A stretch of DNA of 64,000 nt from Bugula neritina (taxonomy: Eukaryota; Animalia; Bryozoa): positions 25,605,504-25,669,503 of the forward strand of contig OZ037765.1 in the NCBI GenBank assembly GCA_964035545.1, written 5' to 3'. Both the position numbers and the translations under genes were made by a program. The notes beneath the pieces are model-generated. The model searched no databases. It worked only from the letters and a program-made list of their open reading frames with translations, and was not told the DNA's origin. Below are positions 1-64,000 of this stretch, piece by piece (position 1 is the first letter of the stretch; each line of letters starts with the position of its first letter).

Positions 1-3000
1 CAGCTGCTTATTGCCTGTAACTCTCTTCTGAATGAAGCCAGTTTGCAAGCAGTTGACACAAACACAGTTTGTATTTATTAATTATATTTGCTGAAAATTA
101 TGTAACATACTTGTATTCCACTTATACTAGTTGCCAATAAAATTATACATTTTTTCAAAGAGCGAGACTTTTGGATTTTCAAATTCATAACATGGTTAAT
201 TTGTAATGTAGTATAAATTTAAAAAGAATTGCTTTCAGTTGACAACTTTGACCAGAGTGTTTGTCAGGACCCTGGCTCCATACCTTCATATCATTGATGA
301 ATGGCTGACTAATGGAAACCTCAATGACCCGTATTTAGAATTTGTAATCAAAAAGTAAGTCATGAAATATCTTTCATGATATTTCTTTCATTCCAGCCAG
401 TTAATAATTTATTCAGACTTGAGCGTAGGTGAAGGCTGATTTAGCATTTCTTTTTTGAAATTGAACTGAAAAACCCCAAACCCTTGAATGTTTTGCTGAT
501 ACAATTAATGATGCTAAGTTCTCGTGATCTCAACAGGGATTGTGTAAATATTCTTAGGAAGAACTCCAAATGCCTGGATGAGACATTCTGGGACATGGCT
601 GTGGAGTTGACTACGTGTGAACCAGCAGAGTCTACAGAACGTATTACCAGCTCATTCTCGTATAACTACAGTGTGCCTGACTTGTTGAGAGGTACTCTCA
701 CCAGAATAGCTATTTCTGGCAAATCAATGGAAATGCTCGCTCAACTTGGCAAGGTCTCCTTTGCTGTAGGTATGTGCGTATAATTTGTTGCCATACATGT
801 ATATATTAGTCTATATTACTATATGCTCATATCTGATTACTACTGCATATGTGATTTGTTGCTACACACATGAAAGTAACATTATCCTGTCATTTATTGA
901 CTTGCCTACTTTAAATACAATTCTTCAACAAAACTTTTATGCAAATGTGGTGCACTAGTTGAAAATTTCGCTATTATCCAACAATGATTAGCGAGGTAGT
1001 GCATTATGTTTATTGTATTTAAGATCAGAGAGAATATTGTAGGCTATTTCAGCCAACTTATTCACAAAAATTATGTTTGTCTTGGTATGCTCTTAACGTT
1101 TTGCTATAGTTGAGCTAATTTTGACAGAAATCATGCAGTAATTCTCCGTAGTTTCATGAATAGAAAGCTTATTTAATATTTTAAAACTACTCAAATATAA
1201 AATGTCTTGGCAAAGTTTTTCATCAAGTTTTGGTTTTTATTATTTATTAGGTTTTCTGATTGTTGTTTCATGACATTCAATTTTTGGCTTATCTTTTAGG
1301 AGAAAGCAATAAATCTTTGCTCAGTGCTTTTGTGGACAAATTCTGTTCTGGGTTGAATTGGAATGAACCCAAAGAAGCACCCACAGCAGCAGAAGGTGTA
1401 GAGGAGAGTGCTAAGCTGACGCCCACTGCTGTCAGTTCTGCTCCAGACGTCTCACCTCTCCTACGTGCCAACTTCAGGGCTTTGTTTGAAGAAGGCAGAC
1501 CTATGACACCAGTTGATGAACTACGGTATCTAACCATAATATAATAGTTCTTACTTGTTGAGTTGTGCTAGTTGCAGCTGTCAAATGGCAATCAGTTGCT
1601 GCAATTCTGCATTTAAACTAAAATCTTTTTCAACTGTTTTCAATTAAATCACATTCTTAAATTTACATAAATAGGTATTTTTATTTATATTAGATTGTAT
1701 ATGAGCTACAGGCTTTTTTATAGTAATAACTAGTCTACTAACTGAAATTTATTTTCAGTGAGACTACCACTAAAGTATAATAAATTCATGATGGCAGAGT
1801 GAGTGATAATGTATATTGTTGTATAGGGCTTTATCTGGACAAAATATGTATAACATGGTGAACCTTAAACAGTTGATGTCTTCAAGCCTCGAGCTGCTTG
1901 TAGAAGAACGATATAATAGAGTGTCACAGTGCCTGCTTCATGTCTTGAAAGATGACTGCCATATTTATTATTACCTTTCTCTTGTACGGGTGAGCGGTTT
2001 ACATCTTTATGGGTATCTTTTTATGTCGAATGGACCAGCTAACCAGCCCTATCTTGAGGTTTCACTTTACAGCCCAAATTGCTAGGTGATTACAGGGAAA
2101 AGCCTTTTCTTTCATCATTAAATGCTCTCAATTTGTTTTGTATTTGCCATTCACCTGCTCTCTTCCATCAAATAGCATTGCCTTAAGCCATATTATTTTG
2201 CATACTTCTGTATGATCTGGAACAAGGTCTTATTTCAATGTGTTTATTTGATTCTTCTGTATGGAAAGCATCAATTCAATATTCTTTTTAGAAAGTTTAT
2301 CTCTTGGAAGCTGGAGGTATAATGTACGAGTTTTTATGGGAACTTTTTGACAAAATAAGACTCGATGAAGATTGGAAAGATGTACTGACACTGAATGTTG
2401 GTCTTCACGAGTGTTTAGAGAAGCATTTCCCCAAACATTTTTCCCGGTACTAATTTGCTAGTATCCATTCTTCGTATCTCGTATCACATGCTAATATATT
2501 TTTTGATCAACATTCTTTTATTCTCTTTTGATGTGTCAAATTGAATATATTTGTGTTTTTAGGTTTAGCATCAGTTTAGCTGATGATGTTAGAAAATCTG
2601 AGTTTTTACCCATTCATATGCTAGAAAAATTCCATCTACATTACGAGGTAATGCTCGTTGATATTATAATGTTGCAATTTGATAAAAGGGCGCAGATTAT
2701 AATAAACCTAGCTATATGCAATCTTTTCTATACTGTATACATGTGTGTGTATTTGCGTGAGAGTGTGTGTATCATTATTTTTTCTACACTCTCTTGTAAT
2801 AATATACTTTAAATTGTTTATAAGCTCTATTGGGGTTGGCATATATGTAACCTTTAGATGTATTATTACTGGACACGTGGTTATATGCATATGAAGCTAA
2901 TAATGTTAGAAGTGCAGTAAAACTGGATGTGTTTGTTTTCAATATAGGTTGACTGGCCTATTGATGTGATATACAATTCAGCTTGTGAAGAACAGTATAA

Positions 3001-5596
3001 CAGAATATTTCAATTCCTTCTTCAACTGAAGCTTGCGAAACACTCAGTTGATAATCTAAAGTTTGATGGTAAGATTGTGGTCTGCACAGCCTTTACGGAT
3101 ATAGATATAACATGTGGGCGATTTCCTTGCTTGTTTTATGTTATATTTTGTTACCATGATTTTCCTATAAAGTTGGTCATTTGTAATAAGAAGTTAACCG
3201 TGAGTTTGCTGTGACTGCTGGTGTTGATTCATCTCTCTAAGATCATAATTATAGCAATTGCATTTTAAAAATTTGTTTAGGGTGAAAATGCATACTTTTG
3301 TGACTTCATAGTGAAAGATTATTTGATAATCAGTATATTGTATGCATTAGTTGGTTAATGCCAGTTACTATAAATCACATCCTCACTGTTTTTGTCATGT
3401 TAGCATTGCACAAAAAGCTCACAGATGAATCGACTGCATCTTGTGCTAATGGAGATGAGTTACTAGAAAAGAGCATCTACCTGTTGAGAATGAAGATCTT
3501 GCATGCTGTGAACAGTATCCATGACTACATAATGACAACAGTTAGTATGGTCATTCACTCTCTTAGTACATAGTTATACACCGTGTTTCTATTAGTCTGA
3601 TTCTTCTCAAGTTTAAAGGTGTGTTTATACTGGCTTTGGAAAAAGTGCTGAGTATTAGTTGATTAAAAGTACTATTTTATAGCTGCACAAGAAGTCATTA
3701 AAATTACATTGATGCTGAAAATCATTTACGATTAGTAATACGTGACTGGGTTAGTTATTACTTGATGTGTTCACAAATTAAACTATGTAAAAGTAATAAT
3801 GTGAAAGATAACTTATAATAATTATTATTTTACTACAATTTGAAATTTTTTTGAATTGCGGAGGGTTTATTTGATGCCCTTCAAGTAAGTTGTTTAATAG
3901 AGAAAGCAGTTTTTTTAATTTGGGGAGCTAAACCGCCTAATTATTCCTGTAAATTGTATACTGAAACTTTACCAATAAAGTAATAACAATTTTAATTATT
4001 TACTTTTATAATGCAAGAAAACTTGGTGAAAATGTCTCCTCAACCAAATTGACCTTTTTTATTATTAATCATGGAGGTGTAAACACATGTATAACCTCTA
4101 ATCTTTTTAAAGTTCTATGCTATAAAAGATTTTTAGTTCATTGAGATGTATTATACTCCATGTTTTGCATTTTGCGGATTTCTTATAACTTATGTTCTGC
4201 TGTTAGTGTAGAAGACATATTTTACATAATTTCTATTTTAGTTGTAGGATACTGTAGCATGTATATCAACCATGCCCAGTAACTCGGTTTTTGATTTTTA
4301 TCTGCTATTGTTATATATATTTCTTTGTTTTCAGATTCTGTATCACTCGTCCCAGCAGTTTGAAAAGAATGTGGAGTCTGCGACTGACCTGGAGATGATC
4401 ATGATGGTGCATAGAAACTACTTGAATCAAGTGTTTAATCGTTGCTTTCTTCACCCTAAAAACTCAGTCATTCATGGCTGTCTACTCAAGATACTCAACA
4501 CTGCATTGATTTTTCAGAAGATGTGGGACTCTGGCTTAGACACTACAACGTATGTTTTTTTAAAAAGAACCCCCATGAATTTGTCTGTTTCATGTTTTTT
4601 TAATTTTATGAAATATCCAAGTTTTGTGTAGCAAGTGTTAATCCAATGCAATACTGATAAAATATATAAACATGCATATTTTAGCTACATACTCATTTTC
4701 AGTTGCCAAACATCAGTAACTCTTCAGTAACTTGACTTATATTTGAACTTTTATGATGATGAAATTGCAAATAAAAAAGTTTATTTATTCGTAACATTAA
4801 ATGTCAAAATGTGTAATTTAAATCAAATGGTTGATTGCTTATATCAGACAGATAATTTGTGGAATGGTAAAATTTATAGTTGACATTTATTTATAATCTA
4901 CGTGTAGTTATTGTTTTAATAGGTGGACGAAAGTAGAGGAAATCTCACTTAGTTTTACCAAGTGTATACAGATTCTGATGTCATTTATCACATCACTTAT
5001 CAAAACCGGCTCCTTACCACACTGTGAGTTCATGTTTAAAGACCTGTGGGATTGTAGCTTTTAACATATTATTTATATTATTATTTCCTATCTGTTCTGT
5101 TCAAGTTATATGACTAGCGACTGTTGAATTTCTTCTACTGCATAGCATATTTTTAAATCATCTCTGGAAGTTGGAAAGTCACCTTATCACTTGGCATAAA
5201 AGTATGTGCATCTGAAAGTGATACAATTTTGACCCTTTGTGTCATTACATTGTAGAAAATATTTTTACCATGTGCAACACTTCAAGCTTTCCGATGATAC
5301 AAAAAGTGCTAGGAGGCAGAAAATCTTTGGTTTTTTAAAAAATAATTATCTAATTGAAATGCTAGAAAAACTGGTTTCTTATTAGATTCAGCGTTCTACA
5401 GAATTGAAGGCTAAGACACTCTAATAGACAGGATACACATTTTAGGCTAAATAATGATACATCACTATTTTGTATAATTTAAATACATTCAATGGAGAGT
5501 TGTGTTTTTTTAAGTTTCCATTCACTTTGTTATGCATTTTCTGTTGTAGTGGAGTCATTGGCTTTGGCATTTAGAAGCACTACTGCAGTCAGCTAA
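1..5596 (+). CDS. TUBGCP5: Gamma-tubulin complex component 5, 3' part (5' end outside window). Approximate exons 1-66, 239-354, 558-769, 1300-1526, 1827-1989, 2292-2446, 2563-2647, 2948-3068, 3403-3540, 4335-4548, 4923-5022, 5550-5596
   Basis: Spliced translation gives PYLHIIDEWLTNGNLNDPYLEFVI, KVYLLEAGGIMYEF..LNVGLHE, VDWPIDVIYNSACEEQYNRIFQFLLQLKLAKHSVDNL and C-terminal GSLPHLESLALA*. These match remembered GCP5 motifs. GT-AG introns; AATAAA near 5813. Confidence 0.93.
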
Positions 5597-6224
5597 TAGA
5601 ACTTCAAGCTGCACTAATTATTAAATGGATGAGTGTAGATGTTATCTAATCTAACCATGGAAATGCAATTTGATGGTGCTTTCTGTCGATTATGCTTATT
5701 TGTAGTCACTCCTCTAGGTAGGGTGTTTGCTCTTGGTTTTCAAAGCAGAATTTGACTTTTGGTTTTCTTTTTCTTTTGTTTTTTTTTACAACATGAATTT
5801 ATGTTTTTCCAAAATAAAATATCTTGCCTTTTAATTTAATTGGGTTATTCTTATTTCTGTTTTTAAATATATAAAGTTTGGATGTTGTTACATCTTCTAA
5901 ACACATTTTATTTCATTAGCAAGTTTATTGACATTTTTAAGCAAGATAAAACTTGCTAAGCTTATATAAACAGGCTTATGGAAATTTTGATGATCTCAGT
6001 TTATACAATATTAGGTTTGGTAATAATGAATCAACAGTTCGCATTGTAGAAGTTGCACATGCAAGATATTTAGGTAATATAGCTATTTTGCTGACAAGAA
6101 GTTGTTTAAAAAAATTAAACAAAAGGTTAGCCACTAAATCCAGACCAGCCTGATATATTAATATATTTATATTGCCCTTAAACCCACGCCTACATGCATT
6201 TCAAGGTCCCAGTGAAATCTGTGG

Positions 6225-6330
6225 ATGTAGCTATTGGAGCGAAGTATAATCATTTTATTGTTCGAGTTGTCTTTCCTCTCTGTGCGCTCCTACTAAGACC
6301 GTATATAAAACTGTTTCCGGTTAAAAGATC
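6225..6330 (+). promoter_or_regulatory. Probable cytochrome b5 promoter
   Basis: ATTGG (reverse CCAAT) near 6233, TATATAAA near 6302 and TTCCGG (ETS-like) near 6315, with locally raised CpG, 110-210 bp upstream of the ATG. Confidence 0.5.
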
Positions 6331-6439
6331 ATCTTGCAAGTCCAAAGGTCTTCGCAGCCCTAATTTATCTAGTCTCAGCTCAAACTTGCTAGTCGCTCTT
6401 GGTTAGATCCTTATTATTTAAAAGTAAATATTTACAAAA

Positions 6440-9400
6440 ATGGCAAAAGTATTTAGACTAGACGAAATAAAAGAACACAACAATGGAAAATCAAGCTGGT
6501 TAATTATCCATGACAAAGTTTATGATGTAACAAAGTTCCTTGACGAGGTAGATTAACTTTAACAATAACTTCAAGATATTCATATTAATATTAATATTCA
6601 TATTGATATTCAAATTGAAATTCAATTTTATATTATTATATTTAATATTACTGTTTACAATTTTATCTTTACTGAATTTGGATTTAAATTTATGATTTAA
6701 ATTAGTTTATTTTCATTTTGATATTGAATTTGATTATATTTTAATTTGAATAATAATATTAATAATAATGTTGGTATCAGTATCCCTATCTTAATAGCTT
6801 CTAGATCATCTAGTATATGTTTAATAATGATTTTATATTCATTTAATTACACTACCTCTAACTGTAACACTATCATAAATCATTGGCGAATGATCCTTAT
6901 GAGTTTGAAATGAAAGCCATTCCTCTAAAACTAAAAGTTTTATTGTAAAAGTAAAAGGATTGTACCAAGCTCGGTTGACGTATTTTTTTATGTATTTATT
7001 TCACACCAGAGAAAATATTAGTGTATTTAATTTTTAATTTTAATTTTGGAACTGTCCATAGTCGAGATTCAAATTCAGCACTAATTTTTAAAAGTAAATA
7101 GATATCAATTATTTTTGTATATGACACTCAAAATAGTAAATGTAATAAACCTGCATTTGTATTGCTTGTAGTGTAAAAATATAACAAGGCTCTTTGTGAA
7201 TATGCAAAAGATTCTCTAATTGAAGGCCTTATAATACGACACAGTTATAACATGTTTTTACCGAAAAATCATAAATGTGATCAGCCAATTTAGATGAAAA
7301 CTAGTATGGCTAGATTCCTCGACTTTGAACTTAGTAATTGTGTAGTTTTCTCTAATCAATACTCAATGGAGTCTATTACATGAAACACACCATTACTACT
7401 ACTAGGCTACCAGCATATATTTCTGTTGTGATGATTATCTTTTAGTTGATTCCAGAAATTTGTGTTCATTTAGTCATTATAATTTTACTGGGATGCTATA
7501 TAAAGAAAAGTCTAAATATTTTTTTCATCTGTAACTCTAAATGCAATGTTATATTTTTAGCATCCTGGTGGTGAAGAAGTGCTTTTAGAACAGTCAGGTT
7601 AGTTTTCTTCAAATCTTTCAGTTGAATATAACTTAATCTACTTTGCAGGCAGCTGTACTAGTAACTTAAGTTATCTACTAGCAGCTTCAAAACCTTGTGT
7701 ATCTACAACTACTTTGCGCCAGGCATGCTTCAGATAGTTTTTAAGTTGCCGTATGCTCTTATAAAATATGTATGCCGGTTTCTTTTAAGATAGGTGTTCA
7801 AACAAAACTTGCTTGGTCATGACAGCTAAAAACTAGTATCAAATATTTTCAACCTTGCTTAAAGTTAAATTTCACAATGCTGCACCAACTGTGAATAACT
7901 TCACCTTGCCAAAATATTTTTAATGTTACGTCTCAAGTTATAGAATCTATGGTCTAGATTTCAACTTTGAAAAATAATGATGAAAAATGAATACAACATC
8001 AGTAAAACCAATTCCTGTATTAGGTGATAGTACAGCTGCTACAAGGCATTTCTTATGACGGACTATGCAACTAGATTTCTGACAGTTATGAAATATTTCA
8101 TGCGCTCTATAATTTGTAGTAACTACTAATAAAAAGTGAATGTATCACAATAATTATGCTGGTTTAGAAGATTTCAAATGTTTTGCATGAAACCCAATAT
8201 TTCAGAGTTATATAGCTGAGCAGATTTGGACAGAGTGTAGTTAATATCATTTGTTAGTGAGTCATTGGTTTTCATTCCTTAGTTGGAAAAGTCAGGTATC
8301 CACTTATCAACTTTCTTGTTTGCAGTTTCACTTTGTAATAACATCTAATAACTGGCAAGGCACAGCCATGGTTTAGTTATCAGAGTCCAGGCCCAGTAAG
8401 TGCCAGCTCATTTATTGCACTACAAAGAGAAGCTCTCAAACCATGTTGTCAGTATGATAAAAGTCGCTGTCTTTAGCCTGCCTATTATCTGGGGTTGTAA
8501 TAGTGGTAAAGGCATCAAATAAATGCTAATGTTTTTATATAAAGGCTGGGAGTTTCTTGATAACAATTATCTCCTTTCGTCAATCACAGTAGTTTCAACG
8601 GCATTCGTACCCAAGATCCTCTATTGGCTGCTCTACTGTGGACTTCTACCTTCTAGACTCTTATACCATAATATCCATGTTAGCCATGTTCAGTTCAGCG
8701 TAGAAAATAAATCAACCTTTATAAATATAAGTCTCTCATACTACAGCATAACTGACAAGGTGTATTACTGTCAAGGAGTGCTGTTTCTTCATTCATTTGC
8801 TGAAGTGTGAAGTATTGTCTACTTCCAGGCAAGGATGCAACTGAGTCTTTTGAAGATGTAGGACATTCCACAGATGCCCGTGAACTTATGAAAGATTACT
8901 ATATAGGAGACTTGCATGAGGTTAATATTCAGTTTTGTTAGTTCTTTAGTAGATATTAAAATATACTTCATAAAGCAGCATATGCTGATCACATTTTAGT
9001 CTAATCAATAATATGGAATCTAAATGCACGGATCATCCTAGAAAGTTTGGGATAGCTGCTAAAGTAGCATGTAACTAACAGTAGCTGGAGTAACATGTGA
9101 ACTGGGTTAGGCATTACACGAATTGTGTGCTCAGCATTGATTTCTTGGAGTTGCACAACAACTACATCAATAAGTTTCAACAACTGCACATCTCTGTAAA
9201 GCTACTTGTGCATTAAGTGGTTGAGCTGTCTTTAATAAAGATCTTGTGTTGTACGAAAAGTTAATATTTGATCAATATCTTAATTACAGACTATTATTTC
9301 TGTGAGCTTGTTCAAATTTAACAGTCTATATTTTATTGCCAGTAGGTTATTATTACTTGAATGTAGCCATGGTTTAGACTTTAGCATCTACTAGCTGTGT

Positions 9401-10753
9401 TGTAGCCATTGAGAGTGAGTGTTGTACAATCCAATGATAGGGTCAGCTTGCTTCAACTTTTGAAGCCATACCGTTACGAATTTCTTAACTTGCTGCTATT
9501 GTCATATATTTAAATGCTATTACGTATTATATTTGTAGGATGATAGAGTGGTCAAACCATCAAAGGTAAGCCTGACAGAATTTTTAGTAATGGTGTTCAT
9601 CTATTAAAAATCGCAATATGTCAGATTATATAAGATGTACGTTTTTTAGAAAATTCATCAGTAAGTCCTCTCGCAATTTATAGCCAAGAGCAAGATTGTG
9701 GGTTACATCAATATAGCTTTTAATGAGAAGCATTTAAGCACTATTTTGGTGCAGGTGGTATTCAGTCATTGGTCACTAAAGCCTGAAAAATAAACTGTAT
9801 GGTATCCCTTCACAGACTAGTTAATATATTGGATATTAGTGTTGTAAATTTTTACCTTTTTTGTAACTGAAAATAACCTATAGTTCTGCTTGCCTATGCA
9901 GTTTAACTTTTAATCACACAAGTTAAAAGTAGTTGCAATGTAGCATCATGGTTATATCAACAGACTTTGATACTGAAACTGCTAGCTTGTTGAAATATTA
10001 GAATATTGATTGCCTTAAATTATCTGGTGCTAAATATATACCTCACAGAATACATTATTCTTTTTCTAGCCTTCTTCATCTGCAACTTCTGGATCTTCTA
10101 ATGTGCCAACAGGGTAAGTTTATTAGACGGTTTGTAAATTAGCCAGACATTTTGAAAGTAAGGTGGAGGGAAGTCTGCTGGCTTTATTCAGTGTAAATAG
10201 TGAAGTTGGTTGTTTTGCATGCAACTTGCCTCCTGGTTATTATACTATCATTATAGTGTGTTTTTAGGTTATTTAGTTGTACATTATTTTTTAATAGAGA
10301 CAAGGGTTGCAATACCATGTAAGCTTCAACGCTGGACAGCAATTATAGGTATAATCGTATTCATATATCAACATATTGATTGTGAAATTCCTGTATTTGT
10401 AGCACATATCTATAAATTTGAACTGATTGACAGACATCAAAATGTTGTTGCTATGGCAACCTCTATTACCATGTAACCCTGTTGTAAGACAGTAGTGCAG
10501 AGTTCTATTAGTTTGCATGCACAGTATTCTTTACTACTTTTCTGTACAACTACCATTGGTATGTTTTGTCAGCTGTTGCCTCCAAGGTCTGTAAACTCTC
10601 ATGTTATTTCTTGACTTAGTATCATGAGTATCATTTCTGTTTCTTGATGGTCTGTATTTTCTTCCTTTTAGATCCTGGACTTCATACCTTCTACCACTAG
10701 CAATGGCAATAGCTGCAGCTTTAGTTTATAAAATATTTAGTGAGAAGCAATGA
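6440..10753 (+). CDS. CYB5: Cytochrome b5, tail-anchored. Exons 6440-6547, 7561-7597, 8829-8920, 9539-9565, 10070-10113, 10672-10753
   Basis: [36 protein letters not shown]|[13 protein letters not shown]|[30 protein letters not shown] contains both haem-ligand His motifs; C-terminal anchor [26 protein letters not shown]. Missed by the ORF track because the exons are short. Confidence 0.96.
6570..6880. repeat. (TNA-NNN)n 6-bp periodic tract, CYB5 intron 1
   Basis: TCA TAT TAA TAT TAA TAT TCA TAT TGA TAT TCA AAT TGA AAT TCA ATT TTA. Confidence 0.75.
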
Positions 10754-12223
10754 AGTATTAAATCAAGATTGTTGTCAAGATTTTGAACTGGTAAATTCTT
10801 CATATGGATGCTTGGAACTATGATTTTACATATTTTCATGACATAGTTTTTAACATTTATGTTACAAATTGATTCCTATTTTGATGTAATTTCAATAAAT
10901 TGTTAGTCCATTTCAATTCCAGTTTGAATATATTGAGTTTTGTATAAGTTTAGTATTATCTTTTTACAATAAAAGTAATTATACATAGCTGTCAAAAGTT
11001 GCGCTTAAATTTTTTATGACTCTAGGTCCACAATGTGCCATTATTGCTCAGCTTTGCAGCTTTTCTGACTGGCCATAAATATAATTAGTTTTAAAAAATC
11101 AAAGTTATCAGTGAGATACCATAATACGACAGATCCACTTGACTACTCAATATTATTGTAGGCTTTATGTAAATATAAGAACCATTTGCTAATAAAAAAA
11201 GACATTAACTGTATATAAAAATATGCTGTTTAAAGAAAACAAAAACGAGTAAATAATGGTTAGAGCAATGCTCAATTAAGTTGAAAGGCTAGCAGCTAAT
11301 GAGTGATCAGTTTGAGATAAACACTGGCTCCGTATTATGGGGTGGAGATTCATCTCTTTCTGTGGGTACTTGACTTATACATTCCGAGTAAGATGGAGGC
11401 AGCCCAAGACTATCCTAAAAGCATTTAAAAGAAATAAAATCTTGTTTGATGAGACAATGGCCTTTCCCACTTTTATTGCAACTAAAAAATTCACTCAAAC
11501 GATTGTTTTACCGATTTTGAATATATCAGCACAAACCAAGACCGCGTTAAACATGGGGCTAGTTTAGTTGGTCAGCTCAATAAAATTGATTTAGACTTGC
11601 TCAACTAGTAGTTGATTTAGCTTAATAACCTAGTGCCACCACTATTACTAATAATTACTATAGCACTGATGCAAATGATAAATATTGAAGCATTATCATC
11701 ATAAATCAAATTTTTATAATATTAACCATCACTTGCAATTCATAATAGTATTGATAACCTCTACCTACACTAATAACTATTCAAGTAATATAATAATGAA
11801 ATACTTCATAACTTTTATTTCATAAAATATACTATTTTTATACTAAATTTTAATAGTAAAAACTTGATGTATTCCATGAGCAAAATCATTAAAATGAAAC
11901 ATTCTAATTATTTCTGATTATTATTTATAATTATGTTTTGCATATTCACATAATATTTTCAGTTATCTGCAAGGATTTATGGTCTAATATATTGAGCAAA
12001 CATTGTGGTTCGAAAATTTTTTATGTCCATTCAGGGTCACTAGTAAACTCAAGACACAGCTTCATTTGACATGACTTAATTTTATTTAACCAATCAATAC
12101 CATGACCTGAGTTATGACTTTGACCCAAATCTGCATAAAATCTTGAAACACTATGTTGGGCCTACATCAAGTAGGCTGCAACGTCTAGACTGACTAACAT
12201 CAACAAAACCCTCCAGATTTGCA

Positions 12224-13285
12224 CTAAACAGAGTCTTTTTGAATGAGACAGATTTTCTGCTGGCACTCAAATAACTAGTATGAATTTTATGTTATATAGG
12301 CAAGTATAACAATAATTCTTATCTTCATAACAATAAAAAGCATACAATTAAATACACATCATTCAAACTGTACATCAGTTTTACCATGTTGGCTATTTAC
12401 CAATGTCTCTTTTATTGTATATAAATCTTGATTGAGTTCAAATTTTACAAGGGATGCACCGCACGATAGCATAGGCATTCTACTATTCATAAACATTAAA
12501 CTAAATCGTAAAAAGTGGCACAACTACTACAACGACAAAGCATCGAGTTCAAACTTATTTACACGAACAAATTTTTACAGCATGATTATGACATTTAATA
12601 ACAAAACTTGAAAAACTTTGTTCTACTTACGTTAACTTCTTTTTGCTGACTATGAAATGTGGCTTCATCATACGTTGGAGGATACATCATAGTTAATCTG
12701 TCTGGACAAGCTGAGAATTGACACTCTAAATCTGAATATAGTAAATAAACTCAAATAGTTTGTTAAATAAAATTATTGCTTCATTTCCTCATATTGAAGG
12801 CTATTTACTACTACAGCCATCAACACCTACAAATACTATTTTATTGTGAATATCTGCTAGCACAAGGTATTGCCTAATTCACAAGATATCTGAACTGTTA
12901 TACTAAGTGAGAATGTTGCATTTAAACTAATGGGTTGGTAATAGTATCACAAATATAATGAGACTCATAAAGTTGGATTATCTAAACTCAGCATAAAATG
13001 ATCTATTTAAAAATAAACAGTCTCATGCTCACCATTGAGATGGAGACTTCTAACATCACGTGGATTTCTTAGAAATTGCTGTAGCTGTCGTTGAATACGT
13101 CGTCGCTGCCTCATCCTGTGTCGGAGGTAGCACAATATAAACAAGAGCACACAGAGAATCATTAACATTACGGAGAATGGCATGAGGTAATTCATGTCTA
13201 TGAACCAATCAGAGTTGGGTCTATAACCAGGTACATCTGGAGTTTTTGGTGTTTTCATCGCGGGTATAGTAGTAGTTTCATTCAT
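12224..13285 (-). CDS. Small single-pass membrane protein with a PPxY motif (putative Nedd4-family adaptor). Exons 13285-13033, 12725-12631, possible last exon 12259-12224
   Basis: N-E-T sequon at the N-terminus, TM segment YLMPFSVMLMILCVLLFILCYL, basic stretch RHRMRQRRR. An in-phase splice (GTGAGC..TTTAG) leads to ECQFSACPDRLTMMYPPTYDEATF. The last exon is uncertain. A non-coding first exon probably lies near 15480-15600. Confidence 0.7.
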
Positions 13286-14075
13286 GATTTACAAATATGT
13301 AACCACCTGAAATTACAAATGAAACATTGATCTTGTATCTGTAAAATAGTTCAAAATTTACTAATGGTGCTAAAGCATTATGCAAATAATCCCAGCTCAA
13401 ATTCTCCTTAGAAGTTCTTAGTTTTACTTTATATTACGGAACTAAAATTAATCTTGCCATTGAATCATTTTTGGTTTGTAAAATACTAACCATTTTTCTA
13501 ACTCAGTATACTAACAGGCAAAATATGTTACAACAGTATGAAAATTTTCACAATTTACTTCAGGTTGACTGATGAAAAATAAAATAAATTTTATGCAACC
13601 GTAAATTTGTCTCTTGCAGCAATGTTCACATTTCTACATTGGGATAAGAACATATATGCATCATGTTTTTAATAAGCTCAATTTTTTACTAAATTTTAGG
13701 GTTTTAAGTTGAAAATGCACCAGCTATACTTTTTGAATAGCCACCTATTTTCTTGGTTGAAAAATTTGCTAAAATAGGGGTTCTTGAGCAAAGTTCAGAG
13801 AGTTTTGTTTTTGTCTATTTCAAAGAAATTGTGGTTTAATGTTTTTATATCGTCTATTTGTTTATCAAAACTTTTCGAGATATTAGGAAGATGATTAATA
13901 TTATGTAGTTTTATTGGCAGAGATTTTACATTAGAATGCAATTTTGTAATAATTAAAAATATAGTAGGCCTATATTATATCTACACATAGTAGAAATAAT
14001 TTACTCATAATTTTTTTCAATAAAAAATCATTTAAACAACTTAGCAGCATTAATATGTAGATATAAAATATATTA

Positions 14076-14141
14076 CTGCCGTTTCATTCGGACCAATGGA
14101 CCTTCCGACCAACGGGCCTTCAGAATATTGACCCAATCCCT
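14076..14141. repeat. Remnant of a small repeat/MITE end with three ~16-bp subrepeats
   Basis: TTCGGACCAATGGACC / TTCCGACCAACGGGCC / TTCAGAATATTGACCC form a GC-rich island in an AT-rich intron. Confidence 0.5.
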
Positions 14142-14169
14142 TAAATAATATCATAATGCATGTTTTATA

Positions 14170-15350
14170 ATCACTACTGCTATTAGTATTTGCAGTACCA
14201 ATAGTATTACTATTACTATTAGAATTGTATTTGATAATTTATTGTTTTGAATTTAAGTTATGATTACAGCTTACATGTTTACAGTTACAGCTCACAAGTG
14301 CAGGTGTTATTTTTATTTAAAAGTTTAATATATATAGAAACAATTGTCTCCTTCAGTATCGGTATCAGTAATACATACCGAATACTAATCTAAAATTGAA
14401 TCATAAATGTCACCAATATAAATATGAATATGAACATTAAACATTTATTATTGTACATTTTATTATGATGGTGATTATGATGTTTGATTACCATTATGAT
14501 TAATTTCACATTCACAGTCATTATCATTCTGATTAGCATTATAATTATGATAATGATTAAGGTTTATAACTTTTACTTTATGGCTATCGCAATCAGTATC
14601 AGTATGACTATGAGTATGACTATCATAATCACTATAATAGTGACTATAACTATAAGTATAACTGGGCATAAGCTAACTGTGAGATCACCATTAACTGAAT
14701 TAACTATTAGGTATTTCAATTTGTATGAAAATCATACAATCAGTAACAGTAACTGTAAGAGTAACACTAACAGTAACACTAACTCTGTAAGACCATGACT
14801 CACTTTGACTCACCCACTCACTGACTTTGAGTGTGTAACATTTAATCTTACACTAACAGTAACTGTATCACTATCACTGTGAGCATATCAGTATCACTAT
14901 AAATTAATGATAATCATATTCATAATGATAGTGATAGTTTCACTATGACTATGAGTGTGAGTATCAGTATCAGTATGAGTGAGAGTATGAGTCATGCTGA
15001 TACTTATAGTTATACCCCTACTCAGTATGAGTATGGGTATAACTATAAGTATAAGTATAAGTATCAGCATGAGCCATGACTCATGAGACTGTGTATGACT
15101 GTATCACAGCCAGTAATACTAATAGTAATAGTAATACTAATACTAATACTAATAGTAATAGTTATAACTATATTGTTATTATACTTATAGCAATTCCAAT
15201 TGTAAAACTCAAAGTGAAAGTAAAACTAAAAGTAAATGTTGAACTTGATCAGTTAAAGTTGAAGTTGATGCAAAGTTTTAGTTTATAAGTGAAGTCAGAG
15301 CCTAAAATCAGAAATGTCGCTCTACCAACATCAAACATGAACATGAAGTT
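14170..15350. repeat. (TNA-NNN)n 6-bp periodic tract, inferred first intron of the PPxY membrane gene
   Basis: TCA GTA TCA GTA TGA CTA TGA GTA TGA CTA TCA TAA TCA CTA TAA TAG TGA CTA TAA; TAA AAC TCA AAG TGA AAG TAA AAC TAA AAG TAA. Confidence 0.9.
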
Positions 15351-16624
15351 GAACAGCCCCATTTTAAATGCTATAACTTTTTTGCACTCAAACCAATTCT
15401 GTGAACGCATATTATAAATAATATTATAATATCAATATGGATATGCACTAAGCAATTAAAAACTACTTTATCCTGATGAAGTCACTGCAATCAGTGACAG
15501 TAGTGTGGCTCTTGGGCTTTAGAGTGCTCTTGTCTTGGGTAGATAACCAGTATAATCGCTTTAAACTATGATCGCCCCGAAATCTACTTGTCCAACATAG
15601 ATCTCGCCTTCATGGTCTACTCGCCCCACCTATGTGCGTTGCATGGAGTTATCTTCTGATTTTTTTGGTGAATAATGATGAATATTATTATAATTCTTGA
15701 CCAATGGCCGGTGTAACTTTTGCATATTTATCGTTTTAAAATAGTATTTAAATAAAATATTTGTTTTACTTTAGTGTAATATGATATCAATTTGAACCAA
15801 GCACTTAAAATGTCTCAGCTACGTGTATATAAATATACTTATTCTGAAATTTTCGACTAATGATGTAAAAGAAAATGATTTTAACTTATTACCTCAAACT
15901 CATAAAATATGCACCAGCAACGCGATTTTTTATTATATAATTTATGAATACTTGCGGAAAAATGTATTCTACATGTTATGTTATATGCTGCCTATAATAC
16001 AACAGGCACTGCATACCACACTGTTACAAACAGTATACATATTATCTTTCGAAACTTCTTCACTAAAAGTAGCCAACAAGATTATTTTTAGTTTTGTAGT
16101 ATTATATAGTTTTTCGAAATTTATTTTTGTAACCTTACTTTCACTGATTGTGCCAGCTTTAAATTTGTGCAAAAATTATGAAAATTTTAGAATACAGTAC
16201 ACTGGGGGTAGTGAAAATGCTGCTCCTACTTCTCAAGCGCCAATGTATCGAAGGCAGCTCCCTAAACTTTAATTATGTATGATGTAAAGAAGTCCTGCAA
16301 TTTTTATGAAAGATTTTTAAATTTAATGCAGTTTAAAAAATTTTTGTAATTACTCAGAAATTATGTTCAATATTTTTGAATGGATATTATTATGTTTCCT
16401 TTAGCTATGTTGACATGGATCTGAATTCATTTCAATATACACAAACTTGTGCTTTGGCCATGAAACTAATATTCTATGCTATATGAACTTTGTTGGTACG
16501 ATCAGTTCATGAACATGGTATATTGGACCAAGTAAATTCTAAGGCAAACAAGCTTTGGGACAAGTAACTAATACACATACATTTTGAAAGATAATGTTAG
16601 TGGTGCCGGAGTTGTCATACTTAT

Positions 16625-16700
16625 AACTTACGTCATCCAAATCTCAGACAAACACGTGTTGTTATTATTGAGTTGAAAGATCACGTCACGTGACACATAC
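16625..16700 (+). promoter_or_regulatory. E-box/CRE-rich promoter upstream of the NDRG-like gene
   Basis: TTACGTCA (~16628), CACGTG (~16653) and palindromic GTCACGTGAC (16685-16694), 125-190 bp upstream of the ATG. Confidence 0.5.
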
Positions 16701-16818
16701 ATTGTTCATTCCCCACACAAGCCACACTTATCTTAGCATTGCAGGTTTCTTGCTGCTAAAGTATATCTCTGTGTGAGCTGCAGTATACTAGAATTCAGAA
16801 CTGTTGGTACAAAATAAA

Positions 16819-18777
16819 ATGGCAACGAGAGTGCAGTTCACTACTAAAAGTGCTGGAACACTCAACTGTGATGTGGTAGGCACTCTGGACGGGGCCAGTA
16901 CTGTGGTAGTTACTGTCCACGATCTTGGCTGCAACAGCACATCCTGGACTCATTTTGTGCAGCACCCATCTACGGCTGAAATAACCAAGAGGGTTGCATG
17001 GCTTCATATCAATCTACCAGGACAAGAAGAAAATGCAGAAAACTTACCTCAAGGTTAAACAAATGTGTATTTGTGATAGGTTTAAACTTAACTAAAAGTA
17101 TTTTTGTTCTTTATCATTTATTTCTATTATCTTTGCGCAATTTTTGCTTTGTTTCTTACAGACAAATGAATAAATCTAGTTCCTCAGTATGAGGATTATG
17201 CTTTAGCTTAGTCTAATAATTATTTTTTTACAAATACCCCATACAGATTTCAAATACCCTTCAATGGATGAGCTGGCTAAAGCGGTGGCTGAAGTTTGTG
17301 AAGGTATCCACTGCCCAGTGATTGGTCTCGGAGAAGGAGCAGGGGCTAATATTCTGGCTCGGTGGGCCTTGTCAGCACCCAAACAGCTGCATGGCGTTGT
17401 GCTTATTCATTGCACAAGCACTACAGCAGGCTATTTAGAGTCACTGAAAGATAAGGCTAGTACTGACATGATAATATAATAAATACAGCAACACTTCACT
17501 TTTACTTATGTTATATATGTTGGTTTAAATTTTCAAATACCTGGTCTGTCTACATCAACTTGATTACAACTGATGAAAGTATGCAAGATTTATTATTTCA
17601 ATGAGTTTGTTGTAAATAAGTCGTTGAATTTGCAGGCTATAAATTGGAAGTTGATGGGTGGTATGAACCCCACCGCAGAGAATTATCTCATCATGCATAG
17701 ATTCGGAGACTTCACTCATGCTAATAATGCAGAGCAAGTGAAAGCCGTTGTGGAAGAGTTTCACCAACAGCTGAACAATCAGATGAACTCTGCTAACATC
17801 AGTGGATATATCAACTCTTTCGTCCACCGCACAAACATTGCTGAGAAAATGGCTGCCCTGTCTGTGCCACTTCTACTTATTACAGGTGAAATATATTAAT
17901 ATGATCTGTAGCTATGCCAAATATGCCATGCACTTTGGGAGACTATTGCTATAAATCTGTGGTTTTGGAATTTAGCCAATGTTGGCTATGTCCAACTAGT
18001 CATCTAGTGAGTCTTGCATTTAATTGTAATTTAAATATGGTGACTTGTATCTTACAGTCATAAGCAAGTCCTATTTATAGAGTGCTAATGGCTGCATCTT
18101 GAAATTTTAATAAAATTTACTCTCTTCCTATAATTATATTAGCAATAGTCATTCAGACTTCTGAGGTTTCATATTTCAACATTTTTAACAAAGATGCCCT
18201 GCTTCCTGCCTATGATGAATTTGATCAGCTTACATATTAAAGATATCATAATATTATTACGTAATGGGTATAGTAGTGGTAATGTAAAATCACTGGTCAG
18301 TTGACCTCACTGGCTAACAAAGCAAAGTGCCTTCTTATCAGATGCACTGTCATATTCTTCTCTCCTGCTTCACAGCATTGCAGCAGCTGTTGTGTCTATA
18401 CTTCCTATAGGTACTGAGCTTTAAATGCTGAAACATTAGCCCCATAGTCTTGGTCTTGAGTGAGATATTACACAGAAGGTAACAGGATTGTCATAGAACA
18501 TCGTAATTATATTTTAGGAGCTAAGGCTAACCATAATCACACAGTGCACACATTCTACAACGCCACCCTAAAGCTAGTACCAGATAGGAAGAAGGTGGAG
18601 TTCATAGAGATTGCAGATATCGCGAATGTCGTGGAAGGAGCACCTGAGAAGCTGGCTGAGAGTATGCAGTTTTTCATGCAAGGATGTGGAGTGCTCGGTG
18701 GAGCTCCTATGCCTCATCTCTCCCAAGTATCCAAACCTGGCACAACTATGACAGCTATGGATAAATCTGACATGTAA
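16819..18777 (+). CDS. NDRG: NDRG family alpha/beta-hydrolase-fold protein (invertebrate ZK1073.1-like). Exons 16819-17053, 17247-17455, 17636-17885, 18518-18777
   Basis: TVHDLGCN, WLHINLPGQEENAENLP, FKYPSMDELA, IGLGEGAGANILARWAL, GVVLIHCTST, PEKLAESMQFFMQGCG are NDR-family motifs. Intron 2 must be GC-AG to keep the frame. Confidence 0.92.
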
Positions 18778-20250
18778 ATCCTGAGGTTATACTAAGTAGA
18801 AAAACTAGTCCAGTTTATAATTGATTTAGTCTGAGCAATGTACAGACTAGCACAACCGGCTGTCAACAGATATTATTGTTTAGCTCATTGATTTCACATG
18901 GCAAATCAATACTATACAAATGCAAGCTCTCTGACAATATAATCCATTAGCTGTAATTTGTTATCCATACATGTAATGGAACTATATTTGTTTACTTACA
19001 ATTCTAACCAAATGTGTTTTAACCAAAAAAGTCTTTTAAAGATTTCTGTATATTCTGCTTGTAATGCATACTTTATTTGACTGAGCACACTAAATGGCTA
19101 TTAACTACAGTGTTTTAGCTTTGGCCAACTTTGCCTCTACACTTATAGCTGTATGCCATTGAAGTGGCTATTTTTAAATTAATTTCATATAAATTTAGAC
19201 TAGCCAGTCGCTAGTGCAAGCCAGTTTCTAGAATAGTCTTCACCTGTAAAATTGGGTTTCACAGCTGTTATTGTAGTAAGTTTGTTTTGTACCATTTTAC
19301 GCCAATTTCTCCAACCTAAGATATTGGTTTACCTGTTTCTCATTTTAAATCTTTTGCTTGAAATAAACACTAGAAGTCGCCATTGCTGTTTCTTAACTTA
19401 TTATTGTGACTTTTGTCATGTCCATCTACTACGTGTTGTTTGTCACGTAGCCAACAGCTAATACTATTATAATACGTCTTGCCGTATGTAAACATGTGTC
19501 TTTATAAACACCTATATATAGATATAATAGACACAATAATAAAGATTAGATTACCGCTATGCCGTAACTCTCTCGCCCAATAAAATAAAGCTTTATTCTT
19601 CATTGGTCAAATGCTAACTTGTCAACATAAATCTAGGTCAACTCCATGAGACCTATCAGTCACTCTGGGTAACCTCTGACCTTCTCAAGACTGATTTGTT
19701 TTCTCACAGCGAGTACATAGCTACTGAGATAAGTGAAATCTTGAAACCTTCAGCAAATGGAGTCTGATGAAAATGATATATCTATGGTTTTCTTCAAAAC
19801 ATAATTCATGCAGTTGAAGAGCTGTCAAGCATAAAATTACTCAAGCAACATATTTTCAGTAAATAGATTTGACAGTGCTAATTATGGGTCTTCAAAATAT
19901 CATGTCTCTTATATGTCTTATTAGATTTACATTCTTAAAAATCATTTCATCTATCAACAAATGGGCTAGTTCAGTATCGCCACCCATATTGCGCTTGTGA
20001 GGCTTGTTTTTTAGCATACTTTATCTATAACTTGCAAAATGTGATGTTACTAAAGTCACTGAGATATATATTATAATTATAATTCATAACTATCTTTGTT
20101 GGAACTTTAGTTCTTACGGCTAGACCAGCTAAACTCATTTAGAGTTTATATTTTTATCGCGGTACTTCGTTTTATAGGGAGTTATTATTCCATTTATTAT
20201 GCCCATTTCCTTGTTGGGCTTCGATTAAGAATCGCTATGACTACATAAAG

Positions 20251-22609
20251 ATGGCGGACAGTATGCTCTTCAAGGCGCTCCAAGCTAATGCATCATCAAT
20301 AAACTTTAGTTGCAAAAAGCTCACAAAGATACCCAAAATTATAGGAAAAATACAGTCTATAGTTCAAATAGATTTAAAGGGAAACCAACTCAATGCATTA
20401 CCAGATGAAATTTGCAATTTGATTCAGGTAGCTAATATAAATATTCCGTATTGTCTATTAGTATTACTATTAGTATTGTCTATTACTATCATCTACTATT
20501 ACTTTTGCCTTTGGTATTAGTATTACTATAGGTATAACTATTAGTATTAGTATTGCAACTGCTACTGTCTGCTAGTATTGCTCCAACGTTGACTAACTAT
20601 GATTTTTAGTCTTAGTTTAAATACTATGATTACCAAACTTCTAAGACTGATGCGAAATATTTTTAAATGCACCTCAAAATTGCCTACTGCCTGGTCTACT
20701 TTTACTCTATAAACATTGCTCAAATAGTTTAGTAATAAGCAAATATAAATCAAAGTCGTAGTAAGCCACATTCATATTTTTGCTGCATTCAGGTGTTAAT
20801 GAGTTGTGCAAGTCAAGCTAATAATTTTAGCAGGCAATTCAAATAAAAAATTTCAAATACTCAAGTTAGCAAGTATTAGAGTCTATGTAAATTAGACCCA
20901 GTCTTGATAATAGAGTGAGCATGTGATTTAAAAAGCAAAATTTCAATAAGTATTAATGTTTATATGAATGAATGCCTAAAAGAAAATTGTATTGTAAATG
21001 TTAAGAGCTAGTCCTGTAATAATGTGCATAAAATCAATTCAATTTGTTTTAACCAATAATACTTTTCTTTACAGTTGGAACACTTGAACCTCGGCAATAA
21101 CATTTTTACAACTATACCTGTAAGCATTTCTCGGCTCTACACTTTACTGACTCTCCATCTCTTCCAGAATCAAATAGAATACATTCCAGAAGGAATTTTT
21201 GGTTCGTGCCATTTAAATATTTATTACATATACTCTCATCATGGTAGCTTAGTGGTCTCAAGCAAATAATGTGTTAATATTAACATCATCAAAAGTACAG
21301 TATTTTAATTCAATTTTGTGTTAAATAAAATGATTGTGTTTCATTGTAAAGTAAATTTGTTTATTATTCAAAATATGTCCTACAGGAAAACCAATTTTTG
21401 CGTTGCAGTCAATCAATTTGTTATCTTTATGTTTATAGCCAATCTCAGATTTCTGACTACTTTGAATTTAAATAACAACAGACTTGCCAAACTACCAAAA
21501 GACATATGCAACCTCAGAAGTATAGAAACTCTTAGTTTAGACAATAACCAACTGCGGTTCTTGCCAATTGAAATATGTGCACTGGGGAGATTGAAAGTTT
21601 TGAAAATTAGTAAAAATCGCTTGGAGCGTCTTCCGCTAGAGTTTGGTTTTCTCTCACAACTTGAAGAGCTGCATGTTCCACTGAACAAACTTCGAGAACT
21701 ACCAGAAGTAAGATATGATTAACTCTTTGCATTTAAAATTGAGAATTCATAGTAATATATGTGTACTGAATGCAAGCATATGTATAATACATGTAGATGC
21801 AATCTGCTTTAACAAATTTTATAATAGACACTTGCTTGAATTTTAACTTTTTCTTGTTTTATAAGTGTTTGTTTAGAATTTAATTTTAATCAAATGTTGT
21901 AAATTGCAGTAATTGTACCTTGCTATGGTGTTTTCAGTTTTGAAGTAAATACGTTAATTAGTAAAGAGAATATATGAGGGTCTGTAAAAATTTAAAATAA
22001 TGTGATTTTCCTCAATCTCTAAGCCACTACAAGTAACAAAAGGATACTGAAACATATTACATTACATTGCATAATGGTTATATTGGTATGAGTGCAAACA
22101 GCTGGCAAAGTCTGTAGTATGTTAGCAGTTTCAATATATGTTCAACTAATAAACATTTCATTATGATTTTAGAGCATAGGAAAGTGTTATAAACTAAAAG
22201 TTTTAGATGTGGCAGCGAATGATTTAAGAATATTTCCCACGGAGACAGAAGAGTTGCCTCTTGTTGAACTTCACTGTGAGGAGAACCCATTACTTTCACA
22301 TCTACCTGTTCACTCTATTCAAGAAGAAGAAATTCTCTCATTAAAGGAGCTTACTGCCAGATATATTATGACACAACTAAAAGACAGGTATACTATATGT
22401 TCTGTGCAGTAGCTTCTGTAATGGTTACTAGGTCATTTGACTTTATTTAGTACACATCAGCAAATTTTGACCAAAAACTAAAGTTTGCTCAAAATCGATT
22501 CAAATTTACGATATGGGGTAAATTTATGCACTGATTCTAGCTATGCATAACAAAAAAGGCTAGGAGGGGGTTTTGCAACATTAAAGTGCACCATCATTGT
22601 CATATGAGC

Positions 22610-22683
<74 letters not shown>

Positions 22684-23857
22684 CTGGCATGATGGAAAAA
22701 ACAATCACACCCGCGAACACCAATTTACAAAAAATTAGGAGAGGCCGTTAGAAAACCCAGCAAAATTAAAACAAACTGTAATTTTTCAGCTGTATTTGTT
22801 AATAGTTTATAGGTGTAGGGCAAGAATGTAGGTAAGAAACCGTATATTTTCTCAGCCAAATTGTGAAAAATAGCTAAAAACTAGAGATCTCAAGTGTGTA
22901 CTAAATTAAATAAAATGACCCTACTTTATTGGTTGTGTTGAGTCATAACTGTCTGGCCAACCACCTTTTTTACTCCATCTTTTTCAGTTGAAATTTAAGT
23001 TTTCTTACCATTTTTAAAACAACTAATCAGCAATTGTTTTTATGAGTACATAAAATGCAACCCAATCTTTTACTAATGTTCTAATCCAGGCGGCCCTAGG
23101 GCCGGATGTGGCCCCCAAAAGCATAAAACTAAAATTATTCTTCACACGTATACATGAAATAGAGTGAAAAAATAACTTTTAAATGTCTTATTTATACTCA
23201 TGCTATAGTAACCATAAGGACTTCATAGTGTAATAATTCATAAGAATTTGAAATAAAGTTATAATTTGAACAATGTTGATGCTGTGGCCCCTAGAGCAAG
23301 CTAAAGTTTCCAATGTGGCCCTCGCCATGGAGTGTTCCCTTTCAGTGGCCCTTGGTCTGAAAAGGTTGAACGCACATGTTTTAATCAATATCAGACATCT
23401 TGATGAATTTCGCACTGTTCTAAAAATAACTTTGTAGGTTTTCTCCTCTTCGGGCACAATTAAGACATTATCCTGAATTGAAACAGATGCTTGCTCAATC
23501 AAGTACATGTGCTGTTTGCTCTGAACCATTTCTAAACACGTGGCTTGAATGCGTTCACTTCATCAAACCTCGGGTAAGTATTTCAAACTTAATTTACAGT
23601 CTATTACTTTTTGCGTAGCCTATATATTGTTCACATAACAATTTGCCAACACTTTCACATCTTTTTATCAAACTCAAATTCTGTCTTGAAACATATGTTT
23701 ACAAAAAGCTTCTGACTTGCAACCCTTGTTTCAGAAATTAAAGCTAAAAAACAGCAGCGTTGGACATTCACAGGAGATACCTATAAGAGCATTGTTGTGT
23801 TCCTACAAATGCTTCAACCAAAAGAACCATGAATATTATGGAGTAGCGTTTCCTTAA
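20251..23857 (+). CDS. LRRC69: Leucine-rich repeat protein 69-like. Approximate exons 20251-20427, 21074-21201, 21439-21707, 22172-22387, 23438-23573, 23734-23857
   Basis: Multiple LxxLxLxxNxL repeats, then CEENPLL..EEEILSLKELTAR and the C-terminal Cys motif CAVCSEPFLNTWLECVHF...PIRALLCSYKCF..YYGVAFP*, matching the remembered LRRC69 C-terminus. Confidence 0.88.
20440..20640. repeat. (TNA-NNN)n tract, LRRC69 intron 1
   Basis: TTA GTA TTA CTA TTA GTA; TTA GTA TTA CTA TAG GTA TAA CTA TTA GTA TTA GTA. Confidence 0.7.
22431..22920. mobile_element. MITE (~490 bp) in an LRRC69 intron
   Basis: 26-bp terminal inverted repeats with 23/26 identity (GGTCATTTGACTTTATTTAGTACACA ... TGTGTACTAAATTAAATAAAATGACC), flanked on both sides by CTA (possible 3-bp TSD). 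No ORF. Confidence 0.75.
22613..22680. repeat. (TA)n microsatellite inside the MITE
   Basis: About 34 uninterrupted AT units. Confidence 0.98.
23087..23378. mobile_element. Degraded hAT-type non-autonomous element
   Basis: Repeated subterminal (T/C)GGCCC motifs at both ends (GCGGCCCTAGGGCCGGATGTGGCCCCC; TGTGGCCC/AGTGGCCC x3) and an AAAAGGTTG right end typical of hAT MITEs. Left TIR is missing. Confidence 0.55.
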
Positions 23858-25508
23858 TATGGCTACCACGGCATGGGTGATGGCTTACTAGCTATTTAAC
23901 AATTAGTTTATATTTAGTTATAAATTATCGTTGAGCATGAAATTCTCTACAGATTCTATCTTTTTTTTTTATTCCAGACATTTTAAATTGCCCACCTTAT
24001 ACATATCTCAACTGCATAACCTGTACTGATTGAGTAATAATTTCACCTTTAATATTAAGTTTTGTACATAGCAAGTATTTTTGCAACAAATTTCCTTGAA
24101 ACATTAAACCTGTTTTGTAAAAAACATTGCTCTTTGAATGTAAATTAAATATGATCTAAAGCATTTGCATGTTGGATTTAGATTTTTTTGAAAGAAAGCA
24201 AGAAGTAGGTGTGACTATCAATATAGGTAGTAGGCAAAGGATCTATGTAGTATATCAAGACGCAATTGGTTAGTATTGATTGCTACAGTAGAATAATGAC
24301 AATACAAAAATATATAACATTGTAATTAATACTAAATGTGATTCCAGTAGCTCCCACAGAAGTACCAACAATAATTGTACTACAAACTGAAAACATATAT
24401 CTATAAGATTATGCAAAAAATGTAAGTTGGACTATTTAAATGGCGAAATATAAGCTTTTAGAATACAGTGATAGATCCCAATGTTCAATATTTTTGGCAA
24501 AAAAAACAAAAATGTTACACTATTGATTAAGTATGTATTAGTTTAGTCTAATTGGTGTAAAAAAATACTTGTAAAAGTGTTAGTCAAGTTCATCAGCAGG
24601 TTTAATAAAAGTAGCTTTCTGAAATAGTAATAACTCACAGGTGCGTTGGTTAACCGATTGTTAAAGATACAATATAGTACAGCAACATAATACAATGGCA
24701 ATAAATATTCACAGATATAATAATTAATTTTACACACTAAATGAGAGCACTTAAATGTTACTCTATGAATTTCGTAGATTCTGCTATAAAAATTGTTCTC
24801 TGGCTGGGTCGGAAGATTCTGTGTCAGGGGGTACATTCGTGCTATTTGAAATCCACGCTTCAGGCTACAAGAATACATTTCATAAAACTATAAGATTATA
24901 TAAAATCAGATGCCATATAAAAATACACCATAGTAATGAATACAGAAGAGCAGCAAGTTATAAAAGAGAACTCAGTTGGAGAGTGGCTACATTCAAGATT
25001 GTAGTCCATACTTAGAACGTACTACATATTTCAACATAATAAAAGGTTTGCTCTTTCTTTTCAGCTAAAAACCTTTCAACACACAGATTTAATTACTATA
25101 ACTTTGTGACTAACATAACATATATTTAGCATCAAAATAGGCACAAGTGTAATACATGAATCAAAGCCTGGAATTAATAATTTTTCAAAAAATAATTGAA
25201 TATTATCTTTTTTTCAAGAACTGATGAAACACTAATAGCAGACCCAATTGGACAGAAATTGTATTCACGTTAAAGTGCAGTGCCGCAGTAAATAAATTGA
25301 CAGATTTTGCTGAGAAAAGTGTTTGCTAGCTTCAATTCTCTTCTATAAATAAATAAATATATATAAATTTTCCATTTCCTTTATAACTATTATCATCATG
25401 GTTTGTAGCTACTTGTACTTTATTCATATAAAATTAAAGAATATCAATCAACTTTGGGTATAAAATTTATGGGCACTTGTCAAAAGATTACTGTATTATA
25501 TCATGTAA

Positions 25509-28500
25509 CTAAAGAGCACCTACCAGAGGCTCAAACATCACATGATCACTGCCATCTAGATGTAGGCCTGATGTGGCATCTATTAAGTCTTCATCATCAT
25601 TGTCATCCAACAGATTTAAAGTTGAGGGCCCATGAGCATCTCGGATTATTTTACTTGCGCCCTTTCGTTTTTTTCGAGATGTCGTAAAAAACTTCTTCGC
25701 TATAAGAGCAAATTTCTTTTTGGAACCTTCAAAGACACCATAATGAGATATATGCAATGCGTTGCTAACATACGAATATTGAGGGCAAAATTTGATTGGT
25801 CTGTAAATTGTGATAGACGTGTACAACGGAATACAGGAGAAAATAACTCACTTGTTCCCATAGACTTGAGTTGGTCTCTAAAGTCTAGAACATCAGTTTT
25901 GTCTGTTCTATCAACAGGGACAATGGAGGGGCTCAGATGTTCAGCAGAAGGTGAGCTGATCTCAGAAGTTTTCGTAGTTTTTGCTGCAGCTGCATATGCA
26001 TCACAATTATGTTTATTATGGAAAGATAGTAAAATATAAGATAGGATTATGAGATATATTATATACTTGCATAATTACAGCTGTGCATGTTGACATAAAA
26101 TAATTATTTTAAATACTAATGCTATAACATTAGGCACTATCAGAACATCTCCAGTATTGTATGTTATCAGGCATAACTTACCAGCCGCAGAAGTAGAATC
26201 ACTAGTCAAATTGTTAGCGCTTGGTGGTGAAATGTCCTGAGGAGCCAACAGGTTCGGTGGAGGTCTCTCAGAAGATGGCGATAACCTTGAAAGTTGTCTG
26301 TTTAACTTACGTTCGTGAGCCAGCCGTGTGGCCAAAATATCTGCAATGTTATCAATAACATTATAATTAATAAAATAATAACAGGGTCACTAACATGACA
26401 TAATCAATAACATAATGTAATCAATAAGAAGTTGACAAACTATATAAAGTATAACTACCTCTTTCAAATTCTAAAGTCTTCATAAAATCTTCATTTCGTT
26501 TTAATTCCCTCAGAAATTCTTCATTTTGCATGATAAGAGCCAGTCTAAAAGTACAACCCAAACAAGTAGTAACAAGCAAGGTTCAAGGGCAACAGTGCGT
26601 AATCTCGACATCAACATACCAATTGCTGACAGGAAATTATCAAAAAACATCAATATATATCAGTATTGTGTGTAAAAATGTGCTAATGCAAAGTTCCTTC
26701 TAAAAACCCTTATGAAGTACTAAATAACTGGTGACCAATCGTACTTTAGATTATCAAAATTGATGTAAGAGCAAAATAATTGAATAAATTTTACTAGTTA
26801 CAATTATGTATGTAACTATGGTCAACTTTTACAGCTATTTTCACTATCAATGCATTTTCACTGAAAAATCTGAAACGGTTGAGCCAATGTCACTGTAGCT
26901 TCCGTTTGGTCAAATTTTGATAGTAGAATTATCCTTATAAATTTTATGAGTTGTGCTCTCATGAAAATTTCTATCGACCAACTTATTTAAACTGGAAAGT
27001 TTCAGATAGGGTGATAAAGCATTAAAATCAGCATATTCCCTTCATACCAAGGTTATAAATTCTGAGAATAATGATCAATAAGTAGAAATAGCTAGTTTAA
27101 AGTCTAGCTTCAGCATATTATTTTAGTAGTTTAAAACAGATGCATAAATAAAAACAAAAGCATCTCATTAACCTTTCATCTTCTAAATATCTGTCAGAAT
27201 CTCCCTCAATCTCACTAGCTTCACACGTTTCTTGTAACCTTCTTTGATTGGCATGAATTTGTTTCTTTAAGGCGTTATGACTCAGTCTTTCACTGGCAGA
27301 CTAGAATTATGACAGCTTGATTTTGGCAGCAATAAATAAAAGTAGAGCATAAGTATCTGTATTAATAACATTCAGCAGTGTAAATCCAAACCAAATTATT
27401 ATTTACCAAACCCAATGAATTTTTCTCGAAATTAGGAGCTATCACTATTATATAAAATGTCTAAAGAGCATTTAATATAGAAATATGTACAATTTTATTT
27501 AAAAAGTTTGAACAGCAAACATGTTTCTACTGTATTTTCTATGTGTAATAAATTCTTTCCCCAAGTGTTATACCATATTACTAGTTGAAAGCATTTTTAC
27601 ACTACATACAAGTTAATATCAATAAAAACTCAAAACTCAATTTTGAAAAAAATGAAATGAAAGTTTACAAAAGGGTTGTGACTTATTGATTAAGAGTACT
27701 TAAATCACATCATGTGGTGGAGAAATGACTACGATTATTGTTTAAAAACTGATTTAAGGAGTTATCTTTCCAAAAATTCAGTTATATCACAGAACAGGTT
27801 AATTGAAGAGCGAATTGTTTACTTGTAAACTAGCAAATGTTGCTAGTTTACAAGAACCAGTATGGCAAACGATAAAATTTGCAAAAAGTGGTCCAATATG
27901 AAAATTGTAAAATTTCAGTTCAAATAAAAAGGTGCATAGCTCATCTAGTGTTCCAATGTGTCATTAACCATCACACGCTAAGAGTAAAATCTCTCCAACT
28001 ATAACAGGTAAAATGTTGGTTTGTATACAGATATAAACGAGACAATTACAAATCAAATAAACCAAATGATGGGTGGTGAAAACTTGGTCATGCAGGTTAG
28101 AAGAAATCTCAAGCATAAACAAGCCATGAAACACTGAGCATGCGAAGGAGCTTTGAGAATAAACATCAACTTGATGTATCTAACAACACCAGACACCTCA
28201 AACTATGCTGGAGAAAGTAGGCGACAGAAAAACATTTAGAATTGAATTGTACTCATCAAAACTCACTTACCCGACCAACTGTTGTCCGAAGCCCGTGCCG
28301 ATTCCTGGATGTCTGAGAAGGGTTTGCACCATGTGATTGAAATGCGGTAGCTCGAGACCTGCTAACTGGCTGCTCGGCCAAATGAGTAGGAATCTTGTTT
28401 CTCACAGAATGAGACCGGTGCTTAGATGAAAGGCTCTTGGGGGGCCTTGGAGGAGGTGAGTCATTGGAGATTATTCTATGAATAGTCATGGCAGGTGTTA

Positions 28501-31156
28501 GCAGTTTCGTTACACACAACTGTCTATATGTATAAATATATAAATTTAAAAGGTGGACCTTATGTACAATTTCAACTATATGGTTAGAAAATTAATTGTA
28601 GCTTTTTTAGTAAACAAACTATTTACAGTCAACTTTTTAGTTGGTGAAACTAATAGGTTCAGATGGGTCATGATGTTGAATATGTAAACAAAGTGATTAA
28701 GAAGTGATATCAATAAACTAAAATCTATTTTTACACTTGACAACCTCTCCATTTCAACATGCTTTTCAAAGTTTAGAGGTCTCAACATAATTTTCTTTCA
28801 AACAATTCAGACTAAGATTTGGCAAATTTAATTTAATTTCAACTCTATTATTGTTATTATCAATAGTAATAGTGACACTGTAACGTTCTCATTATCAAAT
28901 TTTGTCTTAGCATAGACTGAGTCACACACAGGTGTGAAGCCTAGCCCAGCTATAACCTAGCAATTAAAAGCTCAGCTACTACTTCAACCTAATGTTACTG
29001 TATGTATATACAACAGCTGTGAGACATGAGCAGTTACATAGCAAAAGAGAGATCAACCACCTAATATAAACAGTGTCACAATATCTGTATAATACAAACC
29101 TCAACAAAATATCATAAACATGGTAATATACCAGTAGCATAAGCTATAGTATAAACTATACAAGTTGTTCAAACATTGCCAATAGTAAGCCATCAACTGC
29201 GTTTAACTAAATAAAATTATAAGTAGAGAAAACAAGTGCTATAAAGCATAAGAACACTCACAACTATTTGATTTGGTGCTGTTAAGATACCTGAGAAAGT
29301 TTGATGGTAGTTTGCCGAGCATTGGTATGACGAGACCATTCCACTCAGTGTCATATCTGGTCTGTGGGGTGTTGTAGAGGATGGGCGTAGCATTGGTCAC
29401 CTTAGGGGGCTGCTTCTTCCGTTTCAAAGAGCCCTCCCTTGGAGGCAGAGCAGGTGTGGCATCACTCACTTGTAATCTTTCAGTAGAAGATCTTAGACTT
29501 CCGGCTGGTTTGGGTGGTAGCAGTGGAGGCTAAATTACAAACAACTCATGATTCACAAAAATAAACATAATTTCATAACAAACTATCATTAAAACAACCT
29601 TTACATGAAAATACTGCGAAAATTGTTTGTTTTTTGTAACTAATCTAAATTTACACCAACAGAACGACAAGGGTTCATCAAATGTACATCATCTTCAGTA
29701 TGTAATGGCAGAGACATAATGGAGACAAGATGTACAGTACACTTGGCATATTATTAGATACAAACTCTAATCATTTAGTTTATTTTTCTATAGAGATAAG
29801 CATCAGATAGTCATTCACTGTTATAAATTTACTGTGCCTCATGCTATATACTCTATACTCTATACAAAGCATGGACTGTGAGCTTTTGTTATAGCTATAT
29901 AGTATAATTAAAACTGTAATTATTAACAATTATTACAACAATAAATATATAACACAGTATTTACTGATGAGGAGAGGTTAGCAGCAGGCTTAGCCTCAGT
30001 GTCTACATTCATAGTGAGGAGCTGGTCGATAGTGTCATCTACAGCCCCGCCATTAGCTCTCAGAACAGACTCTATCAACTCAACATCTAAACCAGGGAAC
30101 ATGGTCCGGAAATCATCCATTGCCTGTATTTATAATAGTGACTAAAATAATATATTTGTACATTATTACTACAATTATTATACAAATAGAGGATGCTGTG
30201 AAGTTGAGTAATCACCTCTGCAGTTCATTTCCGGCATAACGTAACACTAATAAGTGTATGCTGGGTGATATACTATACATGATATGAATAACTATTTACA
30301 TTAAATTAGTTTCAATATAAAACACCAAAATAACATCATGGAAAGAACTATAAACTATGAAATGTTCAACTAATCTATCTACAAGTTGATTAAAAAAACT
30401 AAAAAGCTCAAATACTAGTCATTTAATAAAATTGGGAATAATAGGTTTGGTTGGTAGAGCATGTAACAGAATTTGTGACAGGGTGAAAAAACACTCAAGT
30501 TTTATAAACATAGATGTTCACATTTTATACAGAAATAAAATTTACAAAACGTTGTAAAATGCTATTATAAATCTCTATTAATTACCTTTGGACAACAGTT
30601 TTGAACATAAAAATGCAAATTGCTTTCAACACCAATAAATGTTTTCCATTATATGCTATAAGAATAGCTGCTTTTTTGCTGGTAGTTGGAAGATAACACT
30701 TTGACTCTTGCATTTTAAATATAAGCAAATATAGAGGCTACCCTTTAAGTGGGACCACCTAATAGCTATTGTGTCCTATTGAAAACAATTTCAATCTTGC
30801 ATGGCTTTCACAAAATAGTTGAGTTAGTTAGTTTACTAAGCTAGTCATAGCTCCAACTAGGAGATGGGCAAATCAATATAATCAGAATTAGAGTTTATAC
30901 TGACTCAACTAGGAATCATACAAATATTTTATCTCACAAAACCAGCATTCAAACTTTGTGTTGCAATCAATTATCAATATTAAACTTTGTTTATTGTCAT
31001 TAGCTAAACCACAAATGGTATATATATACATACAGCTTCAAAATCTAGCTGACCGGGATTTCGTTTGCTTCGTTTCTCCTCAGCAATCTCAAGAGCTGGG
31101 GGTGCTGCACTGTGTATTCGCATATTTTGTTCAATAGGAGAACTGAATCCCGCCAT
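25509..31156 (-). CDS. CUEDC1: CUE domain-containing protein 1. Approximate exons 31156-31034, 30123-29965, 29529-29291, ~28523-28271, 27300-27173, 26544-26459, 26340-26182, ~25986-25852, ~25724-25509
   Basis: QLDFEA|AMDDFRTMFPGLDVELIESVLRANGGAVDDTIDQLLTM (CUE domain), PMLGKLPSNFLR, RYLEDER|LALIMQNEEFLRELKRNEDF, SKKKFALIAKKF are the conserved CUEDC1 blocks. Confidence 0.9.
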
Positions 31157-32399
31157 TTCTACTGTTTCTCCAAGTCTAGCTTTATTGAGACTTTGAAACA
31201 ATCTATGAATCAACAAATAACATGTTTGAATAAAATTAGGGTAATGGTAATATGTTACCATAGTAACAAATAGCTACAAGAAAAAGTGTAACAAGTAGCA
31301 GTGAAAGTTGCTGTATTATTCATGATACTCTGAATAAAATGTTATGAGTTCTCATATTCCTAAAGGAAAAGAAACGAATATACTATACCACAAAACTGAT
31401 ATTTATACAATGAAGTGCTACATGTTGGTGAAATGACATAATTCTTAAAACAGTTTCATTTTTACTAACAAAAAAACCTAGGAGTAGTTCAACATAATAT
31501 TTCTAGCTGAGAACTGAAAAAAAGTATCCAGGTTATTAAATTTACTAAATAGTAAATACCAATTAAATAACTTCAACAAAAACATTTAATACACATTGAC
31601 TATATATATACAAAAGTTACCATTCAGTATTATTTCAGAAATCAGTTAATATGTCTTTGTAAACAATTTAATATTTCAAACTTTCTTTAAATCTATTGAA
31701 AGACCCAATCACTACAGCTATTTTTCCATTTTCAAATAGATGATCTCAATATTTCAAGCAAAGATGGGTTGTGCAAGAAAAAGCTAGTGTAAAGTAAGTA
31801 CGCAGTTTAACCTAACATTTTGGCCCAATTTTTATAGTACAACACAACTTAAACACTACACTAATAACTAAGCCTAAGTCAAAACTAGCATAGCTTACTT
31901 AGTTTTCTAAGTACTTAAATAACAAACTTGACCAGTTCACTGATATGCTAATAATATCTTGTTGATGTATTATGCCTCACAGGTGCAATCAACATAATGA
32001 AAATTACAATTTTAAATTTGGAACATAATCAACAGATGTTTACCATGCCTAAAATTTTTCCAAATCCAACTCTTGAAAATTGACTGCAAAGGCAGTTAAA
32101 GCAGCTCAATCACCATTAGAATCAGCAGAATTTGTATAAATTGCCACCAAAATAAGTTCATACCCAACTTTTCTCTTCTTGTTAACATAGGAGAGTACTA
32201 TGAACCTTAGATGCAATAAACAGCAGCTATAGGTATAAGCCTAAAATTTCTAGCCTTTTCAAGATAATCTGCAGATGTGAATGACTAGAAATTTATTCAG
32301 AACAGTAACAGTCCCAGTTTGAATTTTTCCTGTAATGATATTTTTTTTATATCGATGGCCACTACTAGACTTGATAGGTTATTAACTTTTACATGCTTC

Positions 32400-33480
32400 C
32401 GGTTACATTACTGTGAACAGTTTATGCTCATAAGAATAAATGCGATACTCATATTCATACTGTCTGTTTCCAGAAGCTTGCTAGTATCAATGCTATCAAA
32501 ATCACTTTCAATGTGACATTGAATATCAATATGAATATTAATATGAGTACAGTATAATATTAATTCTAACGCTCTAGAGTCTAGCCTAAGCCTATTGGCA
32601 TTGCTTATTGGCAAACTACAATGTCAACACAGTTTGAAAAGTTTAGTTTATTACTTTACCTATAACTATAAGTATAACTATTAGAGTTCATGATTAAATA
32701 ACTCCCCCCCCCCCTCCCCAACAATCTTTTGCAAGTTGCATATCGATATTCATATTAAATTTTGATTTTCATATATCATATTGATATTCAAAGTGACAAC
32801 CCTTACAATACATTTGCCTCATTAGGCTTAGCTAAGAAATTAATATTCCAAAGTAAAACTAGAACTAAACTAAACGTAAACGTAAGCTTTAATAATAATT
32901 TGATTAATTAAATTCTTTTCAATAACTATTCTGATTCTCTCCTTATTATAATAATTATAATTATATTTATAATCATTACTTAAACTTATACTTATAGTTA
33001 TAGCTATTAGACTTGAAGTGTCACAATTATAAAATAATTATACGTCTTAGTCTAAGATTTGGATTAACTTTAAGTATAAATGTAAAAAGGTAAAACTGAA
33101 AGTAAAACTTACAGTTACAGTTACACCACGTTCAACTTCAAGTTCAAGACTTCGACCCAGTCAGTATCAGTATGGGTATGCGTAACTTCAACTTGGTCTT
33201 ACAGTAACAGTTACTAAGTCACAGAGTGAGAGTTAGATTTACTTTAACTTGAATTCCAACACTAACATTAACACTAACAATATCTTACTCTAAGTCTAAC
33301 AACAGAAAGTGTAAGACCAAGTGACAGTGTGAGTGTAACTCCCATAGGCCATAGGCCATAACATAAAGTTAAACATTAACTCTATGATTGAAACTATGAA
33401 AGACTTTTAGTTTTACTTTAGCTCTAGTCTTGGACGAGATTAAATAAAATGTGATTAACCACTATGACTATTAGTATTAG
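32400..33480. repeat. (TNA-NNN)n tract, 5' region of CUEDC1
   Basis: TAA AAC TGA AAG TAA AAC TTA CAG TTA CAG TTA CAC; TCA ACT TCA AGT TCA; TTA CTC TAA GTC TAA. Confidence 0.85.
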
Positions 33481-33574
33481 TCCCACTACTGGGTTTGGCT
33501 AACGCGAACAGTTGACAAAATACGAATGGTAAAGTAATTGAGCATATTGCTATTAGTCCTGGAATAAACCCTGT

Positions 33575-33605
33575 TTAACCACCGGAAGCTCACCGGATGT
33601 ACAAA
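33575..33605 (-). promoter_or_regulatory. Probable distal CUEDC1 promoter (tandem ETS-like sites)
   Basis: ACCGGAAGC and ACCGGATGT lie 12 bp apart in a CpG-enriched patch adjoining the periodic tract. Confidence 0.45.
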
Positions 33606-35237
33606 GCGACGAGTTCATTCTGCTAAATATCTTAGGTCAGCCGCAATTTGAGCCATGTGAGAGCACAACTGCTGCACTGTTAGTTTGTTGGATTCGGAGT
33701 GGAAGAGAAATGGAGTAGGTACTAGAACTAAGAAGCAGTGTCAAGTTGTTGTTAAAACGGAAAAGAGTATATCTTTATAACTATGATTTGGTATAACTAT
33801 AACTCTATCAGTGTCTAAATTAAACCAGTGCCTTTTAACCTTCAGAATGCAAAACCTATTATACTTTACTTTATATAGGCTGGTTCACCTTTTCATGTCC
33901 TTTAATTTTTCTATGTTGCGGAAATTTTAGACAAAAAATCGCATGTTTTAGTTGACCAACAAATAATATTATAGGCCTATATAACTAAACGGGTAAAAGG
34001 TATTGTGACTAAGAAGCTTGTTTGTGGTGACTAATGTTTGTTGATAAAATGGTACATAGTAAGGTAAGGAGATTTGAATAGCTGTTTACAACTGCCTACA
34101 CACTTCTAACTTTTGGTAATATGAATAATATGTTACGTAAATGAGTGGTAACTATTCATGGCATGATGAATTGTGTTTATAATTCTTAGCAAACCATAAC
34201 TCTCATTAGCTTCATCGATATAGGCCATCATTGTAGCCATTGATTAATTTTAAAAGATGTTAATTTGTTTAGGCAGTGTATACATTCTTTGGAAAACTGT
34301 AGTAGTTTTCTTTGGAAAACTGCAAGTAGTATAACTCAAGCCATAGTCATAAAGCATATACATGGAATTATATATATATTTGTAACATTATTGCTTCCAC
34401 ATAAAACGCTTACAACTATCCAATTTAAATTGAGAAATATTGTGTACTTGACCAGTTGGATGAAACTATGTTTTAATAGCCACTGTTACAAAAAAGTATA
34501 TAGATAAGAATTGTACAAAAGATAATAAAAAATTGAATTGCGTAAAGTGTAACTATTTTATGATTGCACAATGCTGTAATGTTACTTTGAATGCCTATAC
34601 TCATGCAGCTAAACTTTAAAATTTGTATAACCAGTATGATATAATCACATTATAATTATAATGAGTACAGTGATGGTAATAAAGAAACAGCATTATACAA
34701 CATGCAGATAGTGAGAACATTATATTATATATTTATGCTTTTTCACAAGTATTTTAGCTATATTATTATTTAGACCTGTACTATGAACATAATATAATAT
34801 ATGTAAAACCTTTTATTATTCTCAAACATAGGATGCAAAGTTAATAATTTATACAGTGATGTTTTCTCAATGTTTAACTACAACACAGACTTTTCATTCT
34901 TTGCACTATCCTGGTTATAAGAATTACCTTCTCCCACCTAACTACTTTTATAACTAGCTTGTAAATATTTTATGGATATGAGGAAAGAATAAAATTGGAG
35001 TACATCCAAGAGAAGACAACTGCATCATGTGAATCACGGAAAGCCACTGTCTTTACACTGAATTGCAGACCACCATTGCATTTCTTATGTCTTTGGAATA
35101 TACTGCAAGGATGCCAAATGTACCACTACAGCAATGTCCATTCTTTGAAGTAAACCTATATGTTTCTTATTGAAAGAAGAAATAACGGCTCATACTATAT
35201 AAGTAAAGTTCGACACAATGCAGGGTCAAGTGACCAG

Positions 35238-38200
35238 TTACTGGGTAATGTTGTGTTTCTTATAGAGTGCTATAATCTCATTCACTTCATCTGCAGATCC
35301 GAGAAACACAGGAGCTCTTTCATGGATTTTTGTTGGCTGTATCTCTAAGATTCTTCCGGAACCAGTAGAGGCCAAACCTCCAGCATTCTCTATGATGAAT
35401 GCCATTGGATTAGCTTCATACAAGAGTCTCAGCTAGAAAAAACAGATACCAGATTTTAATTCCATGATTTATCAAAACTCCAACTTACCAAGGTAGCCTC
35501 TGATAAAGTTTCAACACTGTATAAATAAAATAGTATCTATAGTATTTAATAATGATACACCAATAGGCTTTCTTTCACTATTATGAGAATACAAAGGAGG
35601 TGTAGTAGTATCAACTTCTCTTTTGCCATGCTCAACACTCTAAGCAATATATAAACACTGCATAAGAACCACCATATCTTGATATATTCAATGAAGCAAC
35701 TTGAAGCATGAAGAGCAGACATACCTTTCCTTTTGGAGCGGAAGCAGAAGGGGGATACATAAAGATACCTCCATACACAAGAGTCCTGTGTACATCAGCC
35801 ACCATAGATCCGACGTACCGAGATGAATAGGATTTACCATTCTGCAAAATCACCAGAAGTTGCATTTAAACTTACACAGCAATTTTTCTTGAAATGAAAT
35901 ACTTATACATGTTAAATTTTATAAACCAGCCTTTTCTCAACCCTTTAGCTTACCAACAAAATACCAAGAGTGTCACACAAAGCCAATGCAAAATTAGAAA
36001 TATAATATTGGAGATCCTTGCTTTAATGATTAACAAACCTGAGGGAACTTTTTGTTGTTGACGTATTCTTTAACAGCTTCATTCCAGGTACTGGCGTATC
36101 CCTCATTTAGAGAGTAGATTGACTTGCCTTTGGGAGCCATAGTTATTTTAGGGTGTGTCAGAACAAATTCTCCCAAACTCTACTCAAGAAAATAACCACA
36201 TGACTAACAATAAAGTGGGCATAGACAAGCTCATCAAACAATTTAGCAATAAGAACATCAATGCATGATATATATTAGTATAGTTTAACCTTCATTGTTA
36301 ACAGAGAAATCATGTTCAACATGTTCACATTTATTCAAAGTAAAAATATCTGCATAATTAAAACCTAAACAAATGAACAAAATTCTTCAATGTAGGTATT
36401 GTATAAGTGAGGTGAACTCATATTTGCTTTTCAATTATGAATTTATAGCCCTACCCTACACTGTTACAAAATATTGAATCACGGAAATATGCAATTTCAA
36501 TTAACATGATTTAAATATGAATTGCTGCAAACACAAAAGGAAGTATTAGTCTCAACTGGATTACATTAAAACTCATAGTGCTTTCTTTCCTATGAAAAAT
36601 ATAGTATAATAGGTAAACTATTAGTGCAATTTTTTAGTAAATAATTGGAGATTTAAAAATCAAAATGAATAAAATAGGTAAAATTCACCACATAATATAT
36701 ACGGTTACAAAACTTGAATAAATTTCTGATGTTTGTTGCAAGACCACAATAATTGGATATGCTTCCAATTTCAAAATAGTTATTTCTTTTTTATTGGTTT
36801 GGCCATAAGCTGGTAAATTTTGAGGCAAAATGTAGCTGTGGTTTGTAACCAGAAAGTTCTTAATATTACTTTGAAATAGTAGGAATGATGTTCACTGCAA
36901 GTAAAAAAAACAAGTAATAACATAAGAATGAAAAATGCCAATCTGAGATAGCAATAAACTTTCAATGCTCAGAAAATGGGATATATTTAAGTAGTAATTC
37001 TGTGAGAGTATTTCATAAGTGAAAGCATAGACCAAGATTACATATACAACAATACCACCTAAAATGATTGATTACACAAATACACAAAACAAACAGTTTT
37101 AGGCTAAGTACATACAGGATCTAGCATAAAGCCATGCACTCCAGATTCCTTGCCCAGCGATATAACGACCATAGTAGCACTGCCGTATAGAGCATAGCCT
37201 GCACACACTAGCTCAGTGCCACACTGAAGGGCATCTTTTATACTTGGAGTTTCATTAGATATCTAAACATCAGCAGAAAATATAATAAATCCTACCGTAC
37301 AATAGTTAAAAAGAGAGATCATATAAATACAGATAAGTTGTATATTTTGACCAAGAGTGTCTAATTCAACATTTTTAAAAAATGGTTATAAATTCAGACA
37401 AAATGGTAAGTAAATGCCTCAAAGTATAGCAAAGTTATGTGATAGAATAACATAATTTAAATGAACAACTAAAAGATAATTCTCAAGCTTAAAACTAGTC
37501 ACAGTTTGTTAAAAACTCAACTATAAAAATCAGACAATCGGAGGTCAAGAACCTGAAAACTCACTTCAAATCCTAACTGCATAAAAATGATTGATATAAA
37601 GATATAATAACCAAGTAAATTTCACTGAATTTGAAATTATTTCAACTAATTGAAAAGTACATTAATTGATGGGTGGCCATAAAAAAAATCTAAACAATTT
37701 ATTTTTTTCAACTTATTACACAAACACATCTGCAAGATTATGATTATCATCACCAAGAAAGTTCAGGCTCACTTTTTGTTTAAGCATTCTACAAGTTCAA
37801 ATAACTGTTTTGATAATATTGAGCTATTTATAACTCTAAGAAATAATCTGACTAATGAGTCTAAAACAACATGTACCTTCTAGAAGTTTAATCAATAACT
37901 GTACACATTTAATTTAAAATCGAATGCATTTATTCACAACAGGAAGTAAAGGCAAAAAGTAAAAAACAGTCTCTGCTTACCTTTCTATAAATTCCAAAGA
38001 TGGACCCAATAGATACTAAACAGTCTATATTTGATGAGCCGTCCAAAGGATCAAAAGTGACTATATATTTACCCTGTAAACAGCACACATCTCACATAAC
38101 AGACAATTTTGGACTTCCTGTTTTATTCGAACTACTATCTTGTTATTATAATTCAGCAATGTCCCACATTGAGGATACATTATAGTTGTGATTCAACATA

Positions 38201-39694
38201 TTAGCAAATAAATTTGTAAGGAACTCCATATTGTAATTATGCAATAGACATGTGCCTATTTCCACATACTTTGCTAGCAATATCAAGTTAGCTAATGCAC
38301 TAGAATAGACCTTATGTTGCAATCAGGAATTGAGCAACACTGTGACTTGACAGCGTTCAACTTGATTGCAAGTTACTTGTTTTGAAATGAATCATAATGT
38401 GTGAAAGCTAAATTATAAGGCTATGGCAGAAGGATGTTATGAGAATGTTGCTTCAGACATAATAAGTGTGACAATTTAAAGATTCATTTTGAATCAGAAC
38501 TGCTCATACAAGCAGCATCTTAAAAAACTAAAATAGTCCAACATGGACGCCCTCCTCACCTTGACCTAGCCCAACTCCTAACCTTGACCTACAAACCTGC
38601 TGTTCAGTCTCAACTTCTATCACATCTTCATTTTCCTCTGAGACCATAAGGCAGGTTGAGTATGAAGACTTCAGCATATTTATAAAGCAGTCATTAGCCA
38701 GAACATCCAGTTTCTTGACCTCCTCACCTTGGACATTGGTAGTCCCTTGAAATCCATACCTGCCATAACAGCAGAGCAGTTACACAACACAATTACATTA
38801 TAGCATTTTAAACTCATAAGAGATGTTACAAAAATCTCCAATACAGTTTCAATGTAAGAAAACAGCTGAAGTACATTTTTTTTTCTATTTCGAAGTAAAA
38901 CAAATATTTAGGGTCATAATCAAACGTTTTAAAAAAATTTACCTTCAACTGCTAGATAAACTATGCAAAAACTAACAAAATTTAATAAAAATGATAAAAA
39001 ATATATCAGAACTTAACACTTTCATACATTCAGACATATCATCTAATCTAGATAAGCCTCAAGTTTCATAAAGTAAGCAAATAAGTGAAGAGCTTTGTAA
39101 TAAAATTTGTGCATAGTCATATTTTAATGAGACATAAACATTTGAGAGCTTTGATTAACAAATGCTATAAAGGTCAATATAATTAATTGATAAGCAAATA
39201 ATATGCTTAAAAGTTTACACCTAAATATGAGTATATTACACTAATCACTCTCTTCAGTGGTGTACTTAACATAACAAACAACTTGGATTATGAAAAAAAA
39301 GGCATGGAATATAATATAAAAGAGGAAGTTCTTTTCTAGTACAGTTATAAATATATAGATAGCCTTGTAATACATATTTGCAAGACTGACATACACATGC
39401 ATTTTCTAGTTTCAACTTAAACAACAAAACATTTTTTTTTAAATATTGTGGCATAAACAGTTTAAATGTAAATTGCTAGAAAAATTTTGTCAAATATATT
39501 GTGTTTAGAGAAATCATAAGTTGCACTTACAGATTAGCAATGCCAGCCCGTCTTACAGCTGTCTGCACAGCTTTAACTGCTGTCAGAAGAGACTGCAAAA
39601 GCATAGTCAGATCTCCAGTGGCATGAGGGTGTTTCTTCTGCTCTTCCAACACAAAGCGTGTCAGAGTCATGCAATTCGTATCTATTCCGGCCAT
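35238..39694 (-). CDS. FBP1: Fructose-1,6-bisphosphatase class 1. Approximate exons 39694-39531, 38759-38598, 38073-37981, 37263-37116, 36179-36039, 35841-35725, 35432-35238
   Basis: [107 protein letters not shown]. Confidence 0.97.
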
Positions 39695-40339
39695 AATGAG
39701 CAGGGAGCTGTTGGACTATGCTCAACACAAATACTACAATATCATAACAATTGTTTTTCTAAAATTGCTGTTAAACTTACTAGAATGCAGAGTTACTAAA
39801 CTTTGAATCATGGTGAGGATTGAGTAATTGAATGTCACCATAATCTTAAAGCTATAATTTAATAATAGACATATTATAATAATAATAGATGGCTATTTAT
39901 CAAGCAAAACTACTACTAACACCACCAGCTTTGCTTCCCTTACAACTAACTAATTTTATTTTCTCTCCAATAATATACATATACAGCCTCCCAACTGCAA
40001 GTTAGAATAAATCACAACTCGCAAGCTACAAAAATTCTATTAGATAAACTAGTATTTTAACAATGGTAAATATTTGCACAATAATTATAATAACAAAAAT
40101 ATAAATACCTATAAAATCTCATTGGTAGACATAAATGGTAAATGTTTAAAAATGTATTACCATTATGCTTACCATCACTATAATTTGTTAATTATTGTCA
40201 CTACTAGCAATAATATTACTAATACTATTAGTACAGATGACTTTATCTAGTTATTGTACTACAGAAGCTTAATACCAAATAGCAATAGGCTATTTTACAC
40301 TTAGAACTATACCTAAGTGTATGATAGTTACTACTTTAA

Positions 40340-40930
40340 GAATCAAAGTAAGATTAAAATCAATAACTATAAGTGAATATAAATATCAATATTCATATGA
40401 AATGATTATCATTATGAAATGAATATGAATTTCACTATCACTATGAGTATGAGTATTACTCCGACTAGAACAGTGAACTTATTGTTATACTAAGTCTAAT
40501 AGTAATACTCAAAGTATTAGTAATAAATAAATATTTATAATAATATGAATATCAGTATCACCATTAGTAATTTATAATAATAATAAACTAAACAGTAAAG
40601 CAATAACAATAAATCATTAAATGAATAATATCAATATAAATATAGCGGTTATAATTATATATTTATATTATTATTATATGATAATAGTGATTACATTTAT
40701 ATAATGCTAATACTTATACTAATAGTAATAGTAATACTAATACTAAAAGTAAAACTAAATTAAATAACCTTGGAAGTTTTATTGAAAATAACTTTTAGTT
40801 TCACCACTGGGACATATTATTATTAGTATTATTAGAGCTGTGAGTTGATAATGATATTGATATTATAAGTCGACGAATCCAATAGTAATTTTAGGTTTAA
40901 TATATATATATATAACTATTGAATTTGATA
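40340..40930. repeat. (TNA-NNN)n tract, 5' region of FBP1
   Basis: TGA ATA TGA ATT TCA CTA TCA CTA TGA GTA TGA GTA TTA; TTA TTG TTA TAC TAA GTC TAA TAG TAA TAC TCA AAG. Confidence 0.85.
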
Positions 40931-43146
40931 GTAGAGTGCAGAGATTCAGCTAATCAACTTCAGCACTCCAAGCAAGAACAGCCACCTGGCATGATGATGA
41001 AAATTCTGCAGTGGTTTTATTGGACGTTGAAGCCACACCCACTATAAGGCATAATTTTGATTGAATAACACGACGCGGCTTCAAGTTGAGTATTGCTAGG
41101 AACAGCACCGGGTTAGGGGTGATTAAGTGCAGTATTTGCTTACACATTGTTATCCAAACTCTAAAATATATTTTTCAAAACACTGCACGCAATCACCTCC
41201 AACTTGGTGTTGTTTCAAGCGATTTTTTCCCAAATTTAATTCCGTCTAAGGTTTCACAAAGAGGAAGGATAACTACCGCACTAATAATCTGTACTGTTAC
41301 TGGCTTGCAGCTTGCTCTGTCCAATGACAACTTTATTCTACCTACCAACTATTCATGCAAAACCACAGCATAATGGTTTTGACCGCACTATTGCATTGCT
41401 AAATTAAATAATATAACAATTGTGAAAAGATATGAGTCATGAGATTATATTGACACTGCTTTAGCAAACACTACAAATCAAATTTTGAGGCTTGATATAA
41501 CTTTTCAGGTAGGTACATAAATTAGGAGTTTTCTTCAAATCTTTTTCAAGTCTATAACCCCGACACACGGTATCTATGTAGTACTGAAATATCCATATAG
41601 GCATTAGTTATCATCATAAAGTCTCTAATTTTTAGTATACTCACATTTTAAACTTCTTTTTGAAAACTATCGTGCAAAATATAACATAACATATTTACTT
41701 TTTGCATGACTTTTTTAAAATTAGATGCTAAGGCACATTGAAAAGTTTAGCCATCAATACAGGTTCATTTTTCTTATAAAAACAAACTGAAAACAAGCTG
41801 TTTGAGATCAGCTGGTATAGCAACATTTCATTTAATCAAATTATTTTATGGTCAGTTGAAGAAAATTGTAATCATTGTTGGTTTGTGTGTTTTGCTACAA
41901 AGTTTGAACATATTAAATATAATATTATTATATTACCACGGTTCTTTCAATTATCTATAGAGTTGTTTCCCATCCATGCAGAAACAGATTAGTGTTGAGG
42001 CGTCTGTGTAGTGTATATTTACACAAGTGTATAAGATACAACAGAGAGAGGAAGAGAGCATGACTGCAGGTGGGAAACAGTGATTTTATGAATGCATGAT
42101 GACAATAGTGAATGTCCAAACCAAAAAGCAGGACTACAGATTGTCTCCCTACTGATACATTTACTTCAGAGGCTTTACCTACAGCCACACAACATACTGC
42201 ATGTGTTCAGTAATGCAACGAAATCAAATAGTAAAAAAGTTTTTTCAAGTCAATTGCTTTTAAATGTGTGGGTGTTACAAATAGGCATACTATTTATTTA
42301 TTCTGATTTTTGATTATGGAGAAAAAACAAGCCAGCAAAAGTTAATTTCAAACCCAGTTATTGCAAATCTTGTGGGGAGATTTTAAAAATGCATGGATTT
42401 ATTTTATAGAATAATATTATATTTTCAAATGGTTATAAGTTGTACGTAAATAAGCTTATGTAGCTGATAGTAAATAGCAATTCCTACCACATTGATTAAG
42501 ACAAAATATAACAATACTCATACTAGTTCTAGTGGCACCATTATTAATTGGCCATATGCAATCTATGTGGTGTTTGAAAATATGCAGCCTCTCTTTTCAA
42601 TTTCTAAAGGTAGTTTACATAATGCACTCAGAGAAGAAAGCATTCATAGGTCCATGCCTTTTAGCAACTAAAAGAACAATTGAGCTATTATACTACATGA
42701 GGGCACAGTTGAAAAGATTCCTACAGCATTTAAAACCTCATTAAGCATGTATTAGTTTTTGTGCTTAAACTAATTTAAGGAATTATAACTGTTTTGTAAA
42801 TGTGAATTCTTCCTTAGTGATTAGAAATAATTTGCTCTAACATATCAATCAGCAGTCAAATCTCAACTGTAAAGGTTAGAAACAGAAGGTAAGTGTTCTT
42901 ATATGGTTTACAGTATTATGAAATAGGCTTAACAACAGATTTTTTTTATCACATTTTTGTAAGAATAATATAGTTAGAGTCAGTTTTCTTTTTAAGCGAT
43001 AACAATTTAAAAAATCAGATGTTGATGCTAAAATGTAACTTGATTTTTATCTTAATATTGTAACTGATGAATAATACGTATAAAAGGCATAGATGCTATA
43101 TTATTCTACTTTTAGCTATACATCTATCTATAGCTGATAGGTTACT

Positions 43147-44622
43147 ATGGCAGAGCCAAAGGCAATGATTGCTCCACCGAGGCAGCCAATAGGATGGCCT
43201 ACACACAGATTCCAGCATTCACTAAAGACTGTAATGCCATCAGTATGTAAGTTTGAAACACTATCTTTTCTATAACCAGATATTTGGAGAAAATGTTTAT
43301 AGCTAAGTTATGATATTATGTAAAGATGCCCAGCTTTAAAATTATCATGATTTATTATGTCTAATACAATGTATTATCATGTAAGTAACAATAATTCTTC
43401 AAAACTATTTTAGCAACTGGAAGCAACATGACCATCCATAGAGATATTCCCAAGGAACTTTTACCTTTTTCACGTTATAATAAAATACCGGAAAGATGGA
43501 GAACTCAATTACCTCCAATTCAAAAGCATCAAATGGCAGAATATAGACGAGCTGACAATTCTGGCATCAGTACTCAAAAATCTGCCCACTTAGAAGTAAG
43601 ACCACCCAGTGCATATAGTGCAACAATTGTGCTAAAATCAAGAACAGGAGCTGAATATTGGACAGCAAATAGGAAATTAAATGTAGAGAGGGTAAGTGAA
43701 TAATGTGTGGTCTGTAAAGGATGAAAATTGCATGAGTAATACCCAGTTCAATATCAATATTATGATATAAACATACTAGTTGAGACCTAACTGCTCTTAC
43801 AGAAGTAGACTAATGCATATAAGCATGTATGATTTTATTTTCTATTTACAGGTCAAAAATCTTATTAAAGAAAACACATTTTTGCCTGGGAATTTTAGTA
43901 CATTATACAGATGCTCTAAAGAGAAGGTTGAAAATATGGTCAACAGATTAAGCTATGACCCATACGAGAGAAGAGAACAGCTTATGTTGGCCGACAATCC
44001 AGAAGGTTTGCAAATTGAAAATGTACACATTGTATATACAATAACACAATGAATGAAAATGCACACAAGCATAGGCTACATATCATTAAATACATTTTAG
44101 TAGAAGTATTGCAACTGCTATAGTTAGAAAAACTAAATTTTAAAAGTGATGGCTTTTATAGCTATTACAGCAATGCATTATTGTTGTAAACTTTTAGGAG
44201 ATACTGATGACAGAATGTACAGCAAAGCTGATGTGGACATCATTGTTGCTCGATTGGCGACAGTGAAACCTGCCCCAGCTCCTGAACCAATGCCTGAGAA
44301 GAAACCTGTAAGCAAAGAGCTTAGTGCAAAAGAAAAAGAAATTGTAGACCGGCTGAGCAAATATGAGCATCCAGCAAATAAAACAGCGGAAGAGCAAGAA
44401 GTACAGAAGAAAACAGTAACCAAAAAAGAGTTGGAGGTTATCTTAGGTCGACTAACTAAATATGAGGCAAGAAAGGAGCCAGTAGTGCAACAGGTTGAAG
44501 TCAAGAAAGTAACAGCAGTTGATCTGGATAACATTCTTTCAAGGCTTACAACATATGATGCTCAAAAATGGCCCCCAGAATCTAAACCAGAAATTTTTCG
44601 AGCTCATGCAAGTTCTGATTAG
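43147..44622 (+). CDS. Uncharacterised protein with five tandem (E/D)-x-(I/M)-(V/L)-x-R-L repeats. Exons 43147-43246, 43414-43691, 43852-44005, 44198-44622
   Basis: Four phase-compatible GT-AG exons give one open frame. Upstream donors at ~41509 and ~42889 suggest 5'UTR exons and a promoter shared head-to-head with FBP1 near 41000-41150. Confidence 0.8.
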
Positions 44623-46852
44623 GCAAAAAGTGTTGTTTGTTTCAAGTAATTTAAATCAACATATTTTTAAAGACACTTCAGGAACATTTGAAAAAGAAAA
44701 CCAAAAATATATGACATCATTTAAATGAGTGGAGTTTAAAAAAAGTAAAATATTTTATGAGCATAACTTTCGATAAATGATGGCGCAAGGAGCACATTAT
44801 CCTGTAGATGAACTTTCGCTATACTCAGAGCCTGTTTCGGATACTCGTAAGGTTTTTTTGAAAGTTGTACTCATTGATTCTTCCTGCTTTTTAAAGTATA
44901 TTAAAACTTTTGCTTGCAATGTTCTATTGTCAATATGTAACTTTTATTTTTTCAGTGGAACATCTGAAATGTGTTCGGTTTCTTTCAGTACAACCAAACT
45001 ATTGCAATGACATAGCCCATCAAACTAAACATTATACACAACTCATAGGGGCTACACCTAGTAAGTAATGTAATAAATATATTTTTATTTTAAAAACAGA
45101 GCTAAAAAAGGCCATAGTAAGCTTTCTTAAAGTAGGTGATATTGCATATTTAGATTTGTGAACCCTTATGCTAAAAGGTTGACTATATGGGCAGAAAAGC
45201 AAAACAGATACGTGGAAGTTATGTAATTCAAGTAACTAAAAGCTGTAAAACTTTATGTCCAATAAAGTTATTTTGCATAAGATGAAATACAATCTTATCT
45301 AAATCTCATGTGTTCAATTATAAACTTGGGAACAAATATGACAGGCTAGCAACTGCATCTGTTAAATTTCTCCATCACATTCATGCAAAGTAGCTTTTTA
45401 GACTAAGGCTCTTATATACTAATTTTTCATTTCTTAACAAGTATAATAGGCTTAAGATGCACATATTTTCTAAGATTTTCTTGATAGAAACAAACTCAAA
45501 AATGAATTCTAGCATTTCACATGCCTTAAAACTTTTGATATGCAGCTAGTTGGAAAAATCTTTCCAAGTCTTTACTAAAAATGCGTCACATCTTAACACT
45601 TGATCTGACTGATAAACCATACTAAGATATACTACAACTTGTCAAGTCTTAATCTAATAGTATTACCAATAAACTCTAGAATCAACATGCTCAAAGTACT
45701 AAGCAAAAAACTAATCTTTATAGTAAAATACAAGTGAAATACCAATAACCCTTGTCATCAGTTAATCACTGCAAGAAGCTTTTATGAGTATTAATTTGTG
45801 ATTTCAAGTTTATTGTGTGATTAACGTGCAGGAAAACTTCCAAAGCTCTATAGACCTACAAATATTGCGCCAGGATATCCATGGATACCAGGAAAAGATT
45901 CAATTCCGCGTACACCATTGTGGTGTGCAGCAATGCCTCTGCATCCTAACCTAGCGGCAGGTATAATCATATAAAATCACGAGATACAAGTTTGTTTGCT
46001 CACAGACAACTAGTATATTATGCAAATTCGCAAAATATGTCAGCTATATGACAGCAATTAGACATATCTTAGGTGCAGGTTTTCTATGTGGATAAATGTG
46101 GAGAAAATTGCCATAGAGATTATGTTAAAATGTGTTAACTTTGTAAAGTCATACAATGACAAGCTTTAATTTATAAAATTTAATTAATTAGAATGAAAAT
46201 GTATAATTATAGGTATACATTTGAGTAGTGGAGGTGAACATTTGCCATACAATCATTATAACCCACCAAAAGGAACATGGTTATCTCACACATAATCCTG
46301 AAAAAACATGATGTAACATGGTTTTAAGGTAGCCTGGGACATTAGAAGAAAGTAGTGAAGATACAAGGTGTTCCAAAGAAAGACTCATGAATTTATATGC
46401 ATTATTTGGTGCTGTGCAGAACTTTGTAAAATAATATTATAAATTAATAAATGAGTGCATTTGTAGAAACAATCACTCTATCAAAACATTATATTTTAGA
46501 CTTACAGAAACATTATTTATATTTAACCACTAATGACATATGTAAAGACATAACTATAGACATAAGGTGTAGGTAGTCAAAACACAAGACAGTGAAGTTT
46601 GCACATAGAAGTGTTGAATGAAACGATAGCTCTTACAACAACTACACATTATTTAGTTCTCAACATTGTGTAGATTATTTAATTATAGACCTATGTACAT
46701 TATACTACAAATTATAAAACTGGATGTATTAATAAAGATACAAGTATTAGCCATCAGTTCTTGAATATAGAACAGCCGCAGGTACCCATATAGCATGAGC
46801 ATGGTAAGTACAGTATGTGTGGATGTGTGGAGAGCTTACTGGATATGTAGTG

Positions 46853-49440
46853 TCAACTAGTGATCAGTTTAGGTTCTATCAGATTAGATAAGATGTCTAC
46901 AATCTACAAAAATACGAAAAAAAAGTGATTGTGTATATTTCACCAGTTAACTGATTATATAAGAGTAACCAAAGTACACTGTAGGTAACACCAGGTCTTA
47001 TAATGTGAGTAGAGACACATACCTCTTGCTGCTGTGAATCTACATTGGTAAGAGTTTCACCCTCTTTCTCAATGCAAACCTCAAATAGTCCTTTTCTTTT
47101 TGTTTCTACAAGAATCATGTAACCAAGATTTAAAATGAGATAGAATTATTACCAAATCAAAACTTATAAAGTTTTGGTATTACAAGCGGTTTTAAAATAC
47201 GCAGTATCAAATGCGCATAATTGATATTTAAATTATTGTTTGAACATTTAGAAATAAACTATTTCAAAACGCTATATCTTTTCAAAAAATAGCTCAGTAA
47301 TAAAATTTTCTGCACAGATAATTGACAATACTTTACTTTAAAACTTTAAAATAGAGTTCCCCAATAAGTTGGTGCAGTGAAGTTAGAACAAGTAAACCGA
47401 ACTCTAGCATAAACATAGAGAATACAACTTCAAAGAGTAAATAAATAGTGAGCCGATTACCTGGAGGTAAAGAATCTAGCCTTATGTGTACCATCTTAGA
47501 CTTGGGTTCATAGCTGAGAACAACCCCTTCTTTATATCCTGATACTACAGGAGTGTAGTCAGCCGACACCTCTAATCTCTGCAAATGTTACACGTCAATG
47601 TATAGAACATACATAGAATATCACAGCAAATTTCAGCAGTGGTTTCAGCTAAAATTTGCTGATATAATGAGCTCAGTTTAAAAATGTACTTTATGTTAAG
47701 GTCAACAGTTGCCCATAACTACAGGAAATTGTTAAAACTAAAATATAAACTATAGAAATGGTTTTTATGTACACAATGTATTTTTTGTCAAAGTGAGATG
47801 GAGAATACTGTTGTATTTTGAAAAGTTCAATTGTTCCTATCAGAATATTTATAGCTGATAGATGCGCTACCTTGAAGGCCAATTTATCACCATTCCGAGG
47901 TGGGCCATCTAAGTTAGGGTACGGGGAGTAGTCTTTAGGCTCAGCAGAAGCCCGACAGCTCTCCGTACCATTTGAGGCATCATGGGAGCCCAGCTGACTT
48001 TCTTCAAAAACACCAGTTTGCTGATTCTCTTTAGTTATTAGATCTTGTGGTTTGGACCCAGTTTTAGTCTATTTGAATAAATTAAATACTTGGCAAGATT
48101 TTACAATGAATATTGTGATAAATACACACAGTCAAGTATTTCATGTACTTTAAAATGTTGAAAATGAGACAGTACAAAAAATATGCATGCATTTTGCAAT
48201 ATTTATAAAATTTTACAAGAGAAACAAGGTGGAAACTGTAAATGTGCAGTATAATTACATAAAATTTTACCTCCTTTGTATGCCATTTGATATTTTTCTT
48301 AGCCGTGCCTCTATCAGGAGTGGAAGGGTTTGTCAAATCAGACGGACAGACAGAACCGCCACTGTCAACACTCTCTTTCACTGTACTATCTTCTAAGTGT
48401 TGCAATATTGCAGGTGAAAGAGTAGCACGAAGCTTTAGTTTTTCCCTTTTGTATACAACAGGGCCCTTTGCAGAAGTATTAAGCCTAGTCACAGTTGGTT
48501 TAGTAGGTGGCCGGTTTCCTTGAGGAAAAGGTTGTGGCATTTTTACAGGCTTTGCAGCATTAGATATAGTTTGTGGGTTGCAAGATGGGATGGCAGTTGG
48601 AGAAGATGAGAAGCTAGCAGTCGGTAGCTGAGTCACTTGTATTACAGAAAAGCAGTCTTCCTCAGCCTTACAATTTACTGACTTATCCTACAATCATGTA
48701 CAATGTGCATTATAGTCATGAGCAAAGGTGGAGATAACATACAATGAGAAACATGTGCTAGATAGCTGAAGTGATTGGCAACAGTAATCCATTATAATGC
48801 ATTTATAAACCACCATGGTACACTATTATAAATCTAGTAGATATCTACATTTGAGGTTATATATATATATATATATATATGTAGTTTCTATAATTAAAAA
48901 TGAATCAAAAGAACTCAATATTTCGAAAAATAGAGTATTTATATTTGGTACTAATACAATTTTGGATATAACAATAAACTTAGATCTTCATTCTATTGAC
49001 TACAATATTGTTTCACGTAGTGCGAGCTACGATCATCAGGTCGTTGTAGATTGTCGGTGGCTAAGGGTGAAGAGCCAAACAACAACGTTAAGAAGGTAAG
49101 GTTAAAAGGTGTTTCCTGTTTGCCAGCTTTGCCTGAATGCTACATCTGCAATCTCCGTGAATTATGCTTGTAACAGTTGCCTTCTGCTAGTCTAAGCTTC
49201 CAAGTAATTCAACATTTTTGGAGTTGTCATCACCTTTAGGGCAATGCTTTGACTGTTTTGCCAGAAGCCTCCTCCATTAGTTATGAAGAAGCCAAGTAAA
49301 GTGCAGCAACCAACATCCACCCAGGATCATCTCTCCCCTGTTGAGGAGCTCCCTCCCTCTCCCCCACCGCATGACTTTAGTTCCACAGCTAATAGAATGA
49401 AGATCTAAGTTTATTTTTATATCCAAAATTGTATTAGTAC

Positions 49441-49527
<87 letters not shown>

Positions 49528-52233
49528 TGTAGAAGATGAACACATACGTTGATATTGGGCGTAGATGACTGGATACCAAAAGGCGTTGAAGGTATTGGAG
49601 CAACATAATTGGTCCGCTGCAAAGTCATAACAAACAACAGTTAATACAGTATAGAGACATAAAATATACATCATCAACAATTAAAAACACCCAAAAAACA
49701 ATGGTAAATCATGTCAATTATGTAATAGATAGAACAAAGTTGGTACTAACACATCTAATGTACTCCAAAGAATCAAAATTGTCTTCCACATGGTGTCTAT
49801 AATACATAAATTTATAGTTGAACAACCTAGCTTTGTAATTACATTTTGACAGCAATGATCCATATATATATAGACTGTAATAAACTATTTTACTAGCAGC
49901 ATTACTAACAGCGCTGTTAGTGAGTTCAGCTTTGTCATGACCTGACGTCTCCATGGCAACCTCTAGGCAATCTTCACCATCTGACTCAAACACTTTCTTA
50001 TGTCCCTGGTAACTGCAGTTCAGTTGAAAAGATTTTTCTGTGATAGAATCATCTGGTGTTACTGCATTCTACAATATTTATAAAACTGAAGCAAAACTGG
50101 ATGCACACAATATTTAAAATTTTGAGTAAATAAAAAAACAATCATACTCACCTGCTCAATTTTAGCCGGAGAGGCTTTTTTTGACTTCTTTTTTCTGTGC
50201 TTTCTACGCTTTTTAGGTTTCGGCAGACTTTCTAATTCTGCAACTAATTGTTTTTCAATTGGAGTCAATTCAACAGATCTACTCTTCTTTATTTTACTAG
50301 CTCTACATTCTTCATCGCTTTCACTATCTCTTTCCTAAAAGATGTTCAAATTTCACAAACAATTTGTGTAGCCGTGTAGCCATTATAGCGCATTATGAAT
50401 CCAGTCTATTGCATGAGTTCAGTATTATATCATTTGCACATTCTAGTAACAATCATCACTTACTTCACCTTCTATACTCGAGACTGAACTGAGCTTGTCA
50501 GGTGAGTTTGTATCTACTTGGAGTTGTGTCCCCGGCAGACTATGATTTTCATGAGCACCACCTTCTGTATGAAATATACATAGAAGTGAGTAGTTATGCA
50601 TATCTTATGACTTTTTACAACATATATAAGAAGCAGTTATGTTCATTGGTTCACCTATTAACCAAAAACAAAAAAGCGGGTGTGTATTAACCAACAAAAA
50701 CAAAACTGGAAGTCTATACATGTCCATCAACAAAGTGCAAAGTAATCTCAGAAAAAAACATGTGTCTCAAGTTGTAAGTACTATAGATTTGCAAAATATA
50801 TTTATTGCCCGACTGCCTCAAGTTCCTCTGAATTTAAGTGTTAGGTCCACTTTCGTAGGTGTAGCTAATAGAGCTACCTACCTTTTCACTATTGGCATAC
50901 AAAAATAAACAGTATTATTACAAAAAGATTTGAAAAAAAGGATAATACAGTGATTTAGCCCGTCAAAACCTGAGGATTTAAAAAGAATGTACCTTTTCGT
51001 GAATTTGAGTTGTAGACATATGATTGGCTTTAATTTGTTGGTAAAAAAGGGAAAACACTAACCACAATAGATGAGTTCTAAGTTCAACACACTTTAATAT
51101 TCAAGGATTTGACATGACACAAATATGATGTGCTGAGAAGTTTGTAGTCTTTCAACTGTATGCACCTGCTGGTTTGTCTTTTATTTTAGTAATTGTCCCT
51201 TTGGTCTTTTTTCGACAATCTTTCTTTATCTTTTTTACTTCCAGTGTGTCACAAGTATCTGTAATAGCAATGTCACCATTTTGCTTCCTTTTTCTGCTTT
51301 GTTGGGTGAGATTAAGAAAACCTATTATATCATCTTCAACATCAACTTCACGGAGTCTGGAACCAAAATGGCAATTGATAAAATGCAACTTTTATATTTA
51401 TATTGATAGAAGTAATTATAATAAAATTAAAATATGTTTTAAACCTGTGCTAAGTTATACCAGATGCATAAATTTGCAAACTGAAAGCAAATAGTCAAAA
51501 ATTTTAATTGGCATTCTATTATTTGATTTAACTAAATTTTGCATAGCTAGCAAAATAATAGTTTTATACAGTAGTTCACATTATGATTGCTCAAACTTGC
51601 ATGATTGACAAATTTGGCCTATCAGTATCTAGCACTTAAATGGTTGTCTAGCAACAGGGATCTCAAAAATAAGCTAAACCCAACTTATAAAAAGTGATTT
51701 TGTTTTAAAATTCACACCTAATTATGAAATAGACTGCAAAGGTCTTTATATTTTATATGAATAATATATTTATTATTTATTAATATTATATATCAAATTG
51801 AAATTAAATTATTAATATCAATATTTTAATTTATATCAATATATGGTAAATTAAAATAAAAATCATCCAACTCTTATTCTACAACTTACAAAATTCGATT
51901 AAATGTAAAACTAAATAACTATAAGTATAAGGATGCTTTTACTTCCTCGAGTCTCAACACCTACCAACCTTAAAATTAAATAACTTACTCTACAATTTCA
52001 TTATCTCTGAAAATTTGCGAACAGGATTCCCAGGTTGGAATGATGGTATCATCAATATATAAAGCGACATTTGGAGATATCAATTTAAACTTTTTGCAAA
52101 TTTCTTTTAATAAAGAGCGTATCGTTTCATGTTTCTCATGATCTATTGAGTACCAACACTTTTGTTCTGAAGAAAAGTTACTTAGTTTTAATGTGAGCTT
52201 CACTCTACAGCATGAACTCATGGGCGGTGCCAT
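46853..52233 (-). CDS. COIL: Coilin. Approximate exons 52233-51989, 51357-51166, 50564-50464, 50334-50153, 50069-~49910, 49615-49547, 48687-48271, 48068-47872, 47578-47461, 47105-47023, 46902-46853
   Basis: N-terminal coilin domain (RVKL..KCW..LYIDDTIIPTWES..IFRDNEIV), Lys-rich NLS (PKKRRKHRKKK) and C-terminal Tudor-like region PKDYSPYPNLDGPPRNGDKLAFK|RLEVSADYTPVVSGYKEGVVLSYEP...LIEPKLITS*. Middle exon boundaries are uncertain. Confidence 0.9.
48941..49447. mobile_element. Inverted-repeat element in a coilin intron carrying a gene-like fragment
   Basis: 57-bp inverted repeats (48941-48997 vs 49391-49447, one mismatch) lying between (TA)n runs; GC-richer interior with splice sites. Confidence 0.75.
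49444..49525. repeat. (TA)n microsatellite; a shorter one lies at 48857-48880
   Basis: About 40 AT units, read directly. Confidence 0.98.
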
Positions 52234-52541
52234 GATAAATGACGTCTAACAAACAACGTCTATAAGACCAAAGTTAAAATCAGATATACCATAATTAATC
52301 AGGGCTCCGTAAGAAAAGCGGAGTTATAATGATTCTGTTATCGCTAGAAGCAGCACCGAAATAAGAGCGATTGAGTACAGTATTTGTATACACATAGTTG
52401 TATCCAATGTCTTTTCAGTGGTTGTATCTCTAGCCCCAAACTCGAGACGCTCCCACCCCGACCTAGTGCACTCAGAGAACACCAACTCGATGCTGCTTCA
52501 AGCGATATTCGATAGTGATGGTGGCCTAAGTCAATGCATTG

Positions 52542-55500
52542 ATGAGTATGTGATATGAACATAACCAATAATAATTTATAATAACCATAAGGCTACGCCT
52601 ACTCAGCTACTTCTATAGCCTACTCAATACTCATAGTAATACTCAGCATTATACTGATACTCACTCTCAGTCTGAATTTCAATTAGTCTCACTCTCAGCC
52701 TGACTCTGAGTCTCATACTCGTAGTCAAACTCAATGTCAGTCAGTATCATAGTGATAGTCATAGTGATAGTTAGACTTATACTGAAACACAGTGATACTG
52801 ATAGTGATACTCACACTGACACTGATGGTGATAAATTATACTTATAATTATTATTCTTATACTTCTAGGTATTAAATTATTTTCATTCTGGAGAAGAGTT
52901 CCTAACATTACATTGGTTTCATCCGCTCGAATTATGATGTCAAACTCAAAGGATGCTGCAGCAGTTGAGATAAGAAGCCTTCAAGATGAGGCTATGAGTC
53001 ATAGAAGTGAAAATGAGAGTGAAACTAGCTGCTCTGTGAATCAACTTATTGATATGAAAAAAGAAGACACAACTGATCTCATTGATATGAATAAGACACC
53101 AATTAAACCAGATAATCCAGAAGCTGTCAGCACATCTAGTAGAAGGTTAAATCGAATGAGAGTAAGTTGTGAGTTTTATTTTTTGCTCACTTTCCAATTA
53201 AATAGTTTTTAATTGCAATGTAAAATTGTAGATGTAAAATATGTAAAATTATAAATTATAGATATGTATTTATAGAGAAGAGGTCGGTTACATAAACGGC
53301 AAATAGAGTCTGCAGCAGAAGGTGTTGATTTAAAAGACGGTGAAGTAAATAATTTGAAACGTCAAAAAATAGATAATGAAGAAGATAATCTGCAGCACCA
53401 TCATGCTGAAACTGATTGGTATATTGAAAATGGTATGTTATATTTAGAACATAATATCTTATAGTTATGATGTTGTTACTATTACAACTTGAGAGTACTG
53501 TGTTTTCAGCCTTATACTTATTTTTAGGCTTGCGTAAAGTGTATCCTTACCAATACACATATTTGTGTTACTGTAAAGGTCGTTGGAAAGGTAAAACCAT
53601 TTTAGACGTTCTCAACAGCGAATTTATGTCTAGCAGCTTGGAGTTTCATGTGAGTACGATATTGCCATCTTTGCTCATGTTTAGACACAGAATTTCTAGA
53701 TTTGTAATTTTCAATACAAGCTGTATTCCTGTACATGTAGCATATGAATGTAGTAACTTTTTTACATAATGTTATGTATATTATGTTTTAGACTCGCCAG
53801 ATTGAAAATGGTGGTGTTAAGGTAAACGGGAAGTCAATTAGACCAGATTATACACTGAAAGGAAAAAATGAGCTGATATCTAACCTGGTTCATAGGTACT
53901 GCTGATATTTTTTTTAATATAACTTTTCATCATTTCTCATTTGTATATCATTTATCAGTTTATGTATCATTTTTGTGTATCATCTTCCCATTATAGTTTC
54001 AAAAGTAACAGCTATTTAGCAGGTTTATATGCAATAGCAAGATCTAAATTTACTTACTCTACTAAGAATAAAGTTAAATTCATTGAAAAATGGATACTCT
54101 GGTATAGAAATGCAACTATACTTAGAACAAGTATTACTTATAATACGACAATATATTAAGTATAGATGTTTATTCTCTTACATTTTCATACGATACATAT
54201 CTTTGGTAGTTTGAGCAAGCTATTTAATGATAGAAAAACGAACTAGCTCCAGGAGACCTTTACACTGTTTCTCTGTTTACATTTTAGACATGAGTTACCC
54301 GTCACTTCACAACCAATTCAGATTGTAGCCAACACTGATGATTATCTGGCAGTGAACAAACCATCATCCGTACCTGTTCATCCTTGTGGGAGATATAGAC
54401 ACAATTCTCTTACATTTATGCTTAGTAGAGATCATGGCTTTCACAACCTACGTAGTATGTACATGTGAATGTATATTATAATCAAAAGTAAATCATCTCC
54501 TCAATAGTTCAAATCTCAAAACTAGTCCTGCATAGCTCTTTTACTATTATATGTTAGAAAAGATATACGAGTATGATCCTGGTTGATAGAAAAAACGGTA
54601 AGACTAAACAAGTATAAAATGTGAAAAATATTTCTAAGTATGTAATCAAATAGCTAAACTACAATGTTGCTATACTATCTAACTTGGCTATTGTCAATAA
54701 AGATTGATGTTTGATTCACTCCAAATTAAGGCGTTTCGCATTTCTTTTTACATTTTAAATTAAGAAATATAATTTTTGATGATTTCAAATTGGCCAATTT
54801 TAGCACTGTATAGACTAGATCGATTAACATCTGGACTGATAATATTTGGAAAAAACTCGACCTCCACCAATGTTATAATGGACCAGATAAAAAGCCGCCA
54901 GGTGTCCAAGACATATCTATGTCGAGTTGAGGGAAGCTTTCCAGAGTAAGAAATCATAAATATTTACCACATAATGCATTAAGTAGACATTATTGTCTTG
55001 TTAAATAATCTTGCAGCTTGAAACACTTTTTTATCTTTAGGGGTAAAGTTGAGTGCAAGGAGCCGTTAGATAAAGTTCATCCTAAAATTGGGACCTGGAG
55101 AGTGAGAGATGGTGGCAAACAATCTCATACTATATTTGAAAGAGTAAATTGTAACGGAACTTCTAGCGTTGTCAGGTGTAAGTCTACATATGTTGCTGGA
55201 TGAGCAATACCTTGCTCATTAGCTAATTATATAAAGTTGTTTGTTTGGACCTTCATCCTATTTGTTTCTTTAATTATGTCTTATGCAAACGCATCTTATT
55301 TTTATAGTAAATCTATACCATGCATCTATTGCTCGGTTTCTCAAATTACTGTGTCAGTAATATACATGATGGGTTAGGTCGCTTTCATACCTTATAACTC
55401 AAATACTGCTCAAAGATAACATTTCTGATTTTAAATGTCTATGATACTATGCATTTATATTATGATATATAATTATTTGTTGAATATTGTCTTCAGGTTA

Positions 55501-57120
55501 TCCACAAACTGGAAGGACACACCAGATTCGAGTTCACCTTCAATTCTTGGGACACCCTATCCTAAATGATCCACTCTATAATGATGATGTCTGGGGTCCA
55601 TCAAAGGGCAAAGGAGGGCACTATGGCAAAACGGATGAACAGGTAAGTGTTATTTAAGCAATCTTCTACATGTTGCACGATAGTCAAAGATCAAGCTGTC
55701 ATGTTGCTTTCTTGTGTACAACGTGCTCTCTAAATTTGCTGTAGACCTTGAGGTGTTTCTAATGTAAGCTGGTGCGTAGTTCGTACTATGCCTAATGTTA
55801 TGTACGAGTAATAAAGTTGTTTTATATTTTTGCAATTTCAAGTCAAAGCAGTCAATTCTATGAAGAAATAATTTCACAAATGTTATTGGTGTCATAATTA
55901 GTTTATTTCTATTACTTTTTCAGCAGATCTTTTAGCACACAACTTTTTTGCCATCTATGTTTAACAATAACCTTTAAAACTTATAAAATACTTCTTCAAA
56001 AGTCTGGGTGTCAAGTATACGCTTGAATACGGAGATGTTAATTTTTTGGCTAATCTTTTGGCAGTTTGATTTCTAAAATTATAGAACAGTCAATATTATT
56101 TAATAAATATGCTCAGTAGCCTATTAGAATTTTTTCATTGCTATTTATTTATTGACTTAACTCTTGAAACAAATTTAAAATTACTAAATTAATATATTGT
56201 TTGACTGCTAAAATCTGGTGGTCTTTCGTCCCTTTGATTTCAATGGGTTTCAGTAAATAAAATTTGATGGTTTGTGTAGGATAATGTGAATAAGCCTTCA
56301 AAGGCTAAATTAACTTTTGACTTGTTATATTTGTTTCCGTAGAAACAGCACTTGTGATTTTCAATGAGCAGCAGCTATCTAGAAGTTGGCTAATTCATAA
56401 AGAATCAGTAACGATTACTATATATCTATTGTAAGCAGTATGACGAAACAAACTAAGCTCCTGCATCCATGTGTTTTAGCTATATCATGACCTTTTGGAA
56501 CTTCACTCAACCAAAATATTTGAAGATTTGGTGCCTGACACAGGTTCAGAAAGCAGCTCTTGTGTGGCTAACCCTAAACACCATGATCTCATATTCAACT
56601 CAAAACAAGATTCTGAAACTCATTTACTACGACTCACTCCTGATCCAAACTGTGAATTTTGCCTCAAAAAATATCAGGATCCAACGCCAGATAAACTTAC
56701 CATATATTTACACGCTCTATCTTACAAGGTAATTGGTAGTAATAGCTTGCAAACTAATTAAAATCTGAGTTTGTTGAAAAAGAAATTTGTGGTGACTCAT
56801 GATGGCCAGGGTTTTAAGCTGAATATTGTACTGTTTATTACTTTGGCAACATGATTTGAGGGCTTTTGTTGTGGCTCAGAAACGATTTTGATGCTCTTCC
56901 TGATATCACTCATGTCCTGGACTTTAACCTTTAACCTGTGCCATGCTGAGTCAGCACTCTAACCACTACACTACAGCTGCTCCTTAACTTGTAAGATAAA
57001 TGCACATTTCACCTATTTTTGACATTAACTATTATACTTCATGCGTTTTTTTAGGGCGATGGTTGGGAATTCAGCACTGAAGAACCTGATTGGGCCCAAG
57101 AAAACTGGTCACTTCAATAG
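52542..57120 (+). CDS. RPUSD2: RluA-family pseudouridine synthase RPUSD2. Approximate exons 52542-52545, 52869-53161, 53276-53432, 53529-53648, 53791-53894, 54288-54454, 54803-54945, 55041-55177, 55497-55642, 56480-56728, 57055-57120; alternative start 52934
   Basis: [126 protein letters not shown]. Confidence 0.95.
52560..52866. repeat. (TNA-NNN)n tract, RPUSD2 intron 1
   Basis: Runs of 9, 9 of 10, and 8 in-register TNA triplets with heterogeneous spacers (52631-52785). Confidence 0.92.
56905..56981 (-). mobile_element. tRNA-derived SINE head (degenerate) in the last RPUSD2 intron
   Basis: Reverse complement reads GCTGTAGTGTAGTGGTTAGAGTGCTGACT (A-box/D-arm-like) ... GGTTAAAGTCC (decayed B box). 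No intact cloverleaf. Confidence 0.55.
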
Positions 57121-58385
57121 AGTAGTTTCTATATATTATATTAACTACTAGTACAGTTTTTCAGTAAATAAAATGGCAGTAGTGCAAACAATTTTGGCTG
57201 TAATAATTTTTGTTGTATATAGTTGGAGATATGCACCAAACACCTTGTATGATTTAGTTTAGACTAAGCATCTAGGCGTTCTTTTTCTGATGAATGATAG
57301 TTTTTATACTCAGCATCATTGTCAAGATAATTATGCTGCTGTTACAAAGTTTTAATTGTAAAATTCTTAATAAAACAGTATAAAACAAAACTAATTTTAA
57401 TTTTGTATTGTTCAGCTTAAATTTTTACAAAAATTAACTTTTCCTTATTGGTAGGTTTTCAGTTAATCATTTTTTAAACAAAAATATGGGGACTAGAGCG
57501 TAAATTTGGAAAATTGTTGACCGTTTTACAATAGTTTACAAAGAAAATTAATTTTTAATTAGGTATCATATTTGCATATGTATGTATATATATTATGTAT
57601 ATACGTATCAGCTCTGAGTGGTCCAACTATCTATTGATGTGTAACTAGCACCCTTTATGTAGGAAGCTTTAAGTTTAGGTGGATGCACTTTAAGTTTATG
57701 ATCCTGCACTTTAAGATGAATTTGTGAGACTTAACTTAGCAAACAAAAAATGCAGTTTATAGTTGTGTATATTATTTGATTCATACTTTCGAGAATATAT
57801 AATTTCATTTATGTTCCATGGCAGTAACCAATCATCTACTGTGTTAATGGTTAGTTTAGGGTTGTATTAGTCGAACGCAACACTAGTTTAAACTTTAAAG
57901 CATGTTGTTTTTACTCTTCAGAGTTTTTTCATAGAGGTACAATTATTATATTCTTATTCAAATAATAATTATCATAAATTATATATTGCTATTTATAAAT
58001 ATCATTGATGAGCCTGATCACAGACATGTAATAATATATTATATATAGTATATTGCAATGAAGCTGATGATTACCATTTAGAAGAGATAAATTGTTGTTG
58101 AGTTATCCTACCATGCTATGTGTAAAACAGTTGTTGTATTAATTAAGGCTTTTTTCTTCTACGAAGTTTATACCAGTTTGCCGATTAATAGAATGACTTT
58201 AACAGTTACCAAATTTGAAAATCTATCTCGAAGTGTATACGATACAAAATTATGCAAATAATTTGTTCAGTTTCAGTTTGAGTTTAAGTGTTTCAATTTG
58301 TAGAAGGACTTGATGTGAGCCAAAGAAAAAAATCTCTCAATTAATTTAGTTTGAATTTTATCTAATATTTATTGCTAACACAACA

Positions 58386-61300
58386 ATGGCTTCTAAATAT
58401 TACTATAATCATACCAAGAGTAAGACTACTAACTTTAAACGGACAATTATTGAGGCCTCCCAGTTTTACCACTATGATAACGACTACCAGTACCATGGCC
58501 ATCATAATTTTGACAATCGACGTGACAGCAATTCTTCTATTTTCACTACATGTGATAGGAAAACCAACTCCAAGCTTGACCCTAACATTCCGAGTCTTGC
58601 TGGTAGCAGTATGAGTATTACTATTACTAGTAAAACTAAACGACAACGTAGCACTGAGACTCTCACTCTGACTGGCACCCGGCGTGGCATCTGCACAAGA
58701 CCTAAACTTAAAGTTGAGGGATTTACTACTACTAGTAACTTTACTAATAGTAATAGCAAGCCTAGTACTAGTAGCCATATTGATATACCCAAGGCTAATA
58801 ATAGTAAATGTAATACATTTACGTCTAGTGCTGCAGAATGTGATTCTCATTCTACATTTGGTTCACATTCACAACATGAAGCTGCTCTTGATATAAATAT
58901 GGATGTGGTAAATATGTTATCATTATGGTTGTAGTTAGGTATTCATATTGTATTGTGATTCAGCTCAAGTATTTGTCTTATTTACTTGTATTCTAAATGT
59001 ACTTTTCAGTATTTTATTGATATTATATCAATATGTAATGAACTAAAAAATTTTATAGTAAACTCATTAAAACTGTGGTTTCTTACAGTAAACTGTCATT
59101 CATTTGGATTTCATTTCAAGTTTAAATTAATTGCACAAAATTACATTTACCTTAGTTTTTAATTGTGTAAAATGTAGGTACTAGCAGTTACAAGCGATTT
59201 CTGTTAGAGATGAGCAGCTTGTATGTAGCATTTGGTTGGTTTAAGTTGCACTTGATTTTCCCTCACTGTTGCAATCAATGCCTGTACATGAAACCAACTA
59301 CATCAAAAATCAGTTATAATTTTTTGCAAATCCATTTGAATTGTCCATGTCCAATAAACTTATTGAATCATATACATATATGTTCTCTTAGGATACAACA
59401 GAAAAGTGGGAGTATCCAAAATATAAACACAAAATTTCTAGAATTAAAGAAACCTGGAGACACACTCTAAAAAAGACGATCGGCAGGCGACGTAGTGCCA
59501 GAATAAAGTCAATGAATAATAGAAGATATACCATGTCAAATTATGCTTTTCCCCTTGGAAACAGTTTTGATTATTTCAGGCTTCTAGACTCTATGAAGGA
59601 TTTGGGTGAGGTAATACATTTTTCAATCAAATATGTATTAAATTTGTTCTCTAAATTTTCTGTTGAATTTTTTTCTTAGCCTACTGAGTTAATATGAGTA
59701 TATAATATGATGAAATCAAGTCACTTAAAATTTGACGTAAGTTACAAAATGTTTTCGTGTGTGTGTGTTTCGAACTCACAAAGCACCGGTTTTTTTAGGG
59801 GTTGTCATCTCTTTGTAAAAATTCTTTGGCTTTAAACATATTAGCCTCACTAGTTATGGCCGTATCGATCACCACTTATATGACTTTCTAGAGCTTATTC
59901 TTGACTTTTTTATTTGTGCCTTTGAAGTAATTTGATGGAATTTATAGAAATTTGCAAAATCTATAGTAATTTTCTAAATTAAACAGTTTCACACAAATTT
60001 ATTAGACAAAACCTTTTTTCAAGTATTGACCTCTAACTAGCACCAAACTTTTTTATGTGATAAGGGTCAAGCCTTAGGAAATTAATCCACCTAGACATTG
60101 GACCTCAATGTTTGCAGAAGAATTTTGAAATTTCTACTTCTAAGTAATATGCTTACATTTTATCATCACTTTTCAACTTGAGTTTACTAAATTTTTAAAA
60201 AAATGTTATAATCATTGAAACATCTGCAATCTACCAATATGGGTTTAAAGAGTTGTCTCCTCAACACAAAAGCTTTGTGTCACTTGCTGGTTTGTATATT
60301 TGGTAAGCCAACTTTTTAATTGTTTTTGCTAGATGCTGAAAATTCTTGCACCAAAAAAACTTTTAAATTTTGTTCAATGCTTGCCTCATTTTTGTGAAAT
60401 GTAAAACTTATTTAATTTTCATAAATGGGCTGGTGAAAACAGTACGATTACAGTTGTGCTTTTTATTTATCAGTTGCTAACAAGTTTACTTATTTATATG
60501 TAACCTTCAGGGGGGGGGGGGAGATTTTTGCTTTGCTTTATCATTTATTTTTAATTTACTTATTGTAATAATTTTACTACTTTTATTTCATATAAATTTA
60601 TCCAAGGTTATAAACAGATGTGGCATAAATATAAAATATCAAGCCCTGGCATTATAATTTTATTGTACTGCTGAAATAGTTTCGGAGTTATTATCCCTAT
60701 GCAAGTAATGCCCTCCTATGGGCATTGTAGTTTGTACTCTCAGACCAACTTCAAGTTGAAATTATTTCAAATGTGACGGGAAATACCTTTCATCATTATC
60801 ATCAATAGAGTTTTCTCATACAATATGGTGTAAGCGCAATATTATTATTGTGGTGGGTTCTAGAATGTCGAATGGTATACGGTAGTATACTTGCTATACG
60901 TTGAAAATCATAGTGCTTCGCGATTGGCTCGTTCCGGTCTAGTTGTAAGAATAGTAAAAGTTGACTCATATGAAGCCGCATCATCTATTGTTATTCAGAC
61001 CATTGTACACTGCTACTGCTATAATATTATTTGTAATACTGGTAGCCGTTTCATTTATTGCTCACGTGTGGTTACTATCAAGTGCGGAGAAATCTCTTAG
61101 GGCTAAGCTGGGATTATACTTCAATATTACAACGGCTATTATATCGGAGTTCAGCGAACAGACATTTCTTCAACTACTGCAGTTCTACAAGACATAAATT
61201 TACACTGTTTATCATTTTGGCAATATACATACAGTACACTCTCGGTTGGCTGCTACTGTAAGGCAATTCTGGTAAAGATAGGACTCGAGTGCTAAGTACA

Positions 61301-63526
61301 ATTCACACGGATTGAACCTTCTCCTGCTACGTGTATATCAGTATATGGCTATTAAATAGTATTTGTCTTGCAACTGGTACATAAACAGATTGCTGCCTTG
61401 CCTAGAGGTAAGAATGCCTCAAGTAAATAATAATGATCATTTGACAGCAGTTACAGTTGAGGATCCATACATATCACATATATTTCACGACATGGATATC
61501 ATGTATTACAAGCAGATAGCTGCTAACTTACAGGTAACCACTTATCATCCATTGTTGACAGACGGCACATGCACTCAAACTCTACAATGCTTGTAACTGG
61601 TGGCTTGTGAGGTGCCTTTTTTATTAGTAAATCATTGTCAGCTGGTAGAGGACTTGTTTTAGTACACTATTTATACATGCTTGCTCTAACTAATACAGAT
61701 ATTAAAGTCATACCATGGCTTGCCCTATATATACCCTTATATAATTGGGAAATCTATAAGTTGGTGCTGCCGTGTATTGATTGCCTATTAGTTTTATATT
61801 TTCTCTTATATAGAGTTCTCTTGACTGTAGTAAGCTGAGATATAGAAAATGGGTTACACAGAGCAACTTTATGGTTTTCTCTCTGAGAAATGGTATAAAA
61901 ATCGTGTTTGAAACTGAATTCCAATGTATAGGCAGTTGTCAGGTTTTAGTAAGAATACACAGGATGTAGATCTATCTGCCTTCCCTTCGTGAGAAATTGT
62001 ATGTCTTATGACTCATCTCGACTCCCCTTGCATTCCCCATTGATAGGTACTCACAATGGGCTGTCAAAGGGTTGCAATACTGCATCAAGTAGTTTGCTTC
62101 AACCTAATTCAACTGTATTATAATTTGACAGTAAATAAATGTTTATGCAAATGTTCAGGTTTCTAGTGTATAAATTGGAACAATTCACTGGCCCATTTCT
62201 CTTGCATGTATTACTCTAGTGATTGTCAACTTACTGTAGGATCATGAACTTCATAAAAAGATAGACCATGAGATGAAAATGAGAGATGGCAGCGCTAAGA
62301 TGTTGGCTGCTGCCAAACACACGACACAGCAGCTGGAAGCTGCCAAATCTCTCCACACCAGTAACTGCCGAATGTCTGCCTACATGGAGTATCTCCAGGA
62401 GAGGAGCTCTGAAGGCACTCAGATTGTGTAAGTCACAGCCAGGTGTATGTAGGACTGCAGCTACTGCTTTTATTTGTAGCCGACTTTTCCTATTCCAACC
62501 AAACTTGGCTTCAACCTGTCATGAGGAAATGGCCATGTACTGGGTCAGTGGGTTTAGCTACACTCAATTAATTTTGATTTGAAACAGGTTGAAAGTTTAT
62601 GTTGACTGATAGCTGCTGTTGGTGATGCAACATTCTCCCTTTCATCTCTACTCATAGAATGACACAGAAATGTAACAACTGCCAGCCTTCTAGTAACAGC
62701 CAATTAGCTACAAGCCGTTGCCACGTATACACTACTCAGCTGCAACTCTGCTTGGCAACTCAGAATTCTTATGACTCTAAAAATAACTGATTCTTTTTTC
62801 TTTAAATACATTTTTTATTTGCAGCTGTTAAAAATACAAATAGTGTTGTATTTGATGAGAATTTATATCGTAATACTTTTAGTATTAGTAATACTTGCAC
62901 TAATAATATTTTAGTTACACGTTAGATGATACTGTAAATATAAGGAACTGGTAGTGGGGGTTTGAACCCTGCAGCACCAGCTAGATGAGTTATTTCCTTC
63001 ATCAGAATAAAGTTGTGTATTGAACTAACAGAGAAATGTGGGTCATAGCAATAATTTGTAATAAACAGAATATCACGTGCTACATTTGCTGAAAATATAG
63101 AAATTATCTTCAATATTGTATGTTTTTATGCAGATTAGCAGAGCTCTTGCTATTGTTTATTGTTTACCCTTGGGATAAACCTCACTGCCTGTGCTAACAT
63201 TTACTACTAACCCTTACTTATACAGCTATACAGCATGAACTACACTTGGCCTGTTTGCTAACCAATTAGTAATATTGGCTTTGATTTGGATAGAGTTAGG
63301 AGCAGATGAGGGAAACAATACTCATTGTTGTGCTGCTTACAAAAGGGCTGTGAATGTCAACTTGGGAGTGATTTTGCTGTCTCCAGTTTTATATCCTGGT
63401 TCTGAAAAGTTAATTATTTTTGCAGACCTGGAGAGAACCGGCTTCCATGTTGTGCTAAAGTATCTATATCTGAGATCAGAGTTCCTCTCATGTGGAAAGA
63501 TACAGATCATTTCAAAAACAAAGGCA
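58386..63526 (+). CDS. RTKN: Rhotekin, 5' part (continues beyond window). Long isoform exons 58386-58907, 59392-59610, 62240-62427, 63426-63526
   Basis: DHELHKKIDHEMKMRDGSAKMLAAAKHTTQQLEAAKSLHTSNCRMSAYMEYLQ (HR1 Rho-binding) and PCCAKVSISEIRVPLMWKDTDHFKNKG (start of anillin-homology domain). The two upstream exons join in phase 0 but have no recognisable homology. Confidence 0.9.
60790..61262 (+). pseudogene. Possible decayed multi-pass membrane (GPCR-like) fragment in a rhotekin intron
   Basis: Frameshift-separated hydrophobic segments YGVSAILLLWW, YTATAIILFVILVAVSFIAHVWLL and RHKFTLFIILAIYIQYTLGWLLL; CpG content higher than the flanks. Confidence 0.3.
61414..61533 (+). CDS. RTKN: Alternative first coding exon of rhotekin
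   Basis: MPQVNNNDHLTAVTVEDPYISHIFHDMDIMYYKQIAANLQ ends at CAG|GTAACC in phase 0, compatible with exon 62240. Resembles the remembered vertebrate isoform start HILEDLNMLYIRQMALSLE. Confidence 0.75.
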
Positions 63527-63791
63527 GTAAGTGAAATAGTTCCAAGACACTTTAGGGAAGATGGATATCGTGATGGGGCCATTGTGCTAACGTAGACTGA
63601 AGTGTATTTAGAGTCCAGGCTTTCTGCAATAATTTGTTTCGGTTGTATTTTGCCTGATTTTACTGCAGATAACTACAGCAGTGTTTTTAGGATGAGAGTT
63701 TTAATTTATGATATTATTAAAACAAACAGTGAGAATTAGTGAATGGAAGTATCATATGCTTCCTGTGAATTTCCTAGTATTGGAATATTTG

Positions 63792-64000
63792 TGTAGAGTA
63801 TGTAGTGTATACTGTAGAGTATGTAGTGTATACTGTAGAGTATGTAGTGTATACTGTGGAGTATGTAGTGTATACTGTAGAGTATGTACTGTATACTGTA
63901 GAGTATGTACTGCATACTGTAGAGTATGTAGTGTATACTGTAGAGTATGTAGTGTATACTGTAGAGTATGTAGTGTATACTGTAGAGTATGTAGTGTATA
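63792..64000. repeat. 21-bp minisatellite (TGTAGAGTATGTAGTGTATAC)n, about 10 copies, runs off the window
   Basis: Near-perfect tandem units with a few substitutions. Confidence 0.97.

Follow-up and report, generated by a model that had tools for sequence, protein, structure and literature searches.

Most gene starts in a stretch of 64,000 nucleotides of the Bugula neritina genome (the window) are followed by AT-rich DNA with a six-base rhythm, which raises the question of whether these tracts form one kind of sequence, what rule their letters obey and what put them behind promoters. A first-pass annotation had described eight such tracts, in which T-x-A was said to recur every 6 bp beside a freely varying 3-nt spacer. 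A blind sliding scan of lag-6 identity over the window (120 bp at a time, threshold 0.5) returned exactly these eight tracts, and its sole extra matches were two (AT)n microsatellites at 22613 and 49444. The tracts, and the first exons adjoining two of them, are listed here with the interval returned by the scan in brackets.

6437..6546, plus strand: first coding exon of CYB5, with a Met start and the conserved b5 N-terminal motif
6546..6880 (scan 6499-6831), plus strand: tract at the 5' start of CYB5 intron 1, lag-6 identity 0.51
14165..15350 (scan 14165-15318), minus strand: largest tract, beside a small TM (PPxY) gene, lag-6 identity 0.55 over 1,154 bp
20428..20640 (scan 20416-20632), plus strand: tract at the 5' start of intron 1 of an LRR (LRRC69-like) gene, placed by an exon-1 donor and Pfam
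32400..33480 (scan 32649-33381), minus strand: CUEDC1 tract, lag-6 identity 0.52
40290..40930 (scan 40290-40840), minus strand: FBP1 tract, lag-6 identity 0.53
51740..51988 (scan 51740-51885), minus strand: tract at the 5' start of COIL intron 1, lag-6 identity 0.49, placed by RNA contigs
51989..52262, minus strand: COIL exon 1, with RNA contig pieces covering 51989-52242
52560..52911 (scan 52576-52911), plus strand: tract in the RPUSD2 5' region, a putative 5'UTR intron, lag-6 identity 0.54
58260..58960 (core 58552-58729), plus strand: RTKN tract, the weakest, core lag-6 identity 0.47

Lag-6 identity is 0.47-0.55 in the tracts against 0.29 in the background, and 2,265 positions exceed the threshold where block shuffles give a mean of 1.6. 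Across the window, identity is raised at lags 6, 12, 18 and 24. The tracts range from about 0.15 to 1.2 kb, an eightfold variation, and have a G+C of 0.18-0.35. Such tracts could arise by decay of ordinary hexanucleotide microsatellites, as copies of a transposon family or, in AT-rich DNA, by chance periodicity; Tandem Repeats Finder does report short period-6, 12 and 24 arrays within them, and some of the indels between lineages described below are whole units. However, shuffled sequence is essentially tract-free, perfect runs of at least three copies cover 0-4% of any tract and their masking leaves lag-6 identity unchanged, and the longest alignment between tracts is 73 bp, every such alignment passing through runs of common hexamers. 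Differences between units are moreover C<->G exchanges and not transitions, unlike those in the microsatellites of the same genome and in the (ASTAAT)n arrays of other organisms. This family of explanations is already contradicted by the controls, and we give it next to no credence. The tracts, each with many different units and few perfect copies, form one common sequence class that is neither transposable element nor simple microsatellite, as the first-pass annotation had proposed when it found them not to align with one another.

The rule that the class obeys is not the one first suggested. T-x-A is indeed periodic (TNA follows TNA at +6 with probability 0.44, a lift of 2.85), but ANT (0.40), TA (0.43) and AT (0.41) recur comparably, which rules out TNA as a special motif, and TNA links occupy just 0.2-0.6 of hexamer slots. 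Nor is the spacer free to vary: AT-rich hexamers such as TSASTA, ASTAAT, ASTATA and ATATTS (S being C or G) recur, and a few hexamer families reappear in four to six of the eight tracts. What recurs specifically is AST (lift 5.8) and TSA (lift 6.4), with C/G free to point either way in both; many units hold two or three S positions, or none.

How neighbouring units differ was read from context-filtered lag-6 pair counts. A and T are conserved at 0.76-0.81, while C is matched with G 65 times and with C 50 times, and G with C 47 times and with G 50 times. C<->G mismatches between units reach 5.3 times expectation in the window and 5.7 times in an independent 200-kb sample, with transitions depleted; the dinucleotide microsatellites of the same genome show C<->T mismatches instead, at 7.1 times. 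These complement swaps, or flips, depend on the immediate frame. In the self-complementary frames A_T and T_A, S is the same in the neighbouring unit at 0.35 and flipped at 0.50 (n=387), and in A_A and T_T frames the values are 0.67 and 0.11 (n=66); by 5-mer context the flip rate is 0.52 in TASTA, 0.60 in AASTA and 0.00 in SASAS. A C or G in a self-complementary frame is unlike its neighbour's 50-60% of the time. Longer palindromic context does not raise the flip rate, only the 3-mer frame mattering; micro-inversions of 2-5 nt are not enriched (12/150, 4/71, 1/39 and 0/23), and in fold-back the real C/G arrangement exceeds its permuted versions by a small margin (mean z -0.50). The rule is one of AT-rich hexamers with a strand-blind C:G pair in an A_T or T_A frame and with A/T columns copied faithfully, and the property that is kept is one of the duplex, not of one strand.

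The same grammar holds across the genome. Among 8,446 genome-wide matches to (ASTAAT)4, 151 are pure C and 117 pure G, together 3.2% against 12.5% expected (an approximately fourfold depletion), and the alternating arrangement CGCG accounts for 832, or 9.9% against 6.25% expected (a 1.6-fold enrichment); T stands in place of C in only about 49. A control of the same composition, (ASATAT)4, has 896 matches and is pure in 100 of 100 among the matches listed, and in 120 contigs of other organisms 324 of 346 matches to (ASTAAT)4 (94%) are pure. Ordinary repeat copying does not yield near-random C:G orientation. The tracts belong to a genome-wide class of B. neritina non-coding DNA, made of AT-rich imperfect hexamer arrays behind promoters, and the signature occupies about 2-6% of sampled DNA.

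The concept of cryptically simple sequence, or imperfect microsatellites, reportedly goes back to Tautz, Trick and Dover in 1986, and the tracts show its defining property of scrambled short motifs over-represented locally with no long perfect repeats. Both are patchworks of short, related tandem motifs with partly whole-unit growth and shrinkage and fast evolution by indels; in the tracts, however, units are scrambled almost entirely by the exchange of one base pair for its complement within a self-complementary frame, perfect runs are under-represented and not the state from which the arrays derive, and the arrays are tied to the start of intron 1. The periodic An/Tn clusters (PATCs) of C. 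elegans introns, runs of A or T with a period of about 10 bp that have been proposed to act at the level of chromatin, are likewise a lineage-specific, non-alignable periodic signature in the introns of many genes. The tracts differ from them in having a period of 6 and AST/TSA hexamers, in being confined to the 5' end of the first intron and in a window-wide identity at lag 10 that is at background (0.285). CpG islands too are promoter-linked signatures of composition that do not align between genes, but the tracts are not raised in CpG or G+C and lie beside a CpG-richer promoter block rather than on it. Coding low-complexity repeats do not describe them either, lag-3 identity being below lag-6 identity in every tract and the COIL tract being spliced out.

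Human promoters are enriched in short tandem repeats (PMC3566118) which, like the tracts, are concentrated at gene starts; the human repeats are ordinary microsatellites, mostly pure, GC-rich or dinucleotide, and lie around the TSS, whereas the tracts lie on the transcribed side alone and are mosaics, on the scale of a kilobase, of imperfect hexamers rich in AT. Short-range template switching, or quasipalindrome mutation, gives complementary-base changes in inverted-repeat contexts (PMC7954356, PMC8604942), and resembles the tracts in that flips need a self-complementary frame and that fold-back is slightly favoured. Its known events are multi-nucleotide and require longer arms, unlike the 3-mer frame and lack of multi-base inversion enrichment seen here. 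Nothing on the tract class turned up in literature on 6-bp periodicity, first-intron hexanucleotide repeats and bryozoan repeats, in two papers on the B. neritina genome or in the Flustra paper, and a survey of STRs across the tree of life likewise had nothing on it.

The place of the tracts is the 5' start of intron 1 in three genes and probably in the others. In CYB5, the LRR gene and COIL an exon-1 donor directly precedes the tract, which starts 20-100 bp past it. CYB5 exon 1 encodes the cytochrome b5 N-terminus and is followed by a GT donor at 6547, with the periodic run beginning about 25 nt further on; downstream lie the HPGGEEVL exon (7558-7599) and an exon at 8804-8938 with a Cyt-b5 Pfam match. 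The Met-initiated exon of the LRR gene ends at the GT donor 20428, periodic units start within 20 nt, and LRR Pfam matches lie downstream of the tract. For COIL, RNA contigs from two runs join 51989 to 51356 (CT..AC, that is GT..AG on the minus strand) and so splice the tract out; the homologue P0001 has a weak Coilin_N match.

For four of the eight genes the 5' position is taken from CpG blocks, not from RNA. The largest tract lies between a CpG-rich block (15466-15700; 13 CpG in the 15501 bin) and the first coding exon of the TM gene (minus-strand ORF at 13010-13288), the CUEDC1 tract between such a block (33500-33720; 13 CpG in the 33501 bin) and the first coding exon at 31007-31273, with the CUE domain exon at 29926-30129, and the FBP1 tract between a block at 40950-41370 and the first coding exon at 39530-39715, the FBP-like exons spanning 35241-39715 on the minus strand in the ORF-list translations; in all three a 5'UTR intron would hold the tract. 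RPUSD2 RNA contigs begin at 52747/52767 and extend to 53161, so that the tract is partly inside them; depth arithmetic makes it probable that one of them includes another stretch of about 69 nt within 52400-52599, and a donor near 52543 and an acceptor near 52868 may flank the tract. The RTKN tract lies 3.3 kb upstream of the HR1 exon (HR1 match at 62240-62428) behind a presumed promoter; a 194-aa open frame within it (58350-58931) has no Pfam match, and this tract is probably, though less certainly than the rest, non-coding. The gene names given at first sight held up by Pfam for CYB5, the LRR gene, CUEDC1, COIL and RTKN, while FBP1 and RPUSD2 are named from exon translations, with RNA contigs in addition for RPUSD2.

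At six unidirectional promoters lag-6 identity is high solely on the transcribed side, as had been claimed, and the absence of tracts from later introns holds within the window. The assertion that most promoters carry a tract stands for eight of about eleven gene starts and fails at that of NDRG and probably at two unnamed ones. CpG per 400 bp is 1.0-5.7 in tracts and 9-14 in the neighbouring promoter block. In the 200-kb sample CpG and strand-skew proxies stand in for gene starts, because first exons are mostly non-coding and ORFs are uninformative; tract flanks are CpG-enriched (p=7.5e-4), and in 19 of 24 tracts strand skew agrees with the direction that the CpG-rich side predicts.

This position in transcribed intron DNA, directly past the first donor, would suit an RNA-level signal, such as arrays of U-rich or pseudo-splice-site sequence that assist elongation, the recruitment of U1 or intron-mediated enhancement, and each major hexamer family occurs on the sense strand preferentially in its T-rich orientation, in line with the skew just described. 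However, the C/G position is strand-blind, so that every flip alters the RNA, the sense strand carries both orientations of each family, and ordinary introns of these genes show the same skew; we consider such a signal highly improbable. Avoidance of poly(A) signals as the purpose of the lattice was rejected, these hexamers being no rarer in tracts than in other introns (2.76 versus 2.78 per kb; 13 observed versus 12.0 in shuffles).

Comparison with relatives bears on how the tracts evolve. On L021, a contig from a sibling lineage, both the COIL and RPUSD2 tracts are kept in place, and at the syntenic Watersipora subatra locus (NDRG, TM gene and CYB5; 23 kb) there is no period-6 tract, in keeping with the proposed lineage specificity. 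Between the sibling lineages 11.1% of tract columns are substituted, as are 10.7% of all remaining aligned columns and about 13.6% of those in non-coding DNA outside the tracts, with a transition-dominated spectrum; S is the same at 0.815 and W at 0.910 in tracts (n about 500), against 0.791 and 0.897 in other non-coding DNA. Tract indels number one per 45 aligned bp and reach 36 nt. Five of the twelve in aligned tract columns are multiples of 6 (6, 6, 6, 24 and 36), and others include 4, 16 and 28 nt, perhaps from split alignment gaps. Flips between orthologues are few, at 5 of 52 frame sites within tracts and 4 of 109 beyond them, and with only 5 of 60 tract substitutions being C<->G, fast ongoing C<->G point mutation is not supported.

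The drift of tracts at a neutral rate between sibling lineages and their absence from the syntenic cheilostome locus lead us to favour, tentatively and at a little under even confidence, the view that they are a lineage-specific by-product of a DNA-level process tied to transcription starts, the scar of a promoter-linked process that the first-pass annotation had offered as one option; a base-by-base sequence code is less likely. Location, grammar, restriction to the lineage, divergence at the neutral rate and turnover by indels are observed, and the process behind them is our proposal: local repeat instability would act together with a step of repair, recombination or template switching by which C<->G differences in self-complementary frames arise or escape homogenisation. 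The arrays occupy the first 0.15-1.2 kb of the transcribed non-coding DNA that follows a promoter, usually from 20-100 bp past the exon-1 donor onwards, and sequence is added to and removed from them chiefly by indels, which are frequent and in several cases comprise whole units or multiples of six. Each unit carries one to three C:G pairs on an every-second-base sublattice, and a pair in an A_T or T_A frame has an orientation that is effectively random, or slightly alternating, between neighbouring units.

Several observations sit uneasily with this by-product. Complement flips confined to A_T/T_A frames are not known to result from any mutational process, micro-inversions of several bases show no enrichment and the fold-back bias is small, and flips between orthologues accumulate too slowly for neighbour differences to reach saturation with A/T columns still 78% alike. 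Flips that occur independently, whatever their rate, cannot bring pure runs below 12.5%, so something must favour unlike neighbours, and that force could equally be selection. The tracts may instead be a selected duplex-DNA element, C:G pairs of free orientation spaced at 2, 4 or 6 bp within a constant A/T frame, which would mark the transcribed promoter-proximal zone by being read by a putative chromatin protein or polymerising DNA-binding protein, or by setting nucleosome occupancy. A strand-symmetric reader would be expected to tolerate such C:G pairs of either orientation amid conserved A/T, neutral flips alone do not account for the depletion of pure runs and the alternation, a small set of hexamer families recurs among the tracts, a start placed sharply past the donor and only on the transcribed side would agree with it as well, and both tracts hold their place in a lineage about 11% diverged. 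On the other hand, tract divergence near that of other non-coding DNA gives no visible constraint (with n only about 500), and the tract-free Watersipora locus, the window genes that lack a tract and the eightfold range of lengths count against it; we regard selection as possible, though doubtful.

Footprints of Tc1/mariner-type transposons arise when two identical 3-nt overhangs anneal and the central like-with-like mismatch is fixed either way. Repeated cut-and-paste insertion and excision in promoter-proximal DNA, each cycle duplicating a short target and leaving a 3-nt end remnant whose central mismatch is repaired in either direction, would stack such footprints, and predicts flips at birth only where the outer bases pair, together with growth by a fixed step, matching the frame dependence and the unit-wise indels. 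Yet no transposon ends, transposase ORF or intact element adjoins any tract, many units have two or three S positions or none, and the common families do not divide cleanly into a target duplication and a palindromic-frame remnant, which leaves this origin highly improbable.

Returning to the by-product of a transcription-start-linked process, such a scar would record that process through a very unusual outcome, complement swaps and unlike neighbouring units, and could be used as a natural mutation-accumulation experiment. A selected lattice would mean that an AT-rich animal genome carries a promoter-proximal sequence mark of a new type, with a role comparable to that of CpG islands or PATCs. 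That the lattice is either a functional, lineage-specific duplex-DNA mark, with C:G pairs on a 6-bp grid as the part that is read, or the footprint of an undescribed repair or template-switch pathway placing the complementary base in self-complementary trinucleotides at gene starts is a real if uncertain prospect, and either, if true, would be a new kind of genome feature, beyond a repeat curiosity. In practice, the lattice predicts B. neritina first introns and gene orientation from sequence alone, and it breaks short-read assemblies at gene starts.

The window, on chromosome 1 at 25,605,504-25,669,503, has an A+T content of 68%. Eight tracts with a 6-bp period lie in it, as the first-pass annotation had claimed. 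Base identity is raised window-wide at lags 6, 12, 18 and 24, and a blind scan of sliding 120-bp windows for lag-6 identity (the share of bases equal to the base six positions on) above 0.5 recovered all eight together with two (AT)n microsatellites and no others in the 64 kb. In all, 2,265 positions passed the threshold, where block shuffles gave 1.6 on average. A finer scan added only two short segments.

Periodic features of the window (forward-strand coordinates; cores of tracts)
6499-6831: tract of CYB5
14165-15318: tract of the small TM (PPxY) gene
20416-20632: tract of the LRR gene
32649-33381: tract of CUEDC1
40290-40840: tract of FBP1
51740-51885: tract of COIL
52576-52911: tract of RPUSD2
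58552-58729: tract of RTKN
22613-22680: perfect (AT)34 microsatellite, later intron or intergenic
49444-49525: perfect (AT)41 microsatellite, later intron or intergenic
28824-28901 and 51380-51434: short segments, finer scan only

Apart from the tracts, the two (AT)n arrays alone give a strong lag-6 signal in the window, and they behave like ordinary repeats. The tracts are, as the first-pass annotation held, neither ordinary microsatellites nor a single transposon family, because perfect runs of at least three copies make up 0-4% of any tract, masking them leaves the periodicity unchanged, and alignments between tracts reach at most 73 bp, each through common hexamer runs. Stacked transposon footprints are a minor alternative. 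Tandem Repeats Finder detects just fragments of the tracts. At 52740-52835, in the RPUSD2 tract, hundreds of 37-44 nt pieces of unrelated contigs from DNA runs pile up, which shows that the same hexamer runs are present at numerous loci and are points where short-read assemblies break.

The grammar originally put forward, T-x-A every 6 bp with a free 3-nt spacer, holds only in part: T-x-A does recur (0.44 at +6), but every base is periodic in the tracts, ANT, TA and AT recur equally well, and TNA fills 20-60% of hexamer slots. C<->G mismatches between neighbouring units of the window tracts occur at 5.3 times the expected rate, with transitions under-represented. The C/G positions (S, C or G; W, A or T) form an every-second-base sublattice separated by A/T runs of odd length (1, 3, 5), with AST (25%) and TSA (20%) as their main frames against 9-10% for ASA or TST; ACT and AGT are the sole C/G-containing trinucleotides clearly enriched (1.8-1.9-fold). 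With C and G collapsed, the leading families are TSASTA (14%), ASTAAT (11%), ASTATA (7.6%) and ATATTS (6.7%), and the dominant ones each recur in four to six of the eight tracts.

Neighbouring units compared in the window tracts
A, T: kept 76-78%
C: to C 50, to G 65
G: to G 50, to C 47
S between complementary A/T flanks (A_T, T_A): same 0.35, flipped 0.50, n=387
S between like flanks (A_A, T_T): same 0.67, flipped 0.11, n=66

The flip between C and G is determined by the 3-mer frame alone, its rate being 0.52 in TASTA, 0.60 in AASTA, 0.55 in SASTA and 0.00 in SASAS. A/T centres within the A_T/T_A frames flip at 14%, and multi-base inversions between neighbouring units show no enrichment in the window tracts. 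Compared with C/G-permuted versions of 65 segments, the real arrangement folds back slightly better (mean z -0.50, p=0.002).

An independent 200 kb, taken as two 100-kb stretches of chromosomes 1 and 2, held 16 further period-6 tracts (1.9% and 4.3% of the DNA) with the C<->G mismatch excess again present, at 5.7-fold; the dinucleotide microsatellites there have C<->T mismatches, as is usual. Degenerate motifs were searched in the genome (216,009,554 bases in 321 contigs, contigs 1 and 2 having 35,640,107 and 33,575,671 bases); tzBugNeri2.1 is described as 216.00 Mb in 320 scaffolds plus the mitochondrion, with chromosomes 1 and 2 of 35.64 and 33.58 Mb (PMC11480708).

Matches to four-unit arrays
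(ASTAAT)4, B. neritina genome: 8,446; pure C 151 and pure G 117, 3.2% against 12.5% expected if independent
Strict CGCG alternation, same genome: 832; 9.9% of the (ASTAAT)4 matches against 6.25% expected
(AYTAAT)4 (C or T), same genome: 200; 151 pure C, about 49 with T
(ASATAT)4, same composition with C/G in an A_A frame, same genome: 896; 100 of 100 matches listed pure, in a few long arrays
(ASAAAT)4, same genome: 1; pure
(ASTAAT)4, 120 metagenome contigs of other organisms: 346; 324 pure

Since the (ASATAT)4 arrays and the (ASTAAT)4 arrays of other organisms are mostly pure (106 flips against 1,422 same between neighbours in the latter), the scrambling is specific to the frame and to the B. 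neritina lineage, with one clear exception. This is a marine metagenome contig (Ga0115005_10312264, 1-1238) with scrambled (ATTAST)n tracts at 1-245 and 600-875, with a GC-richer core of about 350 bp between them, a layout like that of a bidirectional promoter. Its matches to the B. neritina genome are confined to the arrays, at 75-80% identity, so that a second organism appears to carry the lattice.

The placement of the tracts was judged against the genes of the window, whose earlier names CYB5, LRR, CUEDC1, COIL and RTKN (HR1, rhotekin-like) are backed by Pfam searches of single exons, as are NDRG and a GCP gene with its 3' part alone inside the window. FBP1, RPUSD2 and the small TM (PPxY) gene were named from exon translations, RPUSD2 also from RNA contigs; Pfam matches of the TM gene all fall under curated cut-offs. 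The firmest case is COIL: RNA contigs from two studies cover exon 1 and join 51989 to 51356, so the tract at 51740-51988 is the 5' part of intron 1. CYB5 exon 1, from the Met to the conserved b5 N-terminus, has a GT donor at 6547 with the periodic run about 25 nt further on, and the LRR gene has its exon 1 donor at 20428 with the tract 20 nt beyond. In RPUSD2 a CpG-rich block stands on one side of the tract and the ATG exon on the other; the tract falls partly within RNA contigs and is a candidate for either a 5'UTR intron or 5'UTR. In the TM, CUEDC1, FBP1 and RTKN genes the tract is upstream of the first coding exon, and we infer a non-coding exon 1 upstream of it; the first three tracts adjoin a CpG-rich block.

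The proposal that tracts mark the transcribed side of promoters stands for six promoters, with high lag-6 identity on the gene side only, and for the bidirectional COIL/RPUSD2 promoter, with one tract per side. It does not extend to NDRG, which lacks a tract in the lag-6 scan of the window, as two unnamed genes there probably do, and the RTKN promoter position is only guessed, no CpG-rich block standing out nearby. Later introns in the window, RNA-confirmed or homology-inferred, contain none, in agreement with the earlier reading. The DNA flanking tracts in the 200 kb sample is enriched in CpG (p=7.5e-4). A T/G-rich skew marks the sense strand of 9 of 10 genes in the window; measured in the DNA past the tract, opposite the CpG-rich side, it is directed away from that side for 11 of 16 sample tracts, among them 5 of 5 testable tracts with clear CpG asymmetry. 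The tract's own skew fits the direction from the CpG-rich side in 19 of 24 tracts from window and sample (one-sided binomial, about 0.003). A 194-aa open frame at 58350-58931, from near an ATG through the weakest tract, has no Pfam match and may be a mere result of stop-free hexamer units.

Both COIL/RPUSD2 tracts are spanned by a Logan contig of a sibling B. neritina lineage (COIL exon 1 protein 95% identical), which retains a period-6 signal at both places.

Comparison with the orthologous contig
Substitutions: tract columns 11.1%; all other aligned columns 10.7%
S sites, same: tract 0.815; other non-coding 0.791
W sites, same: tract 0.910; other non-coding 0.897

Substitutions in the tracts have an ordinary, transition-dominated spectrum (C<->G 5 of 60), and indels occur once per 45 aligned bases, reach 36 nt and in several cases comprise whole units. 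A_T/T_A frames show 5 flips and 4 other changes at 52 sites inside tracts against 4 and 16 at 109 outside, small counts that are suggestive of more flips within tracts. Periodicity in related species had been proposed earlier as a check. Bugula and Watersipora subatra, which has a TM gene homologue, share the gene order NDRG, small TM gene, CYB5; the 23-kb Watersipora locus (OY755158.1, 1-23235) has no period-6 tract and background lag-6 identity, and a third syntenic contig has no tract either. The lattice is not common to cheilostome bryozoans at this locus.

Point flips at the observed rates cannot give 50-60% neighbour difference with A/T columns about 78% alike, and independent flips at any rate cannot lower pure runs below 12.5%; neighbours have therefore been made unlike by something, either at unit birth or by selection. 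We tentatively favour, at a little under an even chance, a DNA-level by-product, on the grounds that the tracts drift at the neutral rate, turn over fast by indels, vary in length and are lacking in Watersipora. In this reading, unstable repeats at transcription starts would produce the tracts, and an added repair step would generate the complement or fail to homogenise. A selected chromatin or protein lattice, for which the depletion of pure runs, the recurrence of hexamer families among tracts and the sharp placement all speak, seems to us possible but rather unlikely. The kept feature is strand-symmetric for C:G and strand-specific just in the mild T/G skew common to all transcribed DNA, which argues against an RNA code and leaves an RNA-level role as a minor alternative. 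Avoidance of poly(A) signals as the purpose of the lattice failed when tested on the tracts.

No account of the lattice turned up in the two genome papers on B. neritina, the paper on Flustra or a tree-of-life STR survey, nor among open-access papers and preprints on 6-bp periodicity and first-intron repeats. It belongs with cryptically simple, promoter-proximal repeat DNA, as an apparently undescribed form, and the chance that a new kind of process or mark lies behind it is substantial.

Sequencing runs containing stretches of the window include a 2016 'symbiont metagenome' study. A 21-bp minisatellite (63792-64000, 10 copies, 96% identity) in the rhotekin-like gene region continues past the window end. 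In the ordinary DNA of 50400-56399, public runs carrying this organism's label are about 2-6% diverged from the assembly, and for the sibling-lineage contig the figure in non-coding DNA is about 11%; such divergences would fit a species name that covers several cryptic lineages.
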